In this document: piece by piece, positions 1 to 64,000 of the stretch
Position numbering within the stretch: the first letter of the stretch is position 1
How the letters are laid out: every line of letters begins with the position of its first letter
NCBI GenBank assembly: GCA_964641355.1
Contig: CAZXND010000002.1
Location: 143,112-207,111, forward strand
Direction of reading: 5' to 3'
DNA from: an uncultured Gammaproteobacteria bacterium
GTDB taxonomy: Bacteria; Patescibacteriota; Microgenomatia; Levybacterales; GWA1-39-11
DNA length: 64,000 nucleotides
The notes under the pieces: model-generated
The model's input: the letters and a program-made list of their open reading frames with translations, nothing else
What the model was told of the DNA's origin: nothing
Databases searched by the model: none
Program-made: the position numbers and the translations under genes

Positions 1-197
1 ATAAGATTAACTCTTACAGTATCGTCTTCATATCCTTTTCTCTTTCTCGGTTTTGTTGCAAAAGCGATGAATATAGACTCTTTTAAAAATCTCATTGCGT
101 GAATCGTCTTGGGTGGAGAATAAACCATGTCTCCAGGATTTATGATTAGTTTTTTTTCTTTAGACAGCTTTGAGAGACTTTTATAGGTATACTCCAT
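1..197 (-). CDS. partial CDS (N-terminal part, continues past window start): small cupin-like sugar-nucleotide isomerase-like protein
   Basis: Reverse-strand translation from ATG at 197 reads MEYTYKSLSKLSKEKKLIINPGDMVYSPPKTIHAMRFLKESIFIAFATKP... and stays open to the window edge. Under 60 aa inside the window, so absent from the ORF track. The resemblance to WxcM/FdtA-type cupin domains in deoxysugar loci is from memory only. Confidence 0.3.
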   Translation of the reverse strand, partial: MEYTYKSLSKLSKEKKLIINPGDMVYSPPKTIHAMRFLKESIFIAFATKPRKRKGYEDDTVRVNL

Positions 198-354
198 TTT
201 TCCACTTACTAAGTATGAATAATGCGAGTCTTTTTTGTGATAATGATTTGCTCTGATCGAGCCTTTTTTACATGTGATAAACAGTACACTTGTAATCTTC
301 GTTTTTTCATCGATAAGAAGACTCATCTCACCTCTATCGTCAATAAAGAATGGT

Positions 355-1371
355 TTAATTTTTTTTATTACTTTCATTTTTTCCTATGTACCATTTTAAA
401 GTTCTAAGAAGACCCTCATCTAGCTTTATTCTAGGTTCAAAGTTGATCAATCTTTTGGCCTTTTTGTTATCACTATTTCTTCTAGGACTTCCGTCGGCCT
501 TTGTTTTGTCGAATTTTACATTTGGTCTGTGATTCAAAAAACCCGATCTCATTGAAATATCAATAATTTTCGTTACCAAGTCTTTAACTGAAATCTCCTC
601 GTCGGTACCTAAATTTATCCCATCTGGCCTTGAAAGTTTTTCTACTGCGTTGATCATTCCCTCGGCCATATCTTCTACGTATAAAAATGCTCTTGTTTGC
701 TTTCCGCTACCCCAAACGATTAAGGGATCTTCCGAGTCAAAAATTCTCTTTATTAGGGCTGGTATAACATGGGAGGTTTCTGGATTAAAATGATCGCGCG
801 GCCCGTAACAATTATATGGTCTGACAATCGCAACTTTCATACCAAATTCCTCAGCATAAAATTTTCCCAAAAGCTCAGCCATACGCTTTGCCCATCCATA
901 CCCGCTATTGGTAGGCTCTGGCTCATCTAAAAATCCTTCAGTTTCGGGAGTTGGAACGGAGCAATTTCTTGGATAGATACATGCAGATGAAACAATCAAA
1001 AATCTTTCAACTTTTGCTTTTCTTGCTGCCTCAATTACTAGAGTTTCTACAAGAAGGTTATCCCTCATCATAGTTGCTTGATGAATCTTATTATATTCAA
1101 TTCCACCTACTCGAGCTGCGAGATTCATAACAACACTCATACCACTACACGCTTTTTCTATAGTCTTAACATCTAAAGCATCTCCTTTAATAAAAGTGTA
1201 TTTACCTTTTACGCTTGAGAGATTGGAAATCTTTCCATTTTGCAAATTATCGAGTACCGTTACTAAAGCTCCCCTGTCTATCAGCTTTTCCACCACATGG
1301 CTCCCAATAAATCCAGCTCCTCCAGTAACAAGTACTTTTTTATTCTTCCAAAAACTTTTCATACTATGCAA
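355..1371 (-). CDS. fcl: GDP-L-fucose synthase family (GDP-4-keto-6-deoxymannose 3,5-epimerase/4-reductase; Fcl/ColC-type SDR)
   Basis: N-terminal GxxGxxG Rossmann motif (VLVTGGAGFIGSHV). Blocks SSACIYPR, EPTNSGYGWAK (YxxxK), YGPRDHFNPETSHVIPALIKRIF, IVWGSGKQTRAFLYVEDMA and KADGSPRR align closely with remembered E. coli Fcl blocks ([67 protein letters not shown]). Confidence 0.8.
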   Translation of the reverse strand: MHSMKSFWKNKKVLVTGGAGFIGSHVVEKLIDRGALVTVLDNLQNGKISNLSSVKGKYTFIKGDALDVKTIEKACSGMSVVMNLAARVGGIEYNKIHQATMMRDNLLVETLVIEAARKAKVERFLIVSSACIYPRNCSVPTPETEGFLDEPEPTNSGYGWAKRMAELLGKFYAEEFGMKVAIVRPYNCYGPRDHFNPETSHVIPALIKRIFDSEDPLIVWGSGKQTRAFLYVEDMAEGMINAVEKLSRPDGINLGTDEEISVKDLVTKIIDISMRSGFLNHRPNVKFDKTKADGSPRRNSDNKKAKRLINFEPRIKLDEGLLRTLKWYIGKNESNKKN

Positions 1372-2536
1372 AAACTTTTAAAATTTTTTTTATTTCCCCA
1401 TCTGTTAACTCAGGATTATTTCCAAAATATAAACCTTGATCATGAATTAATCTTGCATTTGAATTAAAATCATTATTTTTTTTAACATATTTTCTATAGA
1501 AAGGTTGGGAAGACATGTCACCTCCAACAATTGGCCTTATCTCTATTAGATCTCTACACTTTTCAACCAATTCATCTCTTATTGCTTTACTTCTACAAAC
1601 TACTGGGAAAGCGAAATTAGAAATAAAATCCATATGACTATATTTTATAGGATAATATAAATCAATTCTTTTGTATATATTTTTTGCTAATTTTAAAAAA
1701 TTTTTGTTTCTTTTTTTCAAAATTTCTCCTATATATTTCATCTGTGTATTTCCAATAAATCCATTTATTTCTGTTGTTCTCAAATTGTACCCTAAGTCAT
1801 AGAATGTGTATCTCGAGTAGAAAGTAGAATTTACATTATGAGCCAATCTAATCATTAACTGTCTTTTTTCTGTTAAATTCCTATCCCATCCATGGGCTCT
1901 AACAAGTTGTAACATAGTTTGAAGATCTTCATCGTCTGTGCACACCGCACCTCCTTCAATAGTCGAAAGATGATGACCAACGTAGAATGAAAATGTTGAA
2001 GCCAAACCAAAATTACCTAATTTATTTTTTTTATAAACGCTGCCTAAAGATTCACAATTATCTTCTATTAGAATTATATTTTTCTTGTTACAAATCTTCT
2101 TAATCTCATCTATATCGTCACAAAATCCTAATAGATTCGTGAGAAACAACACTTTTATAGGATTTTTATTAATTACATTTAATAATTTTTTACTTGAAAT
2201 GTTTAGAGTATCCATTTCAACATCAACAGGTATTACTTTTAATCCCAATTGGATAAGAGGCATTATGTTTGTCGACCAAGTAATCGCAGAAAATCCCACA
2301 GTATCTCCTCTTTTGATTCTGTTTAAGTTTAAAAGAGCCTGAATTATCGCAAGATTCGCAGAACTACCACTATTCATCATTACACAAAACTTTCTTTTTT
2401 GCCATTTAGAAAAATTATTTTCGAATTTTTTGCACTCCACACCGATGCTTAATTGTGAGGATTCTAATATAAATTTCGACAACTGTTTCTTTACCAATTT
2501 TTCTTTATAGAAAGTGGACTTAATAAGTTTTATCAT
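1364..2536 (-). CDS. DegT/DnrJ/EryC1/StrS-family PLP/PMP enzyme, ColD-like sugar 3-dehydratase candidate (His replaces the Schiff-base Lys)
   Basis: 390 aa. Fold-type I motifs (MMNSGSSANLAIIQAL; IEDNCESLG). In the FSFYVGHHLSTIEGG block the position normally holding the PLP lysine is His188 (counted in the ORF). This matches the His188 substitution known for GDP-4-keto-6-deoxymannose 3-dehydratase ColD; E1/DdhC has an analogous His. Confidence 0.65.
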   Translation of the reverse strand: MIKLIKSTFYKEKLVKKQLSKFILESSQLSIGVECKKFENNFSKWQKRKFCVMMNSGSSANLAIIQALLNLNRIKRGDTVGFSAITWSTNIMPLIQLGLKVIPVDVEMDTLNISSKKLLNVINKNPIKVLFLTNLLGFCDDIDEIKKICNKKNIILIEDNCESLGSVYKKNKLGNFGLASTFSFYVGHHLSTIEGGAVCTDDEDLQTMLQLVRAHGWDRNLTEKRQLMIRLAHNVNSTFYSRYTFYDLGYNLRTTEINGFIGNTQMKYIGEILKKRNKNFLKLAKNIYKRIDLYYPIKYSHMDFISNFAFPVVCRSKAIRDELVEKCRDLIEIRPIVGGDMSSQPFYRKYVKKNNDFNSNARLIHDQGLYFGNNPELTDGEIKKILKVFA

Positions 2537-2541
2537 GAAAA

Positions 2542-3483
2542 TTATTCACTAGTATATAAGAATTCAGAATACCAATCAATGGTTTTTTTCAGCCCTTCTT
2601 CTAAATTCACTTTTGGACTCCATCCTAATATTTTTTTTGCCTTTATCGAAGATACATATTGCAGCGGAATTTCTCCGCTTCTTCCATTTTTAATTTTTTT
2701 TACCACAAGCTTCTTACCACTAATTGATATTATTTTCTTTACCAATTTTTCCACGCTAATAATATTTCCACTACCAAAATTAAATATTTGGTTCTCATAA
2801 TTCCTCTTAACATTAAGAGATGCTAATAAAATGTATGCATCTATTGCATCATCGATAAAAAGATAATCTCTCATTATCTTACCTCCCCACATTTTTGGGT
2901 GACTATTTTTAAGAACGTGTTTAATTGTCTTTGGAATAAGTCTTTGAAAATTAAGATCACCCCCGCCATATATATTTACAAATCGAGGAATGAGAATTGG
3001 TATGTCAAAACTTTTTGCATAAGATTGAGCAATCAAATCGGTACATGCTTTAGAAGTTTCATAAGGTCTTGTTGGGAAAGGCATGTAGTCTTCCTTATAG
3101 GGAATTCTATTTTTTCCATAAACGTGGGCTGAAGATGCAATTATTATTTTTTCAAGTTTGTTAACTCTACCACTTTCAAGAATATTTAACGTTCCATTGG
3201 TATTAGTTTTAAATGTCTGAAATGGGTAATCCTGACCACTCTCAACAAGTGCTTCTGAGGCAAGATGAAAACAGATATTAATCTTATTTCTTTTAATAAA
3301 ATTATTAACTAACTCAAAGTTTTGTATATCTGCATTTAAAATTTTTTTACCATCACCGCTTGTTCGAGAAATCCCAAAAACTTCAACTCCGAAGGAAGAT
3401 AAACGACTATTTAATGATTTTCCAATAAATCCACTTATCCCCGTAATTAAAATCCTTTTATTTTTTAAATATTTATTATTCAC
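2542..3483 (-). CDS. NAD(P)-dependent sugar epimerase/dehydratase (extended SDR)
   Basis: ILITGISGFIGKSL Rossmann motif and YETSKACTD (YxxxK) catalytic motif. Lacks the Gmd NHESPRRG block, so not called as GDP-mannose 4,6-dehydratase. Confidence 0.7.
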   Translation of the reverse strand: MNNKYLKNKRILITGISGFIGKSLNSRLSSFGVEVFGISRTSGDGKKILNADIQNFELVNNFIKRNKINICFHLASEALVESGQDYPFQTFKTNTNGTLNILESGRVNKLEKIIIASSAHVYGKNRIPYKEDYMPFPTRPYETSKACTDLIAQSYAKSFDIPILIPRFVNIYGGGDLNFQRLIPKTIKHVLKNSHPKMWGGKIMRDYLFIDDAIDAYILLASLNVKRNYENQIFNFGSGNIISVEKLVKKIISISGKKLVVKKIKNGRSGEIPLQYVSSIKAKKILGWSPKVNLEEGLKKTIDWYSEFLYTSE

Positions 3484-4312
3484 TTCTTTTTAGAAATAGT
3501 CCCAATCCACCAGCAATGACTTCTGAAGATCTAAGAATAATAATTCCAACGGTAATATGTGGCCTTCTAACAAATATTTTCCAGTGTTTAAAATATGATT
3601 TTTTGATAGGAAAGAACTGCTTTGTTGCAATTCCCGGGTATCTTTTCAAATATTTTCTGAATGCCTTACTATAATAAAATTTTTTTCTTACACGTAAGAA
3701 AAAGCTTGTTTTTCCTTCATCATGATAAATTATGCTTTTAACTTTACCAATCTTTCCCATCTTAAGCATTTTATAATGGAAATCAGAGTCCTCAACTCCA
3801 ACAATACTCTTATCATATCCTCCGATTTTTAATGCATCCTTCTTTTTAAAAAATCTACAACATTCATTCATACCATTTTCTAATACGTCATTTACATATC
3901 TTTCTAGCGCAACGCACTTTGTCCAATAACCCTTTCCAATAGAAATTTCAGGTATTGTTAATGCAATAACTTTTTCTTTTTTATACACATTAAAACATTC
4001 TCTTATTACATTCTTTGTTAGATACATGTCTTGGTCAATTGTAAGAATAAATTTACCTCTCGCCTCTTCAATTCCTCTATTTCTTTGAATACTTCTCTCT
4101 GGACCATCAACTATATATTTTGCATATTTCTTAATTATTTTTTTACATTTTTCTCTATTAGCACCACTATAATAAGGACTGTCTACCACTATAATCTCAA
4201 GATTTTTGTATGTCTGCTTTTTTAGAGAAGACAAGCATCTACGAATAGTCCTACCTGAATCGTATGTAGGAATTATCACTGAAATTAAGGGAAACTTATT
4301 TTTTTTTAACAT
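3476..4312 (-). CDS. family 2 glycosyltransferase (GT-A)
   Basis: N-terminal ISVIIPTYDSGRTI and downstream DQDM (DxD-like) motif. Confidence 0.7.
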   Translation of the reverse strand: MLKKNKFPLISVIIPTYDSGRTIRRCLSSLKKQTYKNLEIIVVDSPYYSGANREKCKKIIKKYAKYIVDGPERSIQRNRGIEEARGKFILTIDQDMYLTKNVIRECFNVYKKEKVIALTIPEISIGKGYWTKCVALERYVNDVLENGMNECCRFFKKKDALKIGGYDKSIVGVEDSDFHYKMLKMGKIGKVKSIIYHDEGKTSFFLRVRKKFYYSKAFRKYLKRYPGIATKQFFPIKKSYFKHWKIFVRRPHITVGIIILRSSEVIAGGLGLFLKRSE

Positions 4313-5399
4313 TTTCTATCAACTCCAGGCTTTTTTTTGATGCATCTTTCCATGTCAAACTTTTTGCCCATTGGATCCCATTTTTTTGTAATTTTAAATA
4401 CTCTTTTTTATTTTTGAAAACCTTTAAACCGTATTTAGCCATATCAATTGGCGTATTTCTCTTTAAAACAATTCCTGTTTTTTTATCTAATACTGAATCC
4501 TTAAGCCCTGAAGCACCATAAACAATAGAAGGCGTTCCTTGACTTGCAGCCTCTATTACAACAAGCCCCCACCCTTCCCGAATTGAAGCATGAAGTAAAA
4601 GATGTGCTTTCTTCATTAATGCCAACTTTCTCCTCTCAGAGATTTTGCCAAAAAACTTTACCTTAGATTCAATTGAATAGTTACTAATAATTTTTTTTAG
4701 GTAATTAAAATATTTTTCGTCCCCGCTGCCAATAATCCATAAATTTCCCTCCTTAAGCTCTTTTAGTATATAAAAAAAAGATTTAATTACATCTTCGATC
4801 CCTTTCATCCTCACAACCCTACTAACAAATATAAAAGTTGCCACTTTTTCTTTCTTTGGGAGCGATTTTATCGTTTTATTCTGTGCCGGACAATAAATGG
4901 CTGTACAATTTTCTCTTTTAATGCCGAGTTTAATTAAATCCTTAATGGTTGACTCTGCATCTGTCCAAAAAATAGTATTCCTATAAAAAAGAAAGTATAC
5001 TCTTTCACTGATTTTCCCGATTAAATTCAGAGGAAAAGGGTACATATAGTCCCAAATATTACTAGCTACTTCATGAATAAAAGCTATCTTAGGAACTCGG
5101 ACATACAATGGTGTAAAGAATGGTATTCCATGAATCTCATCGATTACCACATCAAATTTTTTTCTGGATAAAAAATAATAAAATGGCGCAAAAAAATAAA
5201 CCAAAAAAGAATTACCCAACCTAACAAAATAGATACCTTTTTTTCTTTCTTTAAACAAAGAACCAGAAAATCTTGATGTAAACCATGTTACATCATGTCC
5301 CTTTTTAATCCAGGCTTTAGCATGCTCTAGAGTTACTATCTCGGCACCCCCAGACTTAGGATTATAAGGATCTCTCCAGTTTAAAATTAGAATATTCAC
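4296..5399 (-). CDS. family 4 glycosyltransferase (GT-B, retaining)
   Basis: C-terminal EGWGLVVIEAASQGTPSIV (E-x7-E motif), 367 aa. Confidence 0.7.
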   Translation of the reverse strand: MNILILNWRDPYNPKSGGAEIVTLEHAKAWIKKGHDVTWFTSRFSGSLFKERKKGIYFVRLGNSFLVYFFAPFYYFLSRKKFDVVIDEIHGIPFFTPLYVRVPKIAFIHEVASNIWDYMYPFPLNLIGKISERVYFLFYRNTIFWTDAESTIKDLIKLGIKRENCTAIYCPAQNKTIKSLPKKEKVATFIFVSRVVRMKGIEDVIKSFFYILKELKEGNLWIIGSGDEKYFNYLKKIISNYSIESKVKFFGKISERRKLALMKKAHLLLHASIREGWGLVVIEAASQGTPSIVYGASGLKDSVLDKKTGIVLKRNTPIDMAKYGLKVFKNKKEYLKLQKNGIQWAKSLTWKDASKKSLELIENVKKK

Positions 5400-6151
5400 T
5401 TTTTCTTTCTTTTTTTATCGTAATATCTTAAAAACTTTAATCTATAAAAAACGGCAGCTGTATCCCAAAGCATCCAAAAAACAATATTCCAAAAATTTTT
5501 GGAATTTATAGTATTCTCGCCTTTAAAATTTAATTTAACGGGAGCTTCAAAAATTCTTACATACCCAAGTTTATGCGCAACTGCCAAGACTTCGATATCG
5601 AATGCAAATCTCTTGACAACTATTTTTGAAAAAACTTTTTTGGCTACTTTATTTTTAAATATTTTAAGTCCAACTTGGGTGTCTTTAACTTTAAATCCAA
5701 AAAGAACATGTGTTAACTTCCGATAACCCCAAGATAAAATCTTTCTAATCAAAGGATAGGTGACTTTTGACTCAGGGTGCAGTTTACTACCGATTACAAT
5801 ATCAGCATCATTCCAATTCATGATATCAATCATTATAGATATTTCCGTAGGATCCAAATCCATTCCCGCGTCAATAAAGCCGATAATATCTCCTTTCGCC
5901 CTTATAATTCCCTGCCTAATAGCAAATCCCTTTCCTTTATTTTTTTTATATCCAAAAACTTTTATCGACTTGTCTTTTAAGGGTTTTATTTTTTCATAAG
6001 TTTTATCAAAAAATCCATCCACAACGACTAATATCTCGTATCTTTTGAACATTGATGATAAAATCTTATTCAAACTTCTTATATCTTTAACAATAGTCTT
6101 TTCTTGTTTATATGCGGGGACGATTAAAGAAAAAAAACTGGCTTTTTCCAT
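5396..6151 (-). CDS. GT2, DPM1/GtrB-like polyprenyl-phosphate sugar synthase candidate
   Basis: SLIVPAYKQEKTI...VVVDGFFDKT...KNKGKGFAIRQGI...FIDAGMDLDP...GSKL; FKxF and FDIE blocks typical of Dpm1-like enzymes. Confidence 0.6.
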   Translation of the reverse strand: MEKASFFSLIVPAYKQEKTIVKDIRSLNKILSSMFKRYEILVVVDGFFDKTYEKIKPLKDKSIKVFGYKKNKGKGFAIRQGIIRAKGDIIGFIDAGMDLDPTEISIMIDIMNWNDADIVIGSKLHPESKVTYPLIRKILSWGYRKLTHVLFGFKVKDTQVGLKIFKNKVAKKVFSKIVVKRFAFDIEVLAVAHKLGYVRIFEAPVKLNFKGENTINSKNFWNIVFWMLWDTAAVFYRLKFLRYYDKKRKKK

Positions 6152-6215
6152 TACATTGCGAGATTATTATTTGAAGATAATAACAAACAAGAAGACCTGA
6201 TGCAATAATTTATAA

Positions 6216-7535
6216 TTAATTCCTCGGATTGTTTACAACCCCTATTGCATTTTTTAACTTTTCAAAATTTAAGAACTCCTTTACATAAAAAATTAATAGT
6301 AAAAATAGGACACAAAGAGAGGAGAAAATTGATACCCCAATAACTTGGTAGAATGAATCGTGCAAATAAAAAATTAATACACATTGGGCTACGGCTCCAA
6401 ATGCCGTTATTAAAAATACAATCGTTTTTTTAAGTGAAAGAAAAAAATTTACAAAAACATTAAGCAGGCTAAACACACCAATAAATAATCCATATAGTCC
6501 TAGGTATGGAGCAACACTTACATACTCCTCCCCTCCTAAAAAGAAATTAATACTAAATAAAGGAAAAATACTAAAAAAAACAATAATGCAAAAAGATGGA
6601 AATGACACCAAAAGCATCGCTAAATAAAAAAGTCTATTAAAATTTTGTCCTAAATTATGTCTTTTTATTAACAAGGGAAACATTACAGAAGTAATAGGAC
6701 CGGTGAGATAAAAAATTGTTTTGCCTACTAAAGATAATCCTCCATATAACCCCGCTTCATATGAATTAAAAAAATGCTTAACCAAAACAACATCAGTAGA
6801 AACAAGAGAATTTAAAGCCAAAATAGAAATTGACGTTGGAAGCGCGTATCTTAAAACATCCCTCATTGGAAACCTAACATTCATTTTTCCTTTATGAGTA
6901 ATTAAAAATCTTAAAGGAAAGAAAGTAAACACAAAAGGAATTAATATTGATAGGAAGATCGCCCACAAAGCCCCAAAGACTTTTAACCCCAAAGTCACGA
7001 GTATTATTCCAAAAAGAACTTTAATTAAACCTCCTAGAGCAGAAGATAGGGATATAAATCTAAATCTTGTCAGACTTTGAAGGAAAGCAAAGTTTACGAT
7101 ACTAATATATCCAAAACTCACAATAAAACCAGTTATTAATATGTACCATTGATTCTCAAGATGTAAAAAGAGTTTCAAAAAAGGAGAAAAGATAACAAAA
7201 AATGTAAATAAAATGGCAAAGATTATTATAGAAAGTAACAAAACTTTTAAATAAAAAGCTTTGGCTTCGCTTAGCTTTTCTTGAGCAAAATAATCCGTAG
7301 CAAACCTCACTATAATGGTCGTTAAAGATTGAGAAGGAATTCCTAATAACACAAAAAGCGATAACAACGAAGCATATATTCCATACTCATGAGCGGAAAA
7401 ATTTCTAACAAGAAATAAATTCAAAAGAAAAGACAAAAAACTTGATGCAAAGAATCCAACAAAAATATAAGCACTTCCACTAATTAACTCGTTGTTCAAG
7501 ATCAGTCTTCCATAACTAATAATTTTATGCTTCAT
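6216..7535 (-). CDS. MOP-superfamily polysaccharide/oligosaccharide flippase (Wzx-like)
   Basis: 439-aa highly hydrophobic polytopic protein (about 12 predicted TM helices), located in a glycan gene cluster. Confidence 0.55.
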   Translation of the reverse strand: MKHKIISYGRLILNNELISGSAYIFVGFFASSFLSFLLNLFLVRNFSAHEYGIYASLLSLFVLLGIPSQSLTTIIVRFATDYFAQEKLSEAKAFYLKVLLLSIIIFAILFTFFVIFSPFLKLFLHLENQWYILITGFIVSFGYISIVNFAFLQSLTRFRFISLSSALGGLIKVLFGIILVTLGLKVFGALWAIFLSILIPFVFTFFPLRFLITHKGKMNVRFPMRDVLRYALPTSISILALNSLVSTDVVLVKHFFNSYEAGLYGGLSLVGKTIFYLTGPITSVMFPLLIKRHNLGQNFNRLFYLAMLLVSFPSFCIIVFFSIFPLFSINFFLGGEEYVSVAPYLGLYGLFIGVFSLLNVFVNFFLSLKKTIVFLITAFGAVAQCVLIFYLHDSFYQVIGVSIFSSLCVLFLLLIFYVKEFLNFEKLKNAIGVVNNPRN

Positions 7536-8583
7536 ATAATGATCTATAAATACTCATCATTTTATCAGCAGTACTAGCCCAAGAAAATTTCTTAGACACC
7601 CTAAATCCCTTTTCAATCAAAGAATTTCTTACATCGTTATTTTTTTCAAGTACTTGAATTGCTTTTTTTAAATCACCAACATCAATCGGATTAACATAGA
7701 ATGCCGCGTTTTGTGTAATTTCAGGAAGAGAACCTTCTTTAGAAGTAATCACGGGGCATCCAGATTGCATAGCCTCAAGAACCGGTAATCCAAAACCTTC
7801 ATAGAATGAAGGCATAATCAAAGCAGTCGCTAAATTGTAGATCAACGATAAATCCTCGTTTGACAAAAAACCTGTGAGGAAACAATTTTTACTAGTAGCC
7901 AGAGCGTCTTTAATTAATACCCTATCTCTATTCCATTTATTGCCTTTATCAAAATCGTTATCAACCAATGACTTTCCAACAAATACACAGTTAACGCCAG
8001 ATAATTTTACAGCCTCTGTGATATTTATTAAATTTTTATTCCAAGTAACATCACCTACATAAACAAAAAACTTTCTAGGAAGATTGTGCCTTTTAATAAA
8101 ATCAAATTTTACTTTGTCGGATATAATCTCTCTTTTAAATATTTTATCAGCTGCCAAATATACAACAGAAACTTTCTCCGGATTTACCCCTATTAAATTA
8201 ACAATGTCCTTTTTAGAACTATCCGAATCAGTTATTATCTTATCCATTTTTAACAATAAATTTTTTTGGAAAAACCATTTAGTTGATCCTGCCAACCCTG
8301 ATGGGAAATGGTCGGGATAAAGAATTGGAATTAGATCATGTACGGTTACAACAGTTTTAGCCTTTTTTTTCAAAGGTAAACTTAAAAAAAACGGCTCAAA
8401 AAATGGAATATGTATAGCATCAGGCTTAATTGTTAATTTACCTCCTTTAAATTCATAAAAGTGATCCTCAGGAAAATTCTCAAGTAAAGAATTAAACAAG
8501 TGACTATAGTAAAAACCACTCCCCCTCACCCCATGTTGGTCAAAACGTTTTTTACTTCTAGATGTATCAAAAACTATTTTCAT
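7525..8583 (-). CDS. family 4 glycosyltransferase (GT-B)
   Basis: EGFGLPVLEAMQSGCPVITS E-x7-E motif near the C-terminus. Confidence 0.7.
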   Translation of the reverse strand: MKIVFDTSRSKKRFDQHGVRGSGFYYSHLFNSLLENFPEDHFYEFKGGKLTIKPDAIHIPFFEPFFLSLPLKKKAKTVVTVHDLIPILYPDHFPSGLAGSTKWFFQKNLLLKMDKIITDSDSSKKDIVNLIGVNPEKVSVVYLAADKIFKREIISDKVKFDFIKRHNLPRKFFVYVGDVTWNKNLINITEAVKLSGVNCVFVGKSLVDNDFDKGNKWNRDRVLIKDALATSKNCFLTGFLSNEDLSLIYNLATALIMPSFYEGFGLPVLEAMQSGCPVITSKEGSLPEITQNAAFYVNPIDVGDLKKAIQVLEKNNDVRNSLIEKGFRVSKKFSWASTADKMMSIYRSLYEA

Positions 8584-8623
8584 ATTAGCTACTTAGAAAA
8601 GATGCCTATAAATCTTATCATAA

Positions 8624-10294
8624 TTAGATCCTTCGATCCCAACTTTTAACAGTTGATAAAATGGTGAGGCCCAAGACCAGAAAAAAAGAAAGAAGGGTAA
8701 TGATTGTTGCAAAACTTCTAACTTGAGTATTTTTAAAAACAACTATTACACTATTTCTACCCTTAGGAAGGGTAAAAGATATAATTCCTTTTTCATTGTT
8801 AACGCTTTTAGTTTTTCCATCAGAAACATACGACCATCCAGGAAAATAAGATATATTTCCCAAAACTTTTACCTTATTTTTTGAAACAACACTCACAAGG
8901 TACTTCGATCCTAATTGCTTTACACTAGCTATATTACCCAACCCTTCTTCTAAAATAAATTTCTTTTCGGGACGCAAGGACACGGTCTTAAACCATATCG
9001 TGTTGAATAAGTCACCTGGACTATTAGTGCCATCAATAAAATTAGATTTATTTATATAATATGAATCAGTTCTATCATGATAATACGCTGGAACAGTATA
9101 GCCATATGTTAAAATTATTGACAGTAGGACGAATAAGGGAAGTACTAAATATTTTTTGTTTACAGATATTAATCCATTAAAAAATACTGCCCCAGATAAA
9201 AATGCTGAAATAAGCATTTCAATACTTAGAAGCCGCCAGGGAAATTGAAAATATGAAATAAGTGGAAGTCTCCAAAAAATCTTAGAATACGCGGTCATTA
9301 AGAAAAAAGTAAAAAAATATGATACTAGGAAAAAAAGTAATATATAGAAGATATTCGCAGATCTTCTACTATTAGCAACTTTTAACAGAATAAATAATGA
9401 TAACAACACAAAAAAAATATTAATTACTCCCAACTGCAACGACATCTTATTATTAAATGTAGAGCTAACAAAACCGGTGCCCCAAGATGGAAATATAAGC
9501 TCTGCTAATTCAGGAAAATTCGATTCTACACTGTAAAGCTCCAACCCCTTAACTATGTTTTTTTCTGAAAGTGCGGGTATCCAAAAAATGGATGCTATTC
9601 CCAAACCAAAAATAGAAATAATTAATACTTTTTTAATTCCATTTAGCCCCTTATTGTAAACTTTGATTAAAAAGACTGAATATAGTAGATAAAAAATAAA
9701 AAATGCTAGACCTAATATGTTATGTGAAAAAATAACCGCAGCCAGAGACAACGCAGAGACTCCTTGCCAAAAAAATGATTTATTAAAAATGGCCTTAGTG
9801 GATGTATATAATAAGAAAGGTGCAAATGCTAAAGCCCAAACCTCCCCTATTGAACCCCTCACGTATACATCAACAAAATGATAAGGCGTATAAGTATAAA
9901 CCACGGCCGACAAAAAACCTCCCCCTTTTCCCCAAAAACATTTAGACCAAAAATACATAGAAAACCCTCCTATAAAACTAGCCAATATCATTGATAACTT
10001 AAATGAAGAGACAAAACTAAATCCAAGTTGGTGAAGTAAAAGCGCAATATAGTTAGGTAATGGGTAAACAAAGTTAAATAAAGGTATCCCAAAAGTAAAA
10101 TTCAAATCAGGAGCCCATCTTGGATATAAAGATCCAAAGGAAAATTCTCTCCAAAACTCATAGAATCGGATTAAATGATATTCTCCATCATGAGTGGGAG
10201 GAAAACCTGGATGAAAGAGAGAAAGAACCGATGGTAGAAGTACGACAAATAGCAGGATCTGTATTATAAAATCGTTTTTGATTATTTTTTTCAC
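8624..10294 (-). CDS. polytopic membrane protein, family C (HDG...PRW...GYG family, distant YfhO-like), putative GT-C glycosyltransferase
   Basis: 556 aa. N-terminal TM followed by the loop HPGFPPTHDGEYHLIRFYEFWREF...LYPRWAPDLNFTFGIPLFNFVYPLP. C-terminal ISYFPGWSYVSDGK module and a terminal TM helix. Four paralogs in the window. Confidence 0.55.
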   Translation of the reverse strand: MKKIIKNDFIIQILLFVVLLPSVLSLFHPGFPPTHDGEYHLIRFYEFWREFSFGSLYPRWAPDLNFTFGIPLFNFVYPLPNYIALLLHQLGFSFVSSFKLSMILASFIGGFSMYFWSKCFWGKGGGFLSAVVYTYTPYHFVDVYVRGSIGEVWALAFAPFLLYTSTKAIFNKSFFWQGVSALSLAAVIFSHNILGLAFFIFYLLYSVFLIKVYNKGLNGIKKVLIISIFGLGIASIFWIPALSEKNIVKGLELYSVESNFPELAELIFPSWGTGFVSSTFNNKMSLQLGVINIFFVLLSLFILLKVANSRRSANIFYILLFFLVSYFFTFFLMTAYSKIFWRLPLISYFQFPWRLLSIEMLISAFLSGAVFFNGLISVNKKYLVLPLFVLLSIILTYGYTVPAYYHDRTDSYYINKSNFIDGTNSPGDLFNTIWFKTVSLRPEKKFILEEGLGNIASVKQLGSKYLVSVVSKNKVKVLGNISYFPGWSYVSDGKTKSVNNEKGIISFTLPKGRNSVIVVFKNTQVRSFATIITLLSFFLVLGLTILSTVKSWDRRI

Positions 10295-11400
10295 TTAATT
10301 AAATATTTATATTCAAAAATTGCAGTAGCTACCACAGGTAAGACTATTATTAAATACTTAAATAGTGGAGTATATCCAAAATAAGAACCAGTCAACATGT
10401 AAGGAGTGTAACTTAAAAGCATTCCAAGACTTAAAGCCACAGACAAATTAATTAACTTTTTACTATCTATTAAGGGCGTGAAAATCAAAAACCATATTGC
10501 ATACCATGGATATATTTCTTCTCTAAGTACGGAAAGAAAAAAAATTGCTACCATCGCCCAAAAAGAAAGCATATATACTGATCTTTGGTTAACCTTCTCT
10601 TTAACAATATGTTTGTAAATTACATATAAAGCGATTGGTAATAAGACGATTGTTCCATATTTTATTAATATAGAAAAAATTATAAATATTGTAAAAAATA
10701 AGTATCTTTTTTTAAATAAGAAATAATATGAGAGCAAAGCTAAACTCATCATAACTATATCATTATGATTTCCAACAAAGGTTTCAATAACAACTAATGG
10801 GTTAATGGCAAAAAGCGAGGTTTTATAAATCGATTTTGTCATTTCATACAATAGTAATACTGCAAGTAAATAAAAGAGGATAACTAAGAGTTTAAAATTA
10901 ATAAGAATTAGTAAAAAATTTCCAAACCCAAGAATAAAAGGAATTAAAGATAATAATAGCCAAACAGGTCCATATAAAGCTACCTTATTAGTAGCTCTCG
11001 TAAAGAAAAGGTATGGTTCGTTCGTAAATTCAATAGGCATAATTATATACGGATTTTCTTGATAACTAGACACTACTTTAGCTGTCATAATATAGTTAAA
11101 AATATCATACGAAAGCATAGCCGGATATGAAAATAACAAAATAAAAAATGTTATAAAAATTACCAGTAAAAAACTTTTTAAGTTAATTAGATTTTCTTTA
11201 AAAGTAGAAACAAATTTTAAATAGAAGATGTAAAAGAGAATGATCATCCCAAAATAGATAACAGAGACAAGTTCTCTTTTTAGATATAGCCCTGAGTATA
11301 GGAAATTAAAGTAAGATAAATTTGCATCGATAAATATATAACTAAAAAAATTTAGCAAAATCAAAAAAATTACGTACGATATTATCAAATACTTACTCAT
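10291..11400 (-). CDS. polytopic membrane protein, family D (NPY...YGPxW...HNDIVMM), possible DUF2029/GT87-like glycosyltransferase
   Basis: 369 aa. Motifs DIFNYIMTAKV, NPY, YGPVWLL, NPLVVIE, HNDIVMM and IKYG are shared with the proteins at 56976..58145 and (more weakly) 27419..28645. Confidence 0.5.
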   Translation of the reverse strand: MSKYLIISYVIFLILLNFFSYIFIDANLSYFNFLYSGLYLKRELVSVIYFGMIILFYIFYLKFVSTFKENLINLKSFLLVIFITFFILLFSYPAMLSYDIFNYIMTAKVVSSYQENPYIIMPIEFTNEPYLFFTRATNKVALYGPVWLLLSLIPFILGFGNFLLILINFKLLVILFYLLAVLLLYEMTKSIYKTSLFAINPLVVIETFVGNHNDIVMMSLALLSYYFLFKKRYLFFTIFIIFSILIKYGTIVLLPIALYVIYKHIVKEKVNQRSVYMLSFWAMVAIFFLSVLREEIYPWYAIWFLIFTPLIDSKKLINLSVALSLGMLLSYTPYMLTGSYFGYTPLFKYLIIVLPVVATAIFEYKYLIK

Positions 11401-11911
11401 ACTTTTGTCTTAACAGTAAAGATTCACCTACATTTCTTTTTAATTCTAGTTTTTTAACTTCTTTTTTTTCTTCGTTCCAATTAAACTTTTCAGGCAATTC
11501 CTCACTTACTTTAATAAGAGTTTGATAATGTTTTTTTGCAGCTAGTTTTAAAGTATGTTTTTTTTCTTCACTACCATTCTTTCTCACATTTAAGATTTTA
11601 GATGCTTCAATAAAATATACATCTGATTTTCTAAGTGCGTTATAACCAAGTAAATACTGCTTGTATTCAAAAAGTACCTTCGCCTCAACAAGATACTTAT
11701 CTGAAAGCTTAAGATAATAAACGAAATTTCCATAATCACCGAAATACCAAAATTTAGAAATATAGTAATAAAATTGGTTTAGGTTGTAGAATTTACTTCC
11801 TGGAAGAACTGATGGGTATGGAAGCACGTAAGAAGAGTCAGAGTTCGCTAAAACTATTTTTACGTTAAAAAATAAAAGAAAAAAGAAGAACAGTAGATAA
11901 CGCCACATCAA
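11393..11911 (-). CDS. small secreted protein (signal peptide, Tyr-rich N-domain, Lys/Glu-rich C-tail), unknown function
   Basis: N-terminal MMWRYLLFFFFLLFFNVKIVLANS looks like a signal peptide. Tyr-rich stretch YYYISKFWYFGDYGNFVYY. 8-bp overlap with the upstream gene. Confidence 0.45.
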   Translation of the reverse strand: MMWRYLLFFFFLLFFNVKIVLANSDSSYVLPYPSVLPGSKFYNLNQFYYYISKFWYFGDYGNFVYYLKLSDKYLVEAKVLFEYKQYLLGYNALRKSDVYFIEASKILNVRKNGSEEKKHTLKLAAKKHYQTLIKVSEELPEKFNWNEEKKEVKKLELKRNVGESLLLRQKYE

Positions 11912-12879
11912 TAGTTATTTTCACTATGCCATTTCCATGCGCTTTTTACTATCGTTGAAAGATCAGAAAATCTTGGATGGAAATTTAGGTCTTTTTTAAT
12001 ATTTCCCACATCCGCTATTAAGACATCCGCGTCTCCTGGTCTTGGAGGAGAAGTAATAGTTTTTACTTTTTTTCCTGAAACCTTCTCAATTTCAGAAACA
12101 ACTTCCTTATTTGAGTAACCGTTTCCAGTTCCTACATTATAGAAGTACATTCCACCATCACTAACCACCTTATCGAGTGCAAGAAGATGAGCATCGATTA
12201 AGTCAAGAACATGAATATAATCTCTAACACAACTTCCGTCAGAAGTATTATAACTATCCCCATATAATTCGAATTCTTTATCTTTTAAGATCGCGTTAAT
12301 CACATTTGGAATAAGATGAGATTCTGGTTGATGGGATTCTCCATATTTCCCATCGAGCGATGCTCCAGCAGCATTAAAATATCTAAGACTGATAAAATTT
12401 AAATCGAAAATTTCTCCATACCATTTTAAAACCGTTTCTACCATTAATTTACTCTCACCATAGGGATTAGTAGGAAGTTTCGGGTGTTCTTCTTTTATTG
12501 GAGTTTCTTGTGGATTTCCGTAAACCCCAGCTGTTGATGAAAAAATAATATTCCCAACATTTCCCTTGATCATAGCCTCTATTAGGTTAAGTGTGCCATA
12601 TGTATTATTTTCAAAGTATATGTATGGATTTTGCATAGATTCACCCATAGATATTAGTCCAGCAAAATGAATTACACAATCGAATTTATCTCTAAAAACC
12701 TTCTCAAGAAATTTTTTATCAAGAAGATCACCATTTAGAACTTTCACGGATGAATCTAAATCTACCTCCGTACTCCTCGAAAAATTATCTAGAACAGAAA
12801 CCTCATCACCTCTATTTAATAAGCCCCTTACCATAAATCCTCCAATATATCCTGCTCCTCCTGTTACAAGTATTTTCAT
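11908..12879 (-). CDS. galE: UDP-glucose 4-epimerase (GalE-type)
   Basis: MKILVTGGAGYIGGFMVRGLLNRGDEVSVLDNFSRS N-terminus, YGESKLMVE (YxxxK), 323 aa, typical GalE layout. Confidence 0.75.
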   Translation of the reverse strand: MKILVTGGAGYIGGFMVRGLLNRGDEVSVLDNFSRSTEVDLDSSVKVLNGDLLDKKFLEKVFRDKFDCVIHFAGLISMGESMQNPYIYFENNTYGTLNLIEAMIKGNVGNIIFSSTAGVYGNPQETPIKEEHPKLPTNPYGESKLMVETVLKWYGEIFDLNFISLRYFNAAGASLDGKYGESHQPESHLIPNVINAILKDKEFELYGDSYNTSDGSCVRDYIHVLDLIDAHLLALDKVVSDGGMYFYNVGTGNGYSNKEVVSEIEKVSGKKVKTITSPPRPGDADVLIADVGNIKKDLNFHPRFSDLSTIVKSAWKWHSENNY

Positions 12880-13664
12880 ATTTCTATTCTATTCTTATTT
12901 AAAGATATTATATACGATACCGGATATCTAAGTGAAGAAAAGAAAGAAAACACGAATCCTTGCCATGAATCCATGAATCCTTTATGTCTTAAATATGTCA
13001 AAAAAAACCAGTATAATGGCCTTATTAACAAAAACTCAGGAACAGAGTACAATTTCAAAGGAAAAATTCTCTTCCTCATCATTTTCTGTATCTGATGTGC
13101 ATAAATATTATTGTATCTCTCCCATTTTTGCAAATAAACAGAAAAGTTTTTATAGGGATAATGGAGAAGAGGGTGGGATAAATAGCCAACGACACCATCT
13201 ACCACAGCTTGCTCATGAACATCTTTTTGCGGGAGTTTTCCTTTGCCATTTTTATATAAACGGAGTGTATAGTCAGGATATTGACCACCTTTCATAAGGA
13301 ATCTACCAAGGAAAAAGTTTTTTCTCGGAATCCAATATCCACTCTCTTCTCTTACCTCATCATTAATTACTCGAATAATTTCGTCTTTCAGCTCTTTAGA
13401 AACTCTCTCGTCTGCATCAAGCTGCAATATCCAATCAGAGGTAGCTTTATCAATAGCTTTTTGTTTATTGATGTGAAATATCTCTTGATTGGGTAATATA
13501 CTAACTATTGCCCCATAGCTCCTCGCAATTTCTACAGTCTTGTCATTCGATTCTCCATCAACTAAAACTATTTCAGACACCCATCCCTCAACAGAATCGA
13601 GTGTTCTGCCAATACTTGCCTCTTCGTTGTATGTTGCTAAAACAACACTTATTGTTTTCTTCAA
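12876..13664 (-). CDS. family 2 glycosyltransferase (paralog of 43497..44399 and 37881..38615)
   Basis: ISVVLATYNEE...VLVDGESNDKT...QLDADE. C-terminal block QYPDYTLRLYKNGKGKLPQKDVHE is shared with 43497..44399 (WYPDYQLRLFKNGSGKFPEKHVHE). Confidence 0.7.
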   Translation of the reverse strand: MKKTISVVLATYNEEASIGRTLDSVEGWVSEIVLVDGESNDKTVEIARSYGAIVSILPNQEIFHINKQKAIDKATSDWILQLDADERVSKELKDEIIRVINDEVREESGYWIPRKNFFLGRFLMKGGQYPDYTLRLYKNGKGKLPQKDVHEQAVVDGVVGYLSHPLLHYPYKNFSVYLQKWERYNNIYAHQIQKMMRKRIFPLKLYSVPEFLLIRPLYWFFLTYLRHKGFMDSWQGFVFSFFSSLRYPVSYIISLNKNRIEI

Positions 13665-15319
13665 GGCTTAACCTCTCCTATTATTATAGCTTGTTTGTTT
13701 GTAGGAAATTCAACACTTTTAACAAGAACTAAAGGACTTTTAAATTCAGACGGGTTTAAAACATAAAGAACCTCTTTTTCGAATTTTATCGGTTTTTCAA
13801 AATAATATTTTCCAATTTTATGTGTTTCTGCAAATCCACCTGACCTTGTTCCTCCTGACATTTGATAGTTCATTGGATCTACTTTTCTTGAAAATAAATA
13901 AAACATATAACTCTCTAGTAGGCTTTCTCTGTTAGAAACTACAATTTTATTGTATTTATCTTCATTTTTTTTAGCAAAGGCAATCGCCTGCAACAGTCCA
14001 TATTGAAACTGATGAGCAGAATTATTTCTAAAAATATTAAAATAACTGTATGAAAAAAATAGAACATATGAACAAATTACCAATGCGAAAACCCCTATAA
14101 TCAGATTTCTTATTAACATGCTCATTTTTAACAAATAAGAAACAGCTACGATTATTCCATATGATTCAACTATTTGAGGCAAAGGTAAAATCTGAATTAC
14201 CCTCATGGCATGAGGATAACCGTTTGTTATAGCCCCAGGAACCAACGATGAAAGCAACCAGAACAAAAAGAAAAGTTTTATTTTATTATCGAAATCTTTT
14301 CTTGTTATCAAAAAAAATGCACCAAAGAGAATTATCACTAATTCAAATGGATAAAACAATCCAAAGTTTGGAACTTTAAAGATCTCATCTCCGGTATTTG
14401 TAAATAACCAGAATGGGTTAAAATGTGACATATACGCTGAGAAGATTAGACCTCCATACATAACCCTCCTGTTGTACATCACTTGGCCAAAAAAATCATT
14501 TTTACTTTTCGCCTCTAAAACCTTAACGGCACTATTACTTAAAAGCTGAGGATTTGAAGATAATATATTTGTACCTGAAAATCTAATAAGCGCTCCTGGT
14601 TTTAATGTTTCAACAATCACTGGCAACACTATAATTAATCCCAAAAAAATGCTTAAGGTTAAATTTTTTTTATTTCTGGTTAAAGACTTAATAAATATTG
14701 ACGCAATAATAAGCGAAATAAGAGGGATAAAGATTTTTCCACTTTGATAAGAATCGAAAGAAAGAGCCATAAAAGCAGCAGAAAGTGGTAAAAATATAAT
14801 TGACCCTCTCTTTGACCCTAAAATAAATTTGAAAAAAAATGTAAGACCTAGAATAAAAAAAGAGAGAAATGCATTTACTTCGTGTCCTAACCTAGAAATA
14901 TAAATATGCCAAGGGGAAATCGCCAACAAGAACATTACTAAAAACGGTAGAGCTGAGATAAAACGTAACGATAACTTTGAAATAAAACAATCAACGAGAA
15001 AGTAAACAGAAATTACACTTATTATCGATAAAATTACCGACGGTAGTCTTACGGCTAAAGCACTTAAACCTAAAAACTTAACGAATGGAATAACTAAGTA
15101 GACATATAAGGCAGGTCTATAATCATCATACGCCCTTAGCAACACTGGAAAAGAACTAAGATACTCATCTTTCCCTGTTAATAATATTGAATATGCATTG
15201 TAACCAATCGAAACCTCATCAAGGCTTGGATGTGACGGAATATTGCCCAATTCATAAAATCTAAAAAAAATTGCAATCGAGAGGATTGTTAAAAAAATAA
15301 TTTTTTTCACTTTTTCCAC
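13661..15319 (-). CDS. GT-C family A (PMT_2/ArnT-like, GT39/GT83-type) membrane glycosyltransferase, paralog 1
   Basis: 552 aa polytopic. Loop-1 motif LDEVSIGYNAYSILLTGKDEY, later ISPWHIYISRLGHE and VPHAMRVIQILP. The same three motifs are conserved in 7 paralogs. Confidence 0.65.
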   Translation of the reverse strand: MEKVKKIIFLTILSIAIFFRFYELGNIPSHPSLDEVSIGYNAYSILLTGKDEYLSSFPVLLRAYDDYRPALYVYLVIPFVKFLGLSALAVRLPSVILSIISVISVYFLVDCFISKLSLRFISALPFLVMFLLAISPWHIYISRLGHEVNAFLSFFILGLTFFFKFILGSKRGSIIFLPLSAAFMALSFDSYQSGKIFIPLISLIIASIFIKSLTRNKKNLTLSIFLGLIIVLPVIVETLKPGALIRFSGTNILSSNPQLLSNSAVKVLEAKSKNDFFGQVMYNRRVMYGGLIFSAYMSHFNPFWLFTNTGDEIFKVPNFGLFYPFELVIILFGAFFLITRKDFDNKIKLFFLFWLLSSLVPGAITNGYPHAMRVIQILPLPQIVESYGIIVAVSYLLKMSMLIRNLIIGVFALVICSYVLFFSYSYFNIFRNNSAHQFQYGLLQAIAFAKKNEDKYNKIVVSNRESLLESYMFYLFSRKVDPMNYQMSGGTRSGGFAETHKIGKYYFEKPIKFEKEVLYVLNPSEFKSPLVLVKSVEFPTNKQAIIIGEVKP

Positions 15320-16590
15320 CTCTTTTCATAAATATAATGAATATAAGATTCAGGCGCTCCATAAAGGAAATCATTTTTAATACCTCTATTTACCTCTATC
15401 CTCACTTCCTTCCTATATTCAGACAAACCCTTTGTTTTGTAGGAAAAAAAAGCCGAAATATTTATCGCTAAAAAGTAACTAATAACCAAAATAAAAATAA
15501 CTTTTGGCAAGATGTTTTTTAACCTCCATAGCTTCATTAAAAAATAAGACAATACAAATATAGCTATAAACCTAGTACTTGAAAAGAAGTAATTAGAAAT
15601 ATCTCCCTTATAAGTTGCGATTACCACCCAAGGGACTACAAACCAAAGCACAACTAAAAAAACAAAAATTAATCTATCTCTATTAAATTTTTCTCTAAGA
15701 TATGTTAGCGAGAAAAACGGAACCACCAATATTGAAACAATCTGAGGTATATTAAAACGAGTTAAACCTGAAAATTCAATAAATGCATCACCCGATAATT
15801 GAATCATCCTTCTTAAGTGTAATCCGTGATAATTACTGGATAAAAAAGAAAAAACATTGACACCACTTTTAGAATTAAGTGATGAAATTATATTTGGAAT
15901 TAAAAAAACAAAAAAAATGGGAATTGCTAATAGTATATATTTAAGCGTTTTAACTTTAAATGGAATAAGTGGTAAACAGAATAATAATATTACAAAATAA
16001 AAAACAGATGTAGTATGGATATGCAGAGAAACTCCAAGTAAAACAGCTAAAACCAAAATCTTACTTACATCTCCAAGTAATATTCTATATATAAAATAAA
16101 AGATTAGTAATGATATCGATGCAATAAATCCGACTGGCCATTGTGTTCGTTCAAAGCTTATATTGTAAAACGATATACTTTGAATTAATAAAGCAGTTAA
16201 AGCTACTTTAGAATCGAATAACTTTTTCGTTATAGAGAATAAAACAAGAAGCGAGAACAATGCCGTTACTAGTGCTGCGATTGGAGACGCAATTGGGTCT
16301 AAATTTGTAACCAGATAGAAAAAGGCAATGAAGTAATAATATAGAGGTCCAATAAATATTCCCGTTCCCTGCCTAGCTTGCATACCAACAAGAGGGTATT
16401 CTTTATTAACTAAAATATTCTTTGACACCCATGCATTATCAACTTGATCCCATCCAAAAGAGTGATTTGATTCAAATTTATACACACGAAAGAAAATAAA
16501 CACAAGAAGTATTGTCAAAAAAACAATTAACTCTTTTTTACTATTAAAATTTATACCAAAAAATTTAAAAATCTTGTTAATCTTTTTCAT
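15307..16590 (-). CDS. polytopic membrane protein, ArnT/GT83-like candidate
   Basis: 427 aa. TM1, then FGWDQVDNAWVSKNILVNKEYPLVGMQARQGTGIFIGPLYYY loop, about 11 TM helices. Confidence 0.45.
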   Translation of the reverse strand: MKKINKIFKFFGINFNSKKELIVFLTILLVFIFFRVYKFESNHSFGWDQVDNAWVSKNILVNKEYPLVGMQARQGTGIFIGPLYYYFIAFFYLVTNLDPIASPIAALVTALFSLLVLFSITKKLFDSKVALTALLIQSISFYNISFERTQWPVGFIASISLLIFYFIYRILLGDVSKILVLAVLLGVSLHIHTTSVFYFVILLFCLPLIPFKVKTLKYILLAIPIFFVFLIPNIISSLNSKSGVNVFSFLSSNYHGLHLRRMIQLSGDAFIEFSGLTRFNIPQIVSILVVPFFSLTYLREKFNRDRLIFVFLVVLWFVVPWVVIATYKGDISNYFFSSTRFIAIFVLSYFLMKLWRLKNILPKVIFILVISYFLAINISAFFSYKTKGLSEYRKEVRIEVNRGIKNDFLYGAPESYIHYIYEKRWKK

Positions 16591-16615
16591 TAATATTTAA
16601 TATATGTGAGCTATC

Positions 16616-18280
16616 CTATCCCTCTACAATAATAATTGCAGGTTTCCCATCTAAATAATTTACGGTTTTTAGTATTTTTACACCATCTGGAAAATCGCCA
16701 GGCCTACCGATAAAAAGCTTATTCTCTTTATTCTCATTATTCCAATCAATATTTCTAAAAACATAGTTTGCAAACCCTTTATGATCTTCCGCAAATCCTC
16801 CACTAACCGTTCCTCCATTTTTTTGATATATATCAGGTGGATATTTTAAATAAAACAGGAAAAACATATACGACTGGTCAAGTGGCCTAACATTGCTGAC
16901 AACTACTTCTCTATATCTATTTTGAATAGGATACACAAAAGAGACTACTTTTTCATACCCGTATTGCCAATCTGAAGAATTAAAATAATTCAACTGAATA
17001 AAGTACTGATTGAGAAAATAAACAAAATTAAAGAGAAATAAAATAGAAAATATACTTATAAATGTGTACCTATATACAACTTTTTGCTTCAAAGCCCAAA
17101 TAAAACTAGATAGAATTCCTAATGCAATAAAGATTTGAATAACAGGTAAAAAATTAAGAGTTCTTACAGCATGAGGGACTCCACTAGTAATAGACGCCGG
17201 AAGAGGTGCTATTAAAAAATATGAAAAAATTACAGTTTTTATTTTTAGATTAAATCTCCCGAAAATCAAGATATAAATTCCCAATAATAGAAACGGGAGT
17301 TCAATTAAATATAGTAAACCCATAAATGGAGCGTGATGTCTGGATATATCTCCCGTGATAAACAACCAATTAATATCGAAATGAGAAATATAACCTGAAA
17401 CTATAGCCCTACCGTATTCAATTCTTCTATTGTCCAGAACTAAACCTAAAAGATTTTCCGTTTTCTTATCCTCTGCTGATTTAATAACGTTTCTTTTAAG
17501 AAATTGGGTTTGATCTGAAAAAACACTAACCCCTTTTGCTCTTAAAAGTGCATTTTTATCCGTAATCGTATAATGAACCATTGGAAAAACAATTATGGAT
17601 ATTAACACAAATGATATAAGCAAATATTTTTTAGGAATTGATAATATAGTCTTCCAGTACAGAAGCAAAAGAATTAAAAACAAAATAACAGTAAATACTT
17701 TCTCGCTTTGATACATATAGATATTTATGGACGCAAAGAAAAAAGAAATAGGTAAGATCTTTGGAACCTTTAGTCCTTTTAAAAAAAAGAGCAAAGCAAG
17801 AACATTTAGTGCGGCGCCAACATTTGATTCAAAAGCAATTCTGGAAAAATTAATACTCCAAGGAGAAATCGCCAATATAAACGAAGCTATAAGTGCTAAA
17901 TAATCTGCTTTTACTGTTTTTTTTGAAATCTCTATTTCCTTCCCAAAAAGCTCTTTGATGAGAAAAAAGACTGCAATGACTGTAATTATTCCAAAAATTG
18001 CAGAAACCAATCTAACAGAAACGATATTCAATCCAAACACTTTTATAAAAGGGATTGCGAAATATGCATAAAGTGCAGGCTTGTAATCATCAAAAGATCT
18101 AAGGGCGACAGGAAAAATCTTTCCATATTCATCCTTACCAGTAAGAAGTAGTGAATAAGCGTTGTATCCAAGAGCCGCTTCGTCCCAATCAGGAGAGGGA
18201 GGAACACTCCCAATGTTCCAAAGTCTCAGAATAGAGGCAATTATAATTATACCTATAAGGATTAACCAAATCTTCTTCAT
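16616..18280 (-). CDS. GT-C family A (PMT/ArnT-like) paralog 2
   Basis: PDWDEAALGYNAYSLLLTGKDEYGK; ISPWSINFSRIAFE; VPHAVRTLNFLP; 554 aa. Confidence 0.65.
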   Translation of the reverse strand: MKKIWLILIGIIIIASILRLWNIGSVPPSPDWDEAALGYNAYSLLLTGKDEYGKIFPVALRSFDDYKPALYAYFAIPFIKVFGLNIVSVRLVSAIFGIITVIAVFFLIKELFGKEIEISKKTVKADYLALIASFILAISPWSINFSRIAFESNVGAALNVLALLFFLKGLKVPKILPISFFFASINIYMYQSEKVFTVILFLILLLLYWKTILSIPKKYLLISFVLISIIVFPMVHYTITDKNALLRAKGVSVFSDQTQFLKRNVIKSAEDKKTENLLGLVLDNRRIEYGRAIVSGYISHFDINWLFITGDISRHHAPFMGLLYLIELPFLLLGIYILIFGRFNLKIKTVIFSYFLIAPLPASITSGVPHAVRTLNFLPVIQIFIALGILSSFIWALKQKVVYRYTFISIFSILFLFNFVYFLNQYFIQLNYFNSSDWQYGYEKVVSFVYPIQNRYREVVVSNVRPLDQSYMFFLFYLKYPPDIYQKNGGTVSGGFAEDHKGFANYVFRNIDWNNENKENKLFIGRPGDFPDGVKILKTVNYLDGKPAIIIVEG

Positions 18281-19911
18281 CTTATATAAGCAGATAAAAT
18301 CTCCTGTCCATTAGGTAAAAAGAATGATTTCACCTTCTCTGACCCATTTGGAACTCTTGAAGGACTATCAATTACTAAAATTTTTCCCATTCCTTTCCTA
18401 TCTAACACAAGTTTACCCTTGTCAAAGAAAACGTATTTTCCAAAACTTTCGATATGGACAAAACCAGCAGCTTCTCTTTCTACTCTGGCCTCTGATCTGA
18501 ACATACTTGGATCGTATTTTTTATAAAAAAGAACGTAGATATAAGGTCTACCCAACTCTGTTGTAATGTAAACTCTATCATATTTTTTTTCTACGTTATT
18601 AACATAATCAATTACCTCTTTATACCCAAACTGCCATTCTCCGGCAAACTCATTGGGATAATGATCCATAAGGTTATGGTAAAAATAAGTAAAATTGATC
18701 AAGATTACACTCGAAACCAAAAAAATAAAAACTTTTTTAATCTGGAAGGTACCTAAATTTATATTGTTAAGTAATTTTGTTAATTGATAAATTCCATACG
18801 CAGATAAAACTTGGAATGTTGGAAGGGCCGCTTCGATACGAAGAGCATGGGGAGTTTCCCTAGCAGTTCCTGCAGGAATCAATCCAATAACTAACCAATA
18901 AGGAATAATTAACCACTTTCCCTCTCTCCTTCTGAAGAGGAAAAGAACACCTGATACAAAAAACGGAATTTCCCAGATGTACATCTCTCCAACATCCTGA
19001 ATTGAAAACTTTGGATTACCATCTCCCTTAATGAATAAGAACTGAGGATTTAAATTATCGAAATAGTGATGGAGGAACTCCACCCCATAAGCAAATCTTC
19101 TGTTGTGGATCATCTTAGACCACAAGGAATTTTTATCATTTTCAATTTCCCTATTAGCTCTCTCTACTACATTTGGGTCAGAAAATATATTCACTTCGGT
19201 AAATCTAAGCTGTGCCTGAGGGGTTAAAAGAAACATGGCTAAAGGTATAAATAATAAAAACGCAAGAAAAGCTGAAATAGTAGTCTCTGTTTTACGATTA
19301 ATTAAATTTTTTCTATAGAAAAAAAATAAACCTAAAACAAGAAGAGGAGAAACTATTCTTGAAGTGTTAAATGTATACATTGACAAAACAAAAGAGGTTA
19401 AAGAAAAAAATAGATATCCCTTTCTTTCCATACCAGCTAAAAAAAGATATACGCCAAACACAATAAAAAAGGATGCTAAATTAGCTTCAAACGCTGCTCT
19501 TGAGAGCATGATGTGCCAAGGTGAAATGGCAAGTAAAAATGACGAAAGCAAGGCAATATCTTTATTCTCAAATATCTTCTTTATTAATAAGTATGTTATT
19601 AGAACAGTGAGTACTCCAAAAAATGCCGAGATAAATCTTACTGAAAATCCGTTAAGCCCGAATAACCTAATGGGAATTATTGAAAGATATGCATAAAGAG
19701 GGGGCTTAAAGTCTCCAAAAGATTCAAGATATGATATGGGAAGAAATTTACCAAATTCATCCTTAAAGTCGATTCCTAAACTGTACGCGTTATATCCCCA
19801 GGCTACTTCATCCCACGTTAAAGAGGGAGGGTTTTTATCCAAATCCTGGAATCGAAGAAAAAAAGCCGCAATCAAAACAAGAATTAATATGTATTTTTTA
19901 AAAAACGACAT
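18277..19911 (-). CDS. GT-C family A (PMT/ArnT-like) paralog 3
   Basis: LTWDEVAWGYNAYSLGIDFKDEFGK; ISPWHIMLSRAAFE; TPHALRIEAALP; 4-bp overlap with paralog 2 (tandem pair). Confidence 0.65.
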   Translation of the reverse strand: MSFFKKYILILVLIAAFFLRFQDLDKNPPSLTWDEVAWGYNAYSLGIDFKDEFGKFLPISYLESFGDFKPPLYAYLSIIPIRLFGLNGFSVRFISAFFGVLTVLITYLLIKKIFENKDIALLSSFLLAISPWHIMLSRAAFEANLASFFIVFGVYLFLAGMERKGYLFFSLTSFVLSMYTFNTSRIVSPLLVLGLFFFYRKNLINRKTETTISAFLAFLLFIPLAMFLLTPQAQLRFTEVNIFSDPNVVERANREIENDKNSLWSKMIHNRRFAYGVEFLHHYFDNLNPQFLFIKGDGNPKFSIQDVGEMYIWEIPFFVSGVLFLFRRREGKWLIIPYWLVIGLIPAGTARETPHALRIEAALPTFQVLSAYGIYQLTKLLNNINLGTFQIKKVFIFLVSSVILINFTYFYHNLMDHYPNEFAGEWQFGYKEVIDYVNNVEKKYDRVYITTELGRPYIYVLFYKKYDPSMFRSEARVEREAAGFVHIESFGKYVFFDKGKLVLDRKGMGKILVIDSPSRVPNGSEKVKSFFLPNGQEILSAYIR

Positions 19912-19953
19912 TTATGTTAATATCCGATATAATTGAATTATAGTTAAATCCTC

Positions 19954-21747
19954 GTGAAAATTAAATACACCTCTCTCAAAAAAATAAAGATCTCGACAAG
20001 GTCAGTATTTTTATTTTTAGGAGTCCTCTTTTTAGCCATGCTGTTCAGAGTCACCTTCACAAATCTTATTGAATTTAAGGGAGACGAGGCACTACTCTTA
20101 CTCCTCTCAACAAGACCTATGTATTCAAACTTCTTTGCACAAACAGGAACTGTTTCAAGCGTTGCTATAGCCAACCCACCACTTATTAATTACCTTCTTT
20201 TCCCTTTCGTCACATTTTCCCGAAATCCAGATACAGTTTCATTTTTTATAGGAGTTATAAATTCTCTTGCAATTGTTCTTTTCTTTTTTACTATCAAAAA
20301 ATACCATAAAGAAAGAACAGCCGTATTTTCTACCATACTTCTTTGTCTTTCTCCATGGGCAATCATATATTCTAGAAAAATATGGAATCCTGATTTTATT
20401 CTACCGCTATTCGTGATATTATTTTTTAGCGTTCATAAAATCGTTAAAGAAAAAAGAAACGATTATTGGATAGTATATATAGTTTTTTCTCTTTTTCTCG
20501 TTCAGATTCACCTTATAAACTTAATCTTTATATTCTTCCTCACCCTCTTAATATTAAAAGACAATAGACCTAAAGCAAGAAATATTATTCTAGGATTATT
20601 TGTAGGACTACTCCCGATAATTCCTTATATTATTTTTGAAATTAATAACAATTGCCCAGATTGTAAATCATTTATTGAGTCTAGAGCTAGACTTACAACT
20701 AATTTTAGTCCTCAACTTTTACTTAAACCTTTTCAGATTACTGGAATTAGTGGCTTTGATTTTTTGATCGGAAATAAATTCACAAATTTAACAAAAATTA
20801 ATCTTATTTCAAAAATCTTATTGCTTTTCTATCCGTTGCTAATTTCTGGAGTATTCCTATTCTATAAAGAAAATAAAAAATATAGAGTATTCGTATATGC
20901 AACTTTTCTAACTCCCATATTCTATTTTTTATTAAGAATAGAGAATTTAATGCATTATTTTATTATTCTTCTTCCTATAATCTATCTAATAGTCGGTTAT
21001 TTATTCTCATTTTTAACTACTCATAAAATCAAATATGTTAGATCTCTGGGTTATTCGCTATTTTTTGTAGTCATAATTTGTTACACGGCTCTTAATATAC
21101 AGTTATTCGTTTATTTATCCCGTAATACAAATATAGAAGGTGACTACGGATCAATATTCTCTTACACCAAAGCTCAAAACCTTAAGATACTGTCAAAATA
21201 CAGAAAGGATATACACTTTGAAGAAATGTTTTTGTTTTCATACGTTCCCCGTTTTATTTTTCAAGGAGATTATCCCATGGCCAAGGTTTTTTATGATAGA
21301 GAAAAAACAAAAAATAATCTTTCAAATCTGGAAAATAGACTGATGAAAATTCCCGAAGACAACAGAATAATCACAGAATTAATTTCTTACTATTCACCAA
21401 ATATCCCAACTATAGATAAAATTATTTTCTTAAGGGGTAGGTCTAAATTTATTCCAGGATATTATCAAATTTACAATGAACTCTACTATGGTAGTTATCT
21501 TCTCAGGGGTCATAAAAAGGAACTTAGAAGTAAAAATCTAGGAATTTCTTTTGCTTACCCCGAACATTGGAATGTCAAAGAAGATGAAAAATATATATCA
21601 GTTTACGGGGATGATAATTATCTTAAAATATCAACAACTCCTGTTAGCACAAAGTCTAAGAAAATAAATGGCCAAGATATTTATTTTACATATAAGAAAG
21701 GTACCAAGGTAATTTCGGAAATTATTAAATCATTAAAAGAATACTAA
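19954..21747 (+). CDS. polytopic membrane protein with GT-C-like DE loop; only large plus-strand gene in the cluster
   Basis: 597 aa, GTG start per the ORF track. TM1, then NLIEFKGDEALLLLLSTRP; many TM helices, then a soluble C-terminal domain. Its 3' end overlaps the convergent 21744..23372 stop by 4 bp. Confidence 0.5.
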   Translation: MKIKYTSLKKIKISTRSVFLFLGVLFLAMLFRVTFTNLIEFKGDEALLLLLSTRPMYSNFFAQTGTVSSVAIANPPLINYLLFPFVTFSRNPDTVSFFIGVINSLAIVLFFFTIKKYHKERTAVFSTILLCLSPWAIIYSRKIWNPDFILPLFVILFFSVHKIVKEKRNDYWIVYIVFSLFLVQIHLINLIFIFFLTLLILKDNRPKARNIILGLFVGLLPIIPYIIFEINNNCPDCKSFIESRARLTTNFSPQLLLKPFQITGISGFDFLIGNKFTNLTKINLISKILLLFYPLLISGVFLFYKENKKYRVFVYATFLTPIFYFLLRIENLMHYFIILLPIIYLIVGYLFSFLTTHKIKYVRSLGYSLFFVVIICYTALNIQLFVYLSRNTNIEGDYGSIFSYTKAQNLKILSKYRKDIHFEEMFLFSYVPRFIFQGDYPMAKVFYDREKTKNNLSNLENRLMKIPEDNRIITELISYYSPNIPTIDKIIFLRGRSKFIPGYYQIYNELYYGSYLLRGHKKELRSKNLGISFAYPEHWNVKEDEKYISVYGDDNYLKISTTPVSTKSKKINGQDIYFTYKKGTKVISEIIKSLKEY

Positions 21748-23372
21748 TAAGTTTCCGTTGCAATAAAAGCGCTTTTAATATATCTACCATTTATTGTTTT
21801 AATAATTTTAAGCTTAGAACCCTTGATTCTGTGACTTTCCAAGTCATCTTTTGTGAGAACAAATAAAGTTTTTCCGTACAAAAGTGTTTCCAGATCTGCT
21901 AATCCTAAATTGACTCCATCACTTTTGTCCCAAGAAGCGATACCAAATCTTATATTTTCTACTTTTAAAACACTTCCATCTTTCTGATATTTTATTGGGT
22001 CATATTTTGAATAAAACAAGTAATGAATATATGGTCTCCAATTAGCACCAGTAATATAAATAACATCATATCTCTTTTTAATCGAATTAACATAATCCAC
22101 GAGTTGCATATTACCATCTCCCCAATCTTGTGCCACAAATTTCGGATTGTAGTTAAAATATAAACTATAAAACCTCATATTAAAAAAAATAACTACAACT
22201 ATAATCATAGCGATAGTTAAAGGTTTTTTAATCTGCTTATAAGTTAAAAAAATAGATAGTCCAAGAGTTGAGTAAAATATGAGGGCTGGAACGTTAGCAA
22301 GAGTTCTTAAAGCATTTGGTTGACCAGTAGTTAGTCCTGCTGCCAAAGGAGCAATCAAAAACCAACCAAGCATAAACCATTTATTTTTACTCTTCAAAGA
22401 AAAAGATTTTATAAATCCAAATATAAAAAAAGGTAACTCCCAAATATACGCTAATCCAATGGGTCCAGTTCCATTTGTAAACAAGAAATCTGGAGCAAAA
22501 TTCTTTAAGTAATTTTCAGAAAATTCCTGAAAAAATGCAATCCTTCTATTGTATATAGCTTTAGCAATGTAGGTATTTTTTTCATTAACAATTTCTTGCG
22601 AATAAGGATTAGTTAAGGATTTATCGTTAAAAATACTTACTTGACTCACTCTAGATAAACCCTCTCTCGTTCCCGTATACAGGATAGGGGATGTTATTAT
22701 AATTCCTAAAATTAAACTTGAAATTATTTGTCTTTTATGTTTTAAAACTAAATCTTTATTTATAAAGAAATAAAGCACAGTCAACAAAGGAACTAAAATC
22801 CTAGCTGTATAATAAAAATAAACTGATATAGATAAAAAGAGGACAGATAAGACGTATAAGTGTCTCCTTTTTTGTGCATAGAATAATAAAGCAAAACCTA
22901 AAACTATAAAAAATAGGCTTCCATTTGCTTCAAAAGCCCCCCTCGAAAAATTAATATGCCAGGGAGAAATTGAAAGAATTAGAGCCCCAATTAAAGAGAA
23001 TAATTCAGTATTATCAATAGAATTTTTAACAACGGCCTTAAGTAAAAAATAAAAGCTTACTATAGTCAGAGACCCTAAAAATGCTGAAGTAAATCTCACC
23101 GCAAAGGGAGTGAGTCCAAAAAAATACTCACTTACAGATGTGGAATATATATATCCAGGAAGCTTATAATCTTCGAACGACCTAAACAAGATAGGAAGTT
23201 TTCTGCCGTATTCATCTCTTCCAGTTTGAAGAATAGAATAGGCATTATATCCTATGGCTACCTCATCATGCGACAAAGAAACAGGAGTATGTTCAAGCTT
23301 GTGAAATCTGAAAAAAAATGCAATTAATAATATTAACGATAGCAAAAGAGAATGCTTGAAACTCCTACTCAT
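21744..23372 (-). CDS. GT-C family A (PMT/ArnT-like) paralog 4
   Basis: LSHDEVAIGYNAYSILQTGRDEYGR; ISPWHINFSRGAFE; QPNALRTLANVP. Confidence 0.65.
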   Translation of the reverse strand: MSRSFKHSLLLSLILLIAFFFRFHKLEHTPVSLSHDEVAIGYNAYSILQTGRDEYGRKLPILFRSFEDYKLPGYIYSTSVSEYFFGLTPFAVRFTSAFLGSLTIVSFYFLLKAVVKNSIDNTELFSLIGALILSISPWHINFSRGAFEANGSLFFIVLGFALLFYAQKRRHLYVLSVLFLSISVYFYYTARILVPLLTVLYFFINKDLVLKHKRQIISSLILGIIITSPILYTGTREGLSRVSQVSIFNDKSLTNPYSQEIVNEKNTYIAKAIYNRRIAFFQEFSENYLKNFAPDFLFTNGTGPIGLAYIWELPFFIFGFIKSFSLKSKNKWFMLGWFLIAPLAAGLTTGQPNALRTLANVPALIFYSTLGLSIFLTYKQIKKPLTIAMIIVVVIFFNMRFYSLYFNYNPKFVAQDWGDGNMQLVDYVNSIKKRYDVIYITGANWRPYIHYLFYSKYDPIKYQKDGSVLKVENIRFGIASWDKSDGVNLGLADLETLLYGKTLFVLTKDDLESHRIKGSKLKIIKTINGRYIKSAFIATETY

Positions 23373-25086
23373 TTACTTCAATTTTTTCAAGATACCCTTT
23401 TTCAACTAGTTTCTTTGCTACTTCTTCCACAACGTCTTTACGAATGTATGTTTTTGCATCTAAATCTAGCTTATTCTCAACGCTGATAGGTAATCTAGAG
23501 TGATATGTGAAACTTCCATTTCTATAATTTAATAAATTTGTGTAATGTTTGTCGAGATAAGATTGAAAAAATGACGTATAACTTTCAACCTTCGTGCCAA
23601 GAATAAAGAAATTTTTGTCAAAAACTACAATTTTAGGCTTAGTCTTTTGTAGATCACTAATCAACTTGTCTTGAAGTCGTTTTGATTTTCCTATACCAGG
23701 GATCAATATCTGAATACCAGAGGCTGGTCTTGCGTTAGTATAAAAAAGTTCTTCAAATTCAAAGGGACCAATCCAAACATAATCTTGTGAACTCAGAGCT
23801 GTATTAACTACTGGGGCAATACTTGGTCGATCATAAATCAAAGGTGCTTTACCCATATATTTTGCAAAATATTTATCAGAAAAGCTTTTAACAAGAAAAA
23901 TTAAACTCATCACCATGTACGCAAAAGATATTAAGAAAAGAGTTGAGAAAATCAACCTCTTACCATTTTTTCTTGTTAAATTTATCGATCGATATATTTC
24001 ATTCAAAGCAAAAAAGGAATTAAAGAAAGAAAGCAGTATATACACTGCTGATTGATAATCTGTTTCTTTTGAATTAAGCGGGTTACTTCTTGCATTTGCA
24101 TAAACCAAAGTCAAAAAAATAAAAAATACTAAGGAATATTTCCTTCTAAAAAGCAGGTATAACACTAAAGAAAAGTTTAAAGTTGCCATAGTTGTGTTAA
24201 GAGGAAAATCAAATGAAAAGTTTCTTATACCGAGTGCTAAAATATAGAAACTCCCCATAAAATTATTCAGAATAACGATTGCGTATCTAACCGGATTGAT
24301 AAAAGTAGAATCAGATGAACGTGGGTAATTATAAATATAGTATTTCGCATTAAAAACTATATTTTGATATAAATAATCTCCAATACTACCCGTTAGCGTA
24401 AGATACAGAGCAAAAATCACATGAGGCAGTAAAATATAAAAAATAGGTTTAAGGTTGCTTTTTTTAAAGTTTAGATCTTTTACTTTCGAATAAAAGAGAA
24501 ACATAGTGTAGAAAATGGTTATTAGATATAAATAAAGGTAGGTCAAGGAAGAATAAACTCCTAAAGCAGATAATATTGAGATAAAAAGAATATCAGAATT
24601 TGTTAAATTTTTAGAAGAAAATGCTTTTAGAATTATCAATCCGTAAACTGCCAAGAAACAAAATGCTGCAATATTGTCTGCAAGAAGCATATGCGACCAA
24701 TAGTAAGTGGACGCAAGACCGATGAATCCGATCAACCAAGGATAGAAAGATATGTTTTTAGAGTAACTTTTTCGAATATAAAAGTAGGGGACTACGAGCA
24801 TCAGTAGTACAATTAGCGAGTAAAATAATCTAAAGACTACAAAAGATTGACCACTAAACAATTCAACTAAAGCAGCAATTAAATAAGGAACAGGGCCATG
24901 ATGAGTAAAATAACCACTATAAAGAAAATGACCATGCAAGGTAAACCATCCTCCAAGAATATTGTCGAATTCGTCAGGATAAGTTTCATGAAAGGCGTTT
25001 GAAACAAACAATATAATTAGTATAATTCCTGACAAAAATTGCCAAGACCACAATGATTTGATAGTTTTTAAGAAATAACTTCTCAT
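23365..25086 (-). CDS. large polytopic membrane protein, possible additional GT-C-type glycosyltransferase
   Basis: 573 aa. HETYPDEFDNILGGWFTLHGHFLYSGYFTHHGP loop after TM1, about 12 TM helices, C-terminal soluble domain. Confidence 0.4.
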   Translation of the reverse strand: MRSYFLKTIKSLWSWQFLSGIILIILFVSNAFHETYPDEFDNILGGWFTLHGHFLYSGYFTHHGPVPYLIAALVELFSGQSFVVFRLFYSLIVLLMLVVPYFYIRKSYSKNISFYPWLIGFIGLASTYYWSHMLLADNIAAFCFLAVYGLIILKAFSSKNLTNSDILFISILSALGVYSSLTYLYLYLITIFYTMFLFYSKVKDLNFKKSNLKPIFYILLPHVIFALYLTLTGSIGDYLYQNIVFNAKYYIYNYPRSSDSTFINPVRYAIVILNNFMGSFYILALGIRNFSFDFPLNTTMATLNFSLVLYLLFRRKYSLVFFIFLTLVYANARSNPLNSKETDYQSAVYILLSFFNSFFALNEIYRSINLTRKNGKRLIFSTLFLISFAYMVMSLIFLVKSFSDKYFAKYMGKAPLIYDRPSIAPVVNTALSSQDYVWIGPFEFEELFYTNARPASGIQILIPGIGKSKRLQDKLISDLQKTKPKIVVFDKNFFILGTKVESYTSFFQSYLDKHYTNLLNYRNGSFTYHSRLPISVENKLDLDAKTYIRKDVVEEVAKKLVEKGYLEKIEVNE

Positions 25087-25095
25087 CTATAAAGA

Positions 25096-26769
25096 TTACA
25101 ACGATAGTATATCAAATACAGGTGAATTATCCTTCCTATTAATTTTTTTTAAAGTGTTAAATCTCTTATCATTTTCTCGACAAAGACCACTATTAACATA
25201 AAGCACTCCTTGCTTACCTGAACTTACTGTATCATTACTTTTTAAAGGACACTCTTCTTGACTAAATTCAAACTTTCCGAAGTTTTCCCTATCATAATCC
25301 TTTATACTTTTCCTCTTTGTTTCTTCTAAATACTTTAACGGATCGTATCTATTGTAGAAAAGAAAAAAAATTGCAGGAGCCGACTCGCGATTTGTAATAA
25401 TAGATTTTTTATAAACAGGAAGAAGTCTCGAAACATTAGCAACAAGCTCTTTATAACCTTGGTGTCTATACCATGGCCTATATATTGGCCCGTGTACATA
25501 GTACTCATGTAAGTAGAAAAGAAATTGATATGTAAAAATAATAAATATCCCAACAATTATAAATTTGTAATAATCTTTATGTCTTATTAAGGAAATAAAT
25601 TTTAATAACCCCACTGACATAATCATCGATAATGCAGGAAAAATAAAAAGAGTTCTTTGTAAATTTGGCACATCGTCTTGACTAAGAGAACTGCCAATAG
25701 GAGATAACAAAACCCAAAAGATAATAAAAACCCTAGACCAAGAAAATTTTTTAAATAAAGTAAATGTACCCAAAATAACTAAAATAAAATCAGTTATATA
25801 CAAGAGTCCCGTAAGTGGCACTCTGTATCTGTCCGGATAACCTTTATCAGAAAAAAGGAATCTATATGAAAAATGATCAGAATAATTTTCTAAAAACTTA
25901 AAAGATAGTCCAATAAGCTTATTGTGGAAAACTCTAGTATTAAAATTATCTATATTTTCAACTCCATCTTCTCTTATCTTTTCTTCTAAAATCAACCCCA
26001 CTTCATCGTTATTTGTAATACTTAAACTTCTTGCTCTGATAGATAAAGTTGGAGATAACAAAGAAATTACAACGGGAGCTATGATCGCAAATAAGTATAT
26101 AAGCTTTATTGTATTGTTCTTAAAATTATATTTCCCGTCAAAAGTTAAAAACATAACAGGAATTAGTAAAGGTAGAAAAGCGTAAGGAGCAATATAAAAG
26201 GACAAACTGGCTTCAATAGATAGAAGTGAAAGAATTATAAATATTATTTTTTTTCTATCTAACCATTCAAAAAAAAGATAAACACCAAAAGAAATAAAGA
26301 AAACAACTGGAGTAATAGAGCTAGCTGTTCTGGCAAGATTTATACTCCAAGGTGAAACTGAAATAAAAATTGCAGTGAGCAATCCAAAAATATAAGAGTT
26401 AAATCCAAAAAGCTCTTTGAACTTACCGTGTTTATAAATTTTAACTGCCAATAAATAACTACTAATGATCGTCAATGATCCAAAAAGAGCAGAGGCAAAT
26501 CTTACAGAATATTCACTTAAACCAAATAAGTAAATAAAGGGGACAGATAGATATGAGTAACCCGCAGGAGTATATAAGAAAGATCTTAAGTGAAGAGGGA
26601 AAAATGCTCCAGTCATATCCCTACCTGTTTTGAGCAAAGAATAAGAGTTATAACCAAAAAAAGCTTCATCCCTATGGAAACCGTTTGGATAACTATCTAA
26701 TTTATAGAATCTTAAAAATAAAGCTAAAATAAAAATAACAAATAGTACCCAATAATATTTTTTAATCAT
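25096..26769 (-). CDS. GT-C family A (PMT/ArnT-like) paralog 5
   Basis: FHRDEAFFGYNSYSLLKTGRDMTG; VSPWSINLARTASS; VPNLQRTLFIFP. The ORF track extends to 26814, overlapping the upstream methyltransferase by 22 bp. Internal Met (MIKKYYWV..., about 26769) chosen as the likelier start. Confidence 0.6.
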   Translation of the reverse strand: MIKKYYWVLFVIFILALFLRFYKLDSYPNGFHRDEAFFGYNSYSLLKTGRDMTGAFFPLHLRSFLYTPAGYSYLSVPFIYLFGLSEYSVRFASALFGSLTIISSYLLAVKIYKHGKFKELFGFNSYIFGLLTAIFISVSPWSINLARTASSITPVVFFISFGVYLFFEWLDRKKIIFIILSLLSIEASLSFYIAPYAFLPLLIPVMFLTFDGKYNFKNNTIKLIYLFAIIAPVVISLLSPTLSIRARSLSITNNDEVGLILEEKIREDGVENIDNFNTRVFHNKLIGLSFKFLENYSDHFSYRFLFSDKGYPDRYRVPLTGLLYITDFILVILGTFTLFKKFSWSRVFIIFWVLLSPIGSSLSQDDVPNLQRTLFIFPALSMIMSVGLLKFISLIRHKDYYKFIIVGIFIIFTYQFLFYLHEYYVHGPIYRPWYRHQGYKELVANVSRLLPVYKKSIITNRESAPAIFFLFYNRYDPLKYLEETKRKSIKDYDRENFGKFEFSQEECPLKSNDTVSSGKQGVLYVNSGLCRENDKRFNTLKKINRKDNSPVFDILSL

Positions 26770-26792
26770 TTTATAAAACCTAAGAAAGTATA

Positions 26793-27398
26793 CTATTTTC
26801 TTGCAATAACCCAAATATTGAATCCTAATTCAAAATACCCATATTCTATTCTTCTCTTTTCTAATCCTGCATTTTTTAGAAAATTAATTATTTTTTTTGG
26901 ATTCGAAAGAGGTTTATGGTCCTCTATTTCGACTTTGCTTATTAAGCCTATTTTGGAAAATAACCATAGTATAGGAACAGACCAGGGGGCAGGAGTAGTA
27001 ATAATAAGAACACCATCCTTTTTCAGTACTCTTTTAATTTCTGACAACACATTTTTTAATTTCATTGGATGAATGTGCTCAAAGACTGCGAGCATAGTCA
27101 CTACATCAAAATAATTATTTCTGTATGGAAGAGAGTTTTTTTCTATATCGATTTTTTTTAGCTTTATTCCTTTGATTTTAAAGCCTACTTCGTTGATATA
27201 ACCATCTACTCCGTGTTTTTCGACAAAACCGCAGGAAGCAAGGAAATAAGGAAATGATCCACAACCTATATCAAGCACCCTATCACCTCTTTTTTTAACC
27301 TTTGATTGAAGCAATAAATTCGCAGTTGAAGCTCTTTTCTTAGCAAGAAATATCTCTAAAAAACCGAAACCCCGAGTAGCGCTATGTTTTTGATGCAT
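26793..27398 (-). CDS. class I SAM-dependent methyltransferase
   Basis: VLDIGCGSFPY glycine-rich SAM motif, FDVVTMLAVFEHI, VLKKDGVLIITTP. Confidence 0.7.
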   Translation of the reverse strand: MHQKHSATRGFGFLEIFLAKKRASTANLLLQSKVKKRGDRVLDIGCGSFPYFLASCGFVEKHGVDGYINEVGFKIKGIKLKKIDIEKNSLPYRNNYFDVVTMLAVFEHIHPMKLKNVLSEIKRVLKKDGVLIITTPAPWSVPILWLFSKIGLISKVEIEDHKPLSNPKKIINFLKNAGLEKRRIEYGYFELGFNIWVIARK

Positions 27399-27418
27399 AA
27401 AGTAACGGGCAGATAAAG

Positions 27419-28645
27419 TTATCCATTTTTTTCATCCGGCCAAAAATACGCCGTGACAAAAATCATAGATAAATATCCCATGTGACTATTATTGAAATAT
27501 CGCGAAAGATACCAATAAACAAAAAGAAATATACCATAAACTATAATTAACCTTTGAGTTGTATTATGCTTTATTTGATAGCGAATCAATATAAAAACGA
27601 GAGGGATGCATATTATAAGTTGCAACAAAATAAATGGGAAATACATTTTAAGATCACGTATTAAACCGAATTCATTTAATAACATCCCTACACCATAGCC
27701 AGAAATCGGATAACTGTGTGTTCCTGAACCTGAGAGATAAAAAACAGTACTATCAAGAAAAGCATTAATATCCCAAAACATAAAAGGTAGATTAATTAAA
27801 GTAAAAATTATTAAAAATGGTAATAGAACAAATAATGTTTTTTTAATATTTCTTTTTTTAAGATAAATGTAGGTTAAATAAAATGGAAATATTGGCCAAG
27901 TAGATTGTTTTATAGCAAAGGCTAATCCCATAAAGACTCCTGACCAACTCAATCTTTTCTCTGTTAAAAGAAGTAATGAAAAGAACAAAAAAGCATACAT
28001 GAACATATCTGATCTACCTTCAAGAATATAAGGAAGCATTACGGGATTTAAAGCAAGAAGAGTAATAAATTGTCTTTTTTCTTCATTATTTTTTTTAATG
28101 CTCCAAGCCATTAAGAGTGTACTGAGAAATAATAAATAGAGTGGAACTCTAGCGTCAAAAAAACCGAAAAAGAAGTTACTACTAAAATAGAATGGGATGG
28201 CAAATAAAAGATAAAATGGCTCCATCACAAAGTGGTATAATGCAGGGTTTGTTTCTGTATCAGAATAATGCCAGGCCTCAAGTGGAGTTCCAAAGTATGT
28301 TTCTTTATATGGATTTTTACCGTGAATTACATATCGAATCGCTGCCTCCTGCTGCAAAATAATATCATGCACCCCATATATCGGCGCAGTTCTATGTCTA
28401 ACAATAACAGAAGAGATAAAACCACTTGCTATAACCAAGACAATAATCACCAATAATAAATAGCTTTTTATCCTGTCGTAATATTTTTCATTCATTTTAA
28501 ACAAATCAATGACTATATAGGAGATCAGAAGAGAGAAGATTAACGTGAACAACCAAAATGGAGTATTTTCCCAAGAAAGTCTATATTGGGTTATAAAAAA
28601 TATAACAAGTGGCAACAATAAAACAGTAGATAATTTAAGCTTCAT
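27419..28645 (-). CDS. polytopic membrane protein, family D-like (NPY...EGRSDMFMY...IKQ)
   Basis: 408 aa. HGKNPYKETYFGTPLEAWHY and EGRSDMFMYAFLFF...FAIKQ parallel the NPY / HNDIVMM / IK[YF] blocks of 10291..11400 and 56976..58145. Confidence 0.45.
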   Translation of the reverse strand: MKLKLSTVLLLPLVIFFITQYRLSWENTPFWLFTLIFSLLISYIVIDLFKMNEKYYDRIKSYLLLVIIVLVIASGFISSVIVRHRTAPIYGVHDIILQQEAAIRYVIHGKNPYKETYFGTPLEAWHYSDTETNPALYHFVMEPFYLLFAIPFYFSSNFFFGFFDARVPLYLLFLSTLLMAWSIKKNNEEKRQFITLLALNPVMLPYILEGRSDMFMYAFLFFSLLLLTEKRLSWSGVFMGLAFAIKQSTWPIFPFYLTYIYLKKRNIKKTLFVLLPFLIIFTLINLPFMFWDINAFLDSTVFYLSGSGTHSYPISGYGVGMLLNEFGLIRDLKMYFPFILLQLIICIPLVFILIRYQIKHNTTQRLIIVYGIFLFVYWYLSRYFNNSHMGYLSMIFVTAYFWPDEKNG

Positions 28646-28651
28646 TTAAAT

Positions 28652-30295
28652 TTACTTTTTAACACTCAATTCATTAATAATATAAGCTTGAGTACTATCT
28701 TCCCTTACGATATCTCCAACCTTAACAACATCCTCTGTCCCACAATTAGGAGAATCTACAATCAAAATCTTCTCTCCCTTTATTACACCCACTGAAGAAA
28801 TCTTTTTTTTAGGACAATCATCTGAAACAAAATAATATTTTCCAATATTAAAGTCATTTTTTAGCTTTCCCCTAGAAAAAGAGGGTATTTTAGTTTGTCG
28901 ATTGTAATAAAAATAGTAAATTGGAAGATCTTCATAGTTTGATATTATAATCTTTGAATACTCAGCCTCTTTTCGCTTTAATAGTGAAAAAAGTTTTTCG
29001 TTTCCATCATTCCTGGAATAAGAAATAAAAGAAGGTGAATGAACAAAATATTGGTGAAGAAAGTAGACAAGATTTAAAATTAAACCTAAAAGTAAAATCG
29101 TAATCAAAGTTTTCTTGAATGGATAACTTCTCTTAACCATATAAAATAATCCAAACCCTTCAATTATTTGAAACGCTGGAATCATGAAAATCGCCCTTTG
29201 TATATTAGGGCTATCTTCAAGCGTAAGAGAGGCGGCTACTGGAGCAGAAAAAAGCCAAATCAGAATCATAAAGGAATATTTATCTCTTCTTCGTAATAAT
29301 ACATAAAATCCTAAAAGCAGTAAGGGCGCTTCAAAATAGTAAAAAAGCCCCATATCAGGGATTACATATCGATTAGGAAGACCGCCTTTTATATAAAGAA
29401 ATTGAGTTGAGAAGTAACTTAGATATTGATCTACCACTTCTTTTGTAAAAAGCACCACCTTATTGTGGAATATTCGTGCAGTTAGAATATTTCCCTGATC
29501 AACATCTGAGAGAACTTTTGTTCTCGATATTATGTCTCTGTTGGAAAAAACTGAAGTTTGAGAAAATCTTCCTGTTCCAAACTTGGTAAAAGATAATGAG
29601 ATAGTTAAAAAAACAAAAAATACGGTTATAAAAAATAGGTTTTTATTTTTTTTGAAAACCAATTTAATCTTGTGTTTGTCATAAGACTCAAGGTTAAAAA
29701 ATAAAAACCAGAAAAGTAGCAAAGGAACAAATAATCTAGGGGTATGGTAGAAAAAATAAGAAAGAGAAAGTAATAAGATTGATATTAAGAAGTAAACTCT
29801 TTTGTTCTTTTGCAAATTCAGCAGTAAAAAATTTATACCAAGTAAAATAAGAAAGATAGCAACTATAGACTCAGAGGTGGCCCTACTTGCAACAATATGC
29901 CAAGGCGAAATAGCCAAAAGCAGAGCTGAAGATAAAGACGCAACCTTATTCTTACTTATTAAATAAGTGAGAAAGTAAACCAAAAAAATAGATAACGAAG
30001 ATATGAATGCTACAGGAAATCGTATTGCAAAGTTACCAAGACCAAATATTAACGTTGATAACCCAGTCAAATAAAAAATTCCTGCTGGCCTATAATCTCC
30101 AAACCTATTTATATATATAGGAAGATACTCTCCAAAAATGTTTTTTCCGGTAGTAATTATCTGATATCCTTGATAGCCAACATTAACCTCATCAAGCTGA
30201 ACTCCATTTGGAATCTTAGATAAATCATAGAATCTTAAAACTAAAGCAAAAATAAATATTAATACGAGAATCCAATTATTTTTAAGAAAATCCAT
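28652..30295 (-). CDS. GT-C family A (PMT/ArnT-like) paralog 6
   Basis: VQLDEVNVGYQGYQIITTGKNIFGE; ISPWHIVASRATSE; SPNIQRAIFMIP. Confidence 0.65.
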   Translation of the reverse strand: MDFLKNNWILVLIFIFALVLRFYDLSKIPNGVQLDEVNVGYQGYQIITTGKNIFGEYLPIYINRFGDYRPAGIFYLTGLSTLIFGLGNFAIRFPVAFISSLSIFLVYFLTYLISKNKVASLSSALLLAISPWHIVASRATSESIVAIFLILLGINFLLLNLQKNKRVYFLISILLLSLSYFFYHTPRLFVPLLLFWFLFFNLESYDKHKIKLVFKKNKNLFFITVFFVFLTISLSFTKFGTGRFSQTSVFSNRDIISRTKVLSDVDQGNILTARIFHNKVVLFTKEVVDQYLSYFSTQFLYIKGGLPNRYVIPDMGLFYYFEAPLLLLGFYVLLRRRDKYSFMILIWLFSAPVAASLTLEDSPNIQRAIFMIPAFQIIEGFGLFYMVKRSYPFKKTLITILLLGLILNLVYFLHQYFVHSPSFISYSRNDGNEKLFSLLKRKEAEYSKIIISNYEDLPIYYFYYNRQTKIPSFSRGKLKNDFNIGKYYFVSDDCPKKKISSVGVIKGEKILIVDSPNCGTEDVVKVGDIVREDSTQAYIINELSVKK

Positions 30296-30297
30296 AG

Positions 30298-32712
30298 CTA
30301 AAACAATTTAAATTTTATCGGTTTTATATTTAAAAATGCAAGAATCACTAATAGTAATACAGAAACAAAAGACACAACAGCTCCGATTTTAAAAGTTAAC
30401 GGGTCATAAATGAACACAACCTTACTTTCTCCTTTAGGGACCACTACAGATCTAAAAGTATAATCAGCTCTATAAATCTTACTATTTACCCCATTAATAT
30501 AAGCTCTCCATCCTGGAAAATAGTTATCCGATATAAAAAGGAAACCACTACCGTCTGTATATAATTGTATTTCTATTTTATTGGGGGTGTAGCTTATCTT
30601 TTTTATCTCACCCTTTTTAAAAATTTTATCGTCAATTTCTGGAGTCTCTTCCAAGATCACAGTGTCTTTAAGATTGATTTTAGAATTAAAAATATTGTTT
30701 AGAATTGATTGTTGCTCCTTTTTAACAAGATATTTCTTTGCAATAAACACTCGAGACATGGAATTCAAATTTTCGTAAATATTATATTTTCCATCGCTCC
30801 AAATCTTTTTAAAGGATTTGGTAGTGTTAGATTCTTCACTTGAAAGCAAAAAATATCTAACTCCAACAAGATTCAAAAATCTAGATCGGTAAACGTTGTT
30901 ATCATATTCACTTAGACTTTTGAGAAAAGGGATTTGAGCATCTGCCCTTGGAATTTCTTTATCATATTTACCTTTTAGAGATAGGGAGTTTACTAATTCT
31001 CCATACCTACTTATATAAATTGAGTCGTAACCTTCTGGTGAATAAATACCATAATAGGAAAGTAAATTTTTTTCAATATATCCATTACCGATGGATAAAA
31101 CCCTATTAATACCACTTAGTTCTTTCACTTTAGATATAACTGGTGTCGTAGGAAATACAAATTTTCTTTGTGAAAAATATAGATATTTATTTGCCATATA
31201 CAGAGAGGCCAAGATAGATATTCCTAGAAGTGCAAAAAGTGAAAATACTCTATATCTTTTAATACCTCCAACAATAAATATAGTCGATGAAACAATTAGT
31301 ATAAAAATTTGGAAAATGATATTTTTAAATGAAACACTTATATTCAAGATGGCATTTTTTATCCCGACAAACCTTAATAGATCAAAGCTTACAATAGCCC
31401 CTATTAGAAGATAGATCACGACTAAAAATACTATTATTATTAATATTTTTTTAATATTAAATTTATTGAGATATTCCCTAACTCCATAAGCACTTATTAT
31501 CGCGAGTGAAAAAGTAGATAAATAAAAGATTCTTGAAGGAATAATTTTTGAAATAAAGGGAATGTTTAGATGATAAAGTATTAGCCACGTGGTAGGAAGA
31601 GAAAAACCTAAAGACATGGTTAACACGAACAAAAATTTAAAAAACTTCTCCCTTGAATCCTTCGATGGACTAATAAACGCAAAAAAAACAAATAATAAAG
31701 CCGGAATTCCTACAAACATTACCTTTTCATAATAAAATCCTTCACCAAAATAGTTATAAACACCAGGGTTACCGAACACGTCAGGAACAAAAAATGTAGC
31801 TAAATCCTTAGCTTTTAAGAGATATGATTCAAAAAGATATCTCGCATCTGTGGATCCTCTTGGAGCATATAAAAGTGCCTCAAATGAAGGAAGAAGATGA
31901 ATTGCAGAAACCAAAATAGAAAAAATAAATCCAAAACAAATAACCAAAAATCTTTTATATTTTTTTGTTTTGAATAGAAGAAAAACGGAGTAAATAAACG
32001 AGACAGAATAAAGATATAAACTCATTTGAAACCAACCTGAAAGAACTGAAAAACAAAGTGATAAAATGAGAATCAATAAATTAATCTTCCCAAGCCTTAA
32101 ATAGATTTTCTCGATTGCAAAAAGACTTAAAGGTAAAAACAACGCTGAATAATAACTCATCAATGATTCTTCCCACCAGACAATCGAGAAGGAAGATAGA
32201 CCAAAAACCACAGACCCAAAAATCGAAGACTTACGATTAAAGCCTATCTGTTTTAGATATAAGTATGTAAAAGAAAGTCCCAAAATAGGACCAACTATTA
32301 TAATCAATGACCATGCATCAATTAATGGGAATATCAAAAATAAAAAACTTAAAGGATGAAAAATCGCAGATTGATAGGTAGCCAAATGTGTATTACCAGA
32401 AAAACTATAAGGATTCCAAAGTGGTACTTCTCCCATTTTTATTTCATCAGTTGTTATTTTCCTATATGGGTAAAATATTCTTAAATTATCGAATCCAATA
32501 GGTTTATTTGGTGGACCGTTAGGAAACTCTGGATCTTTATATGTCGTCCATGGTTGATAATTAGCAACAAGAAGATTAGACGGAAAAGGAACAAGATTTT
32601 TAAAAAAGTAGTCTCTAAAAATAAAAACAGATAAAAAAATAAAGAATAAAAAGACAAGAAAGTCCTTGTTTTTATAATTTAATTTACGAACCTGTATTTT
32701 AATAATGTCCAT
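30298..32712 (-). CDS. YfhO-family membrane glycosyltransferase (GT-C), paralog 1
   Basis: 804 aa. VPLWNPYSFSGNTHLATYQSAIFHPLSF, FVPDVFGNPGVYNYFG, C-terminal NYFPGWRAYINGV...FRSVVVPKGESKV plus a terminal TM. 34-bp overlap with the upstream CsbB-like GT2. Confidence 0.7.
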   Translation of the reverse strand: MDIIKIQVRKLNYKNKDFLVFLFFIFLSVFIFRDYFFKNLVPFPSNLLVANYQPWTTYKDPEFPNGPPNKPIGFDNLRIFYPYRKITTDEIKMGEVPLWNPYSFSGNTHLATYQSAIFHPLSFLFLIFPLIDAWSLIIIVGPILGLSFTYLYLKQIGFNRKSSIFGSVVFGLSSFSIVWWEESLMSYYSALFLPLSLFAIEKIYLRLGKINLLILILSLCFSVLSGWFQMSLYLYSVSFIYSVFLLFKTKKYKRFLVICFGFIFSILVSAIHLLPSFEALLYAPRGSTDARYLFESYLLKAKDLATFFVPDVFGNPGVYNYFGEGFYYEKVMFVGIPALLFVFFAFISPSKDSREKFFKFLFVLTMSLGFSLPTTWLILYHLNIPFISKIIPSRIFYLSTFSLAIISAYGVREYLNKFNIKKILIIIVFLVVIYLLIGAIVSFDLLRFVGIKNAILNISVSFKNIIFQIFILIVSSTIFIVGGIKRYRVFSLFALLGISILASLYMANKYLYFSQRKFVFPTTPVISKVKELSGINRVLSIGNGYIEKNLLSYYGIYSPEGYDSIYISRYGELVNSLSLKGKYDKEIPRADAQIPFLKSLSEYDNNVYRSRFLNLVGVRYFLLSSEESNTTKSFKKIWSDGKYNIYENLNSMSRVFIAKKYLVKKEQQSILNNIFNSKINLKDTVILEETPEIDDKIFKKGEIKKISYTPNKIEIQLYTDGSGFLFISDNYFPGWRAYINGVNSKIYRADYTFRSVVVPKGESKVVFIYDPLTFKIGAVVSFVSVLLLVILAFLNIKPIKFKLF

Positions 32713-33395
32713 AAAGCAAGAAACCCGTCTCTGAATGTATGTATCTTCTTACCCTCATCATAACCTCTAGGAGTTGTTTTTATGTCAATCTCCTTAATTT
32801 TAATTCCCTTTTTGAGTATCTTTGCTGTTATTTCAGGTTCAAAATCAAACGACCTTGCCTTCAAATGAACACTCTTTATCACCATAGAGTCAAATGCCTT
32901 ATAACATGTTTCCATGTCAGAAATATAACTACCGTATATGATAGTTGTTATGTAGCTTAAAAATTTGTTACCAAAAAAGTGAAGCAAGAGCGGTGTTCGA
33001 TTTTTTCCAAAAAAAACTGGCTTTACTTTTAATCTTGTGCCATAAACAACTTTATTTTTTTTCTCTAGAATTGGCTTTATTATTTTTGGAATATCGTTAG
33101 GGTTATATTCAAGATCTGCATCTTGAATTATTATAATATCACCCGATGCTTGTTTAAATCCTGAATTTACAGCCGACCCTTTTCCCATATTCTTCTTATG
33201 AGTAATAACCTTAATTGACTTATTTTTTGATGAAATTTTTAGAAGTATATTTGGTGTTTTATCTGATGAACCATCATTTACGACAATTATTTCTTTTTTG
33301 ACCTTAGGAATAGTTAAATAGATTATCTTTTTCAAGATAATTGGAAGTGTCTTCTCTTCATTAAAAACAGGTATTATTATGGATAACTTCATCAA
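32679..33395 (-). CDS. GT2, CsbB/GtrB/DPM1-like polyprenyl-phosphate sugar synthase
   Basis: LSIIIPVFNEEKTL...IIVVNDGSSDKT...KNMGKGSAVNSGF...IIIQDADLEYNP. Immediately upstream of, and overlapping, a YfhO-like gene (csbB-yfhO-like arrangement). Confidence 0.65.
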   Translation of the reverse strand: MMKLSIIIPVFNEEKTLPIILKKIIYLTIPKVKKEIIVVNDGSSDKTPNILLKISSKNKSIKVITHKKNMGKGSAVNSGFKQASGDIIIIQDADLEYNPNDIPKIIKPILEKKNKVVYGTRLKVKPVFFGKNRTPLLLHFFGNKFLSYITTIIYGSYISDMETCYKAFDSMVIKSVHLKARSFDFEPEITAKILKKGIKIKEIDIKTTPRGYDEGKKIHTFRDGFLALWTLLKYRFVN

Positions 33396-34318
33396 GGGTA
33401 GTCTGAAAAAATTTGACGATCAGTTCTTTTATAAAGTTTTTTTTGCTTAAATCGTTTAAAGATTATATCAGGAATTTTGAACAGCGCAAGCAAAAATCCA
33501 AGATAAAATGCAAAATCCAGTTTGAATAATGCTCTGATAAAATAGTATGGCAAAAATAAAATATGTGAAATTATTTTTTCAAAATCCGAAATGTTTTTCC
33601 AAATAAATATGAATTGATTTCTAAAAGAAATCACCTTTATTCTAAAGTCTTGATTGTTTTTTCTTATAGACCCTTCGTCATGTCTATGAATTACTCTACT
33701 TTTCGGATTAAATTTTAAGTTGTAACCAGATTTAACTGCTCTAAAAGAAATGTCTATATCTTCCCAGTAAAAAGGATTATATAAAGAATCAAAACCTCCA
33801 AGAGCAATAAAAATACTTCTTTTAACAATACTACTTCCACCAGAAATCCAAAATGTATCTAACTCGTCTACGTCTCCCCTCTTATGAAAAAACATTCCGT
33901 TTTTCCAATATGCTAATCCTCTTCCACGAAATACAACCCCCCCTTTTTCTTCACTTTCATCTAGACAACCTACGCCAAATAGTTTTGGATCTTCTTTAAA
34001 ATCATTTAATATTGGATCTAAAAAATTTTGATAGGGTTTGACATCTGTATTTAAAAGAACTACATATTCCCCCGTTGCTACTTCAACCCCCTTATTTACG
34101 GCTGAAGAAAATCCTTCATTTTTTTTATTTTTTACTAATATCACTGAGTAATTTTCGACAAACTTCTCTAATCTATCTAACTCGATCTTACTAGAACCAT
34201 CATCAACTACTATTACTTCATTTTCACCATAATTTTTAAGAGAGGATATAACATGAGGTAAATTATTCTTAATGAGATTAAAACCATTATAATTAGGTAT
34301 GACAACACTTATTTTCAT
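33392..34318 (-). CDS. family 2 glycosyltransferase
   Basis: KISVVIPNYNG...VIVVDDGSS...NEGFSSAVNKG...LLNTDV; 308 aa; paralogous to 42592..43491. Confidence 0.7.
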   Translation of the reverse strand: MKISVVIPNYNGFNLIKNNLPHVISSLKNYGENEVIVVDDGSSKIELDRLEKFVENYSVILVKNKKNEGFSSAVNKGVEVATGEYVVLLNTDVKPYQNFLDPILNDFKEDPKLFGVGCLDESEEKGGVVFRGRGLAYWKNGMFFHKRGDVDELDTFWISGGSSIVKRSIFIALGGFDSLYNPFYWEDIDISFRAVKSGYNLKFNPKSRVIHRHDEGSIRKNNQDFRIKVISFRNQFIFIWKNISDFEKIISHILFLPYYFIRALFKLDFAFYLGFLLALFKIPDIIFKRFKQKKLYKRTDRQIFSDYP

Positions 34319-34320
34319 CT

Positions 34321-36531
34321 TTAAAACAACTTCATATCAAAAACAATTAGATGCTTTCCTTCTGGCACAATTACACCTCTAAAAGTTAAATCAATTCTGT
34401 ACACATCAACCTCTTTTCCGTCAATCTTAGCAATCCAATTTGGATAATATACATCGGTAAGAACTAAAAAACCTTTACCAACATTTTGTGTTTCAATTGT
34501 CATACTATTTTCTTTAGTTTCAAGAATTCTTACTTTTCCCTTTTTAAAGTTTCCCCCAGGTGAATTCTGACTAAAAGCTAGTTTCGATAAATCAGAGGAA
34601 AGCATCTCTGACATCATTTGTTTTTCATCTTCTACTTTTTTAACTTCTTCAACAAAAAATGCACGATCAATAACATTTAAATTTTCGTAAACGATTGTCT
34701 GTCCTTCCCTGAAAACCTCTTTAAATTTTGATTGCTTAATTTCTGATAGTGAAAGAACATACTTAACATTTAATAAATCTAATAATTTAGAACTTACGTT
34801 ATGAGGAGTAATAATTCTATTATATCCATAGGGTGGGTCAATATCTGAGGAATTTCTCTCAAGAGCTGCTATATATTTTGCGTAAGATAAAAGATAAAGA
34901 GGGTCATATCCTTCAATAGATTCTAATTTGTAAATTACTGAGAAATTAGGAGGAAAAATCCTTCTATCCGTTGAGGCAATTCTAAAAAGACCGTTTTTAC
35001 TTTTACTTTGCAAAAAATCTATTATTTTAGTCTTCGGATAGAGATATTCTTTTCTTTCAAATGGTTCAAACTTATATGCGAACCTGAAAAGGTCAAACAC
35101 GAGAACAAATAAAATTAAGAACATTAAATATTTTTTGTACTTTTTTAGAAACATGATTACCAATATCACTACAAAAAGCGTTATTGTTAATAGGGTGGGA
35201 AAAACAAGATTTCTTCTTGATACCAAGATATTTACTTGATCAAATGATAATGTATTGCTTAAATTAAACAACCAAAGAAGAGATAGTAAAAACATAATTA
35301 GTCCCAAAACTAGAAACACTTTTTTGCTCGGCTTTTCAATAAACTCATTAAAGCCATAGGCTGATAAAACTGATAAAGAAAAACAAATAACAAAAAGAAG
35401 TCTTGTAGGTTGAGCAGTGGCTATAAAAGGAAGATTTAACCTAAATGGAAGACTAGACAATGGACTATCAATTGAGAAAACTAGAGACATGACGACTACT
35501 ATAGCAAAAAATAATATATTCCTTTTTACAAAAAATAGAGAATATGCTGCAAAAATAATTCCCGCTATTCCGATGTATCCAATTAGTTCTGCATAGTTCC
35601 ACGCTCCAAAATAATTCATCGTTGCAGGATTACCAAAAAAATCTGGAACTATAAATTGCACTAAGTGCTTTAAAGGAATAAACCAGCCTTCTACTTTCCA
35701 ATTTAAATCGTACGCTCTTGAAGAAAGTAAAATAAATCTTAAAGTTGAAAACCATTGAATTAACGTTGCAAGCACAAAAAACAAAATTACCAAGAAAACC
35801 GATACAATGGCTTTTCTATTCCCTGACTGAATAAACTTAAAAATAACATACGCTAGGAAAAGTGCGAAAACGTAAAAAAAGATTTGTAGATGACCTGAAA
35901 GAAAAGAACTAACCAAACTAAAGGCTAAAATTAAAACCCATTTTTTTTCAAATCTTCCAAAGATTTTATCGACTGATAAAAGAATCAATGGTAACCAAAT
36001 CCCGGTATGTAAAACATTTCCCCACTCAAGCCAAGCAACTGAGAATCCAGAAAAGATAAAAGCTATTGCACCAAATGCCGAAGCTTTATGGTCAATCTTT
36101 AAGTTAGATAAATACAAGTACATGAATATTCCTCCTAAAATGAGTTGTAACAAAATAAATAATGTCCAAGATAAATGAAAGGGTTTAATAAAGAATAATA
36201 TGTTAAGAGGATAAAGTGCACCTGTTTGAAAGTTTGCAAGCAAAGGCTTTCCACCCATTTCGTAAGGATTCCACAAGGGTAATTGTCCTTTTGAAAAACT
36301 ATCGATCGCCAAATTCTTCCAAGGATAAATTTGTCTTACAGGATCCGTGATAAGGAAATTTTTGAATGGCACTCCCCTGGGAAACTCTTTTATGTAAAAG
36401 TCTCTGTAAGGATAGTACAATCCTACTATAGTATCTGATGGAATAGGTAATAATCCTTTTATGAAAAAAGGGTTAAAAAAAGCTACCACCAGCACACAAA
36501 TAAAAAAAACAAAATAATTTCCTAATTTCAT
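34321..36531 (-). CDS. YfhO-family membrane glycosyltransferase, paralog 2
   Basis: LPLWNPYEMGGKPLLANFQTGALYPLNILFF; IVPDFFGNPATMNYFG; C-terminal VYYPNWIAKIDGKEVDVYRIDLTFRGVIVPEGKH. Confidence 0.7.
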   Translation of the reverse strand: MKLGNYFVFFICVLVVAFFNPFFIKGLLPIPSDTIVGLYYPYRDFYIKEFPRGVPFKNFLITDPVRQIYPWKNLAIDSFSKGQLPLWNPYEMGGKPLLANFQTGALYPLNILFFIKPFHLSWTLFILLQLILGGIFMYLYLSNLKIDHKASAFGAIAFIFSGFSVAWLEWGNVLHTGIWLPLILLSVDKIFGRFEKKWVLILAFSLVSSFLSGHLQIFFYVFALFLAYVIFKFIQSGNRKAIVSVFLVILFFVLATLIQWFSTLRFILLSSRAYDLNWKVEGWFIPLKHLVQFIVPDFFGNPATMNYFGAWNYAELIGYIGIAGIIFAAYSLFFVKRNILFFAIVVVMSLVFSIDSPLSSLPFRLNLPFIATAQPTRLLFVICFSLSVLSAYGFNEFIEKPSKKVFLVLGLIMFLLSLLWLFNLSNTLSFDQVNILVSRRNLVFPTLLTITLFVVILVIMFLKKYKKYLMFLILFVLVFDLFRFAYKFEPFERKEYLYPKTKIIDFLQSKSKNGLFRIASTDRRIFPPNFSVIYKLESIEGYDPLYLLSYAKYIAALERNSSDIDPPYGYNRIITPHNVSSKLLDLLNVKYVLSLSEIKQSKFKEVFREGQTIVYENLNVIDRAFFVEEVKKVEDEKQMMSEMLSSDLSKLAFSQNSPGGNFKKGKVRILETKENSMTIETQNVGKGFLVLTDVYYPNWIAKIDGKEVDVYRIDLTFRGVIVPEGKHLIVFDMKLF

Positions 36532-37595
36532 CTCGAGATTATAAGCTTTTGTATTTGCTCACAAAAGTTTTCCTTGCTAAATTTCTCAGACTTTGTCACT
36601 GCTCTTTTTGACATTTTATTAAGCAGTTCTGTATTGTTCATTAGATGTAGAGTTTTTTCCTTCATCTCAATTAGAGTATTCCATAAAAATCCATCTAAAC
36701 CATTTTCAATAATTTCGCTTTGACCTCCAGCATTAATAACTACTGGTACTACTCCAGCCCCCATAGCTTCAACGGTGGAGATGCCAAAATGCTCTGCATT
36801 TTCTGGATGTGCATCTAAATTTTCTCCGACGCCAGTTGCATGCCAATATATTTTAGCTTCAGAATAAAGATTCCACAAATCTTGATTACTGGGATTAACG
36901 ATAATGTCTATCGGATAACCTAAGACCGTATCTTGAAGCTTTTTGACTTGATCGCCAAATTCTACCCTAGACCCCAAAACAAGTTTAAATCTCCACCCCT
37001 CAACTCCTTCATCAATCATCTTCTTAAATTCAGATATCATAACATCTTGCTTCTTGTATAGCTGACCATTTAAAGTGAAACCGATCCTACCCACACTAAG
37101 TATTGTCTTTTTCTTTCGCTTACTCTTATCTGCTTTAATCTCTACTGGAGGATATACCACAAGACTATCAACGCCAAATTTTTTGTCTATATATTTTTTT
37201 GTAAATTTTGAATTACAAATAATTTTCTTAATCCTAGTGAGCTTTATTTTTGTTTTAATGGAATTTCCAACCCACTCTACAGGAAACTGAAAATGGACGA
37301 TCAGCTTTTTAGATGGAATAAAAGGAAGACTACCATCGCTGAGAAAAAAAATTAAATCAAATTTATTCAATTCGCTAATTCTTTGTAAGGTGTTTTTTAC
37401 AGTTCCGAAAGGATTTTTATCAACTTTAACATTATTTAAGTCTATTGCGAATTTATTTTCTCCTTTGGAAAGAACTTCTGGATCATCCCAAAATAGGTGG
37501 ACGTCTTCGTGGGATAAGCAAGAAGCTAAAGTTAACATATACCTTTCTCCACCTTCCAAAACACCTAAGTATGGGTCGTAAATACCTATCTTCAT
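36528..37595 (-). CDS. family 4 glycosyltransferase (GT-B)
   Basis: EHFGISTVEAMGAGVVPVV E-x7-E motif; 355 aa. Confidence 0.65.
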   Translation of the reverse strand: MKIGIYDPYLGVLEGGERYMLTLASCLSHEDVHLFWDDPEVLSKGENKFAIDLNNVKVDKNPFGTVKNTLQRISELNKFDLIFFLSDGSLPFIPSKKLIVHFQFPVEWVGNSIKTKIKLTRIKKIICNSKFTKKYIDKKFGVDSLVVYPPVEIKADKSKRKKKTILSVGRIGFTLNGQLYKKQDVMISEFKKMIDEGVEGWRFKLVLGSRVEFGDQVKKLQDTVLGYPIDIIVNPSNQDLWNLYSEAKIYWHATGVGENLDAHPENAEHFGISTVEAMGAGVVPVVINAGGQSEIIENGLDGFLWNTLIEMKEKTLHLMNNTELLNKMSKRAVTKSEKFSKENFCEQIQKLIISR

Positions 37596-37652
37596 ACGTT
37601 TATTTTAACAACTATTGAATAGCAATAAAAGTTATGTTAAATTCAATAAGTT

Positions 37653-37877
37653 ATGAATCTTTCGCCAGATACAAATATCTTAATCTTCCTTCTACTAATT
37701 TGGTCAACAGGGGTAAAAGGTGTAGCTTTGTGGAGAGCAGCTAGATTAGACCAAAGAAATTGGTTTATAGTAATGCTTCTTGTTAATATTTTTGGGATTC
37801 TAGAGATAATATATTTATTTAAATTCGCAAAAAAGAAACTGACCCTCAAAGAACTTAGATCATGGTTCTCCAAATGA
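37653..37877 (+). CDS. small two-TM membrane protein (74 aa), unknown function
   Basis: ORF fills most of the only large intergenic gap (285 bp) in the cluster. Two clear hydrophobic helices flanking a WRAARLDQRNW loop. A competing minus-strand ORF (37643..37873) has no recognisable features. Confidence 0.4.
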   Translation: MNLSPDTNILIFLLLIWSTGVKGVALWRAARLDQRNWFIVMLLVNIFGILEIIYLFKFAKKKLTLKELRSWFSK

Positions 37878-37880
37878 TAT

Positions 37881-38615
37881 TTAGTTATTTTGTTTTTCCC
37901 AAAGTTTAGCGTAAGTAATAAACATTGAGAACGATTGATAAATTGACTCTATCATTCCTTTAGTACCATTCTTATAGCCTTTATCATTAAGATAAGAGCT
38001 AATGAAACCGGTCAATATTATTCTGCAAAATCTCAAAATGGTCATTCGAGGGTGTTTTGATTTAAGTCTTAATTCTGCTTCAAAATTTGACCAATCGTTT
38101 GTTTTATTAACCATCTGAAAAAGGTTGGAATGTGTAAAATGGTTTATAGGAGAACTAATCACCCCAAACTCTCCTTCTATTTTAGGCGTCTCATGAACAA
38201 GACCATACCATCCTATAAATTTTTTTCTTAAAAATAATCTTTGAACTTTATCAATAAGCCCCCAATCTTTTCCAAAATAGTAAGTTTTTCTTTGCAAATA
38301 ATATCCCGACATAACATCAGTTTTTGAAATAATCTCTTTGACTTCATTTTTAAAATCTTCTGTTAATTCTTCATCGGAATCTACATATAACACCCACTCA
38401 CCAGATGTTCTATCTATTCCATAATTTCTTTGATCTGAAAAATCAATAAATTTCTTTTCAACCATCCTAATATCAAATCCTTTAACAATTTTTTTTGTAT
38501 CATCATTCGAATCAGAGTCGATTACAAGCACTTCATCGCCAAACCCTTCAATACTTTTAAGAGTTCTTTTAATCGTGTCTTGAGAGTTCTTCGTTAAAAT
38601 GATTATTGAAAGCAT
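37881..38615 (-). CDS. family 2 glycosyltransferase
   Basis: LSIIILTKNSQDTI...VLVIDSDSNDDT...YVDSDEEL; same GT2 subfamily as 12876..13664 and 43497..44399. Confidence 0.7.
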   Translation of the reverse strand: MLSIIILTKNSQDTIKRTLKSIEGFGDEVLVIDSDSNDDTKKIVKGFDIRMVEKKFIDFSDQRNYGIDRTSGEWVLYVDSDEELTEDFKNEVKEIISKTDVMSGYYLQRKTYYFGKDWGLIDKVQRLFLRKKFIGWYGLVHETPKIEGEFGVISSPINHFTHSNLFQMVNKTNDWSNFEAELRLKSKHPRMTILRFCRIILTGFISSYLNDKGYKNGTKGMIESIYQSFSMFITYAKLWEKQNN

Positions 38616-38622
38616 AATTTAA

Positions 38623-40929
38623 TTATACATTTTTACTTCTTACTAACATCGTGAATACAATAACTATTGAAACTCCCACAACCGACATTATAATACCCAC
38701 GAAAAAAATCTTTGGATCATAATAAAATTCTACAGTACTACTACCTTTTGGAACGACCACAGCTCTAAAAGCGTAATTTGCCTTTAATAGGGGACTATCT
38801 TTACCGTTTACCTTAACCTTCCAACCCGGATAATAATTATCTGAGAGAAAAAGTAATGCCGGATTAGTAACTTTTACGGTTATTTTTATATAATTAGGAT
38901 TTTCTTTGACAATTGTTGCAACACCTTGACCTTTTGATCTAATAAAATTCAAAGGCATCATATCTAAAATAAGCTTATTCCTAAAATCAAAATTCTTATC
39001 ATAAAATCGTTTGATCGCTTTTGTTTTATCCTTTATCAACTCGTAGTCAAAAAATAAAGTCGGACGCTTTAGGGCCTCTTTATTTTTATAGAGTACGAAT
39101 TTGTCATCCCTGAGCCGTGTTTCATATCTATTGGGATAATTCCATACAGGATACGCCCATGATTGATTAATATCAGAAATTGGAGTAAAAATATTTTCTA
39201 CTCCAAGAGTATCAAGAACTCTATTTGTATTTTGTGAAATTCGATTAAGCTTAACAACTGATCTTTCAGCCTTTTCGCGATTACCCGTCGAGGAAGAGCT
39301 GATCAACTCCCCATAACTTTCTATATAGAGAGGATCGTACCCTTCTATTAAAGAGATATGATAATAAGTACCCACTTGAGCCTCTAGATTTCCGAAAACT
39401 CTTTGATTGTCAACGGTCTTTTTAATCTTACTGATGATTGGCAGATCTATAAAAACGGACTCCTTCTGATCAAAAGGCATCCATTTCTTAACAAACCTCA
39501 GAGAATCATAAGATGAAAAAATTAACAAAACCAAAGATGTAACAATAAAAAACTTTTTGCTCTTTTTTAAATAGTTAACAAATATAAATAAAATGAAAAA
39601 CACCGTAAAAATAGTTGGAATAACCATATTTCGCATAGCAATCTGGCTTTTGCCCGGCTCTAAATGGCCAGAAAATAAATATATCCAAATTGAAAGTAAA
39701 AACGCTAAAGATAGAAATATTTGAATAACAATATTTTTCTTCTTTTCATTAATTAGAATAGCTATTCTGTCGTACCCAAACCCAGACAATACACAAATAG
39801 AGAAACTGAGCATAATAACTGCCCTTGAAGGATTACTTGTAGATAGAACTGGAATTCTGAATGCTCCAATTAACTCTTGGATCGACGAATCTAATGCAAA
39901 AATCAATGAAATTAAAGATGCGACTATGAAAAAAATAGTATATTTATTTTTCCTAGAAAAAGAGTACAAACCAAAGAGAACCGTTATAACTCCGACATAA
40001 CTTGCCCACTCTGCATATTGTCCTAACCAGTCATTTCGCGTGACCGGGTTACCGAAAAAGTCTGGGGAAAAAATTGTTATTAAATAATAAACAGGAATTC
40101 CTCCACCTATGTTAAAAACTGAACTACGGACCGAATTTAAATAGAACTCAATAGAGGGAAGAATCTGAACAGAACCTATTAAAATACCTGCAAAAAATGG
40201 AATAAATAATTTATAACTCTTTTTATCAAAAATAATGACGAATACCAAATACAAAAAGGAGAAAGATAATAAATAAAGGGTGGTTTGGAAATGTCCTGAA
40301 AAAATTGAAAGAACTATTCCCAATGCAGTGATAAAACTTCCCAGAGTAGTCTTATCTTGATTGTACAAGTTTATTCCATACAACACTAAAGGAAGAAATA
40401 AAATCGCATAAGAGAGAGTACCGTATGCCATCCAAACAACAATAAACCCACAGAACATGAAAGCAATACTTCCAAATAAACCACCAACAGTGCTTATTTT
40501 GAGGGTTCTTAAAAACAAAAACATAAAAATTCCAGCCAGTAGGGGTTGGAGAAAAATTAATATATCCCACGCATCAATAAATGGTAAGATAAAGAATATA
40601 ATATTAAAGGGTGAGAACACGGCAGTCTGGAAATTAGCTAGATGTGGACTTCCAGAAAAACTGTAGGGGTTCCAGAAGGGAATCAATCCGTTCTTCAACG
40701 ATTCAATAGTAAAATGTTTCCATGGAAAAATCTGAACAATAATATCTGGCATCGCTCCGTTTTTTACTGGACCCCAATATTCTTGAAAATAACTCCAAAG
40801 AGGAAAGTTGTTAACCTGATAAGTTGAAGGAAAAGAGGTCTTCCCTCCAATGTAATAAGGTAAGATAAAAATTAACCATAAAAAAATAATATAGAAATAT
40901 GGCCAAAATTTTTTAATTACTTTTAACAT
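38623..40929 (-). CDS. YfhO-family membrane glycosyltransferase, paralog 3
   Basis: IPFWNPYSFSGSPHLANFQTAVFSPFNIIFF; FSPDFFGNPVTRNDWLG; C-terminal NYYPGWKVKVNGKDSPLLKANYAFRAVVVPKGSS. Confidence 0.7.
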   Translation of the reverse strand: MLKVIKKFWPYFYIIFLWLIFILPYYIGGKTSFPSTYQVNNFPLWSYFQEYWGPVKNGAMPDIIVQIFPWKHFTIESLKNGLIPFWNPYSFSGSPHLANFQTAVFSPFNIIFFILPFIDAWDILIFLQPLLAGIFMFLFLRTLKISTVGGLFGSIAFMFCGFIVVWMAYGTLSYAILFLPLVLYGINLYNQDKTTLGSFITALGIVLSIFSGHFQTTLYLLSFSFLYLVFVIIFDKKSYKLFIPFFAGILIGSVQILPSIEFYLNSVRSSVFNIGGGIPVYYLITIFSPDFFGNPVTRNDWLGQYAEWASYVGVITVLFGLYSFSRKNKYTIFFIVASLISLIFALDSSIQELIGAFRIPVLSTSNPSRAVIMLSFSICVLSGFGYDRIAILINEKKKNIVIQIFLSLAFLLSIWIYLFSGHLEPGKSQIAMRNMVIPTIFTVFFILFIFVNYLKKSKKFFIVTSLVLLIFSSYDSLRFVKKWMPFDQKESVFIDLPIISKIKKTVDNQRVFGNLEAQVGTYYHISLIEGYDPLYIESYGELISSSSTGNREKAERSVVKLNRISQNTNRVLDTLGVENIFTPISDINQSWAYPVWNYPNRYETRLRDDKFVLYKNKEALKRPTLFFDYELIKDKTKAIKRFYDKNFDFRNKLILDMMPLNFIRSKGQGVATIVKENPNYIKITVKVTNPALLFLSDNYYPGWKVKVNGKDSPLLKANYAFRAVVVPKGSSTVEFYYDPKIFFVGIIMSVVGVSIVIVFTMLVRSKNV

Positions 40930-42595
40930 AACTCTTTAAAAAAACTAAAACTCCATAAATTAAAAAAATTACAATGCCTATAGCGCTTACAATATTTGAT
41001 AACAATCTTAATTTTGTTTCCGTAAATAGCAGCTTTAAACTGTGGGTTCCTTTATTCACATCAAAAGTAATAAGACCTCTACTATTCGGATCTTGGAATT
41101 GGGGATTAATCATCTGATTATCTAAAAAGACTTTCCAACCTGGAAAAAATAACGTATTCTCTCTAATCCTGGAATTTTCTTTTGCATTTATTTTATAGGT
41201 ATGATCTGTGCTCGTTCTTTTTTTCTGTACCAATTCTCCAGAACCACTAACAAATTCTATATTGGCTTTTGCCTTTTTCTCCATAAATCTAATCGACCAA
41301 ATGGGAGCACTTTCTCCAGTGTCTGTCGTTCCAAAATATATATTCTTATAAACAGAATCATTTTCTAATAAATATCCATTAGCTTTCCATTGATAAGAAT
41401 CAAATACTAAAATTGAAACGAATATAATCATGATAAGAAAAATGGTTCTTTTTGCACTCTTAATAAATACGAATGGGATTGCTCCTAGGAAAGATGTTGT
41501 AAATATTGTTACTGATAGAAATCTCCATGGAAACTGAAATTTTTGCAAAACCGTTAAAGTTTTCCATATTAGAACAGACTCCTTCGTCATTAAAAATAGA
41601 GAAAAAATACAGTAAATGAACATAAATAGAGAGAGTATAAAAAGGTTTTTATACTTAGTTCTATTTTTTGTAATAAGGCAAACTCCCAGAAAAACAAGTA
41701 ATACATGAATCCAACCTAATTGAAAACTAAAGTTTGGACTTCCTGAAAAACTCCAATCTGTTATAAAAAACCTATTCCAAGTTATAAAATGATTAAGATA
41801 ATCTTTTCCAGTAACAATATCTCTGAGTGTATATTTTCCTTCAAAAAAAGCTGGAATTAAAAAAAACGATGAAAGAATAAATCCAGAGAAGATAGAAAAA
41901 GTACTTATGAAAAATATTTTTACTTTATGATCAGATATTAAAACTAAAAAAAACACACTAAATAATACTATTGGTAAAAACATTATAGTTAAAGCGTTAT
42001 GAGATAAAATAAGAGAAGCAAAAGAAAAAGAAGATAGAAGTATTAAAAAATAAATTTTTCTATTCAATAAATCCAATTTTTCATTTTTTTGAATTTTAAA
42101 TAAAAAATAGAGCAAAAAAGGTAAGAAGACAAAAGATACGTGTTCACCAATAGCTCCTCTCACATATATATCTACGAATCTGTATGGTGCAGATAAATAG
42201 AGAACTCCTGATACTAAACCAGCAAATCTATTTCCAAAAACATTTTTAGTCCATAAGTACATCCCTATCCCACTCATAATGTAAGAAGAGAAAAATACAA
42301 GTTTATACGAGTCAGGGATAGAAAATCCTAGAAAAATAAATAACGAAGCTATATATGACGGTAGAGGATAAAGAAACATTAAGATTGGATGCCCATATCC
42401 CCAGTTTAAATTTCCTGCCCACCGTGGGATTATATTTCCGTCCGACAAGCTTTGATAAAAATTAGCGATTCTTGCCAAATGGTCTTTTCCGTCGTGGGTT
42501 AGAGGAATCCCTTGATTCAATAATGGTAATAGAACAAAAATTGAAAAAATTAAGAGCACAATAACTTCTACAAAATTCGTGCGTGACATATTCAA
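40913..42595 (-). CDS. polytopic membrane protein family C (HDG...PRW...GYG), paralog 2
   Basis: LTHDGKDHLARIANFYQSLSDGNIIPRWAGNLNWGYGHPILMFLYPLP; C-terminal LFFPGWKVFLDNQ...GTHSLKLLF plus terminal TM. Confidence 0.55.
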   Translation of the reverse strand: MNMSRTNFVEVIVLLIFSIFVLLPLLNQGIPLTHDGKDHLARIANFYQSLSDGNIIPRWAGNLNWGYGHPILMFLYPLPSYIASLFIFLGFSIPDSYKLVFFSSYIMSGIGMYLWTKNVFGNRFAGLVSGVLYLSAPYRFVDIYVRGAIGEHVSFVFLPFLLYFLFKIQKNEKLDLLNRKIYFLILLSSFSFASLILSHNALTIMFLPIVLFSVFFLVLISDHKVKIFFISTFSIFSGFILSSFFLIPAFFEGKYTLRDIVTGKDYLNHFITWNRFFITDWSFSGSPNFSFQLGWIHVLLVFLGVCLITKNRTKYKNLFILSLFMFIYCIFSLFLMTKESVLIWKTLTVLQKFQFPWRFLSVTIFTTSFLGAIPFVFIKSAKRTIFLIMIIFVSILVFDSYQWKANGYLLENDSVYKNIYFGTTDTGESAPIWSIRFMEKKAKANIEFVSGSGELVQKKRTSTDHTYKINAKENSRIRENTLFFPGWKVFLDNQMINPQFQDPNSRGLITFDVNKGTHSLKLLFTETKLRLLSNIVSAIGIVIFLIYGVLVFLKSYVKSN

Positions 42596-43491
42596 CTATA
42601 ACTTCCTTTTCCAAACTTTCTTATGAAAAAATCTATTGCACCTACTCGCTGCCATTTCCTACCAGATATAATCAAACTAATTCCCTCTTTTATCAGAAAA
42701 AGCTTGCTTTTGATCGGTGCAAATTTAATTCCAAAAAGCAGTCTATTTCGAGTAATATAATAATCTTGAAGAGATGAACCAGAGCCACCAGAAGACGATG
42801 CATTACTATGCCAAATTATTGCACGAGGTACAAAAATAATTTTATAACCTAAATTTTTAAATCTCATTGATAAATCAGTATCTTCATAATAAAGAAAATA
42901 CTTTTCATCAAATAAGCCTACCCTTTTGAGTGCGCTTTTTTTTATTAACATGCAACATCCTGATGCAAAATCAGTTTCTCCACCACTGTATTGATCTATA
43001 TCAACTTCATCAACTCCTCTATGCTCGCCCATTACAGTGTTCCAATTCATTATTCCTCCTGCGTACCAAATAACTTTCCCTAATTGGTTTTTTTGGTATC
43101 GAGATTTATGGAATTCACTTCCTTCAGAAAAGTAAATCTTTGGAGAAGCAATCCCTGTATCTTCATTTTGAAATGATGAAAGAAGATAATTAATAGAGCT
43201 TGACTCCAAGATTGTGTCATTGTTAAGAACTAAAATATAATCCGCTTTATTTAAAATTTTTTTTATAATTAAATTATGCCCACTAGCAAAACCAAGATTT
43301 TTTTCGCTCTTTATAACTTCCAAATTCAAGGAATATTCCTGCTCTTTCAATTCAAATTCATCTGAAGCATTATCTAGAAGATAAACAAACAAGCTTACAT
43401 CTTTGTTAAGCTTGAGATTCTGAATAGAATCAAGACATTTTTTCGTAGCTAAAAGGCTATTATAATTTATTAATGAAATATATAAATTCAT
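42592..43491 (-). CDS. family 2 glycosyltransferase
   Basis: LYISLINYNS...YLLDNASDE...NLGFASGHN...VLNNDT; 299 aa. Confidence 0.65.
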   Translation of the reverse strand: MNLYISLINYNSLLATKKCLDSIQNLKLNKDVSLFVYLLDNASDEFELKEQEYSLNLEVIKSEKNLGFASGHNLIIKKILNKADYILVLNNDTILESSSINYLLSSFQNEDTGIASPKIYFSEGSEFHKSRYQKNQLGKVIWYAGGIMNWNTVMGEHRGVDEVDIDQYSGGETDFASGCCMLIKKSALKRVGLFDEKYFLYYEDTDLSMRFKNLGYKIIFVPRAIIWHSNASSSGGSGSSLQDYYITRNRLLFGIKFAPIKSKLFLIKEGISLIISGRKWQRVGAIDFFIRKFGKGSYS

Positions 43492-43496
43492 TTAAA

Positions 43497-44399
43497 TTAG
43501 AGAGGCAATTTCTTTTTTACATTCCAGAAAACTTTTTTAATTCTATTCTTCTCTCTTTTTCTCTTTTCTTCATAAATCCAAAATCTGATTTCTTTTGCTG
43601 AATCTCTACTCCCTAATTCAAAGTCATAAAGAGAATCATTGGTAGATTCAAATCCTTGACTTTCCCAAACTCTTGATAAAACAATTAAGTGGTAAAAAGC
43701 CATGAATAATGACAGAACCAAACCGTGAATACCATCTTTATATCCATGTTGATAAAAAAATCTTCTGACGAACTCTGACGCTGGATTTCTTATAAAGTCC
43801 GAACGGTTTAATTTATAACCGGAGCGAATTAAATTTTCCGATTCAGATGGTGTATAGATCCTATTGAGCTTATCAAGAAATTGGGTAATTGTTTCATAAT
43901 TCAAGTGTAATATATTTTCATTTAGTGTGCCTGTCTCTCCGCTTACCTCAATCATTTCATGTACATGTTTTTCGGGAAATTTTCCAGATCCATTTTTAAA
44001 CAGTCTAAGTTGATAATCAGGATACCAACCCGTATGCTCTATCCATTTTCCAAATATTATGTTTTTTCTTGGGATATTGTACGCGTTAAAATCCATCTTA
44101 TGTCTCAGTATGTTTTTGATTTCTTGCCTCAACTCCTCTGTCACCCTTTCATCTGCATCTAACGATAGAATAAAATCTCCTTTTGCTTTTGAAAAACCAA
44201 AATTTTTATTTACATTTAACATTAAATTATTATCTCTTTTAAATATATTCTTTGTATACTCAGAGGCGATTTCATAAGTTTTATCACTCGAAGAATTATC
44301 AATTACAATAACCTCGTCTGCAAACTTAACTGACTCAAGACAGTCTTTAATTTTCTTTTCTTCGTTAAAAGCCGATATTACTACAGATAGAGTTCTCAT
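43497..44399 (-). CDS. family 2 glycosyltransferase (paralog of 12876..13664)
   Basis: LSVVISAFNEEKKI...VIVIDNSSSDKT...SLDADERV...WYPDYQLRLFKNGSGKFPEKHVHE. Confidence 0.7.
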   Translation of the reverse strand: MRTLSVVISAFNEEKKIKDCLESVKFADEVIVIDNSSSDKTYEIASEYTKNIFKRDNNLMLNVNKNFGFSKAKGDFILSLDADERVTEELRQEIKNILRHKMDFNAYNIPRKNIIFGKWIEHTGWYPDYQLRLFKNGSGKFPEKHVHEMIEVSGETGTLNENILHLNYETITQFLDKLNRIYTPSESENLIRSGYKLNRSDFIRNPASEFVRRFFYQHGYKDGIHGLVLSLFMAFYHLIVLSRVWESQGFESTNDSLYDFELGSRDSAKEIRFWIYEEKRKREKNRIKKVFWNVKKKLPL

Positions 44400-45850
44400 T
44401 CTTTAATTGACCGTTTCACAAAGGTAAGAGTTTTTAGTAAATCATCTTTTGCTATCGCAAATAAAATTATACCGTAAAAAGTACCAGCAACAACTACCCA
44501 TAAAAGAAGAATATAAATATTAGTTAGAATCCCTCTAGTAAGCAAAATAAAGATACCCATAAGAAGAGCAGCAAAAAACTGCCTACCCACAGGTTTTATC
44601 AATGAAAATTCTACATGTTTCCTAGCAATTAGAATAACAAAGACTGAAGAGAGAGAAATTAAAAATGAAGCAAATGCTACGCCGTTATATCCTATTTTTT
44701 GTATAAAAAAGAAGGTTGCTATCCAAGTTGATATCGTCCAAAAAATCATAAAATTTAAAGTTGTTTTTACCTTTCCTATAGCATTAAGGAAATTTGTGAG
44801 AGGGGTTGAAATGGAAGAAAAAACTGTGTTTAAAGCAAAAAATGTCAAAGATAAAAGAGCAGGCTCCCATTTTTGATACCTCGGGATATATTCAATAAAA
44901 TACGGAGAAAGCAATATTATTCCAACTGCAGCGGGAAAAATAACAGAAGAAACTAGAAAAAGAGACTTCTCAATTGCAAGTCTAAGAGCGCTCTTATCAT
45001 GCTGAAGTCTACTATAAGAAGGGAATGTTATCCTAATTACGTTATCCATCACAAGCCTAAGTGGCATGAATGCCCATTTTTGAGAAAATCCTATAAATCC
45101 CACCTGAGAAAGCGGTAGGACCTTTCCAATATATACATTAAGCAAATCATCTTTAAACAATGCCAGAATACTATTGGTTTGAAATGGAATTCCAAATGTA
45201 AGCAATCTCTTCAAGACGCCTCTATCAAACGAGACTCCAATTTCCCAAGGTTGGATCCAATAAATTACAACTAAACCAAGAAAACTTCTAGCAAGCACTG
45301 CTATTGTAAAACTTGTTATACCAAAACCCGTCACCGCAAAAAATATAAGACAAAGATTGTAAATTAAATTTTCGGCAATTTCGGGTACAACAAGTTTATT
45401 AAAATCTAGTTTTCTTTCAAGAATTATTGTGGGAATAGTCTTTAGCGATGAAGCAAAAAATGAAATTAATAATGCATTGAACAAAATTATTCCAGAATTA
45501 TTCAAATGATAAAAATGACCAATTTTAGACGAAAAAACTGCTGCTGGAACAATCAATGATAATACTAATATTTGTTGGATTGTAAAAGTTGTTCTTAAGT
45601 CTTTTACTGTTGGCTCTTCTTTCATCTGAATAAGAGACGCCGCCAAACCAATATCTTGAAAATAGTTAAGAAATACAACTATTGAAGAAACAACAAAAAA
45701 GATTCCAAAACTCTTAGGGTCAAGAAAAATTGTTAAAACCAGGCTAGCAATTACAGAAAGAATTTGTATTAAAAAGGTCCTTGAAACCAAAGCAAATACA
45801 CCCTTAACCGACTTTTTTGCAATTAGCTCTAATTCTAATTCTTCTTCCAT
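44396..45850 (-). CDS. MOP-superfamily oligosaccharide flippase (Wzx-like), second copy
   Basis: 484 aa, about 12-14 TM helices, 4-bp overlap with the upstream GT2. Confidence 0.55.
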   Translation of the reverse strand: MEEELELELIAKKSVKGVFALVSRTFLIQILSVIASLVLTIFLDPKSFGIFFVVSSIVVFLNYFQDIGLAASLIQMKEEPTVKDLRTTFTIQQILVLSLIVPAAVFSSKIGHFYHLNNSGIILFNALLISFFASSLKTIPTIILERKLDFNKLVVPEIAENLIYNLCLIFFAVTGFGITSFTIAVLARSFLGLVVIYWIQPWEIGVSFDRGVLKRLLTFGIPFQTNSILALFKDDLLNVYIGKVLPLSQVGFIGFSQKWAFMPLRLVMDNVIRITFPSYSRLQHDKSALRLAIEKSLFLVSSVIFPAAVGIILLSPYFIEYIPRYQKWEPALLSLTFFALNTVFSSISTPLTNFLNAIGKVKTTLNFMIFWTISTWIATFFFIQKIGYNGVAFASFLISLSSVFVILIARKHVEFSLIKPVGRQFFAALLMGIFILLTRGILTNIYILLLWVVVAGTFYGIILFAIAKDDLLKTLTFVKRSIKE

Positions 45851-45876
45851 GAATATCCAACGCTTAGTGTGTACCT

Positions 45877-46617
45877 TTAAAATCTTTTATTCTTCAAGTC
45901 CCACCAGAGAATAAAACTTTCAAGTACCGCCCTAATAATTACAGGGATATTTCCTCCGCTTTGATTGCCAAACTTACGAGGCAAGTGATTTACCTCGACT
46001 TGAGCGATCTTAAGTTTTTTTCTCTTTGCTTTAGCTAAAATTTCTGTTGTAATCATTGCCCCTTCAGATCTTAATGGCATTATCTCTTTTACTGCGTGTT
46101 GAGTAAACATCTTAAAACCACAATCGATATCTTTAAAATAAAAACCGAAAAATATAAAATCCCACACCTTCAACATGTTCATTAATAGGTGCCGAACAAG
46201 ATTGTCTTTTCTACTACTTCTAAAACCTATTACCATATCGTTGGTTTTTATTTTATCAATAAACTTTATGACTTCTGAGAAATCGAATTGACCATCACCA
46301 TCATTAAAGACTATGTATTTATAGGAAGAATTATTAAAACCTTCTTTTAGAGCAGCCCCGTAACCTCTGTTTGGACTATGTGAAATCACCTTTAGATTTT
46401 TGTTCTTTTTCTCCCATTCAATTGCCTTTTTAAGCGTCCCGTCGCTTGAACCATCGTCTATCAGGACTATCTCCCACTTATTTGCGATTTTATCGGCAAC
46501 TACGATCGCCTTTCCAACAACTTCATCTATATTTTTTTCCTCATTCCAAAATGGAAAAAAGATGGATAGTTCAGATAATTTTCCCGGCATTAGCTTATTC
46601 TCCTTAAAAAAGGCCAT
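45877..46617 (-). CDS. GT2, DPM1/GtrB-like polyprenyl-phosphate sugar synthase
   Basis: LSIFFPFWNEEKNI...IVLIDDGSSDGT...NRGYGAALKEGF...VFNDGDGQFD...DIDCGFKMF. Confidence 0.65.
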   Translation of the reverse strand: MAFFKENKLMPGKLSELSIFFPFWNEEKNIDEVVGKAIVVADKIANKWEIVLIDDGSSDGTLKKAIEWEKKNKNLKVISHSPNRGYGAALKEGFNNSSYKYIVFNDGDGQFDFSEVIKFIDKIKTNDMVIGFRSSRKDNLVRHLLMNMLKVWDFIFFGFYFKDIDCGFKMFTQHAVKEIMPLRSEGAMITTEILAKAKRKKLKIAQVEVNHLPRKFGNQSGGNIPVIIRAVLESFILWWDLKNKRF

Positions 46618-48281
46618 CTAATTATACCAATAATAATTGTTAAAATAGTAACTAAAGAAATTAAATTAGATATATTTTCCAAAAGCGTTTGTCTAATCTT
46701 TAAAGAGATATTATAACTTCCATTCGTTAAATCAACATAAAGTCCATCATTTTTTATTTTAAAAGTTGTGTTTCTATCATTAACCTTCAAATCCCAAGAA
46801 TGAGAAGGAGTTCTATTTATTCGTATAGTTGCATTATCTTCCAAATTAATTACCCCACTTACACCTATCTTGTCCTCTTGCTTAATTTTAAGCTGAGCTT
46901 CTCCAGAAACAATTTCTATAGGGTTTTTCGGTATTTGATGCTCTGAATTAGGTTTTATAAAATTTTTTGGTAAATATTCATCAGATATTTTTGAAACATT
47001 CCAAAGAAGATAAGAGTTATTTGTGTAATAGTTTACATCCTTTAAATACAAAAATTGAGGCGTAAATAATTTACTATTATTATAGATAGTTAACCCAATG
47101 ACTAAAACCGTTAAGGCAAAGATCAAAAATCTACTTTTAATAAACCAGAAAGCCTCTACAAATATAAAACCTACAATTACTGAGACGAATAAAGAAGTGA
47201 AATTTAAGAATCTCCAAGGATACTGAAGAAAAGAAGCAAATGGAATTGTTCGCCATATTATTTCCGAAACAGAGGACATCATAAAAATAGAAATGAACAG
47301 AGAAAATATAGAAAAAACAACGAACATATTTTTTCGAGTTTCGTTGAACTTTATTAACGATATGACTAGAGAAAGAATTACTAGTGCAATATTCAATTTT
47401 CCAAGCCTAAAGCTCATTCCATCAATGCAACCTGGCGCAGAACCTCCAAAACCCCAAGTACTTTCCCAAAATTGACTCAAGCATACAAAATGGTCTTTAA
47501 AATTTGCTCCTCCACCTATTTGAGAACTGAGGTTAGTACTGGACGACTCAAAAACCGCAGGTAAAGAATAAAAGGATGATGCCAAAAGTCCCCCAATACA
47601 TGCAGCAGAGACAAGAACTAGATATTTCTTCTTCTTTTTCGTATAGAATACAGAAATAGCTACAAAGATTAACAAAAAGAATAAAAGCATAAAAGACGTG
47701 AGATTATGAGATATTATTACCAAAAAAAGGAAGATTGAAGTAATCAAACTCCATCTCACATTGTGGGTTTTAAAAATCTTCATCATTCCGAAAAATACAA
47801 GCGGAATAAACGAATATGCCCAAAGCTCATCCAAATCCCCTCTAACATAAATATTAAGGGCATGATATGGGAAATATAGATACACAACGGATGATACTAT
47901 TCCAGAAAGAGTGCCGAATAAGTCTTTTACTAGAATAAACATCGACATTCCAGACAATATAATTGCTAAAATAAAAACTAGCTTGGTAGAAATAAGCGCA
48001 TTAAATCCTAAAATATTTAGTATTCCACCAATATAGTATGGGAAGGGAGAATAGAAATTAAAAATTGGGTAACCATAACCATATCCCAAATCCTCAACCC
48101 ATCTTACAGGGAATACACCCCTTTTTAACTCTTTCCCCATTTCATAAACTCTTGCTACCTGCGTATCATCATGGATTGAAAAAAAACCTTTTTGAAAAAA
48201 GGGTAAAAAAGTGATAACACTTATTATTAAAATAAGAAAAAAAGCCAAATATAACTTGTACGTATTATTGATAAATCTCAT
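46590..48281 (-). CDS. polytopic membrane protein family C, paralog 3 (tandem with 48278..49846)
   Basis: FSIHDDTQVARVYEMGKELKRGVFPVRWVEDLGYGYGYPIFNFYSPFP; 563 aa; the C-terminal domain lacks the YFPGW block found in the other paralogs. Confidence 0.55.
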   Translation of the reverse strand: MRFINNTYKLYLAFFLILIISVITFLPFFQKGFFSIHDDTQVARVYEMGKELKRGVFPVRWVEDLGYGYGYPIFNFYSPFPYYIGGILNILGFNALISTKLVFILAIILSGMSMFILVKDLFGTLSGIVSSVVYLYFPYHALNIYVRGDLDELWAYSFIPLVFFGMMKIFKTHNVRWSLITSIFLFLVIISHNLTSFMLLFFLLIFVAISVFYTKKKKKYLVLVSAACIGGLLASSFYSLPAVFESSSTNLSSQIGGGANFKDHFVCLSQFWESTWGFGGSAPGCIDGMSFRLGKLNIALVILSLVISLIKFNETRKNMFVVFSIFSLFISIFMMSSVSEIIWRTIPFASFLQYPWRFLNFTSLFVSVIVGFIFVEAFWFIKSRFLIFALTVLVIGLTIYNNSKLFTPQFLYLKDVNYYTNNSYLLWNVSKISDEYLPKNFIKPNSEHQIPKNPIEIVSGEAQLKIKQEDKIGVSGVINLEDNATIRINRTPSHSWDLKVNDRNTTFKIKNDGLYVDLTNGSYNISLKIRQTLLENISNLISLVTILTIIIGIIRWPFLRRIS

Positions 48282-49846
48282 TTTTTCCCAAAATTGCTTT
48301 TTAAGCTTAGACCGATCAAAAAAAGAAAAGATAATAGAGTAATCAAATCGCTTATTAACCTGACCGGAGTTTCAATAAATTTTATCACAATACTGTTTAT
48401 TCCTGGAGGTATTTTAAACTCAATTAATCCTAAATCATTTTGGTAATTAATCTTAGTATTCTTATCATTTACTCGAACTATCCACCCTGGAAAATAGATT
48501 ATATTTATTCTAATGCTTACAGGGGTCTCAGAAGAACTTCTAAAACTTATTAGGTTTTGATTTATAAATAAATTTGATATATGTGAATCGCCATTTAAAA
48601 TTTCTATTTTATCTTTATAATGACTATTCACCCTACGCTTTGACCAAATTGGCATATATTCATCTCTTACTGTTGTTGTCCCTTCATTCGTTGAATAGAA
48701 TCCTTCCTCTTTACCAAAAAACTCTTTTGGAAATACGTATCTAATTGATGAAATTAAAGTTAAAATAATTAAAAATATTCCCAGAATTAATAAATATTTT
48801 TTTTGAAAACGAGAAATCACAAAAGAAGTTAGAAATGCCATAGATATAATTGTTAGAGACAAAAACCTAAAGGGAAATTGAACAAATTCAACAGGAATCA
48901 CATTCCACAAAAATGAGCTCATTTTTATCGATAGGAATAAAGAGATAATGCTAAAAGCCAAAAACAAGATTGTCATTTTATTTTTACCTAATAAGTTTCT
49001 GCTCCAAAAAACTTGAAGTGCCGCGATTAACAAAATAAAAAGAGTTGAAATACCAATAATATCTAATCCCGCAAAATAACTCTTCCAATCAGAAACTGAA
49101 GTCTGATAAAAAATCGTATATTTTAAATCATAAATTGCTGGAAGAATAAAAAAACACGATAGGCCAAACCCTAAAATAAGAGATCCTGCAAACTTAATTA
49201 TTAACGGTCTCCTCTCGTTGCTATGTAAAACAGATAATAAAAGGTAGAAAAATAAAAGAAATAAAAATATGATCGACAACGTATTGTGTGAAAGAATCAA
49301 GAAGAATATTCCCAAACTAATCCAAAAAACACTTCTTCTTTCTACTTGCCAGAGAATAAATGGAATCACTGCAAAAGCAAAACACTCACCTATCGACCCG
49401 CGTTTTGTCAAATCATATAAATGATATGGTGCGTAGATATAATATAAGCTTCCAAAAAATGCTGGGATATCCTGAAACTTTCTTCTTAACCATAAAAAAG
49501 AAAAAACTCCTGATCCGAACATCGAAGAAATAAATATAATTTTTACTGAATCAACGAAATTGAATCCTAAAAGGTGTAATGGTGTAGCAATATACATGAA
49601 TCCTGGATAGAGAAAATTTGCGACGGGATAACCATAACCATAGTTGAGTCTTGACAAAAATCTGACCGGAAATTGACCGTCACGAAGAACTTGGAAAAAT
49701 GCAGAGAAACGAATAACCATCCACTCACCATCGTCACTTAAAAAGTACCCGGGTTTTATTAAAAATAGAACTGATGGAACAGTTAATAAAATCAAAAGAA
49801 GAAATAATCTTTGTTTTTTAATTAGATTCAACCACCACATATGCAT
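48278..49846 (-). CDS. polytopic membrane protein family C, paralog 4
   Basis: YFLSDDGEWMVIRFSAFFQVLRDGQFPVRFLSRLNYGYGYPVANFLYPG; C-terminal IYFPGWIVRVNDK. The ORF track extends to 49939 (122-bp overlap with the upstream gene). Start moved to the internal MHMWW Met at 49846. Confidence 0.55.
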   Translation of the reverse strand: MHMWWLNLIKKQRLFLLLILLTVPSVLFLIKPGYFLSDDGEWMVIRFSAFFQVLRDGQFPVRFLSRLNYGYGYPVANFLYPGFMYIATPLHLLGFNFVDSVKIIFISSMFGSGVFSFLWLRRKFQDIPAFFGSLYYIYAPYHLYDLTKRGSIGECFAFAVIPFILWQVERRSVFWISLGIFFLILSHNTLSIIFLFLLFFYLLLSVLHSNERRPLIIKFAGSLILGFGLSCFFILPAIYDLKYTIFYQTSVSDWKSYFAGLDIIGISTLFILLIAALQVFWSRNLLGKNKMTILFLAFSIISLFLSIKMSSFLWNVIPVEFVQFPFRFLSLTIISMAFLTSFVISRFQKKYLLILGIFLIILTLISSIRYVFPKEFFGKEEGFYSTNEGTTTVRDEYMPIWSKRRVNSHYKDKIEILNGDSHISNLFINQNLISFRSSSETPVSIRINIIYFPGWIVRVNDKNTKINYQNDLGLIEFKIPPGINSIVIKFIETPVRLISDLITLLSFLFLIGLSLKSNFGKK

Positions 49847-51509
49847 TATCCGTAACTGGATATTCAAAAATCTTCTCTTTATCAGAGATGACAACAGGTC
49901 TTTGTGGAAAATCAAATGTAGCAAGAGTGTTAATCTCACGAGGTTTGTTTTCTTGATTCGTTACAATGAGTACTCCCTTTTTAAGGTCTTTTGTCCAATC
50001 AATATCCTTAAACTCATATTTTCCGAATGATTTTATCTCAGAAAAACCTTCAGAATCATCAGAAGCTCTTACAGAGGCGGTTTGAAAATTTTTTGGATCG
50101 TATTTATTGTAAAAGAGTAATGAGCTATAAATGAATCCTGATTTCTTGTCAAAAATTATTTTTTCATAACTGCTTTGATTGTTTTTTATAAACTCAGAAA
50201 GATTTTTATCTTCTTCCCTCCAGGCCTTTGCGTAAGCTATTGGAAATCTTACATAATAGGAAGTGAAATAATAAATTAAATTGTAAGTAAATATTAAAGA
50301 AATAACGACAATAGAAATTTTTCCCAAAAGTTTCAGATTAAGGAGATAATTCCAAATCGAAAGAATCCCTGCAGCCGAAAATATAGCAAGCGGAATAACT
50401 AGAAAAAAACTTCTAGTTGCATGTGGAGTCTCACGAGTTAACGCTGCGACTAAAACCACCAACACCGCCCATGATATAAGTAACTTTATCCATTTTGCTT
50501 TTACTTTGATAAGATGAATAATTCCCCAAGGTATAAACAAAAACTCAATTAAATAGAACTGACCCACATTTCCAATACCGTGATTACCATGATTAGATCC
50601 AGAAATAAAGAAAAATTGAGCAGAAAAGTAAGATGCAATATTGTTCAGATACTTCCAAACGATGGAAACATCAATACTAAAAAAAAGTTTTGAAAACCAA
50701 ACAGGATATGTAGCAAGATAACTTTTAAATTCTAATAAAGGCGCTTTTATTGAAGCGCTAGTTGTAATTAATGTTCCAGAAGCAGAATTAACACCTCCAC
50801 CCGAAAAAAAGGTAAAAATAAAAGGTAGAATTAACAAAAAAGAAGAAATAACTGTCACAGTCTTCCATTCTTTAGGAATTTTCGCTATATCATCTTTTTT
50901 ATAAAACAAAAAAATAACTAACAATAAAGGAGAAAGAAGTCTTGTAAGATTGTAGGTATACAAGTTTATTAAAAACAAAATTACTCCTAAAATAAAAAGG
51001 ACAAACTTTTTTTTCTCTATAGAATATAAAAATAACAGCCCACCAAATAGATACAGAAATAAAGCCACACTTACTTCGAACGTCGCCCGGTTATAATGTA
51101 GAGTCCACGGATTAACTGCGAAAAGAAAAGATGATACAAGAGATAAATTTTCATTTTTTGTGAGTTGTTTAACAAAAAAATATAGAATGATTACTGATAA
51201 AAATCCGCAAAAAGCAGAAGGAAATCTTACTGCAAAGGCAGTTATTCCAAATACAGCTTCAGAAAAAACGGTTGCATAGATATAGATTGGATGCTTCCAG
51301 TCTCCAAATGACTTAAAATACAAAGGGGAATTTTTACCATACTCATCCTTTCCAGTTTTAAGAATTGAATAGGCGTTATATCCTATTGCAGTTTCATCTT
51401 GATACAAACCAGTTGGTACTTCTCCAAGCTGATAAAACCGTAGAATAAATGCAAGAAGAATAATTCCAATAAAAATATATTTCCTAAAGTTCATATTTCC
51501 ACAAAACAA
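49818..51509 (-). CDS. GT-C family A (PMT/ArnT-like) paralog 7
   Basis: LYQDETAIGYNAYSILKTGKDEYGK; VNPWTLHYNRATFE; TPHATRSFFLVIP. Confidence 0.65.
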   Translation of the reverse strand: MFCGNMNFRKYIFIGIILLAFILRFYQLGEVPTGLYQDETAIGYNAYSILKTGKDEYGKNSPLYFKSFGDWKHPIYIYATVFSEAVFGITAFAVRFPSAFCGFLSVIILYFFVKQLTKNENLSLVSSFLFAVNPWTLHYNRATFEVSVALFLYLFGGLLFLYSIEKKKFVLFILGVILFLINLYTYNLTRLLSPLLLVIFLFYKKDDIAKIPKEWKTVTVISSFLLILPFIFTFFSGGGVNSASGTLITTSASIKAPLLEFKSYLATYPVWFSKLFFSIDVSIVWKYLNNIASYFSAQFFFISGSNHGNHGIGNVGQFYLIEFLFIPWGIIHLIKVKAKWIKLLISWAVLVVLVAALTRETPHATRSFFLVIPLAIFSAAGILSIWNYLLNLKLLGKISIVVISLIFTYNLIYYFTSYYVRFPIAYAKAWREEDKNLSEFIKNNQSSYEKIIFDKKSGFIYSSLLFYNKYDPKNFQTASVRASDDSEGFSEIKSFGKYEFKDIDWTKDLKKGVLIVTNQENKPREINTLATFDFPQRPVVISDKEKIFEYPVTDNAYVVVESN

Positions 51510-53832
51510 TTGTCGATCCTAAAATAACTATAAACAATGATATTATAGTGATTTTTAATCCTAATTTAAATGAATCAGAACTAAAAACAAACTTTACCGA
51601 ATGATTTCCGGAAGGGATCAAAATTGCTCTGAAAGCATAGTTAGCTTTAAAGATCTTAGTTTCTTGATTGTCGACAAATGCCTTCCAACCTGGATAATAT
51701 GTGTCTGATAAAAAAAGAAGATTATTTGACTTGGATTCAGTTGTAAATAAGATGCCCTCTGACTTATAAGAAACGAGTTTAACTTTTCCAATAGAACCAC
51801 CTAACTCAGATTCTACTCTTTCTTCTAATATTAAACTTAGATTTGGGTTAAATTCTTTCGAAAAGAAGATTTTTTCAAACTCCTCTTTGGATCTTACAAC
51901 CTTATAAGAGTTAGTCAAAAAGAATCTTGGTACAACTTTTAAGTTTTCGAATATTCTCCAATCATTTCTATCATATATTTTATTAAAATCTTTTGTGGGA
52001 AAAGTTTTTTCCGATGTTCCGTTCTGATATCTGTCTAAGATATACCTCACACCTAGCAAGTTCAACACTTTTTGTCTATATTTATTTTCGGCGAAATCGT
52101 TTTCCCCAAATCCTTGGAAAATTCTTGCATCAGACCGGGTTTCATTGTTAAATAGCGAGGGAAATTCCCCATTTTTTGATAATTCTATAAACTCTCCGTA
52201 GTCTTTTGGGTAAAGCGGATCGTAACCATCAGGAGAATACATGAACAGTTGCGTTGCAAAATTAGCTTCTATATTTGCAGTTCCATAACCCCAAAATCTG
52301 TATATATTCGACTTATTTTTTAAAAAGGAAGAGATTTCTGTTGGTGGATATACCAATAGTGAAGGCACAAAAGGATTAAATTTATTAAAAAAATAAAAAA
52401 GATCAAAAATGGTGATAAAAATAAAAAGATATACATAGTATTTTTTAGCAACTATTCTAGACGAGAGTAAAACGAAACCTAACATAAGAGTAAGTATTAG
52501 ATTTGATAATAAAAAGCTCTTCATATTCATTGGAGATTTTGTAATAAATAAAATCCATCCATAAAATATAAGAAAAAAAACTGGAACCGATGCATAAAAA
52601 AAGTTTCTCCGCTTGTTCCAAACACTATCAATTCCAAACGAAGAAAGAGTCGCAAAGGAGAATGATATTAGAAAAATCGCATTTGCCGGTGAGCTTGTAG
52701 ATAATAGGGGAATTGGTATTTTAAAGAATAATTCAGATAATGGGTTTTTGAAAGTAATCAGAAGCAGAAGAGTTAAAGCCAATAAATAAAATCTAACGAT
52801 CTTATCTTTTTTATAACTCACAATACCTAAAATCGAAAAGAAAAAAGGGATAATTCCAAAATATAATGCCGATCCAGGATAAGATTTTGACAAGAGGAAA
52901 TTTTTAGTAACTGGGTTACCAAAGAAATCTGGAGAGAGAAATAAAATTATTTCTTTAGGTTGTAATAATAAAGTATTAACTAAATAATTATAGGGCTGAT
53001 TACTCCTTGCAGAATTCGAAATTAACTCTAACGTCGGGAGAAGTTGTACTCCTCCAACTAATAATGGGAGGATTATTGCGAAAAATATCAATATTATTTT
53101 ACCTGTATTTTTTTTCTTAAAGGAAAGAGAAATAAATAAAAAATAAAAAAATATGAATGAAAATACTAAGAAAAAAACCTGAATATGCCCAGCGAAAAAA
53201 GAAAATAAAAGTGCTAGAAAAACGCCAATAAGGTAAGATAATTTTATTTTTTTAATCAATTTCTCAAGAAAATATAGTACAAGAGGAAGATAAAGAACTG
53301 AATGAAGAATAGTATTGTACTCAAGAAAAACAGTGAAATATAGAGAGAAAGAAAAAGCAATCGATGCAAAAAGCGAAGCTTCTTTACTTCTCTTTATCTC
53401 CCTTAAATACAGATAAGTAAATAAAAGTGCTAGTAACGGCTGCAATAGAACCTGGATAGTCCAAGCTAAGGTTTGAGGCAAAAAGAAATAGAAGATGTTA
53501 AATGGGTAAAAGATAGAGGACTGAAAATTTGCCAATAGTGGAGCTCCCGAAAAGTTATACGGATTCCACAAAGGGATTTGTCCATTTTTAATCGAGTTTA
53601 TTGAATAAGTCTTCCAGGGAAAAATCTGTCTTGCAGTATCAAAATATTGATCTTTTGACGGATATGTTCCAGGATTAAACCCTAAATAGGAATAGGTTTT
53701 CCAAGGATTGTAGGATGAAATAAGTAAATCTCCAGGAAATGGAACAAAGCCAAAGAAAAAAAATTTATGAAAGAATAATACAATTATAAGAACAAAAAAT
53801 GTCTTACTTATAATTAATTCTTTTAATTTCAT
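51484..53832 (-). CDS. YfhO-family membrane glycosyltransferase, paralog 4
   Basis: IPLWNPYNFSGAPLLANFQSSIFYPFNIFYF; LSPDFFGNPVTKNFLL; C-terminal TYYPGWKAFVDNQETKIFKANYAFRAILIPSGNHSV. Confidence 0.7.
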   Translation of the reverse strand: MKLKELIISKTFFVLIIVLFFHKFFFFGFVPFPGDLLISSYNPWKTYSYLGFNPGTYPSKDQYFDTARQIFPWKTYSINSIKNGQIPLWNPYNFSGAPLLANFQSSIFYPFNIFYFFLPQTLAWTIQVLLQPLLALLFTYLYLREIKRSKEASLFASIAFSFSLYFTVFLEYNTILHSVLYLPLVLYFLEKLIKKIKLSYLIGVFLALLFSFFAGHIQVFFLVFSFIFFYFLFISLSFKKKNTGKIILIFFAIILPLLVGGVQLLPTLELISNSARSNQPYNYLVNTLLLQPKEIILFLSPDFFGNPVTKNFLLSKSYPGSALYFGIIPFFFSILGIVSYKKDKIVRFYLLALTLLLLITFKNPLSELFFKIPIPLLSTSSPANAIFLISFSFATLSSFGIDSVWNKRRNFFYASVPVFFLIFYGWILFITKSPMNMKSFLLSNLILTLMLGFVLLSSRIVAKKYYVYLFIFITIFDLFYFFNKFNPFVPSLLVYPPTEISSFLKNKSNIYRFWGYGTANIEANFATQLFMYSPDGYDPLYPKDYGEFIELSKNGEFPSLFNNETRSDARIFQGFGENDFAENKYRQKVLNLLGVRYILDRYQNGTSEKTFPTKDFNKIYDRNDWRIFENLKVVPRFFLTNSYKVVRSKEEFEKIFFSKEFNPNLSLILEERVESELGGSIGKVKLVSYKSEGILFTTESKSNNLLFLSDTYYPGWKAFVDNQETKIFKANYAFRAILIPSGNHSVKFVFSSDSFKLGLKITIISLFIVILGSTIVLWKYEL

Positions 53833-55469
53833 TTAATTGTTTTTTTGAATATAAATAAAGGAATAAATGTTAAAAATGATAAAGTGCTAAGAATATCAGC
53901 TATTAACCTTACTTTGGTTTCGGTAAATTTTACCTCAACAGAATTAATTCCTCGGGGTACAAAAAAAGTTAATTCCCCTCTATGATTTGGGTCTTGAAAT
54001 TGTACCGGTACCTCCTTTTTATTTACAAACACCTTCCATCCAGGAAAATACTCGGTATGATCCACAACCTTTATTCCATTTTTTGATTTAACTACAAAAT
54101 AATGAAGATTAGACTTCTTAACTAAACTAGTAATATTTCCTTTTCCCGAAATAACCTCCACCCTGCTTTTAGGATATGATTTTGCCGGACCTGCCGACCA
54201 TATTACATCAGTCTCACCATAGTAAGTAGTATTTAAAGGAAAATTCCAGTAATATTTTTCACTTATTTTATCCTCTCCCAGCAGAGGTCTAAAATAATAA
54301 CAATTTAAGACAATAACAAACAAAATTAGCAAGTAAAAAATACTTCTTCTATTAAAAATTCTAAATTCTAAATAAGAAATTGCCGAAAGCGATGATGAAA
54401 AAGAAATGACAGAAAGAATCCTCCATGGAAATTGAAATTGTCTTAAAAGAGAGATCTTTTCCCAAAAAAATTTAGAAACTGGCTGCATAAGGAATAATGA
54501 AACAAATGTTAGAAAAAGAGAAAAGTATATGATTTTTTTTATTTTTGTTCCTCTTTTAAAAAGAACTACAATAGAAAGAAGTATACCCAATACATGAAAA
54601 GCTCCTATTTGAACAGGAATTCCTTCAGTTGAAAGAGTAATTTGATTGGTTAAATTGGGAATAAAAAAGTTGAAAAGAGGTGGAAAGTGTGACATATAAA
54701 TGTTTTTCATAAATAAGTCACCATATGTGTATTTATGATCAACAATAGCGGGAATCCAATAATAAGAAGCGAGACATAAACCAAAAAACAAACTAGCAAT
54801 TGCCCAAAATCGATATTTTCCTGAAAGAAAAAATAGATTGAATAAAAGTGAAATCCCAAAAAATAACAAACTTACAGAATTATGAGAAATTATAAGAAAG
54901 TACACTCCACTAGAAATTATCAAAATGTTTAAAAAATTTATTTTTTTCGAAATCCTTACTGAACCGTAAAGAATCAAGGGTAAAAAAACGTATGCATATA
55001 CTTCACCAAAACTTCCACGCATTAAAATCTCAACAAATCTAAATGGAAAAAACTGATAAAAAACACTTACGAGAACTGCCCTTTTATTATCTTGGAAAAA
55101 TTCTTTAGTAAAATAATACATAAAAACACCTGAAAGTATAAATGAGATTCCAAGAGTTAATTTAAAGGAATTAACCAAACCAAATCCTAAAAAAATAAAC
55201 ACAGAAGAAACTAAATATGGAAAATGGTAAATAAAATTAAAGAGAGGAAGACCATATCCATAATTTAAATCACCAGCCCACCTAACTGGTATTTGAAAGT
55301 CTAAAAGAGCCTTATAAAAAGCGGCCATTCTAGGTAGATGTACGAGTCCATCATGCGTATGTGGAAGATTCGAAGTGGAAAAAAAAGATAGTAAAGGAAT
55401 CGTTGATATTAAAACAATAAAAATAAGATCTATATTTTTTTTAATCCAACTATTTTGGAACGACTTCAT
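53829..55469 (-). CDS. polytopic membrane protein family C, paralog 5
   Basis: LPHTHDGLVHLPRMAAFYKALLDFQIPVRWAGDLNYGYGLPLFNFIYHFP; C-terminal EYFPGWKVFVNKKEV...GINSVEVKF plus terminal TM. Confidence 0.55.
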   Translation of the reverse strand: MKSFQNSWIKKNIDLIFIVLISTIPLLSFFSTSNLPHTHDGLVHLPRMAAFYKALLDFQIPVRWAGDLNYGYGLPLFNFIYHFPYLVSSVFIFLGFGLVNSFKLTLGISFILSGVFMYYFTKEFFQDNKRAVLVSVFYQFFPFRFVEILMRGSFGEVYAYVFLPLILYGSVRISKKINFLNILIISSGVYFLIISHNSVSLLFFGISLLFNLFFLSGKYRFWAIASLFFGLCLASYYWIPAIVDHKYTYGDLFMKNIYMSHFPPLFNFFIPNLTNQITLSTEGIPVQIGAFHVLGILLSIVVLFKRGTKIKKIIYFSLFLTFVSLFLMQPVSKFFWEKISLLRQFQFPWRILSVISFSSSLSAISYLEFRIFNRRSIFYLLILFVIVLNCYYFRPLLGEDKISEKYYWNFPLNTTYYGETDVIWSAGPAKSYPKSRVEVISGKGNITSLVKKSNLHYFVVKSKNGIKVVDHTEYFPGWKVFVNKKEVPVQFQDPNHRGELTFFVPRGINSVEVKFTETKVRLIADILSTLSFLTFIPLFIFKKTIK

Positions 55470-56961
55470 AAAGACTCATATAAGAATCTGAAACACCCTT
55501 TCTGTATTTAGCAACTAATTCTAACGGCCAAGAAGTAGGGGGCATTGTTGTTTGATTGAAAATGAAATACACAGGCATTTTTTTGGCCCTATCAACTAAG
55601 TCAATAGGGATTTCTGGTGGAATTGGATATATTCCTCTTTTCTCTACCTTTTTATTATCTCCAAGATATATCTCAACTGCATAAGTAGGAAGAGAGCCGA
55701 AAGTGCCCTCAGAGGCAACATAAATTTTTTCATTCATTGCTTGTTTCTCAAGATATGCGATTATTTCTTTAGTACCACCACCAGCTGGCCAACCATTAAT
55801 ATATTGTTCTAAATCTGCATAAGGAATTGGGGCATAAGAGATATTACTAATTATAAAATAATCTGATTTAAGCATTAGAAAAACAAAAACCAAAATCACC
55901 AAACCCTTTAGATAATACCCTCTTACTCTTATGCATAAATCAAAAAGTCCATATGCAGCAAGAACTAAAAGCGGCATAGTCATAAAGAAAATAAAACGAG
56001 GATAAAGAACTCTTCCAAACAGAGCTAAAGCAAAAAAAGGTGCTGCAAACCAGATAATCATAAGTAATTTTTCGAAAATAAATTTTCTACTGAAAAATGG
56101 CATCAAAACAAGAATGATTCCTGGAATTGTGAAGTAAGTTATAAGCCAATCAAATTGCCCTCTTAAATTTCCTATTAAAAATCTTGTTGGATGCTCTAAC
56201 CACTCACGAAAAGTGTATACAAAAATCGCGTTTTTATCGTTGATTATATGGTAAAAGGGAGACAATCTTAAAATAGAGTAAATAGCATATGCTAAGACTA
56301 CAGACACAGATGATAAAAAGATCCACTTTATTATTTTTTCAACAATATTCTTTTCTTTGAAATTAAAAAGTAGAATCGAAAAAGGTAAAAGGTAAATAAA
56401 GAAAAAAGCGCTTGTTTTAGTAAGAACTCCGAATCCGATAACCATTCCTAAAATAATTGCTAAATCCAATCTAAGTTTTCTTACTAAAAGAATCTCTAAA
56501 TAAAGTGCCCATATCGCACTTGCGGCAACAATTGAGTCGTAAAGAGCCATTCTATCGTAAACAAGGGCAAATGGGAAAATTAGATATAGGAAGCTTGCAA
56601 ACAAACCTATTTTTTTATTATTAAAAAGTTCCGAAGTAAGAAGATAGAGACCTAAAAGACTTACAAAGCCCGATACAACAGAAACCAATCTTCCAGCAAG
56701 TAAAGGATCTGAGATAAATCTCATAAAAATCATGTCCAGCCATACAAAGGAGGGTTGTTTTCCATCTGTTAGAGAGATAAACCTCCATGCGGCATCAAAC
56801 CTTGCAATCTGCGACCACCTTGTATAAATTGCCTCATCTGTAAATAAAGGAAGAGACATTATATTTATCAATCGAAGAATAAAATATACTACGGCAAAAG
56901 ACAATAAAACAAAAAACGAGATTTTGTTTTTTTTCCAAAAAGCAAGAAGATCTGAAGTCAT
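55450..56961 (-). CDS. ArnT/GT83-like polytopic membrane glycosyltransferase candidate
   Basis: 503 aa. TM1, then SLPLFTDEAIYTRWSQIARFDAAWRFISLTDGKQPSFVWL; about 12 TM helices. Confidence 0.5.
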   Translation of the reverse strand: MTSDLLAFWKKNKISFFVLLSFAVVYFILRLINIMSLPLFTDEAIYTRWSQIARFDAAWRFISLTDGKQPSFVWLDMIFMRFISDPLLAGRLVSVVSGFVSLLGLYLLTSELFNNKKIGLFASFLYLIFPFALVYDRMALYDSIVAASAIWALYLEILLVRKLRLDLAIILGMVIGFGVLTKTSAFFFIYLLPFSILLFNFKEKNIVEKIIKWIFLSSVSVVLAYAIYSILRLSPFYHIINDKNAIFVYTFREWLEHPTRFLIGNLRGQFDWLITYFTIPGIILVLMPFFSRKFIFEKLLMIIWFAAPFFALALFGRVLYPRFIFFMTMPLLVLAAYGLFDLCIRVRGYYLKGLVILVFVFLMLKSDYFIISNISYAPIPYADLEQYINGWPAGGGTKEIIAYLEKQAMNEKIYVASEGTFGSLPTYAVEIYLGDNKKVEKRGIYPIPPEIPIDLVDRAKKMPVYFIFNQTTMPPTSWPLELVAKYRKGVSDSYMSLYEVVPK

Positions 56962-56975
56962 ATTTTGATTATATA

Positions 56976-58145
56976 TTATCGCCTGTATTTAACAAACATC
57001 AAACCTATAATTAACAATGAGACAACAACTCCACCAATATTGATACAAGCAAGGTAATACGGAATTGGATCATTCCAGTTTCCGTATCTTAAATATGGAT
57101 AATAATTCAAAAGAGATGAAATAGAAATAACAACAACAGGGATAAATATAAAATACTTTTTAACAAGAAGAGATGCGAAGGGAAGAGAGAAAAGCAAATA
57201 CCATGGCTGGAAATTTGTTCTAATGGTTGCAATAATAATTGTAAATGTCATAAGAATTAAACTAGCATAAATAACTGTTTCGGTTTTTAGCCTATCACCT
57301 AAAAACTTTTTTCTTAAAATAAATACTAGATATATCGGCGCAAGAAAAAAAGTAACGAATTTAACACCACCTGATATTAAGAAAAGGATAAAAGTCTTCA
57401 TCCACTCTTCTCTGATAAGAAAATAAAACGAAGCCATTGCGAAAAACATCATAACTATATCGTTATGAGAAGAAACCAAAGCTTCAATTAGCACAAGAGG
57501 ATTTAGAGCAAAAAAAGCTGCTCCCAATAATGGATTTTTCTCTTTTGTATACTTGAGTATCTTTTCTATAAAATAAACGCTACCCAAATAACAAATTAAT
57601 GATAAAAATTTAAACAGATAAAAGGTAATAAGAAAGATATTAAACCCAGCAAAAGAAATTGGAATTGTCATACCAAGCCAGGTAGGACCATACGGATAAG
57701 TTCTATGAGTCCATCTCATAAAAGAGAGCATTGGATCCAAAGGATAGTCCAACGCCTTCTTGAAGTAAGGATTATCGTGATAATACGTAAATACTTTCGC
57801 ATCGAAAATATAATTAAACAAATCATATGAAAAAGCGTTGTATGAAAAAAATAGAATGGTGGAAATTAGAACAATTATTGTCCAAAAACTTTTTCTACTT
57901 ATTTTTCCCTGATTAACTAAATAAAGAGTCTTTAGAAATAGTATAAAACCAAAAAATAAAATTATCAGATAAATAGCAGACGACAGAGGTCTTTCAAAAT
58001 AACCAACATATTGAAAATATTTTTCTATGGTTTGATAAATAGAAGCCTGAGAGAGGGTAAGAGATAGGTCAACCTGAGTAAACGAGTATAAGGTTAGCAA
58101 GATTGCAAATAGAACCCAAAGAGGAAAAAATAATCGGTTAAGCAT
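56976..58145 (-). CDS. polytopic membrane protein family D (NPY...YGPTW...HNDIVMM), paralog
   Basis: DLFNYIFDAKVFTYYHDNPY...YPYGPTWLGMT...NPLVLIEALVSSHNDIVMMFF...GGVKFVTFFLAP; collinear with 10291..11400. Confidence 0.5.
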   Translation of the reverse strand: MLNRLFFPLWVLFAILLTLYSFTQVDLSLTLSQASIYQTIEKYFQYVGYFERPLSSAIYLIILFFGFILFLKTLYLVNQGKISRKSFWTIIVLISTILFFSYNAFSYDLFNYIFDAKVFTYYHDNPYFKKALDYPLDPMLSFMRWTHRTYPYGPTWLGMTIPISFAGFNIFLITFYLFKFLSLICYLGSVYFIEKILKYTKEKNPLLGAAFFALNPLVLIEALVSSHNDIVMMFFAMASFYFLIREEWMKTFILFLISGGVKFVTFFLAPIYLVFILRKKFLGDRLKTETVIYASLILMTFTIIIATIRTNFQPWYLLFSLPFASLLVKKYFIFIPVVVISISSLLNYYPYLRYGNWNDPIPYYLACINIGGVVVSLLIIGLMFVKYRR

Positions 58146-59028
58146 TTTTATTTGAGTAAACTCCGGACATTATATTCTTTCTAATCCTTAATAAATCTAG
58201 AACACCTTCTATAGAATCTCTTATTGGGCTTACCCTTCTAGTCTCCACATATAACCACTCAACAGGAACCTCTTTTATTTTGTACTTCTTTTGTTTTGCT
58301 ACATACAGTATTTCAATATCAAACCCAGCAGTTACCGACGATCCACTAATAGATCTAAAACCGTTATGAATTTTTTTAACTTTTTCAAACACATCTCTTC
58401 CCGCTTTTCTTGTAAACATTTTAAATCCACATTGAGTATCTTTTACTTCTCCGATACCTACAAGAAAAGATCTTAGAATTATCATCCCTTCAGCCATTAT
58501 TTTTCTTGATATTGGAGCTCCTCGTCTTGTCCCCGCACGAGATCCGATTACAATATCAAATCCTTCTGAAAAATAAGGAAAAAGTTTTCCTATTTCCTCA
58601 ATCGGTGTTGCCTGATCCATATCTGAAAACAAAATATAATCACCTTTTGCTTCTAGAACTCCTGTAGTTACTGCTCCAGCCTTACCCATATGTTCGTTTT
58701 TTATCAGTTTAAATTTTTTATTTTCTGAAGCAAACTTACTCACAAACTCTCGACTCCCATCTGTTGAACCATCATCAACGACTATAACCTCATAGTTATA
58801 TATCTGTTTTTCCAAATAACTTTTTACTTTTTCAAGAGGTCCCTTCTGAAGATTGGCCATCTCGTTATATGACGGGATAACCACTGAAACTACAACGTCT
58901 TTCACAATACAAATATTATACAAAATAACTAATATCAAATACACAACACTCTGCTTGCCAAAATAAGAGCAAAGACCTATAATGATCGGATGGCAAATCA
59001 TGAAAGCCTTTTCAGACCAGAAAATCAA
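58138..59028 (-). CDS. GT2, DPM1/GtrB-like polyprenyl-phosphate sugar synthase; probably the first gene of the cluster
   Basis: VVSVVIPSYNEMANL...VIVVDDGSTDGS...KNEHMGKAGAVTTGV...FSDMDQATP...DTQCGFKMF. The track ORF start at 59028 overlaps the divergent plus-strand gene by 39 bp. An in-frame GTG at 58905 would give a canonical MKDVVVSVVIPSYNE N-terminus and is preceded by TGTATAAT. Confidence 0.6.
   Translation of the reverse strand: MIFWSEKAFMICHPIIIGLCSYFGKQSVVYLILVILYNICIVKDVVVSVVIPSYNEMANLQKGPLEKVKSYLEKQIYNYEVIVVDDGSTDGSREFVSKFASENKKFKLIKNEHMGKAGAVTTGVLEAKGDYILFSDMDQATPIEEIGKLFPYFSEGFDIVIGSRAGTRRGAPISRKIMAEGMIILRSFLVGIGEVKDTQCGFKMFTRKAGRDVFEKVKKIHNGFRSISGSSVTAGFDIEILYVAKQKKYKIKEVPVEWLYVETRRVSPIRDSIEGVLDLLRIRKNIMSGVYSNKNA
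58955..58989 (+). promoter_or_regulatory. candidate sigma70-type promoter giving a leaderless transcript for the P-loop kinase gene
   Basis: TTGCCA (58955-58960), 17-nt spacer, TATAAT (58978-58983), then 6 nt to the ATG at 58990. No SD possible in that spacing. Confidence 0.35.
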
Positions 59029-59757
59029 GAAAGACTTAAAGAGTATCCATATCTTATAACAATATCTGGATACTCCGGAGTTGGTAAAACAAAAACTGGG
59101 GAAGCTATAGCAATGCGTCTTGGAATGCGTTATTTTAAAGGTGGAGAGTTAATAAGACTACGTCATAGAGAGCGAACAAAAAAAGATATTGTAGGACCCA
59201 CAAATAGAAAAGTGCGAGAAGATATTAACCTCGATAGAGAATTAGCAAAACTCATAAAAAGATCTTCCTATAATCATCCTTCAGTAATTGAGTCAAGACT
59301 TGGAGGACTTATAGCAAAAGGCGTAATTAAAATTGAAGATGAAGATGGGCAAATTATAGAAATTCCTCAAAATCCCGGTATAGTCACTGTTTGTATAATA
59401 GCGAGTGATGAAAATACGAGATTTAAAAGACTTGAAAAAAGATATTCAGCAGAAAGTGGATCGATATTACCGTTTGAAGAAATAAAACATCTTACCCGTG
59501 AAAGAGAAAAACAAGATTTATCTCTTTGGATGGAGGCTCATCCAGAACTTAGAGAATTAAACATACAAAACCCATTCGATCCAGAATTAAAAACACTTGA
59601 TGGAAAGCGCGTATACGACATCGTTATTGACACACAAAATCTCAACTTACAAGAAGCAACTGAAGAACTAATGAGAAGACTCAAATTGGAAGAAAAAAAT
59701 ACTCCCGAAAGAAATAGGCAATCAATGAAACCTAAAACTTCTTATTTTATTGGGTAG
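58990..59757 (+). CDS. P-loop NTPase, cytidylate/adenylate-kinase-like
   Basis: Walker A ITISGYSGVGKTKTGEAIA; 255 aa; divergent from the glycosylation cluster. Confidence 0.5.
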   Translation: MANHESLFRPENQERLKEYPYLITISGYSGVGKTKTGEAIAMRLGMRYFKGGELIRLRHRERTKKDIVGPTNRKVREDINLDRELAKLIKRSSYNHPSVIESRLGGLIAKGVIKIEDEDGQIIEIPQNPGIVTVCIIASDENTRFKRLEKRYSAESGSILPFEEIKHLTREREKQDLSLWMEAHPELRELNIQNPFDPELKTLDGKRVYDIVIDTQNLNLQEATEELMRRLKLEEKNTPERNRQSMKPKTSYFIG

Positions 59758-60106
59758 AGCAAGTTCTACCAAATCCATTTTTTCCAAAAACTGTAGAACT
59801 TTTCCTTTTTACAAGATCTTCTTCAATCATCTTCGCTGCACTAGCTCTATGTTCAATCCCACAAACAAGAAGTTGTTCTGGTACACCCAGAATGTCAAAA
59901 TCCAATGTTTGAGTTCCGTTGTTCGAACATCTTTCTATTTCACATTCCTCTTTCCTGGCAACTCTCTCAAAAGCCCTTCTCCCCAATTCCCCCTTTGCAA
60001 ATTCTCTTCTAAAATCTCTTGCTTTGCTTAAAGGAGCGCTTATGCCTTCAGCAATCGATCGAGATTTAACTTCGATAATCATGCTCGACATTATAACCGA
60101 AAGCAA
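59747..60106 (-). CDS. hypothetical protein (119 aa), locally GC-richer than the surroundings
   Basis: Longest ORF in the 59.76-60.10 kb gap. Uses G-rich codons (GGG GAA TTG GGG AGA AGG) atypical for this window. No family recognised. Confidence 0.3.
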   Translation of the reverse strand: MLSVIMSSMIIEVKSRSIAEGISAPLSKARDFRREFAKGELGRRAFERVARKEECEIERCSNNGTQTLDFDILGVPEQLLVCGIEHRASAAKMIEEDLVKRKSSTVFGKNGFGRTCSTQ

Positions 60107-60201
60107 GCTATAGGTAAATCTTTAAATTATAAAAAGATTTTAGCTTATAAATTGGGGAAAATTGTAATTCAAGGTAATTTTGAGTAAAATGGAGAACAAT
60201 T

Positions 60202-60275
60202 GCCCTCGTCGTCTAGTGGCCTAGGATATCTGGTTCTCATCCAGAAGATCACCGGTTCAAATCCGGTCGGGGGCA
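60202..60275 (+). tRNA. tRNA-Glu (anticodon CUC)
   Basis: Manual cloverleaf: acceptor GCCCTCG/CGGGGGC (one G-U pair), 3-bp D stem GTC/GAT as in tRNA-Glu, anticodon stem TCTGG/CCAGA with loop TTCTCAT (U33, CUC, A37), variable AGATC, T arm ACCGG-TTCAAAT-CCGGT, discriminator A. No encoded CCA. Confidence 0.8.
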
Positions 60276-60287
60276 CAATAAATATAA

Positions 60288-62684
60288 TTATTCTGCGGGA
60301 GTTGGACGAAGAGAAGTGAGGTTTTCCTTTGTATGTAACTCCCCTTTCATTTCTTGAAATCCTGGAATAGGCTTTGTAAGAGCAACTCTTAGTACATCAT
60401 CCATGTGCTCAGCAAAAACAAAACGCAAATCCTTAGTAACTTCTTGTGGAATCTCTTCAAGATCTTTTCTATTCTCTTTTGGAAGAATTATTGTTTTCAA
60501 ACCGGCTCTATGAGCTGCAATAACTTTTTCTTTTACTCCACCTATTTCAAGAACTCTTCCTCTAAGAGTTATTTCTCCAGTCATTCCAACTAGATGATTA
60601 ACTGATATTTTAGTGAAAGCGGAAACCAAAGCCGTTGTTATAGCAGCACCAGCTGATGGTCCATCTTTTGGAACCGCCCCTTCAGGAACATGAATGTGTA
60701 CATCAACTTTGTTATAAAAATTCTCATTTAATCCCAATTTCTTAGCTCGAGATCTTATATATGACATTGCAGCTTGTGCACTCTCCTTCATTACATCTCC
60801 AAGTTGCCCTGTTAAAATTAACTGTCCCTTTCCAGACATAAAAGCTACTTCTATAAAGAGGATATCTCCCCCAGCTTCTGTCCAAGCTAGTCCTGTTGAA
60901 ATTCCAACATCATCCTTCTTCTCAGCAAGAGTTGAAGAGAATTTTTCAGGACCTAGATATTTAGCCGTGTTTTTTTCTGTAACAACTACCTTATCCTTAA
61001 TTCCTTCAGCTATCGCTTTTGCAACTTTTCTAAATATTCCTGTCATTTCACGCTCGAGGTTTCTAACTCCTGCCTCTCTTGTGTATCTTCGAATTATGTG
61101 ATGGAGAGCATCGTCCTTTATTTCAACATTTTCATCTTTAAGTCCATGTGCCTCAAGCTGTTTTTTAAGCAAGAAGTCTTTTCCGATATGGAATTTTTCA
61201 TCTTCTGTATATCCTGCAAAATGTATTATTTCGAGTCTATCACGAAGAGCTGGAGGTATAGTATCCAAAACATTTGCAGTGGTTATAAACATTACATCCG
61301 AAAGATCAAATGCAACATCTAAATAGTGGTCTGAGAATTTATCGTTCTGTTCGGGATCCAAAGCTTCAAGAAGCGCAGCAGAAGGATCTCCACGATAATC
61401 TGCACCTACCTTGTCAATTTCATCGAGCATAAAAACAGGATTTTTAGTACCAGCGTCTTTTATTCCTTGTATTATTCTTCCTGGGAGAGCTCCAACATAT
61501 GTTCTTCTATGTCCACGAATCTCAGCCTCATCTCTAATTCCACCTAAAGATATTTTGACAAATTTTCTACCCAAGGATTTTGCAATAGACTTTCCAATAG
61601 AAGTTTTTCCCACTCCTGGAGGTCCAACAAAACATAAAATTGGACCCTTCATTTTTCCTGCAAGCTTGTGAACTGCAAGATATTCAACTACTCGCTCTTT
61701 AGTTTTTTTCAAACCATAGTGTCCCTCATCAAGGATTTTTTCTGCATCTTTAATATTGATACTAGACTTCGTTTTTTTGCTCCAAGGAAGAGCAATTAGA
61801 GTTTCAATGTAGTTTCTTAGCCATCCCTGATCAGGACTGTAGGGTGAAGTAGATTCGAGCTTTTTAAGCTCTTTCATTGCTTTTTCCTCTACGTCTTTTG
61901 GCATTCCGGCTTTTTTAATTTTGTCAGCAAGCTCTTTAAATTCATTCCCTTCCTCAGATTGTCCAAGCTCTTTCTCAATAGTCTTTATTCTTTCTCTAAG
62001 TATTGCTTCTTTTGCGTTTTTCTCAAAAGATTCTTGAGTTTTTGCCGCAATTTTTCTCTCAAGCTCTAGAACTTTTACTTCTCTTGATAAGAATTCTGAT
62101 ATTTTCTCAAGCCTCTTTTTAATATCCAAGCTCTCAAGAATTTCTTGTCTCTCAGATCCTTTGATGTCAAGCGTAGATGCAATCTGATCAGCAAGCTCTC
62201 CAGGAGTAATCTCAGAAAGTATATTCATATAAACCAAAAAGTCGGCTTGCTTCCCAAGGCTTAAAGCTTTTTTAAACTCATTAACTAAGTGATTAGACAA
62301 AGCCTTAATATCCGCACTTTCATTAACGTCTTCATCTATCTCCTCCACTTTTGCCAAAAAATAGGAATCTTTTTCTTCATACGAAAGAATTTTTGCACGA
62401 GATAGACCTTTAACGAGAGCATTTACCTCCCCATCTGTCCTAATCATTCTTTCAATGTGGGAAACAGTACCCATTTTGTATAAATCATCAGCGGCTGGTT
62501 CGTTAATCCTGGGGTTCTTTTGTAGAACAAGACAAACTATTCCATCATCAGCATAAGCTGCCTCAAGTGCAGAAAGACTTTTTGGCCTTCCAAAAGTAAG
62601 TATAGATTCAGTGTGGGGAAAAACAATTCCGTCTCGGATGGGAATAATAGGTATAAGTCTGATTTTACTTTTGCTACTGATCAT
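60288..62684 (-). CDS. lon: ATP-dependent Lon protease (La)
   Basis: 798 aa. AAA+ Walker A GPPGVGKTSIGKSIAKSL, Walker B FMLDEIDK, proteolytic-domain serine motif PKDGPSAGAAITTALVSAF, Lon N-domain at the N-terminus. Confidence 0.95.
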   Translation of the reverse strand: MISSKSKIRLIPIIPIRDGIVFPHTESILTFGRPKSLSALEAAYADDGIVCLVLQKNPRINEPAADDLYKMGTVSHIERMIRTDGEVNALVKGLSRAKILSYEEKDSYFLAKVEEIDEDVNESADIKALSNHLVNEFKKALSLGKQADFLVYMNILSEITPGELADQIASTLDIKGSERQEILESLDIKKRLEKISEFLSREVKVLELERKIAAKTQESFEKNAKEAILRERIKTIEKELGQSEEGNEFKELADKIKKAGMPKDVEEKAMKELKKLESTSPYSPDQGWLRNYIETLIALPWSKKTKSSINIKDAEKILDEGHYGLKKTKERVVEYLAVHKLAGKMKGPILCFVGPPGVGKTSIGKSIAKSLGRKFVKISLGGIRDEAEIRGHRRTYVGALPGRIIQGIKDAGTKNPVFMLDEIDKVGADYRGDPSAALLEALDPEQNDKFSDHYLDVAFDLSDVMFITTANVLDTIPPALRDRLEIIHFAGYTEDEKFHIGKDFLLKKQLEAHGLKDENVEIKDDALHHIIRRYTREAGVRNLEREMTGIFRKVAKAIAEGIKDKVVVTEKNTAKYLGPEKFSSTLAEKKDDVGISTGLAWTEAGGDILFIEVAFMSGKGQLILTGQLGDVMKESAQAAMSYIRSRAKKLGLNENFYNKVDVHIHVPEGAVPKDGPSAGAAITTALVSAFTKISVNHLVGMTGEITLRGRVLEIGGVKEKVIAAHRAGLKTIILPKENRKDLEEIPQEVTKDLRFVFAEHMDDVLRVALTKPIPGFQEMKGELHTKENLTSLRPTPAE

Positions 62685-62691
62685 AGGTTAT

Positions 62692-62725
62692 TTAGCAGTC
62701 TAGCACAAGAGTTGCTAATTGTCAA
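62692..62725 (-). promoter_or_regulatory. CIRCE-like inverted repeat (HrcA operator candidate) overlapping a sigma70-like lon promoter
   Basis: Plus-strand TTAGCAGTC-N9-AGTTGCTAA (62692-62718). Arms TTAGCA/TGCTAA are perfect inverted repeats 15 nt apart, the same geometry as the CIRCE consensus TTAGCACTC-N9-GAGTGCTAA. Minus-strand reading shows TTGACA, 17 nt, TAGACT, 12 nt, ATG(lon), so the IR spans the -35/-10 interval. Confidence 0.45.
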
Positions 62726-62809
62726 CGGTATCAAAATGTAACAATTTTAAAGCTAAAATGAATAAATTCAGCTAGAAGAAAAACAGTATAAGGAAAACAA
62801 AAGAACGAG

Positions 62810-63304
62810 TCAAGCCCTCCACAATATAAAAAGCCCCAGAACAACAACCGCCACTTGCCACACATCTGCTTTTCCCCAAATAAGAGCCTTATTATAGCGA
62901 CCATGCCAATGTAAAAGCTGATGAAAATCATTTTCAACTTTTATCACACCTCGTGGCTTAACTACCTTTATATATATAAGGCCATCCATTACATCTGGAA
63001 GTTGGGATCCTCCAATCGCAAATAATATATAGAGAAATTCTAACCCACCCCCAAGCTTGAAAAATGCTAATCCAAGAAAAATAATAAGACTCAGAAGTAG
63101 ATCAAAAACAATAACACCCCATACCTTCTTTTTATAATCCTTATGTTTAAAGAAATGTCCATGAGGTATAAAATCAGCAACATAATGAGAAACCACACCA
63201 GTAGCTCCGGCTATCAATAGTCCTTCGATTGGCCTGTCTGGAATAAGAGAATACGCTCCAACTCCTACAACCGCTCCAATTGCTGTGTGTCCAAAAGATA
63301 TCAT
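62810..63304 (-). CDS. small integral membrane protein, possibly membrane-bound metal-dependent hydrolase-like (YdjM/DUF457-like)
   Basis: 164 aa. His-rich loop SHYVADFIPHGHFFKH between hydrophobic helices. The family assignment is tentative. Confidence 0.35.
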   Translation of the reverse strand: MISFGHTAIGAVVGVGAYSLIPDRPIEGLLIAGATGVVSHYVADFIPHGHFFKHKDYKKKVWGVIVFDLLLSLIIFLGLAFFKLGGGLEFLYILFAIGGSQLPDVMDGLIYIKVVKPRGVIKVENDFHQLLHWHGRYNKALIWGKADVWQVAVVVLGLFILWRA

Positions 63305-63882
63305 TACTTTGAGAAAGATTTAGAAATAACTAATGAGATAAATGTAGCACCTAAGGTAATTATCCAGGCAATTCCGATAATTTTTGCAAATCCATGAATC
63401 CTATCCTCTACTTCCTTCAGAGATCTTCCTACCATAACATAACCCGACATAGTTTTATTTTTAAAGGGTACGGTTACTGTCGCGCTTCTTGCACCTTTTG
63501 CGGTTTGCCAAGTCACTCGATTTTCCCCATCATCCGAAGCTTTAATTGCACCCCTAGGAAAAGTCGGCTCCTCGCCATTTTCAACGGCTGTTGAGGCAAT
63601 AAGCTTTCCATCTTTATCAAAAACCATGATAAAGGCTGCAAGACTTTTATCTATATCTACTTTACTATCAAAAGCACCAGGATTGATACTGTTTCCAGCT
63701 GAAAGAGAATTAGCAGTGTCCTCTGCTAATTGAATTTGAGGATCGTTTGCCGCTTGTCGATAAGTCTGTTGAACTATTACATATATAAGAGCATAGGCAA
63801 GAGTTATCGCAACAAAAAAAGGGAAGAATGAAATAAAGATATTTTTAGAAGGAAATTTTAATTGATTTTTTCTTTTTGGCAT
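63304..63882 (-). CDS. hypothetical bitopic membrane protein with about 120-aa extracytoplasmic domain
   Basis: 192 aa. N-terminal TM (IFISFFPFFVAITLAYALIYVIV), soluble middle, C-terminal TM (IIGIAWIITLGATFISLVI). Confidence 0.4.
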   Translation of the reverse strand: MPKRKNQLKFPSKNIFISFFPFFVAITLAYALIYVIVQQTYRQAANDPQIQLAEDTANSLSAGNSINPGAFDSKVDIDKSLAAFIMVFDKDGKLIASTAVENGEEPTFPRGAIKASDDGENRVTWQTAKGARSATVTVPFKNKTMSGYVMVGRSLKEVEDRIHGFAKIIGIAWIITLGATFISLVISKSFSK

Positions 63883-63900
63883 TCTTTAATTATTATATCA

Positions 63901-64000
63901 TTAAAAAAATTTCTTTTTGGAGTTCCTAATCCAGATTAAAGCAAGTGATAATAAATAACTACCAACAAGAATAAAGATTACATATTTAGACACACCTAGA
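63901..64000 (-). CDS. partial CDS (C-terminal end; gene continues beyond window end), hydrophobic C-terminus
   Basis: Reverse translation ...LGVSKYVIFILVGSYLLSLALIWIRNSKKKFF* with stop at 63901-63903. Too short to classify. Confidence 0.25.
   Translation of the reverse strand, partial: LGVSKYVIFILVGSYLLSLALIWIRNSKKKFF

Follow-up and report, generated by a model that had tools for sequence, protein, structure and literature searches.

The window, a stretch of 64,000 nucleotides of DNA from an uncultivated, ultra-small member of Candidatus Levybacteria (CPR), harbours 45 closely spaced genes in a run of 58.7 kb. Forty-four consecutive ORFs (≥150 aa) were listed at 355–59028, 43 of which locate on the minus strand and one (g18, 19954–21747) on the plus strand, in agreement with the original prediction of a co-directional run of forty-odd genes over about 58 kb. 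Gene junctions are mostly 4–8-nt overlaps or gaps of less than 65 nt, the ORF lengths totalling 58,524 nt versus a locus span of 58,674 nt, and the overlapping stop and start codons suggest co-expression. The sole sizeable gap (285 nt) contains a plus-strand gene for a 74-aa DUF5652 protein that the earlier gene list had missed. At the left edge a partial cupin-fold ORF leaves the window, so that the cluster may extend leftward. The start of g44 is probably at 58860 rather than at the longest-ORF start, based on the Logan gene call, and that of g38 probably lies about 31–33 codons downstream of the longest-ORF start, near 49840–49846, based on N-terminal comparison. The following genes were identified:

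1–377, minus: partial ORF, cupin fold, possible sugar-nucleotide isomerase/epimerase (six-frame translation; weak cupin/OxdC match, 7e-6)
355–1371, minus: g01, SDR epimerase/reductase, GDP-fucose-synthase-like (Pfam Epimerase 6.5e-60; NCBIfam below curated cutoff)
1364–2536, minus: g02, DegT/RfbH-like PLP sugar aminotransferase or dehydrase (Pfam DegT_DnrJ_EryC1 6.6e-60; NCBIfam RfbH-like 206 bits, below cutoff)
2542–3483, minus: g03, NDP-hexose 4,6-dehydratase-like SDR (Pfam; NCBIfam CDP-glucose 4,6-dehydratase 3.5e-44, below cutoff)
3476–4312, minus: g04, GT2 (GT-A), one C-terminal TM helix (Pfam, TM prediction, NCBIfam)
4296–5399, minus: g05, GT4 (GT-B) (Pfam)
5396–6151, minus: g06, DPM1/ArnC/GtrB-like GT2, no TM helix; candidate polyprenyl-phosphate sugar synthase
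6216–7535, minus: g07, Wzx-like MOP flippase, 10 TM (Pfam Polysacc_synt)
7525–8583, minus: g08, GT4 (Pfam)
8624–10294, minus: g09, GT-C family C (PTPS_related, 'HDG' loop motif) (PF10131 35.3 bits, above cutoff; paralogy; family fold)
10291–11400, minus: g10, GT-C family D (MptA/MptB-like, GT87-related) (TIGR03459 MptA 1.3e-8; 33% identity to g43)
11393–11911, minus: g11, 172-aa secreted or anchored protein, DUF5667-like (Pfam 1.3e-4, sub-threshold)
11908–12879, minus: g12, UDP-glucose 4-epimerase GalE (TIGR01179 376 bits, cutoff 262)
12876–13664, minus: g13, GT2, subfamily with g30 and g34 (Pfam, BLASTP, NCBIfam)
13661–15319, minus: g14, GT-C family A (PMT_2/ArnT-like, DE loop motif) (paralogy to g16, 1e-103; family A alignment)
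15307–16590, minus: g15, GT-C-like singleton, WDQ loop motif (sub-threshold PMT_2/EpsG)
16616–18280, minus: g16, GT-C family A, backbone gene (PMT_2 35.2 bits; in 54 related loci)
18277–19911, minus: g17, GT-C family A, backbone gene (PMT 59.5 and PMT_2 46.2 bits; in 58 related loci)
19954–21747, plus: g18, PMT_2-type GT-C, opposite strand (PMT_2 30.7 bits)
21744–23372, minus: g19, GT-C family A (paralogy to g17, 9e-95; alignment)
23365–25086, minus: g20, GT-C family without Pfam/NCBIfam match; invariant H..YPDE.DN after TM1
25096–26814, minus: g21, GT-C family A (paralogy, alignment)
26793–27398, minus: g22, SAM-dependent methyltransferase, probable sugar O-methylation (Pfam Methyltransf_23/11)
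27419–28645, minus: g23, GT87-family GT-C (GT87 31.8 bits, above cutoff; hhalign to family D)
28652–30295, minus: g24, GT-C family A (PMT_2 40.8 bits; paralogy)
30298–32712, minus: g25, YfhO-family GT-C (family B) (YfhO 88 bits)
32679–33395, minus: g26, DPM1/ArnC/AglJ-like GT2, no TM helix; candidate polyprenyl-phosphate sugar synthase; overlaps g25 start
33392–34318, minus: g27, GT2 (Pfam, NCBIfam)
34321–36531, minus: g28, YfhO-family GT-C, backbone gene (YfhO 102 bits; in 36 related loci)
36528–37595, minus: g29, GT4 (Pfam)
37653–37877, plus: DUF5652 gene, 74 aa, 2 TM, antisense to cluster (ORF; Pfam DUF5652 1e-20)
37881–38615, minus: g30, GT2 (Pfam, NCBIfam)
38623–40929, minus: g31, YfhO-family GT-C (YfhO 67 bits)
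40913–42595, minus: g32, GT-C family C (PTPS_related)
42592–43491, minus: g33, GT2, rhamnosyltransferase-like (below cutoff) (Pfam, NCBIfam)
43497–44399, minus: g34, GT2 (Pfam, NCBIfam)
44396–45850, minus: g35, Wzx-like MOP flippase, 11 TM (Polysacc_synt_3 1.5e-46)
45877–46617, minus: g36, DPM1/ArnC-like GT2, no TM helix (Pfam, NCBIfam)
46590–48281, minus: g37, GT-C family C (PTPS_related 59.1 bits)
48278–49939, minus: g38, GT-C family C (PTPS_related 32.4 bits)
49818–51509, minus: g39, GT-C family A (PMT_2 33.6 bits)
51484–53832, minus: g40, YfhO-family GT-C (YfhO 89.4 bits)
53829–55469, minus: g41, GT-C family C (paralogy to g32, 2e-97; alignment)
55450–56961, minus: g42, PMT_2-type GT-C singleton, backbone gene (PMT_2 51.9 bits; in 33 related loci)
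56976–58145, minus: g43, GT-C family D (MptA/MptB-like), backbone gene (PF26314; MptA 3.5e-12, MptB 1.5e-5; in 38 related loci)
58138–59028, minus: g44, DPM1/PgfS-like GT2, first gene; 240 aa if start at 58860 (Pfam, NCBIfam)

By Pfam, the locus encodes 10 GT2 (predicted had been more than 10), three SDR epimerase/dehydratases and one DegT-type PLP enzyme, as well as the anticipated three GT4, two Wzx-like MOP flippases and one SAM methyltransferase. About two-thirds of the locus is made up of genes for GT-C proteins, which correspond to the roughly 23 large polytopic proteins foreseen: 23 non-Wzx proteins possess 5–12 TM helices each according to a crude hydropathy method. All-versus-all BLASTP reproduced the proposed PMT_2/ArnT-like family A (seven members: g14, g16, g17, g19, g21, g24, g39), YfhO family B (four: g25, g28, g31, g40) and 'HDG' family C (five: g09, g32, g37, g38, g41), the latter corresponding to Pfam PTPS_related. 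The suggested three-membered 'HND' family D comprises g10 and g43, with g23 (GT87) as a distant third only (hhalign 78%), and the four further proteins are the singletons g15, g18, g20 and g42.

Pfam gathering cutoffs were passed by 15 of the 23 proteins (PMT/PMT_2, YfhO, PTPS_related, GT87), g14, g19, g21 and g41 were placed by paralogy, and g10 and g43 via MptA/B profiles. No Pfam or NCBIfam profile matched g20, and g15, with sub-threshold matches only, appears to be the weakest GT-C assignment. The GT-C fold was recovered by structure comparison with ArnT among the top structural matches, and AF2 models of g20 and g32 display about 12–13 helices and, at the C-terminus, a mixed or beta domain. 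GT-C enzymes typically possess 8–13 TM helices, their C-terminal portion lying outside the membrane. Family alignments revealed an Asp or Asp-Glu invariant shortly after TM1 in every GT-C family (DE in family A), and the loop carrying this acidic motif would face the outside of the membrane. TIGR03459 (MptA) matched g43 with 45.9 bits (cutoff 439) and g10 with 34.2 bits, likewise below the curated cutoff, and MptB matched g43 with 23.7 bits (cutoff 40); this would denote a superfamily-level relation only, and the precomputed PF26314 match of g43 backs the broader MptA/MptB-like family.

A row of many membrane ORFs of similar length, six of them without Pfam match at first pass, could also arise from mis-assembled collapsed paralogs, decaying duplicates or transporters, a reading that retains practically no probability. 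Paralogs within the locus are just 26–38% identical (BLASTP) and their orthologues are kept across species; positions 13365–35086 and 54227–64000 are colinear at 99.5–100% in three independent Logan assemblies (SRR8893623, SRR8893624, SRR29948353), and chimera formation or collapse is therefore ruled out. Internal stops are absent, changes between strains are 42 synonymous versus 24 non-synonymous, and fold searches yielded GT-C enzymes, transporters appearing at negligible probability only. Assembly, divergence, conservation and fold results thus refute this reading.

Four of the GT2 (g06, g26, g36, g44) show the greatest similarity to DPMS, ArnC and GtrB, as the original prediction had it; their NCBIfam matches all fall below curated cutoffs (PgfS being among the best for g44 and g26), and TM prediction found none of the TM or amphipathic extensions of GtrB/ArnC/DPMS, both of which weigh against the pathway proposed below. 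No window protein matched GtrA (PF04138), and there is no space for a missed 120-aa gene except that of DUF5652. GtrA fusions occur in the g20 family and, together with the co-located DPM1-like GT2s, lend indirect support to polyprenyl-phosphate-linked sugars as putative GT-C donors. A Wzx, sugar-nucleotide and glycosyltransferase gene set is present (g07, g35, GalE, g01–g03, GT2s, GT4s), in which GalE was identified at equivalog level and g02 is nearer RfbH/PseC than ArnB (NCBIfam).

In relatives, the backbone from g44 to g05 is retained in order and adjacency across dozens of species beside lon, including the lon|g44 border and the inverted orientation of g18. Around it, extra GT-C genes are gained or lost in about five defined slots that vary independently.

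There is a slightly better than even chance that the region is an enlarged version of a cell-envelope glycan locus that is conserved throughout Candidatus Levybacteria and operates in several steps. Cytoplasmic enzymes would provide activated sugars, including GalE and a 4,6-dehydratase/PLP enzyme/reductase trio that may, at family level, form a deoxy or amino-deoxy hexose. On a polyprenyl carrier at the inner membrane face, six ordinary GT2 and three GT4 would assemble one or more oligosaccharides, to be flipped by one or both Wzx-like proteins. The four soluble DPM1/ArnC/GtrB-like GT2s, by homology, would form a few polyprenyl-phosphate monosaccharides; since the locus lacks a GtrA-type flippase, a Wzx-type protein would flip them, in line with the proposal for Streptococcus pyogenes GacK. 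At the outer face, the 23 GT-Cs of at least six sequence families would each add a sugar at a specific glycan position, as fold and loop motifs suggest, few donors thus serving many acceptor- or linkage-specific transferases, and the methyltransferase may add O-methyl groups. The elaborate extracytoplasmic glycosylation system originally envisaged is thus supported. Given the shared backbone and the variable slots, the product is probably a species- or strain-specific surface glycan.

Its main acceptor is most likely a lipid- or wall-anchored glycopolymer. Pfam searches of the window proteins yielded no match to Bac_transf, Glycos_transf_4 (MraY/WecA) or Wzz and a single, sub-threshold Wzy_C match (0.0049, g16); no initiating phosphoglycosyl transferase, Wzy polymerase, chain-length regulator, LCP ligase or LtaS was recognisable, nor were Tag/Tar or rhamnan genes, so that, judged from gene content, the window lacks a complete polymer pathway. 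GT-Cs of the YfhO and PMT types can act on proteins or on polymers (PMC12041528), and family membership therefore leaves the acceptor unfixed. It is conceivable, if unlikely, that proteins are the main acceptors. In that case, the GT-C array would O-glycosylate surface proteins (type IV pilins, S-layer, sortase substrates, secreted toxins) at regions rich in Ser/Thr, after the models of actinobacterial PMT and of streptococcal YfhO-type PgtC2/PgfM1 with PgfS and epimerase PgfE. In its favour, g17 exceeds the PF02366 (PMT) cutoff (59.5 versus 22.7 bits; g24 and g39 are weaker), the PMT-type 'DE' motif occurs in family A, g18, g42 and g20, and giant Rhs/Tc-like secreted proteins with Pro/Thr-rich linkers adjoin GT-C genes in two related loci. 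In streptococci, enzymes of the YfhO family glycosylate disordered regions rich in Ser/Thr, and sub-modules such as g26–g25 and GalE resemble the Pgf operon, which comprises a GT-A, an epimerase and two YfhO GT-Cs (PMC12041528). The Streptococcus mutans Pgf operon and S. pyogenes GtrB/PgtC2 likewise act on extracytoplasmic substrates. However, Pgf-type operons encode or neighbour acceptor adhesins and possess two GT-Cs, whereas no candidate acceptor protein is encoded within the window, and two Wzx, nine ordinary GT2/GT4 and MptA/B- and GT87-like enzymes better match polymer building. No protein O-glycosylation system is known to use anywhere near 23 different transferases. MIR and PMT_4TMC domains were not found in window proteins (Pfam), which would speak against eukaryote-type PMT membership only; bacterial PMTs likewise lack MIR.

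Equally improbable is that one genomic island keeps together envelope-glycan pathways that are independent of each other, namely two or more Wzx-dependent units and several GT-A/GT-C modules decorating different acceptors. The two Wzx genes, the four separate DPM1-like GT2s, each beside different GT-C genes, and the independent slot variation are compatible with this, as are g18 and the DUF5652 gene, which divide the minus-strand genes into three or more transcription units; in Lactococcus, GT-A/GT-C pairs separately serve LTA, rhamnan and pellicle (PMC8035078). Yet the conserved backbone order, the stop/start overlaps and the far lower number of donor synthases (4) than of GT-Cs (23) argue against it.

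The locus shares traits with several known systems. In Gram-positive three-component systems (CsbB/GtcA/YfhO; GtlA/GtlB; GacI-GacJ-GacK-GacL; lactococcal CsdAB/CD/EF), a GT-A synthesises C55-P-sugar, which is moved by a flippase, and the sugar is then transferred outside the membrane by a polytopic GT-C bearing an acidic loop motif (PMC8035078). The locus shares with them YfhO-family members, and its candidate donor synthases and Wzx-like proteins would match the variant of TM-less GT-A plus Wzx-type flippase (GacI/GacK). In these systems, however, each module has a single GT-C and a genome carries one to three modules, either scattered or joined to a polymer cluster, whereas here 23 GT-Cs of at least six families share one locus with just four candidate donor synthases, without a GtrA-type flippase or a recognisable LTA/WTA/rhamnan acceptor pathway. 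The proposed pairing of few donors with many GT-Cs resembles Gram-positive teichoic-acid/CWPS decoration and the mycobacterial/corynebacterial assembly of LM/LAM and arabinogalactan (Ppm1; PimE, MptA, MptB, MptC; EmbA/B/C, AftA-D). The MptA/B matches here are, in contrast, far below curated cutoffs, and Emb/Aft-type arabinosyltransferase families, a decaprenyl-phospho-arabinose pathway and PIM anchor genes are absent from the locus; in mycobacteria the genes are scattered across a genome of 4 Mb, whereas those described here form one locus in a genome of likely about 1 Mb. Wzx/Wzy O-antigen and capsule clusters likewise combine sugar-nucleotide, GT2/GT4 and Wzx genes co-directionally, and in Gtr-type serotype-converting modules GT-C-type add-ons diversify the product and differ between strains; unlike in Wzx/Wzy clusters, Wzy, Wzz and an initiating transferase were not detected in the window, and GT-C genes are not accessory. 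ArnC-like GT2s and ArnT-like PMT_2 GT-Cs recall the Arn pathway of lipid A modification, but ArnA formyltransferase, ArnD and ArnE/F are missing from the locus, and CPR bacteria are regarded as monoderm, without lipid A.

The gene content of the locus points to a sugar coat of unusual complexity that varies between species and is made outside the cell membrane. Tentatively, a single 'glycan assembly line' with a cassette structure may occupy about 5–8% of a roughly 1-Mb genome in Levybacteria and perhaps other Microgenomates. Its GT-Cs, about 10 to more than 20 in number and including families absent from current databases, would draw on a few lipid-phosphate sugars to build a hypervariable surface glycan wholly outside the membrane. 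As GT-C cassettes enter or leave fixed slots, the glycan would diversify in a serotype-like manner, and this would govern how these episymbionts attach to hosts and evade phages. If true, a minimal cell would possess, condensed into a single locus, a counterpart of mycobacterial LAM/AG assembly. Among the smaller genes, g11 is syntenic with g12 and g10 in relatives, and the DUF5652 gene occupies the same place in 18 related loci.

The glycosylation supercluster proposed by the original prediction (355-59028) was confirmed by ORF listing, Pfam and BLASTP, and its reading as a system of polytopic membrane glycosyltransferases (GT-C) working with lipid-linked sugars is supported, the enzyme roles being assigned by homology. 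Overall, 44 ORFs of at least 150 aa (g01-g44, numbered from left to right) were detected, 43 of which locate on the minus strand. They are mostly joined by 4-8-nt overlaps or gaps of <65 nt, and their lengths sum to 58,524 nt over a span of 58,674 nt. The predicted 23 large polytopic membrane proteins were found in the same number by Pfam, hydropathy and BLASTP; together they comprise 13,008 aa (~39 kb by added ORF lengths, two-thirds of the locus). Three GT4, two Wzx-like flippases and one SAM methyltransferase were likewise recovered by Pfam. The GT2 array is also present, its size being 10 by Pfam rather than the more than 10 originally counted.

Genes of the cluster and its flanks (cluster genes: Pfam scan of every ORF; membrane families: see text)
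1-377 (-): partial cupin-fold ORF running past the left window edge, 23-nt overlap with the end of g01
g01, g03, g12: SDR epimerase/dehydratases
g02: DegT-type PLP enzyme
g04, g06, g13, g26, g27, g30, g33, g34, g36, g44: GT2 (10)
g05, g08, g29: GT4 (3)
g07, g35: Wzx-like MOP flippases (2)
g11: DUF5667-like small protein
g22: SAM methyltransferase
37653-37877 (+): DUF5652 gene, antisense to the cluster, 74 aa, 2 TM, Pfam 1e-20
Polytopic membrane proteins (23), 5-12 TM segments each by hydropathy prediction, comprising the following five lines
g14, g16, g17, g19, g21, g24, g39: family A, PMT_2/ArnT-like (7), ~550 aa, 27-38 % identity
g25, g28, g31, g40: family B, YfhO (4), 736-804 aa
g09, g32, g37, g38, g41: family C, Pfam PTPS_related (5), ~555 aa
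g10, g43: family D (2), MptA/MptB-like, 33 % identical, motifs 'SYD.FNY' and 'HND'
singletons: g15, g18, g42 (PMT_2-like), g23 (GT87), g20 (no match)
58990-59757 (+): AAA_18/cytidylate-kinase-like P-loop protein, divergent from g44
59747-60106 (-): 119-aa unannotated ORF
60202-60276 (+): tRNA-Glu (anticodon CTC), between cluster and lon
60288-62684 (-): Lon protease
62810-63882 (-): two small membrane proteins, one sCache-like

The G+C content of the window is ~30 %, the cluster averaging ~30 % versus 36-37.5 % in the lon region (60-64 kb), a flank of which the window holds 5 kb. At the left edge, the partial cupin ORF indicates that the cluster probably extends beyond the window; it has generic cupin matches only and was not assignable to FdtA/QdtA-type ketoisomerases.

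An assembly chimera or collapsed paralogs had been named as a possible source of the gene array. Window positions 13365-35086 and 54227-64000 are colinear and gap-free in the Logan assemblies of three runs (100, 99.99 and 99.5 % identity to the window), and paralog divergence is too large for a collapsed-repeat artefact, which was rejected. The source samples are of the SRR8893623 type (groundwater, 0.1-0.2 um fractions). The 67 differences of the variant in SRR29948353 include 42 synonymous and 24 non-synonymous codon changes and no stops, which points to purifying selection. Since g18 is convergent with g19, and the one sizeable gap between cluster genes (285 nt) contains the DUF5652 gene in antisense orientation, at least three minus-strand transcription units are indicated. 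Consensus promoters (78 found, 92 expected from shuffles) and terminators (8 versus 8.2) are no more frequent in the window than by chance, and the units are therefore defined by gene orientation. No RNA was detected in the cluster by Rfam, tRNA-Glu outside it being the sole RNA gene by ARAGORN and Rfam, and a tandem-repeat scan of the cluster revealed no repeats of the phase-variation type.

Paralog families of the membrane proteins were defined by all-vs-all BLASTP and alignments, which reproduced the predicted sizes of the PMT/ArnT-like (7), YfhO (4) and HDG (5) families. From the proposed HND family of three, g10 and g43 form a clear pair, g23 being only a distant third (hhalign 78 %). Families B and C are mutually related (hhalign 97.6 %). 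A 'DE' after TM1 is invariant among the seven members of family A, as is the Asp of the 'HDG' motif among the five of family C. GT-C gathering thresholds of Pfam are exceeded by 15 of the 23 proteins; g14, g19, g21 and g41 show strong paralogy to Pfam-assigned GT-Cs (BLASTP E 1e-50 to 1e-103). The family D proteins g10 and g43 match the NCBIfam models MptA and MptB far below curated cutoffs, g43 also having a precomputed match to PF26314 (MptA_B_family). The weakest case is g15 (PMT_2, 22.3 bits versus a threshold of 26.1; weakly linked by BLAST to g42 and g16). Profile searches of the PDB yielded weak matches for family A (STT3, 1e-3; ArnT, 4.5e-3) and none for families B, C and D; sequence searches being nearly blind here, two structures were predicted. 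Pfam, paralogy and these models uphold the GT-C assignments, and the alternative that the membrane proteins are transporters was rejected on the same combined, partly modelled grounds.

Protein g20 has no match in Pfam or NCBIfam and no significant hhalign relation to families A, B or C. At least 427 close homologues exist, every one labelled 'hypothetical', and a profile search of 1.84 billion representatives retrieved 1,228 clusters at 50 % identity, 170 of them with E <= 1e-30. The motif H..YPDE.DN after TM1 is invariant in the family. Among 11 distant members tested (661-714 aa, profile match starting after ~residue 130), 10 have a GtrA/DPMS_TM domain at the N terminus (E 1e-18 to 1e-26). 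These flippase::GT-C fusions tie the g20 family to polyprenyl-phosphate sugar pathways; another member matches PMT_2 at 1.2e-8. We read the g20 family as a probable GT-C family, distantly related to PMT_2, that is absent from current domain-library annotation. The fusions (~670-715 aa) are the metagenome representatives P0303, P0310, P0314, P0315, P0318-P0322 and P0326; one GtrA-fused member is named 'putative flippase GtrA' by JGI.

On the donor side, the four predicted DPM1/GtrB-like GT2s (g06, g26, g36, g44) form one subfamily of ~240 aa by BLASTP, and their homology was borne out by a profile matching Pyrococcus Dol-P-Man synthase (1.4e-32), ArnC (6.7e-27) and GtrB (9e-27), which rank above most other GT2 structures; a good score was also obtained for chondroitin synthase, over the N-terminal half only. 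Best NCBIfam models are AglJ, ArnC, PgfS, PpgS and Dol-P-hexose transferase, all below curated cutoffs. Hydropathy indicated no TM segment in the four proteins, and the locus holds no GtrA-type gene. The combination of soluble GT-A, Wzx-type flippase and GT-C has a precedent in GacI/GacK/GacL (PMC8035078). The position of the DUF5652 gene just upstream of the g29 orthologue is kept in 18 related loci; speculatively, its product may accompany a soluble GT-A as a small GacJ-like membrane protein. Among the sugar-nucleotide enzymes, g12 is GalE (above the NCBIfam curated cutoff), and g03, g02 and g01 look, at family level, like a 4,6-dehydratase, an RfbH- or PseC-like PLP enzyme and a reductase for a deoxy or amino-deoxy hexose. 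An Arn (L-Ara4N) pathway was rejected: g02 is nearer to RfbH/PseC than to ArnB, neither g01 nor g03 resembles ArnA, and ArnD and ArnE/F are missing.

Related loci were collected with single-protein queries. Orthologues of g17 (48-59 % identity) occur in 51 GTDB species genomes, a set that does not contain the source genome; where the title is informative, the host is given as Candidatus Levybacteria/Levyibacteriota or 'Patescibacteria group'. Clear Levybacteria-type loci also reside in many contigs titled 'uncultured Gammaproteobacteria bacterium', Eisenbacteria, Acidiferrales or Sulfotelmatobacter, apparently MAGs that are mislabelled, submitted in bulk or contaminated. Relatives of g43 were found in 290 metagenome contigs. 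Mapping ORFs of the g17 and g43 loci onto the window proteins revealed a common backbone with variable slots: lon - (few small ORFs) - g44 - g43 - g42 - [slot] - g38 - g37 - g36 - g35(wzx) - g34 - g33 - [slot] - g30 - DUF5652(antisense) - g29 - g28 - g27 - g26 - [slot] - g17 - g16 - [slot] - g13 - g12 - [slot] - g08 - g07(wzx) - g06 - g05. Many relatives keep lon next to g44, separated by 0-8 small variable ORFs. GT-C number varies between loci, from 3 (L044, L046, L047) to 12 (L022, from a complete 762,565-bp chromosome) per ~21 kb. Each window GT-C has a reciprocal-best orthologue (maximum 38-61 %) closer than its nearest window paralog (27-38 %); this makes the paralogs old, and differences in copy number are explained by genes being differentially gained and lost, not by tandem duplication in the recent past. 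Set against the two complete Levybacteria chromosomes encountered (0.76 and 1.14 Mb), 58.7 kb would amount to 5-8 % of a genome.

Variable slots of related loci further contain polytopic families missing from the window: ~500 aa (18 copies), ~650 aa (13 copies, 11-14 TM) and DUF2079 (examples: L002 7438-8931, L020 14182-15741, L002 769-2754, L004 8044-9996, L009 8515-9933). The ~500-aa and ~650-aa families have no Pfam match, and single-sequence hhalign revealed no link of the extra families to those of the window; they may be additional GT-C-like families. Amid the GT-C genes of L002, a 713-aa polytopic protein with C-terminal PBP_dimer (2e-13) is encoded (2744-4885, +), which clusters by BLAST with ~385-404-aa membrane proteins (L047 16645-17802, L008, L041) that fill the g11-g09 slot.

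Given the observed gene content, GT-C fold, loop motifs, donor-synthase homology, synteny and selection, a mechanism is plausible in which the cytoplasmic arm (GT2/GT4, Wzx) would generate lipid-linked oligosaccharide(s), and four polyprenyl-phosphate monosaccharide donors would be made and then flipped, probably by a Wzx-type protein. Outside the membrane, the 23 GT-Cs would extend, branch and decorate the glycan, with g22 methylating sugars. The 4:23 ratio of donors to transferases resembles that of mycobacterial LM/LAM/AG assembly. It is less like Firmicutes modules, where donor and transferase are paired one to one (PMC8035078). YfhO enzymes of Bacillus and Listeria act on teichoic acids (PMC8035078), those of streptococci on Ser/Thr-rich protein regions (PMC12041528). 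The Wzx/GT2/GT4 arm, together with the MptA/B- and GT87-like enzymes, favours a glycopolymer acceptor. Protein O-glycosylation is a serious rival, and glycopolymer and protein glycosylation may both occur. Directly beside GT-C genes of two relatives (L105 6755-12286, +; L009 456-5975, -), giant secreted Rhs/Tc-toxin-like proteins (~1,840 aa) are encoded, with SpvB, TcdB_midN, RHS repeats, FG-GAP, C-terminal CBM96 or CARDB and Pro/Thr-rich linkers; a role as glycoprotein acceptors is possible, as is one as unrelated polymorphic toxins.

We know of no characterised locus with a GT-C density near that observed here; the mycobacterial emb/aft region holds about six GT-Cs in ~35 kb. The ~59-kb locus equals the whole Mycobacterium tuberculosis genome in GT-C number, implying that these cells invest heavily in surface glycans. 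CPR/Patescibacteria represent a large part of bacterial diversity, have tiny genomes, and their cultivated members live attached to host cells; to our knowledge, little is known about their surface make-up and means of host recognition. The locus provides a defined, lineage-wide genetic marker of surface-glycan diversity in Levybacteria and yields at least one sizeable GT-C family (g20 type) beyond Pfam and NCBIfam. With 23 divergent enzymes and apparently four common donors, it also forms a natural catalogue for acceptor-specificity rules in an enzyme class that is, as far as we know, poorly understood. A full-text literature search retrieved no description of GT-C-rich or YfhO/PMT clusters in CPR/Patescibacteria; a survey of CPR protein families refers only to membrane families that lack annotation and are enriched in Microgenomates (PMC6744442). 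Component enzymes and pathway logic are already known, and the system is not categorically new; its novelty lies in its scale, in the cassette architecture within a single locus, in its occurrence in a CPR host and in a GT-C family that lacks annotation.

The exact g32 protein (40913-42595) is absent from a collection of 5.8 billion proteins (best match 59 %), in which g20 from the same contig has a 100 % match; a gene-calling or indexing gap is the probable cause. The 122-nt overlap of g38 (48278-49939) with g39 (49818-51509) probably stems from a start called too early, alignment with paralogs suggesting a g38 start ~31-33 codons downstream of that of the longest ORF. The longest-ORF start of g44 (58138-59028) is probably over-called as well: in an independent assembly, g44 comprises 240 aa with its start at 58860 and then does not overlap the neighbouring g45.

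Follow-up and report, generated by a model that had tools for sequence, protein, structure and literature searches.

3,6-Dideoxy sugars are chiefly familiar as antigenic determinants, both of O-antigens in Gram-negative bacteria and of the capsules of Campylobacter. E1 (RfbH/DdhC/AscC; PDB 3bcx, 3bb8) is the CDP-4-keto-6-deoxy-D-glucose 3-dehydrase, which deoxygenates a 4-keto-6-deoxy sugar nucleotide at C3; it has a DegT fold, a His that replaces the usual Lys, and [2Fe-2S] cysteines. ColD of E. coli is a 390-aa chain with His at the Schiff-base position, a second His next to it, and no Fe-S motif. The nucleotide pocket of ColD-type enzymes sits at the dimer interface, and work from the Holden laboratory is said to have turned ColD into an aminotransferase by combining S187N with H188K. 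The PLP-dependent C3-dehydratase of Campylobacter jejuni HS:5/HS:11 is likewise of the ColD type and belongs to a GDP-3,6-dideoxyheptose pathway (PMC10440746, PMC10680097). The C. jejuni C3-dehydratases are 62–67% identical to ColD, act on heptoses, and accept changes at C6 (PMC10440746). Their pathway comprises a GDP-heptose module, a Gmd-family 4,6-dehydratase, an RmlC-like epimerase, an SDR C4-reductase, and the ColD-type enzyme.

The locus described here lies in a 64-kb stretch of DNA (the window) and suggests a 3,6-dideoxy-sugar pathway of this known kind. ColD is known from Gram-negative O-antigen producers, whereas the host here is an uncultured, small-genome, CPR/Patescibacteria-like bacterium of low GC. 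The central gene encodes a DegT-family protein (Pfam PF01041, DegT_DnrJ_EryC1; 203.7 bits, residues 21–387). When it was compared with the PDB by phmmer, its top solved relative was ColD (2gms; E 1.3e-62, 36.7% identity), whereas E1 gave a weaker match (3bcx; 4e-38, 28.6% identity). The 37% identity to ColD stands against 62–67% for the C. jejuni enzymes, both values being relative to ColD. The protein shares with ColD its chain length, the His pair, the lack of an Fe-S motif, and the motifs SGSxANL, (S/T)WST, EDNCES, RAHGW.RNL, GYN.R, and E.RPIV; its SGSSANL, TWST, and EDNCES line up with the matching cofactor-binding motifs of ColD. The motif FSFYVGHHLSTIEGG begins at residue 182, and its first His is residue 188. 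An earlier note on this DNA had placed this His at the PLP-Lys position, and the alignment bore it out: His188 occupies the Schiff-base Lys position of aminotransferases and aligns with the ColD residue altered in 3b8x (H188N) and 2r0t (H188K). Both His188 and His189 were kept in all 31 aligned relatives, across which EDNCES and other ColD motifs were also invariant. Residue 187 is Ser in ColD and Gly here; this Gly, a small residue and not Asn, was invariant among the aligned relatives.

The same note had named the [2Fe-2S] cysteine motif as the feature separating E1 from ColD, and on this point the protein sided with ColD. The E1 Cys cluster DCYCAPGCDNTC aligned to RNLTE..KRQL, a stretch with no Cys at all; the only Cys present was that of EDNCES, which ColD has as well. 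On the RfbH model NF011936 the protein scored 206 bits against a cut-off of 423, below equivalog level. Because the E1 Cys cluster was absent, an Fe-S- and E3-dependent mechanism of the E1 type was rejected, and a hydrolytic mechanism that requires no E3-type partner is predicted. Thousands of relatives were found at E <= 1e-30, and the best 120 listed shared 70–77% identity. Source names, available for only a few of these 120, were CPR/Patescibacteria, and the database name, where given, was mostly the generic "DegT aminotransferase". We estimate a probability of roughly 85–90% that the 390-aa protein functions as a sugar 3-dehydratase.

The next gene on the same strand, SDR335, starts with an ATG 1 nt past the dehydratase stop codon; an alternative TTG start at 1371 would extend it to 355..1371 (-), 338 aa. 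Like the GDP-L-fucose synthase (GFS)/ColC class, SDR335 is an extended SDR, here encoded directly downstream of a 3-dehydratase. Its best PDB matches were GDP-L-fucose synthases (7ll6, 1e-44; E. coli GFS, 4.5e-40), with GDP-mannose 3,5-epimerase (GME) near behind (3e-37), whereas it scored 196.8 bits on the NCBIfam Fcl model NF047922, with a cut-off of 500. SDR335 is therefore GFS-like and not a clear Fcl, so that the description of this gene as a clear GFS homolog in the earlier note stood for the likeness and failed for the word "clear". When its catalytic motifs were aligned with GFS and with a near-cutoff Fcl, the Ser/Cys/Tyr/Lys/His set of GDP-fucose synthase was complete, with equivalents of Ser107, Cys109, Tyr136, Lys140, and His179 of E. 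coli GFS. The Ser-x-Cys (VSSACIYP), Tyr-x3-Lys (YGWAKR), and His (SHVIPAL) were kept in 13 orthologues. In contrast, the short NADPH-type N-terminus of GFS/ColC was not found; SDR335 begins with GGAGFIGSH...VLDNL and a ~17-residue insertion, the long form of GalE, UXS, and GME. This long N-terminus suggests NAD(H), not NADPH, as the cofactor and, together with the Fcl score (197 bits versus 500), sets SDR335 apart from GFS/ColC as a separate long-form subfamily. We regard SDR335 as a putative C5-epimerase/C4-reductase acting on the product of the 3-dehydratase.

The features of the locus are collected in Table 1. The upstream genes from 3476 to 8583, whose Pfam families were taken from called genes on L001/L003, form one packed same-strand array with the dehydratase gene (neighbouring genes overlap or are no more than 64 nt apart), and their order is repeated in loci L007 and L016. 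These glycosyltransferases and the flippase are likely to be the users and the exporter of the sugar. The stop codon of SDR313 lies 5 nt ahead of the dehydratase start, and SDR313-type genes stand immediately upstream of the ColD-like gene in loci L029, L030, L040, L042, and L043. The top NCBIfam match of SDR313 was CDP-glucose 4,6-dehydratase (151 bits; cut-off 278), and it was 37% identical to the RfbG-like SDR319; SDR319 carries SSDKAYG, whereas SDR313 has SSAHVYG where the catalytic S-D-K is expected, with Ala-His in place of the Asp-Lys pair. As the earlier note had also judged, SDR313 was rejected as a Gmd (46 bits on the gmd model; motif SSAHVYG), and the loss of Asp-Lys kept it from being confirmed as a 4,6-dehydratase; it is a candidate non-canonical dehydratase, epimerase, or reductase. 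The cupin gene was rightly described as partial, since it runs off the window start; the complete gene (L003, 10986-11369) overlaps the 3' end of the SDR335 gene by 23 nt. Its product matched Pfam Cupin_2 (31 bits) and, among PDB entries, oxalate decarboxylase cupins best (~1e-5), with no FdtA, RmlC, or NCBIfam match. An FdtA/QdtA-like ketoisomerase or RmlC-like epimerase was set aside on these generic Cupin_2 matches; the cupin is possibly a sugar epimerase or isomerase. The trio of cupin, C-methyltransferase, and UXS-like SDR is conserved in locus L015.

Table 1. Coordinates of the genes of the predicted 3,6-dideoxy-sugar locus within the window.
Feature	Position	Strand	Remarks
Small cupin	1..377	(-)	127 aa in full, 125 aa inside the window; ATG at 377
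SDR335, GFS/ColC-like extended SDR	355..1362	(-)	335 aa from ATG at 1362
Predicted ColD-type PMP/PLP-dependent NDP-4-keto-6-deoxy-sugar 3-dehydratase	1364..2536	(-)	390 aa; Gly187-His188-His189; no Fe-S Cys motif
SDR313, extended SDR of the RfbG (CDP-glucose 4,6-dehydratase) lineage	2542..3483	(-)	NCBIfam, alignment
GT2	3476-4312	(-)	Upstream array; Pfam
GT4	4296-5399	(-)	Upstream array; Pfam
GT2	5396-6151	(-)	Upstream array; Pfam
Wzx-like flippase	6216-7535	(-)	Upstream array; Pfam
GT4	7525-8583	(-)	Upstream array; Pfam

Genes for a possible precursor were found past the window start. A Gmd-family dehydratase-type gene, SDR329, starts ~6.5 kb past it and heads an operon on the same strand that continues with an HddC-GmhB fusion, an HddA-like kinase, a GmhA-like isomerase, an RmlC-like epimerase, and a reductase; the HddC-GmhB/HddA/GmhA genes lie 7.5-10.3 kb past the window start. 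The fusion reached 157 bits for GmhB and 94 for HddC, the kinase 151 bits on NF049969, and the isomerase 101 bits on TIGR00441, every one of these matches being below its curated NCBIfam cut-off. SDR329 matched the reductase Rmd (2pk3; 1e-58) more strongly than the C. jejuni GDP-heptose 4,6-dehydratase (7us5; 4e-48), and it scored 156 bits on the gmd model (cut-off 415). Its loop NHEGPRRD is of the dehydratase type and not the Rmd-type GPGQ, and it resembles the C. jejuni 4,6-dehydratase in this PRR loop and in its short-form architecture. All gene types of the C. jejuni HS:5/HS:11 pathway are present here within ~12 kb. Beside the heptose module there is a second His-type dehydratase, which is E1-like and has lost all four Fe-S cysteines; together with the RmlC-like epimerase and the reductase of the module, it could be the real consumer of the module's product. 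The earlier note had suggested that a Gmd could lie past the window start, next to the cupin; a Gmd-family gene is indeed there, but within the heptose operon. Its proposal to look for gmd and manC gave a negative result: true gmd, manC, and manB were not found in ~95 kb of the 207.8-kb contig, and neither were RfbF, RfbG, or TyvE-like genes. The HddC-GmhB fusion was the only nucleotidyltransferase in these ~95 kb, which comprise the window and a stretch to ~20 kb past its start (L018), searched by tblastn with markers from relatives, and a further ~10 kb covered by called genes with Pfam families, where no NTP-transferase was seen; gmd/manC or rfbF/G could sit elsewhere on the contig.

From the enzyme classes, catalytic residues, absence of the Fe-S motif, and gene contexts, we infer that the product of the gene pair is a nucleotide-linked 3,6-dideoxy sugar. 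By analogy with ColD and the C. jejuni enzyme, whose mechanism has been described in reviews and original papers (PMC8987622, PMC10440746), the 390-aa protein would use its PMP to form a ketimine with C4 of a 4-keto-6-deoxy sugar linked to a nucleotide. His188 would take the PMP C4' proton and the 3-OH would leave; hydrolysis of the enamine would then yield a 4-keto-3,6-dideoxy sugar and ammonia, and L-glutamate would restore PMP from PLP, leaving as alpha-ketoglutarate, with need of neither an Fe-S cluster nor an E3 reductase. SDR335, presumed to be translationally coupled, would epimerize C5 with Cys and His as acid and base, the way GDP-fucose synthase does, and reduce C4 via Tyr/Lys and NAD(P)H. 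The outcome would be a nucleotide-activated 3,6-dideoxy-L-sugar, which the nearby glycosyltransferases and flippase would use for a glycan of the cell surface. Of the possible precursors, GDP-6-deoxy-4-keto-D-lyxo-heptose is the likeliest in this genome; the HddC-GmhB/HddA/GmhA module and SDR329, 6.5-10 kb past the window start, would supply it. The final product would then be GDP-3,6-dideoxyheptose, as in C. jejuni HS:5, although this heptose assignment is tentative, its chances falling somewhat short of even.

The identity of the nucleotide and the sugar was weighed on the gene contexts of relatives. An alignment-based metagenome scan, which replaced a contig scan with the single protein as query (5 loci), gave 80 loci of relatives, 51 of them with adequate flanks. 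Of the 51, 33 contain an Fcl-like SDR somewhere in the locus, and in 22 it lies no more than 300 bp from the ColD-like gene. At 52-67% identity the relatives typically lie in Gmd - ColD-like - Fcl operons, with the ColD-like gene between gmd and fcl-like genes as for ColD, whereas no gmd or manC is adjacent here. These operons support GDP-linked chemistry, and the pathway is probably GDP-linked. This much of the GDP-3,6-dideoxyhexose (colitose-like) synthesis put forward in the earlier note gained support from the synteny of relatives, while colitose itself became one of three live options. In that case the pair would act as ColD and ColC on GDP-4-keto-6-deoxy-D-mannose to give GDP-L-colitose or another GDP-3,6-dideoxyhexose, while genes located elsewhere, or SDR329 with GDP-mannose as its substrate, would provide the GDP-mannose and 4,6-dehydratase steps. 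Such a context is ancestral and the commonest in the family: a Saccharibacteria genome carries a true Gmd (582 bits), Fcl (488 bits), and ColD-like gene in a row, and 7 of the 17 loci at 45-60% identity, as well as 3 of the 16 at 60-68%, have a Gmd-family gene no more than 300 bp away. SDR335 also keeps the Cys/His pair of GFS, and the closest clade differs consistently from the Gmd-linked relatives at only 2 positions, too few to accept a specificity switch from clade-specific residues. Nevertheless, we consider colitose-type synthesis unlikely here; an adjacent Gmd was seen in none of the 18 closest loci (>=68% identity), the sole Gmd-family gene of this locus belongs to the heptose operon, true gmd, manC, and manB are absent from the ~95 kb, and SDR335 is no Fcl/ColC equivalog. 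The heptose link of C. jejuni, on the other hand, is not conserved among the relatives: none of the 51 loci had heptose genes within 10 kb, and only two other contigs carried both ColD-like and heptose genes, spaced further apart. As a rule, then, the ColD/SDR335 pair does not go together with heptose synthesis.

Of the 18 closest loci, 8 have an SDR335-type SDR adjoining the dehydratase, and neighbours among the 18 are often RfbF/RfbG/TyvE-like, that is, of the CDP type. Full-length RfbF-like genes (TIGR02623, ~272 bits) occur in 6 of the 18 and RfbG-like genes with the S-D-K motif (223 bits) in L021, L022, and L030. In L029 and L030 the gene next after the pair is an SDR with CDP-tyvelose 2-epimerases as its only strong PDB matches; in L007 and L023 such an SDR follows the dehydratase. 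The ColD-type enzyme of this clade may thus have been recruited to CDP-4-keto-6-deoxy-D-glucose, doing the job of E1 without Fe-S or E3, with SDR335 as the 4-reductase leading to a paratose-, tyvelose-, or ascarylose-type CDP-3,6-dideoxyhexose; the 4-keto sugar might come from SDR313, the RfbG paralogue directly upstream. However, SDR313 lacks the catalytic Asp-Lys pair, the RfbF of several relatives sits in a different operon with UGDH, a UXS-like SDR, and a C-methyltransferase, and RfbF, RfbG, and TyvE-like genes are absent from the ~95 kb. The ColD and GFS families are otherwise GDP-specific, and the 2 clade-specific positions argue equally against a changed substrate; we consider a CDP route as unlikely for this locus as the colitose one. 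Taking the CPR ColD-type clade and its long-form SDR together, action on substrates other than GDP-4-keto-6-deoxymannose has nearly even odds, with GDP-6-deoxy-4-keto-heptose and CDP-4-keto-6-deoxyglucose as the possible alternatives. The long N-terminus of SDR335, its SSACIYP, which we take GME to carry too, and a PDB score for GME near that of GFS would also fit a GME-type epimerase beside a DegT protein that is no 3-dehydratase in vivo, be it a divergent, for instance transaminase-like, enzyme or a paralogue without activity; SpnQ-type His enzymes can transaminate under some conditions (PMC8987622). We hold this to be very improbable. His188, His189, EDNCES, and other ColD motifs do not vary among the aligned relatives, the family is conserved at 70-77% identity across many CPR genomes (best 120 listed), and its members are steadily paired with Fcl-like SDRs and, at greater distance, with Gmd. 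Conversion of ColD to an aminotransferase moreover needs Asn187 and Lys188, as in the double-mutant sequence of 3gr9 (S187N/H188K), whereas Gly187 and His188 stand here.

A 3-dehydratase paired with a C5-epimerase/C4-reductase remains our preferred reading of the gene pair. In the literature collection searched, no paper linked colitose with Patescibacteria. The assignment to the ColD type corrects the generic "DegT aminotransferase" annotation of the family. With a heptose or a CDP-sugar as substrate, ColD-type chemistry would reach further than is known so far, and Fe-S-free enzymes for making rare deoxy sugars would become available. A heptose substrate would mean the first pathway to a 3,6-dideoxyheptose beyond Campylobacter, here in an organism that lacks LPS; with a CDP-sugar, sugars of the paratose, tyvelose, or ascarylose type could be made independently of E3. 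These results suggest that many of these ultra-small, host-dependent CPR/Patescibacteria carry 3,6-dideoxy sugars on their surface.

The DegT-family protein and SDR335, the partner SDR encoded beside it, are predicted to produce a nucleotide-linked 4-keto-3,6-dideoxy intermediate and then a finished 3,6-dideoxy sugar, a reading to which we assign a probability of about 0.85-0.9. The minus-strand genes at the window start are closely packed: 5 nt separate the SDR313 stop from the DegT start, 1 nt lies between the DegT stop codon (TAG) and the SDR335 ATG, and SDR335 and the cupin gene overlap by 23 nt. The window has a GC content of ~30%, and nearly all its genes encode glycosyltransferases or membrane proteins. 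From 8624 to 56961, glycosylation machinery runs almost throughout, nearly all of it on one strand, and three families of large paralogous proteins occur together with many GT2, GT4, and GT87 genes and one methyltransferase. At the gathering threshold, Rfam models matched the window only once, at a tRNA gene that lies on the strand opposite to almost all protein-coding genes.

Features in the window and past its start (L003 and L018, stretches of the same contig; L015, locus of a relative)
Feature	Location	Strand
SDR313	2542-3483	-
DegT-family protein, 390 aa	1364-2536	-
SDR335, 335/338 aa	355-1362 (or 355-1371)	-
Small cupin	begins 377, continues past window edge	-
PTPS_related/GT-C-like protein, ~550 aa, 5 copies	within 8624-56961	-
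Second ~550-aa paralogous family, 7 copies	within 8624-56961	-
740-800-aa paralogous family, 4 copies	within 8624-56961	-
tRNA	60202-60275	+
TylC3-type C-methyltransferase (PF08421 + PF08484)	after cupin	same as cupin
UXS-like SDR	after C-methyltransferase	same as cupin
GFO/IDH/MocA oxidoreductase	after UXS-like SDR	same as cupin
Three glycosyltransferases	after oxidoreductase	same as cupin
SDR329, Gmd family	after glycosyltransferases	same as cupin
NTP-transferase/GmhB-type phosphatase fusion (HddC-GmhB)	after SDR329	same as cupin
HddA-like GHMP kinase	after HddC-GmhB fusion	same as cupin
GmhA-like SIS isomerase	after HddA-like kinase	same as cupin
RmlC-type epimerase (185 bits, over its cut-off)	after GmhA-like isomerase	same as cupin
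Further SDR	after RmlC-type epimerase	same as cupin
Module from SDR329 to further SDR	L003 17825-20994 and L018 10981-13134, 6.5-12 kb past window start	
E1/RfbH-like protein, 402 aa	L018 13121-14329, ~12.8 kb past window start	- (opposite to heptose-type genes)
Fcl-like SDR	L018 18417-19382	
Cupin/C-methyltransferase/UXS-like SDR trio	L003 10986-13679; L015 5810-8505	

By every sequence feature tested, the DegT-family protein is a ColD-type enzyme. It was assigned to DegT_DnrJ_EryC1 in Pfam (203.7 bits), and its top PDB matches were four ColD entries (2gms, E 1.3e-62), followed by Yersinia E1, the RfbH-type Fe-S 3-dehydrase (3bcx, 4e-38), and then by true aminotransferases at 1e-25 or weaker; identity was 36.7% to ColD and 28.6% to E1. 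The motif FSFYVGHHLSTIEGG starts at residue 182 and its first His is residue 188. As proposed earlier, His188 takes the place of the Schiff-base Lys of aminotransferases; it aligned with the ColD His that is changed to Asn in entry 3b8x and to Lys in 2r0t, and Gly187 aligned with the ColD Ser replaced by Asn in the S187N/H188K double mutant 3gr9. The Fe-S cysteines that set E1 apart are absent, the E1 cluster DCYCAPGCDNTC lying opposite a Cys-free stretch (RNLTE..KRQL), which is the ColD-type pattern. Of 8,000 candidates scored, 7,916 were relatives at E <= 1e-30; the best 120, as listed, were 70-77% identical, and the few source names among them were Candidatus Levybacteria, Microgenomates, and Parcubacteria. 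Gly187, His188, His189, EDNCES, and ~75 further positions were invariant or kept among relatives. The generic database name "DegT aminotransferase" can be explained by the lack of a ColD-specific match in the NCBIfam library and by an RfbH score (206 bits) under the 423 cut-off. The ColD-type mechanism is hydrolytic, glutamate-recycled, and E3-independent (PMC8987622, PMC10440746).

The earlier note took SDR335 for an Fcl/ColC-like epimerase-reductase. Its best PDB matches were indeed GDP-L-fucose synthases (GFS; 1e-44 and 4.5e-40), with GDP-mannose 3,5-epimerase (GME; 3e-37) and a GalE-like enzyme just behind, but with the Fcl equivalog model it scored 197 bits, under the cut-off of 500. An alignment of 13 orthologues and one near-cutoff Fcl showed that Ser-x-Cys (VSSACIYP), Tyr-x3-Lys, and Ser-His-Val are kept, which we take to be GFS Ser107, Cys109, Tyr136, Lys140, and His179. 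The N-terminus has the long GalE/UXS/GME form (GGAGFIGSH...VLDNL, ~17 extra residues), which suggests that the cofactor is NAD(H) and not NADPH. Judged by its sequence, SDR335 is a separate subfamily and not an Fcl, and we read it as a predicted ColC-like C5-epimerase/C4-reductase.

The contig was followed past the window start via public assemblies (L001, L003, L018, and L103), so that ~95 kb of its 207.8 kb were covered in total. The heptose-gene matches there were under curated cut-offs; relatives of the HddA-like kinase are common among Levybacteria and Parcubacteria (65-75% identity). For SDR329, the matches were to Rmd (1e-58) and, less strongly, to 7us5, the GDP-heptose 4,6-dehydratase of C. 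jejuni (4e-48), and its loop reads NHEGPRRD, compared with NHESPRRG in GMDs, THSGPRRSD in 7us5, and GPGQ in Rmd-type reductases. Searches by tblastn of the window and ~20 kb past its start turned up no nucleotidyltransferase besides the HddC-GmhB fusion and no true gmd, RfbF, or RfbG, and the genes called over a further ~10 kb included no NTP-transferase. The 402-aa E1/RfbH-like protein matched 3bcx at 4e-68 and scored 344 bits with RfbH (cut-off 423); His again replaces the Lys (FFGSHIIT), and other residues stand in for each of the four Fe-S cysteines of E1 (GWGRSSSLFGETEDIKKRF). Its gene is convergent with the RmlC-like gene and SDR313b, and the pairing with SDR313b was found again in L047 and L060. 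The Fcl-like SDR nearby (207 bits) has Lys at the GFS His179 position (SKALAGL) and keeps the Cys, with the Ser two residues earlier lost (VAGCSYPG); Cys together with Lys is the acid-base pair of GME.

Gene context was compared in 80 metagenome loci and several genome/assembly loci, annotated by tblastn with marker proteins and placed on a simple neighbour-joining distance tree. Relatives of 52-67% identity typically carry the ColD-like gene in a Gmd - ColD-like - Fcl operon, as in a Saccharibacteria genome (Gmd 582 bits, Fcl 488 bits). In counts drawn from metagenome fragments unequal in length and relatedness, a Gmd-family gene lay <300 bp from the ColD-like gene in 7 of 17 loci at 45-60% identity and 3 of 16 at 60-68%, and an adjacent Gmd was found in none of the 18 loci at >=68%, the group that includes this gene. 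In that group the SDR335-type partner adjoined the ColD-like gene in 8/18 loci and an RfbF-like gene was present in 6/18.

The nucleotide is probably GDP, given the ancestry of the family, a partner resembling GFS, and the Gmd-family and heptose genes on the same contig. The Gmd-linked relatives differed consistently from the closest clade at only two positions, which is weak evidence against remodelling of the nucleotide pocket. A CDP-hexose route, which we consider unlikely, is hinted at by the genes around the closest relatives, several loci of which have RfbG-like (S-D-K motif) and CDP-tyvelose-2-epimerase-like SDRs close by. For the carbon skeleton, local gene content tentatively favours a heptose. 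In C. jejuni HS:5, GDP-3,6-dideoxy-L-ribo-heptose is reached through a 4,6-dehydratase, a ColD-like C3-dehydratase, an RmlC-like C5-epimerase, and a C4-reductase (PMC10440746), and the predicted gene set on this contig mirrors that route; the C. jejuni C3-dehydratase also accepts changes at C6 (PMC10680097). Heptose genes occurred in 0/51 related loci with adequate flanks, and on two other contigs they accompany a ColD-like gene at a greater distance. We consider a colitose-like hexose about as unlikely as the CDP-hexose route; for it, gmd/manC would have to be elsewhere in the genome. Thus, the enzyme classes named in the earlier note stand, and the Gmd that it suggested might lie beyond the window start has a counterpart in SDR329, but colitose itself is not established.

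SDR313, which in several relatives lies immediately upstream of the ColD-like gene, is 37% identical, as a paralogue, to RfbG-like CDP-glucose 4,6-dehydratases; S-A-H replaces the catalytic S-D-K (S-S-H in relatives), and its role may be that of a non-canonical dehydratase, or else of an epimerase or reductase that has gained a new function. A branched-chain (C-methyl) sugar may also come from the same cluster, as hinted by the conserved trio of cupin, C-methyltransferase, and UXS-like SDR; in other relatives (L016, L017, L026, and L038) the C-methyltransferase accompanies RfbF-like, UGDH, and UXS-like genes. In five loci at 71-76% identity (L007, L023, L029, L030, and L021), the Fe-S-free ColD-type dehydratase adjoins a CDP-tyvelose-2-epimerase-like SDR with RfbF/RfbG-like genes near, an arrangement that may represent an E3-independent CDP-3,6-dideoxyhexose pathway in CPR bacteria.

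Follow-up and report, generated by a model that had tools for sequence, protein, structure and literature searches.

MptA and MptB of Mycobacterium and Corynebacterium are polyprenyl-phosphomannose-dependent alpha-1,6-mannosyltransferases, and PimE (PDB 9dm5, 9dm7) is a polyprenyl-phosphomannose-dependent alpha-1,2-mannosyltransferase of family GT87. The eukaryotic ER lumenal enzymes ALG3, ALG6, ALG12 and GPI mannosyltransferase I (PIG-M/Gpi14) act on dolichol-linked substrates, and the GtrA/GtrB/GtrV, CsbB/YfhO and ArnC/ArnT systems place a GT2 polyprenyl-phosphate sugar synthase beside a GT-C transferase. Levybacteria are bacteria of the Candidate Phyla Radiation (CPR) with genomes of ~1 Mb. 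Within a stretch of 64,000 nucleotides from one such genome (the whole stretch that was analysed, hereafter the window), a first-pass annotation had pointed out three ORFs coding for polytopic membrane proteins, and the boundaries of all three were confirmed:

10291..11400, minus strand: protein A, 369 aa; predicted GT-C membrane glycosyltransferase, Pfam MptA_B_family (PF26314), paralogue of C
27419..28645, minus strand: protein B, 408 aa; predicted GT-C membrane glycosyltransferase, Pfam GT87 (PF09594), remotely related to A and C
56976..58145, minus strand: protein C, 389 aa; predicted GT-C membrane glycosyltransferase, Pfam MptA_B_family (PF26314)

We consider it very likely that all three proteins are polytopic GT-C glycosyltransferases of the inner membrane (A and C MptA/MptB-like paralogues, B GT87/PimE-like), which move a sugar from polyprenyl phosphate onto an acceptor outside the membrane, be it a surface glycan, a lipid or a protein.

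Relationship and family assignment of the three proteins

Proteins A and C share 33% identity over 369 columns (BLASTP, E 1e-46), and their profile-profile comparison gave a probability of 100% (E 4e-70). No BLASTP match was obtained between B and either A or C, while hhalign comparison of the orthologue alignments linked the B group to the C group (95.1%, E 3.1e-8) and to the A group (91.3%, E 9.6e-7). When the A-group and C-group HMMs were run over the window (all 72 ORF segments that extend from stop to stop and reach 90 aa), B was matched with E 6e-9 and 6e-7, and since the next best segment beyond B reached only E > 0.1, the window contains exactly three members of the family. Judged by these alignments, the similarity among the three is far beyond chance, A and C being clear paralogues and B a distant relative visible to profiles only, in line with the first-pass view of one family with B as its more distant member. 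The ordered motifs that had been proposed for all three proteins (searched as the regular expressions D[IL]FNYI[MF][TD]AKV, NPY, YGP[VT]W, NPLV[VL]IE, [HS][NS]D[IM][VF]M[MY] and IK[YFQ]) were found complete in A (six of six, exact) and nearly so in C (five of six, the lysine motif reading VKF instead of IK[YFQ]). That proposal held only in part for B, which contains NPY, SDMFMY (the noted pattern without its opening residue) and IKQ and lacks DxFNYI..AKV, YGPxW and NPLVxIE as written; despite the missing motifs, the Asp, a Pro and NP of B are still aligned and conserved with A and C.

Protein B matched Pfam PF09594 (GT87) with 31.8 bits (gathering score 25, E 1.5e-7) over profile positions 5-223 of 237, and its exact protein also has a precomputed PF09594 annotation. 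Because only some of its orthologues carry a precomputed GT87 annotation, the rest having PF26314 or none, B stands at the edge of the GT87 family. Proteins A and C fall into PF26314, the Pfam family of MptA and MptB: a precomputed match (E ≤ 1e-5) is present for the exact protein of C and, as PF26314.1, for P0122, the 100%-identical cluster representative of A, and PF26314 is found on every A/C homologue among the matches listed (at least 240, and at least 120 for A), a minority of them carrying PF09594.17 alongside. This assignment was taken from precomputed annotations with a cut-off of E ≤ 1e-5, which give no bit score to set against a gathering score; hmmscan of A and C against a Pfam release older than PF26314 returned no match at E ≤ 1, GT87 included. 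The NCBIfam MptA model (TIGR03459) scored 34.2 bits for A (E 1.3e-8) and 45.9 bits for C (equivalog cut-off 439.4), the match covering model positions 44-293 of 470; for C, the MptB model (NF038066) gave a match as well, with 23.7 bits (equivalog cut-off 40). As A and C score far under the equivalog cut-offs, they are not MptA/MptB orthologues, the alpha-1,6-mannosyltransferase activity is not transferable to them and they may use a sugar other than mannose. With 369-389 aa they also differ in length from the two models (470 and 553) and are without the C-terminal part. The first-pass guess of DUF2029/GT87-type lipid-donor-dependent transferases is therefore supported by GT87 for B and by the MptA_B_family and sub-threshold MptA/MptB matches for A and C, at the level of enzyme class and not of a mannosyltransferase, and its suggestion of a further class of transferase falls away, both families being already curated.

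Two other readings were considered in the light of these searches and rejected. Polytopic proteins of ~11-12 helices encoded in a glycan cluster could also be transporters or flippases that carry lipid-linked sugars across the membrane, an outcome that the first-pass annotation had itself named as counting against its proposal; the best Pfam matches were to transferase families and not to transporter or unrelated families, and we hold this reading to be extremely unlikely. A polymerase or ligase of Wzy, O-antigen-ligase or EpsG type, raised earlier as an alternative, would join preassembled undecaprenyl-diphosphate-linked repeats instead of single sugars from a monophosphate donor. B gave a weak EpsG match (E 0.16, 11.6 bits vs a cut-off of 30.1), and two Wzx-like flippase genes, which usually accompany Wzy, lie in the same minus-strand cluster (6216..7535 and 44396..45850), but neither family HMMs nor the fold placed A, B or C among EpsG or Wzy-type proteins, and such a function is very unlikely. 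At E ≤ 1e-3 a merged profile matched 10,542 cluster representatives, and a scan of species-representative genomes with the C-group alignment found the C-type signature at 306 loci. The MptA/B-like and GT87 families are already catalogued and common in Levybacteria, and the three proteins are ordinary members of them. A literature search returned no paper for PF26314 and none relevant on Levybacteria glycosyltransferases.

Fold, membrane topology and candidate active-site residues

The predicted models were confident (pLDDT 86.7 for C and 84.5 for B) and showed a multi-helix fold with structural similarity to solved GT-C enzymes, ALG6 being near the top of the structural neighbours of A and C, while unrelated chains scored no higher than 7.4 against the model of C and 8.1 against that of B. 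MptB is likewise reported to have ALG6 close to the top of its structural neighbours (PMC13223929), and A and C share with MptB, where the residue is D136, the placement of a candidate catalytic Asp behind several N-terminal TM helices. Searches of A, B and C, profiles included, gave no sequence-level match to any solved structure. Identity to ALG3, ALG6, ALG12 and PIG-M was 9-16%, with no sequence-level relationship in the searches run, and structural alignments with PimE gave only 12-13% identity, again with no sequence-level match even with profiles. PimE has one TM helix before the catalytic loop, whereas A, B and C have three.

In all three groups the short loops alternate between Lys/Arg-rich and Lys/Arg-poor, with K+R counts of 18-20 for the rich side and 4-5 for the poor one, and every conserved motif lies on the latter. 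By the positive-inside rule, HND and the other motifs are predicted to be located in extracytoplasmic loops, and the charge bias thus speaks against the cytoplasmic placement that had been put forward as evidence against a transferase. The mapping was based on hydrophobic-core loops, guided by PimE and partly chosen to fit: it treats helix 154-166 of C and helix 143-159 of B as buried and non-spanning, by analogy with JM2 of PimE, and requires A and C to have a membrane-spanning segment behind their QPWY motif. Crude hydropathy segmentation and unguided positive-inside enumeration on DSSP helices were ambiguous because flanking Lys/Arg had been taken into the helix ends.

Among 115 divergent representatives (18-50% identical to C), D108 and K262 of C were present in all 115, H227 in 113, and Y112 and W315 in 112 each, while position 229 was Asp in 103 and Glu in 12. 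The candidate active-site residues of the three proteins are as follows:

57810..57824, minus strand: C Asp108-x3-Tyr112 (SYDLFNY), proposed catalytic base and supporting Tyr; codons verified
57459..57467, minus strand: C His227-Asn228-Asp229 (HND), proposed acceptor- or sugar-binding site, by spacing only
57360..57362, minus strand: C Lys262, proposed donor-phosphate ligand and putative counterpart of PimE K195
11092..11106, minus strand: A Asp99-x3-Tyr103 (SYDIFNY), counterpart of C D108/Y112, with D99 aligned to C D108; invariant in the A-group alignment; codons verified
10759..10767, minus strand: A His212-Asn213-Asp214 (HND), invariant in the A-group alignment; codons verified
10660..10662, minus strand: A Lys247 (IKY), proposed phosphate ligand; invariant; aligned with C K262
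28364..28366, minus strand: B Asp94 (VHDIILQ), proposed catalytic base; invariant among B-group proteins; placed opposite A D99 and C D108 by both hhalign and MAFFT
28007..28009, minus strand: B Asp213 (RSDMFMY), corresponding to the Asp of HND; invariant; aligned with C D229
27908..27910, minus strand: B Lys246 (IKQ), proposed phosphate ligand; invariant; aligned with C K262

In the models, helix 108-120 of C opens at D108, right after TM 84-99, and Asp94 of B immediately precedes helix 95-107. GT-C enzymes carry a conserved acidic catalytic residue in their first extracytoplasmic loop, where the first juxtamembrane helix lies, and C D108, A D99 and B D94 fit this position. K262 of C is located where helix 248-261 breaks off and helix 263-282 begins, the HND motif of C lies in a short K/R-free loop between two TM helices, and the Asp of HND/RSD is separated from the Lys by 33 residues in A, B and C. 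These invariant residues resemble the active site of PimE, in which D58 is positioned at the apex of JM1 and hydrogen-bonded to Y62, with the same D-x3-Y spacing as D108/Y112 of C (PMC12041525), and in which D160 and K195 are 35 residues apart; B differs in having Gln at +4 from the Asp, where PimE has Tyr. The PimE equivalences are positional, drawn from spacing and secondary-structure position and not from a residue-level alignment, and no counterpart of the PimE W319/H321/H322 loop was established in A, B or C.

A role as non-catalytic GT-C-fold scaffold or substrate-binding subunits, comparable to PIG-U/GAB1 of the GPI transamidase and holding a lipid-linked glycan for a neighbouring GT-C enzyme, appears highly improbable. 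For A, B and C as active glycosyltransferases, the analogy with PimE suggests that the invariant Asp (C D108, A D99, B D94) would act as the catalytic base, held in A and C by the Tyr at +4, that the equally invariant Lys (K262 in C, K247 in A and K246 in B) would bind the donor phosphate, and that the HND/RSD loop may help to position the sugar or the acceptor.

Gene neighbourhoods and the putative donor pathway

Each of the three genes is embedded next to GT2/GT-C genes, as had been noted before, and the gene order around A, B and C is conserved in other Levybacteria. The neighbouring genes are:

8624..10294, minus strand: PTPS_related (GT-C-like) membrane protein, Pfam PF10131, E 6e-9; its start overlaps the A stop by 4 nt
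11393..11911, minus strand: small ORF of 172 aa with hydrophobic N-terminus, overlapping the A start by 8 nt; DUF5667, E 1.3e-4, below cut-off
12876..13664, minus strand: GT2 upstream of A, belonging with A to one run of overlapping genes, Pfam Glycos_transf_2, E 2.8e-18
26793..27398, minus strand: SAM-dependent methyltransferase immediately downstream of B, Pfam Methyltransf_23, E 7.7e-14
28652..30295, minus strand: PMT_2-type GT-C immediately upstream of B, Pfam PMT_2, E 3.4e-10; conserved in L007 and L008
32679..33395, minus strand: GT2 of polyprenyl-phosphate type upstream of B, Pfam GT2, E 1.9e-36; candidate donor synthase
55450..56961, minus strand: PMT_2-type GT-C directly downstream of C, Pfam PMT_2, E 1.3e-13; conserved neighbour
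58138..59028, minus strand: GT2 whose own stop overlaps the C start by 8 nt, Pfam Glycos_transf_2, E 1e-28; candidate polyprenyl-phosphate sugar synthase for the C donor

Protein A is flanked by the PTPS_related gene and, on its upstream side, by the small ORF, an epimerase and the GT2. The PTPS_related gene also adjoins the A orthologue at locus L004, where a GT2 occupies the same relative position as 12876..13664, and at locus L005 an ORF 47% identical to the small ORF (E 1e-44) is found directly upstream of the A orthologue; the small ORF is a conserved partner of A. Protein B sits between the PMT_2 gene and the methyltransferase. The order GT2-GT2-PMT_2-B is kept at locus L007, from which the methyltransferase is absent, while the latter is present in L008 and L009. 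For the GT2 upstream of B, the best NCBIfam matches fell below the cut-offs of their models; they were AglJ (E 4.5e-31) and ArnC (E 1e-23). Protein C sits between the GT2 and the PMT_2 gene, an order (GT2-MptA_B-PMT_2) kept at loci L001-L003 and L006, and the best solved relatives of its GT2 are the dolichol-P-mannose synthase 5mlz (E 5.8e-18), ArnC and GtrB.

From this adjacency we infer a pairing of donor synthase and transferase in which a cytoplasmic GT2 encoded nearby (for C, the overlapping GT2) would use a nucleotide sugar to charge polyprenyl phosphate with its sugar, the lipid-linked sugar would then be flipped across the membrane, and on the outside the GT-C enzyme would pass it on to a surface glycan under construction, a glycolipid or a protein. 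Use of a lipid-phosphate-linked donor on the non-cytoplasmic face is predicted from the GT2 type, the invariant Lys and the orientation. The logic would be that of the GtrA/GtrB/GtrV, CsbB/YfhO and ArnC/ArnT systems; unlike in these, the GT-C partner belongs to the MptA_B/GT87 branch and not to YfhO, ArnT or GtrV, and no GtrA-type small flippase was identified.

The wider glycosylation cluster

The three genes are part of a minus-strand cluster of ~59 kb that is almost wholly devoted to surface glycosylation and makes up roughly 5% of the ~1.1 Mb genome. It contains ~23 GT-C genes, YfhO and PMT_2 genes among those present, and 10 GT2 genes. Among the products of the window are sugar epimerases/dehydratases and an aminotransferase, with no recognisable GDP-mannose pathway. 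The cluster is unusually large and more notable than the three genes, which on their own change little, being uncharacterised members of two curated GT-C families. To our knowledge, no PIM, LM or LAM acceptors are known from Levybacteria-type CPR bacteria. A speculative and in our view unlikely extension is that minimal MptA/B-like and GT87-like enzymes, together with the ~20 further GT-C paralogues of this conserved cluster, might build a lipid-anchored surface lipoglycan in Levybacteria, analogous to actinobacterial lipomannan/lipoarabinomannan, with A, B and C each adding a distinct linkage. If true, the CPR would possess in this lipoglycan an envelope polymer that has so far escaped notice and is possibly important for attachment to host cells. 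For the family, the analysis allows 'hypothetical proteins' of Levybacteria to be named as GT-C glycosyltransferases, with residues proposed for mutagenesis. For the organism, the size of the cluster points to an elaborate extracytoplasmic glycan as a central element in the biology of bacteria that are reduced and probably depend on a host.

Kinship and conserved residues of the three membrane proteins

The three ORFs that the first-pass annotation had grouped as a family of polytopic membrane proteins are all present exactly where it had placed them:

10291..11400, minus strand: protein A, ORF of 369 aa
27419..28645, minus strand: protein B, ORF of 408 aa
56976..58145, minus strand: protein C, ORF of 389 aa

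A and C, 33% identical over their whole length (BLASTP, E = 1e-46), are by sequence unmistakable paralogues; B gave no BLASTP match to either. Orthologues were gathered separately for A, B and C, 23 per group were aligned, and profile-profile comparisons tied the B group to both of the others, at 95% probability for C (E = 3e-8) and 91% for A (E = 1e-6). Group-specific HMMs for A and C were searched against every ORF segment of 90 aa or more in the window (72 in all); they matched each other and then B (E = 6e-7 and 6e-9), and no fourth member was found among these segments, the next match being no better than E = 0.1. The profile comparison and the HMM scan thus bear out a three-member family with B as its outlier. 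The ordered motifs proposed for it (NPY, YGPxW and HNDxVMM among them) held in part: all are exact in A, C departs only in having VKF where IK[YFQ] was proposed, and B carries only NPY, SDMFMY and IKQ. In a joint alignment of the three groups (37 sequences), D108, N125-P126-Y127, Y152, P154, P216, D229, M232, K262, P270, W315 and P350 (C numbering) were common to all.

Residue conservation (C numbering) among 115 full-length cluster representatives, only 18–50% identical to C
D108: kept in 115/115
P126: kept in 115/115
P216: kept in 115/115
K262: kept in 115/115
H227: kept in 113/115
Y112: kept in 112/115
W315: kept in 112/115
Position 229: D in 103/115, E in 12/115

Family assignment, predicted fold and proposed active site

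The suggestion that the family is of the GT87/PimE class gained support: B passes Pfam PF09594 (GT87) with 31.8 bits (gathering score 25), and a precomputed match to PF26314 (MptA_B_family) is found on C itself and on every homologue listed for A and C. A and C had no match in our local Pfam copy, which predates PF26314. A and C also match the NCBIfam models of MptA and MptB, two mannosyltransferases of mycobacteria, significantly, yet miss the equivalog thresholds by a wide margin; because of this, and because no GDP-mannose pathway is evident within the window, the name 'mannosyltransferase' is not transferable to A, B and C. At 369–389 aa, against model lengths of 470–553, A and C are short and divergent for the MptA_B family, and B is a peripheral member of GT87. 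The family search returned 10,542 cluster representatives (E ≤ 1e-3), and C-type loci in species-representative genomes numbered 306; since the superfamily is very large and its families are already catalogued, A, B and C are further members of known families. In some relatives of 542–997 aa (representatives P0397, P0422, P0494, P0497 and P0503) the GT-C module is only a part or is matched in several stretches, hinting at fusion or tandem duplication events in other parts of the family.

Because no solved structure was detectable for A, B or C by sequence searches, profiles included, structures were predicted for C (pLDDT 86.7, pTM 0.89) and B (pLDDT 84.5, pTM 0.86). The B model has the same structural neighbours as C, with higher scores (23.8, 22.2 and 22.0; PimE, 17.0), and Foldseek placed the same enzymes on top, with weak E-values. 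Transporters were at noise level among the structural matches, and the transporter reading is rejected on the fold. It is also very improbable that the three proteins are Wzy/ligase-type polymerases, as the one match in that direction, to EpsG, is at noise level only and no Wzy/ligase-type structure is among the fold neighbours shown.

In PimE, the first juxtamembrane helix has the catalytic base, Asp58, at its apex within the first periplasmic loop, hydrogen-bonded to Tyr62; the TM3–TM4 loop holds Asp160, the donor phosphate is salt-bridged by Lys195, and a second juxtamembrane helix is membrane-buried and non-spanning (PMC12041525). In the C model, D108 opens a helix (108–120) right behind a TM helix, with Y112 at +4; the counterparts are D99 and Y103 in A and D94 and Q98 in B. 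The spacing from the HND/RSD Asp to the invariant Lys is 33 residues in A, B and C alike, compared with 35 between Asp160 and Lys195 of PimE, and three TM helices, rather than the one of PimE, precede the catalytic loop. The single-residue equivalences with PimE are putative, drawn from position and spacing only. Invariant residues of catalytic type disfavour the reading of A, B and C as non-catalytic GT-C-fold subunits like PIG-U, to which we give very little credence.

In a PimE-guided topology mapping that took the hydrophobic helix at 154–166 of C (143–159 of B) to be the buried juxtamembrane one, the short loops of all three groups were by turns rich and poor in Lys/Arg (K+R sum 18–20 on one side versus 4–5 on the other). 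All conserved motifs fell on the poor side, outside, and not on the cytoplasmic face, which the first-pass annotation had named as counting against its proposal. Since the mapping is PimE-guided and an unguided count was ambiguous, an extracytoplasmic location of the motifs is well supported but not proven.

Neighbouring genes and proposed mechanism

A GT2 gene (58138..59028) overlaps the C start codon by 8 nt, and its nearest solved structures are dolichol-phosphate mannose synthase, ArnC and GtrB, all of which make polyprenyl-phosphate sugars. The orders GT2–C–PMT_2 and GT2 ... small ORF–A–PTPS_related are kept in other genomes, and GT4–YfhO–GT2–GT2–PMT_2–B in another genome. The best-supported explanation, and in our judgement a very probable one, is that A, B and C act by the standard GT-C scheme, in which a cytoplasmic GT2 would make a polyprenyl-phosphate sugar, the lipid-linked sugar would be flipped across the membrane, and each of the three would pass it, at the outer face, to an acceptor (glycan, lipid or protein), with the invariant Asp as base and the invariant Lys holding the donor phosphate.

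The small ORF (11393..11911, 172 aa), which overlaps the A start codon by 8 nt, has a hydrophobic N-terminus and a weak, sub-threshold DUF5667 match, and may be a partner of A that is secreted or anchored in the membrane; an ORF 47% identical to it lies directly upstream of an A orthologue in another genome (L005:13-543). Directly downstream of B, as in loci L008 and L009, lies a SAM-dependent methyltransferase gene (26793..27398); the glycan that B and its neighbours build might be the substrate of this enzyme, and the gene is absent from the L007 genome.

The glycosylation cluster and its hosts

The window (31% GC) carries 46 of its 48 ORFs of at least 150 aa on the minus strand, where a glycosylation super-cluster spans 355..59028 almost unbroken. 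It encodes about 23 GT-C-type membrane proteins (about 11 PMT_2-like, 5 PTPS_related, 4 YfhO, and A, B and C), further glycosyltransferases (10 GT2, 3 GT4), 2 Wzx-like flippases, 3 sugar epimerases/dehydratases and 1 DegT aminotransferase. Five ORFs of 542–573 aa lack a Pfam match (E ≤ 1e-3):

13661..15319
21744..23372
23365..25086
25096..26814
53829..55469

In an all-against-all phmmer comparison, three of these joined PMT_2-like paralogues, one joined PTPS_related paralogues and 23365..25086 was a singleton; all five are probably further divergent GT-C enzymes. The sole plus-strand GT-C gene inside the long minus-strand run is a PMT_2 gene (19954..21747, 597 aa), and the related locus L007 has a similarly inverted one (10533..12305, there on the minus strand). 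Between the cluster end and lon lies a tRNA gene:

60202..60276, plus strand: tRNA-Glu (anticodon CTC)
60288..62684: lon protease gene

Named homologues of A, B and C belong to Candidatus Levybacteria/Patescibacteria, including one complete Levybacteria chromosome of 1.14 Mb. Many species-representative MAGs with a Levybacteria-type C gene are titled 'uncultured Gammaproteobacteria bacterium' (L013, L017–L022 and others), and single records go under Pacearchaeota, Eisenbacteria or Saccharimonadales. As taxonomic labels, such titles look generic or mistaken. Other Levybacteria contigs share large parts of the gene order of the cluster, and, in a Levybacteria genome of some 1.1 Mb, the cluster would occupy ~5% of the chromosome. 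The scale and conservation of such a GT-C cluster in a ~1-Mb genome are more noteworthy than A, B and C themselves.

Follow-up and report, generated by a model that had tools for sequence, protein, structure and literature searches.

The locus studied here raises the question of what seven related membrane proteins encoded within one gene array may do, and in what respect they differ from each other. The window, that is, the whole stretch of DNA that was analysed (64,000 nucleotides), comes from an uncultured Levybacteria-like bacterium of the candidate phyla radiation, and the seven genes lie within a 59-kb surface-glycan gene array. They were found as open reading frames of 542-572 aa, all on the minus strand, where a previous sequence-only reading had placed them: paralog 1 at 13661..15319 (552 aa), paralog 2 at 16616..18280 (554 aa), paralog 3 at 18277..19911 (544 aa; the protein used for the structure model), paralog 4 at 21744..23372 (542 aa), paralog 5 at 25096..26814 (572 aa), paralog 6 at 28652..30295 (547 aa) and paralog 7 at 49818..51509 (563 aa, counted from the TTG start of the longest ORF). 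The start of paralog 2 and the stop of paralog 3 share 4 nt, in agreement with the tandem pair proposed for these two genes.

That the seven arose by duplication and that the copies are not identical had also been proposed, and both points hold. All-against-all BLASTP aligned the proteins over nearly their full length, with 27-38% amino acid identity and E-values of 1e-29 to 1e-104. At the DNA level similarity was limited to short patches (24-200 nt at 70-92%); the genes are therefore not an assembly artefact. The probability that the repeats result from such an artefact, or that the genes are decaying pseudogene copies, is practically negligible, and nothing in its favour was found for the seven paralogs. 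All seven ORFs are intact and keep the invariant residues described below, independent MAGs carry orthologs in the same gene order, and the exact product sequences are present in NCBI for the five paralogs looked up, four of them also in independent Logan assemblies; along with the protein identities and the short DNA patches, these matches and syntenic orthologs refute that explanation.

The motif patterns described earlier were run as regular expressions on the seven paralogs, and three of their cores also on the 41 other ORFs of at least 150 aa in the window. All the seven proteins have the cores R, DE...GY[NQ].Y, PW and P[HN]..R without change. The pattern [SN]PW[HST][IL] is present in 7/7, but R[FL][YWQ]xL holds at the TM1 position in five (paralog 2 has RLWNI and paralog 4 RFHKL), the long DE...TG[KR]D[EM] pattern also in five, with paralogs 3 and 6 diverging past GY[NQ].Y, and [VTSQ]P[HN][AIL]xR[TVSIA] in six, paralog 1 carrying YPHAMRV. 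None of the 41 other ORFs matched DE...GY[NQ].Y, [SN]PW[HST][IL] or the P[HN]..R pattern as first described. The DE dyad (codons at 15215-15220, 18179-18184, 19807-19812, 23262-23267, 26665-26670, 30188-30193 and 51393-51398 in paralogs 1 to 7, respectively) is invariant in 126/126 aligned homologs as well. In the AF2 model of paralog 3 (pLDDT 94.9) it corresponds to residues 34-35, right after TM1 (helix 2-21), and opens the EL1 helix (33-48); as modelled, it is the acidic DxD/DE-type GT-C motif of the first extracytoplasmic loop. A motif similar to YFEKP, [DG][YFW][KR]P, was also identified in the seven paralogs, with Lys or Arg at the conserved position in six of them and Thr in paralog 5, and HMMER aligned D[FY]KP of the family to FEKP of ArnT (E 2e-3 to 1e-2). 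RYA and YFEKP are conserved motifs in the first periplasmic loop of ArnT (PMC5377068), where the Lys of YFEKP is essential (PMC5377068; PMC8698208).

The paralogs are members of a large uncharacterised protein family (around 6,900 clusters at 50% identity, E<=1e-30) already labelled generically in databases; its named matches are all from Patescibacteria and are annotated, for example, as "glycosyltransferase family 39 protein" (NCBI). The Pfam PMT_2 gathering threshold (PF13231, 26.1 bits) is passed by four of the seven (33.6-46.2 bits; 35.2, 40.8 and 33.6 for paralogs 2, 6 and 7), paralog 1 stays below it (18.6 bits), and paralogs 4 and 5 give no match; the sequence of paralog 4, searched by itself, has no Pfam match at all. 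Since the seven are clearly homologous to each other, the family would belong to PMT_2 by transitivity. Pfam PMT (PF02366, 22.7 bits) is passed only by paralog 3 (59.5 bits), with paralogs 6 and 7 slightly under the cut-off (21.1 and 22.4 bits) and no match for the other four. The DE dyad had been considered a signature of GT39 and GT83; its location directly after TM1 stands for all seven, but membership specifically in those families is not supported. The NCBIfam model for bacterial protein O-mannosyltransferase (Pmt, NF058602) gives 19.9 bits (cut-off 800) and that for ArnT (NF009784) 25.5 bits at best (cut-off 567), so that curated models support neither GT39, where paralog 3 is the only one to pass Pfam PMT, nor GT83. 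Nor is GT66 supported: its WWDYG motif, which lies within a sizeable C-terminal domain, is absent, and no window protein matches Pfam STT3. Sequence similarity to solved or characterised enzymes is marginal (ArnT E 2e-3, STT3 E 1e-3): among solved proteins, a deeper family profile (A2) and paralog 3 alone found only ArnT, the seven-sequence profile found STT3 as well, and with hhalign the family profile could not be aligned significantly to E. coli ArnT (probability 1%). When the model of paralog 3 was searched with Foldseek, the top matches were oligosaccharyltransferases and the best mutual TM-score was obtained with ArnT (5f15, 0.58/0.58); STT3 is structurally as close to the paralog as ArnT or PMT. 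The modelled fold is of the GT-C(A) class of the GT-C superfamily, common to STT3, ArnT, PMT and ALG enzymes.

With respect to how the paralogs differ, the C-terminal 150 aa or so had been described as highly divergent and as the place of diversification. This region does diverge more than the N-terminus (mean pairwise identity of 20-30% in alignment columns 481-632 versus 41-47% in columns 41-120), although the effect is modest, the globular domain comprises about 122 aa in the AF2 model (around 13664-14032 in paralog 1), and conservation is lowest in the large loop, at columns 241-320 (18-22%). The ratio of identity within orthogroups to that between paralogs is 1.8 for the C-terminal domain, below the large extracytoplasmic loop (0.55 vs 0.25, ratio 2.2) and the PHAxR loop (0.78 vs 0.39, ratio 2.0); paralog-specific constraint is therefore not at its strongest in this domain. 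For five of the seven, other Levybacteria carry separate orthologs (43-60% identity) with gene order conserved, and therefore the duplications are ancient rather than recent. Orthologs of paralog 1 are 43-45% identical (loci L003-L006 and L013), those of paralog 2 47-60% (12 loci), those of paralog 5 44-47% (L002, L003, L006, L007 and L012), and that of paralog 7 55%, with conserved neighbours (L015). No ortholog of paralog 4 was found in the sampled flanks; outside the 90% cluster to which it belongs, the nearest database protein shares 43% identity with it.

The array extends over 355..59028 on the minus strand, with 43 consecutive co-directional genes; at most junctions the neighbours overlap by 4-8 nt, which suggests co-expression. 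The seven are a true family but only a subset of what the array holds: it includes at least three distant PMT_2-like genes, one GT87-like gene (27419), five PTPS_related genes (8624, 40913, 46590, 48278 and 53829) and four YfhO genes (30298, 34321, 38623 and 51484), the last three groups all on the minus strand. A distant eighth family member (55450..56961, minus strand, 503 aa) has TDEAIY after TM1, scores 51.9 bits with PMT_2 and aligns to the family profile over 445 columns (hhalign probability 96.6%). The gene at 19954..21747 (plus strand, 597 aa, PMT_2 30.7 bits) is antiparallel within the array, as are its orthologs in L005 and L006, and the N-terminal half of its product is related to the paralog family (GDEALL after TM1; hhalign probability 93.9%). 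Between paralogs 1 and 2, a polytopic protein with weak PMT_2/EpsG similarity is encoded (15307..16590, minus strand, 427 aa), with orthologs of 40-44% identity in the same position. In total the window contains around 20 GT-C-like genes, two Wzx-like flippases (44396..45850, MOP/Wzx-type, and 6216..7535, Polysacc_synt, both on the minus strand) and four GT2 candidate polyprenyl-phosphate-sugar synthases, all on the minus strand and all scoring under equivalog cut-offs: 32679..33395 (AglJ/ArnC-like, 108 and 84 bits), 45877..46617 (ArnC/AglJ-like), 5396..6151 (PpgS/PgfS-like) and 58138..59028, the first gene of the array (PgfS/ArnC-like, with an N-terminal TM helix). The array encodes GT2 and GT4 enzymes, GalE, deoxysugar enzymes, SDR enzymes that modify sugars and one enzyme of the DegT family. 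Neither an initiating phosphoglycosyltransferase nor a GtrA-type flippase was identified in the window. Multi-component transmembrane glycosylation, where a PMT_2 GT-C works with a flippase and a C55-P-sugar synthase of the GT-A type, is a known design (PMC8035078), and at the level of family annotation the array would encode such a three-component system.

The interpretation we favour, with a probability of roughly 55%, is that the seven are GT-C enzymes that move single sugars from polyprenyl-phosphate sugars onto different positions of a surface glycan. The donor type, the catalytic residues and the acceptor that we infer fit together as follows. Each paralog, a polytopic protein with the GT-C(A) fold, would be a glycosyltransferase of the PMT_2 type (Pfam) that works on the outer side of the cytoplasmic membrane. 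Cytoplasmic GT2 enzymes of the array would charge polyprenyl phosphate with sugars, a flippase would carry the lipid-linked sugar over the membrane, and each paralog would then pass that single sugar to its acceptor. As catalytic or positioning acid we propose the Asp-Glu dyad that opens the first extracytoplasmic loop; the conserved Lys/Arg of [DG][YFW][KR]P, equivalent to YFEKP in ArnT, could hold the lipid phosphate together with the arginine of P[HN]..R. The putative donor and catalytic motifs are common to all seven, the large loop, the P[HN]..R loop and, to a lesser degree, the C-terminal domain are conserved within each orthologous lineage but vary among paralogs, and there are about four candidate synthases for some 20 GT-C enzymes. 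What sets the paralogs apart is therefore most likely the acceptor site or the linkage on a complex surface glycan, which might be a wall polysaccharide, a teichoic-acid-like polymer or a lipoglycan.

The same enzymes could instead be PMT-like (GT39) protein O-glycosyltransferases, transferring sugar from polyprenyl phosphate to Ser/Thr residues of proteins that are secreted or belong to the S-layer or pili, with paralogs differing in protein substrate or sugar. The Pfam PMT match of paralog 3 would fit a protein acceptor equally well, paralogs 6 and 7 come close to the PMT cut-off, the DE dyad is a hallmark motif of PMT (PMC8698208), and relatives bear the family 39 label. This alternative is possible but unlikely, given the score with the bacterial Pmt equivalog, the equal structural closeness of ArnT and STT3, and an array (Wzx flippases, GT4s, YfhO, PTPS_related, GT87-like) that resembles polysaccharide assembly. 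To our knowledge, characterised bacteria have one Pmt each, not seven. Besides, Gram-positive enzymes with a PMT_2 domain work on glycopolymers (PMC8035078). Closeness to ArnT in TM-score, profile searches, YFEKP-like motif (PMC5377068) and architecture, and the presence of DegT-family and SDR enzymes, could also be explained if the paralogs were ArnT-like enzymes that change the charge of the surface by adding a sugar, possibly an amino or deoxy one, to a membrane lipid or to the lipid part that anchors a lipoglycan. We consider this improbable: the ArnT equivalog and hhalign results are negative, the window lacks lipid A genes, the DegT-family gene is closer to RfbH than to ArnB, and a single lipid acceptor is hard to reconcile with seven conserved paralogs. 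As far as we know, Patescibacteria are generally held to be devoid of LPS.

The Foldseek ranking counts against our preferred explanation, since oligosaccharyltransferases use diphosphate-linked oligosaccharides and protein acceptors. A further alternative is en bloc transfer of a preassembled diphosphate-linked oligosaccharide by oligosaccharyltransferase-, ligase- or polymerase-like enzymes. Such activity seems very improbable here, since WWD/WWDYG is found in 0/7 paralogs and the Pfam signal is restricted to PMT_2/PMT and one weak Wzy_C match (17 bits, cut-off 31.7).

Returning to single-sugar transfer onto a surface glycan, the nearest analogies are serotype-specific Gtr proteins, PMT_2 enzymes decorating Gram-positive teichoic acids or rhamnan, and mycobacterial arabinogalactan GT-C enzymes. 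The Gram-positive GT-Cs (GtlB, GttB, YkcB, CsdD/CsdF, GtsC, GacL; PMC8035078) and Gtr (PMC11127046), compared by description, share with the paralogs the PMT_2 domain, GT2 polyprenyl-P-sugar synthases (here candidates) and flippases encoded alongside, and YfhO-type GT-Cs, and in those systems several GT-Cs may draw on one donor while acting on different acceptors or positions; however, they have 1-3 GT-Cs scattered over the genome instead of about 20 in one array, and the flippases here are Wzx-like and not GtrA-type. The mycobacterial set (EmbA/B/C, AftA-D, PimE) also comprises many GT-Cs acting serially outside the membrane on one glycan with decaprenyl-P sugars, and the GT87-like gene of this array corresponds to the PimE family. 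ArnT (GT83, Cupriavidus metallidurans, PDB 5EZM/5F15), a user of polyprenyl-monophosphate sugar, resembles the paralogs in size (around 550 aa), small C-terminal extracytoplasmic domain of alpha/beta type, acidic residue after TM1 and the [FY][EDK]KP of the first loop aligned by HMMER, but shares just 10-12% identity, has RYA where the paralogs have GY[NQ]xY, is encoded by one gene, and acts on lipid A, which is not expected in this organism. With GT39 (yeast Pmt1/2/4, actinobacterial Pmt) the paralogs share the DE dyad opening loop 1, but they lack a MIR domain, have an extra C-terminal alpha/beta domain and lie in a polysaccharide-type context. GT66 enzymes (STT3/AglB/PglB) are 13-18% identical and have a far larger C-terminal domain.

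More tentatively, and at less than even odds, the seven paralogs, together with some 13 GT-C genes from three other families in the array, could constitute a lineage-conserved extracytoplasmic assembly line that builds a complex Levybacteria surface glycan from lipid-linked single sugars, almost wholly on the outer side of the membrane; the paralog family would then deserve a CAZy GT family separate from GT39, GT83 and GT66. If so, an ultrasmall bacterium with a reduced genome would have arrived independently at a strategy in the style of mycobacterial arabinogalactan, and the glycan assembly line may take up several percent of that genome.

Seven open reading frames on the minus strand, beginning at positions 13661, 16616, 18277, 21744, 25096, 28652 and 49818 and coding for proteins of 542-572 residues, were present at the coordinates proposed in the sequence-only reading. 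In all-against-all BLASTP comparisons the seven proteins were linked at 27-38% identity over nearly their full length (E 1e-29 to 1e-104), and at the DNA level their similarity was limited to short patches, so they are not assembly duplicates; the earlier view that they arose by repeated duplication and are non-identical copies therefore holds. A MAFFT alignment of the seven contained 23 invariant columns, including R20, D34, E35, G39, Y40, Y43, P136, W137, R143, P369 and R373 (numbered as in the 13661 protein). The four motifs initially described as common to all were matched exactly, as regular expressions, by five, five, seven and six of the proteins, respectively, while the cores of the motifs were found in every one of them. 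Neither DE...GY[NQ].Y nor [SN]PW[HST][IL] nor the P[HN]..R pattern of that first description was matched by any of the other 41 window ORFs of at least 150 aa. Mean pairwise identity was highest in the N-terminal third (41-47%) and amounted to 20-30% in the final 150 alignment columns. The divergence previously attributed to the C-terminal part is thus real but modest, and the least conserved stretch of the seven is the large extracytoplasmic loop, with 18-22% identity.

By domain the seven proteins fall into the PMT_2 family, and their fold is GT-C(A). Pfam PMT_2 scored over its gathering threshold in four of them, no Pfam match was obtained for 21744 or 25096, and NCBIfam matches were weak and sub-threshold, as in the case of Agl23 (at most 35.8 bits for a cut-off of 126). 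The 18277 protein was modeled with AlphaFold2 on the basis of 126 homologs, with very high confidence (pLDDT 94.9, pTM 0.93). In this model TM1 comprises residues 2-21, D34-E35 is carried on an extracytoplasmic helix beginning at residue 33, and the helical bundle is followed by a large helical loop (approximately residues 230-311), later TM helices that reach approximately residue 421, and, at the C-terminus, an alpha/beta domain of some 122 residues.

In an exhaustive profile search, 6,920 representatives of 50%-identity clusters were retrieved at E<=1e-30, a number that rose to 36,023 at E<=1e-3. Those homologs that are named carry the labels 'glycosyltransferase family 39 protein', 'phospholipid carrier-dependent glycosyltransferase' or 'ArnT-like', and belong to Candidatus Levybacteria, Gottesmanbacteria, Microgenomates and Parcubacteria. 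A scan for related loci in other genomes, done with a single paralog as query and one genome per species, identified 17 loci, most of them in Levybacteria, the best identity to paralog 16616 being 59%. ORF calling and best matches in these loci, together with a neighbour-joining tree, assigned 13661, 16616, 18277, 25096 and 49818 their own orthologs, 43-60% identical and with order and neighbours kept. The duplications are therefore older than the split between these genomes and, judging from these comparisons, every copy has been retained since. Several of the loci (L002-L004, L006, L007, L011, L012 and L014) are in GTDB species-representative MAGs titled 'uncultured Gammaproteobacteria bacterium'. 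These loci carry the Levybacteria-type array, with orthologs 47-60% identical and in the same order, and their record titles consequently look like taxonomic mislabels.

Since synonymous sites are saturated among orthologs with 43-60% protein identity, domains were compared through identity within four orthologous groups and between groups, rather than through dN/dS. The ratio of both values was highest for the large extracytoplasmic loop (0.55 within, 0.25 between; 2.2) and the P[HN]..R loop (0.78 and 0.39; 2.0), followed by the C-terminal domain (0.47 and 0.26; 1.8) and the first extracytoplasmic loop (0.74 and 0.48; 1.5), which is conserved both inside and across groups. The C-terminal domain, formerly taken as the site where paralogs differ, does contribute to these differences, but less than the large loop and the P[HN]..R loop; lineage-specific constraint is concentrated in the extracytoplasmic loops and is only secondary in the C-terminal domain. 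The shared motifs, in turn, look like a common catalytic and donor-binding machinery.

The seven genes are a subset of around 20 encoding GT-C-like glycosyltransferases in a single 59-kb stretch. This array consists of 43 consecutive minus-strand genes, from 59028 down to 355, with 4-8 nt overlaps at most junctions, and its gene order is kept across Levybacteria genomes. The window has approximately 30% G+C and is 98% coding, and at least five TM segments were predicted, by a crude hydropathy count, in some two dozen of its 48 large ORFs. Strand bias is strong: all but three of the ORFs (at least 150 aa, or annotated small ones) are on the minus strand, and the GC skew stays negative along almost the whole window. 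This is reminiscent of the strand compositional disparity that has been reported for a Microgenomates genome sequenced to completion (PMC7143001). Scans for promoters and terminators yielded fewer matches than shuffled sequence did and were uninformative.

Other members of the array are related to the seven to different degrees. A full-length distant homolog is encoded at 55450-56961 (hhalign probability 96.6%), while 19954-21747, on the plus strand, codes for a PMT_2-like protein of 597 aa whose N-terminal half is related to them (93.9%). The latter gene is antiparallel within the otherwise co-directional array. It lies 42 nt from where 18277-19911 starts and shares 4 nt with 21744-23372, the two 3' ends overlapping. 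Its orthologs in two related loci, L005 (6017-7783) and L006 (3259-5010), are also antiparallel, so the inversion is conserved. The product of 15307-16590 is weakly PMT_2-like, and that of 27419-28645 is GT87-like. The 573-aa polytopic product of 23365-25086 (minus strand), which has PDEF directly after its first TM helix, was considered as a further family member and rejected (hhalign probability 0.2%); it has no Pfam or NCBIfam match and may be another divergent GT-C.

A second paralog family is formed by five minus-strand products of around 550 aa and 27-36% identity (8624-10294, 40913-42595, 46590-48281, 48278-49939 and 53829-55469), four of which match Pfam PTPS_related (PF10131), 53829 having no Pfam match of its own. 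This family, with its own orthologs in other Levybacteria loci, is probably also GT-C-like. With the longest-ORF starts, 48278-49939 overlaps 49818-51509 by 122 nt; given that paralog alignments begin around residues 40-60, the true start of the former is probably downstream of 49939. The third family comprises four YfhO-type membrane proteins of 736-804 aa and approximately 30-33% identity, encoded on the minus strand at 30298-32712, 34321-36531, 38623-40929 and 51484-53832. A paralogous pair, 10291-11400 and 56976-58145 (minus strand; 8-9 TM, 33% identity, E 7e-45, no Pfam match), has orthologs of both members in related Levybacteria loci and could correspond to Wzy-like polymerases or ligases. 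Four GT2 enzymes are similar to ArnC/AglJ/PpgS/PgfS-type synthases of polyprenyl-phosphate sugars, in every case under the equivalog cut-off, and two genes code for Wzx-like flippases. GalE scores over its cut-off, and a supply of deoxysugars is suggested by genes that resemble those for RfbH and CDP-glucose dehydratase. Between the GalE gene and the uncharacterized 8-TM protein, most related loci keep 11393-11911 (minus strand), whose 172-aa, single-TM product is DUF5667-like (22.7 bits, Pfam cut-off 27). The only sizeable gap of the minus-strand array (285 nt) is occupied on the opposite strand by 37653-37877, encoding 74 aa with two TM helices and DUF5652 (PF18893, E 1e-20).

Previous reports have described multi-component transmembrane glycosylation systems in which a GT-A makes a polyprenyl-P-sugar, a flippase exports it, and a GT-C, frequently a PMT_2 or YfhO protein, attaches the sugar to a polymer on the outer side of the membrane (PMC8035078, PMC11127046). 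Such systems occur in Gram-positives and in enterobacterial O-antigen modification, and the best-supported interpretation of our analysis is that the array would be a greatly expanded version of them. The approximately four candidate GT2 synthases would supply polyprenyl-P-sugar donors for the approximately 20 GT-Cs, the Wzx-like flippases would export the lipid-linked sugar, and the GT-C paralogs would add it to a polymer outside the membrane. From this proportion of donor synthases to GT-Cs, the invariant donor-side motifs and the paralog-specific conservation in extracytoplasmic loops, we infer that acceptor site or linkage is the main difference among the paralogs.

ArnT, PMT and STT3 are all at about the same distance from the family, whose members are predicted to work like ArnT/PMT/Gtr-type GT-C enzymes. 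A protein acceptor, as for PMT, is less likely than the reading above. Pfam PMT is over threshold for 18277, and the NCBIfam Pmt score of the seven (19.9 bits, cut-off 800) leaves them outside the curated bacterial Pmt model. They also fall outside that of ArnT (at most 25.5 bits, cut-off 567), and a lipid acceptor as in ArnT seems improbable. ArnT was the only hit of the 126-homolog profile among PDB sequences (E 2e-3), and in this marginal alignment D[FY]KP of the family was aligned onto the FEKP motif of ArnT, whose Lys is essential (PMC5377068, PMC8698208); the 7-sequence profile found STT3 and ArnT (E 1e-3 to 5e-3), both searches being too weak for mapping the DE dyad, and aligning the family profile to E. 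coli ArnT with hhalign gave a probability of 1%. En bloc transfer, as done by OST, appears more improbable still, since the WWD motif of that enzyme is missing from the seven and their C-terminal domain is small.

No paper was found in our literature searches on GT39/GT83-type enzymes in candidate-phyla-radiation bacteria, on GT-C glycosylation specifically in these bacteria or Levybacteria, or on this family or such arrays in Patescibacteria. The family is not new as annotation, its relatives being already labeled generically as GT39 in public databases; greater novelty lies in the array, which spans 59 kb, is conserved and dominated by GT-C genes, and belongs to a genome-reduced lineage. On these proteins, a label such as 'glycosyltransferase family 39' or 'ArnT-like' indicates fold and domain only, and should not be taken as protein mannosylation or lipid A modification. 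Being large, confidently folded and about as far from ArnT as from PMT and STT3, the seven-member family is a good candidate for a CAZy family of its own, once a member has been characterized. Attachment to host cells is the presumed lifestyle of candidate-phyla-radiation bacteria, whose surface chemistry has, to our knowledge, hardly been described; the array offers concrete enzyme targets in this respect. Its approximately 20 GT-C genes, with their conserved order, point to an elaborate surface glycan as a probable core trait of this lineage.
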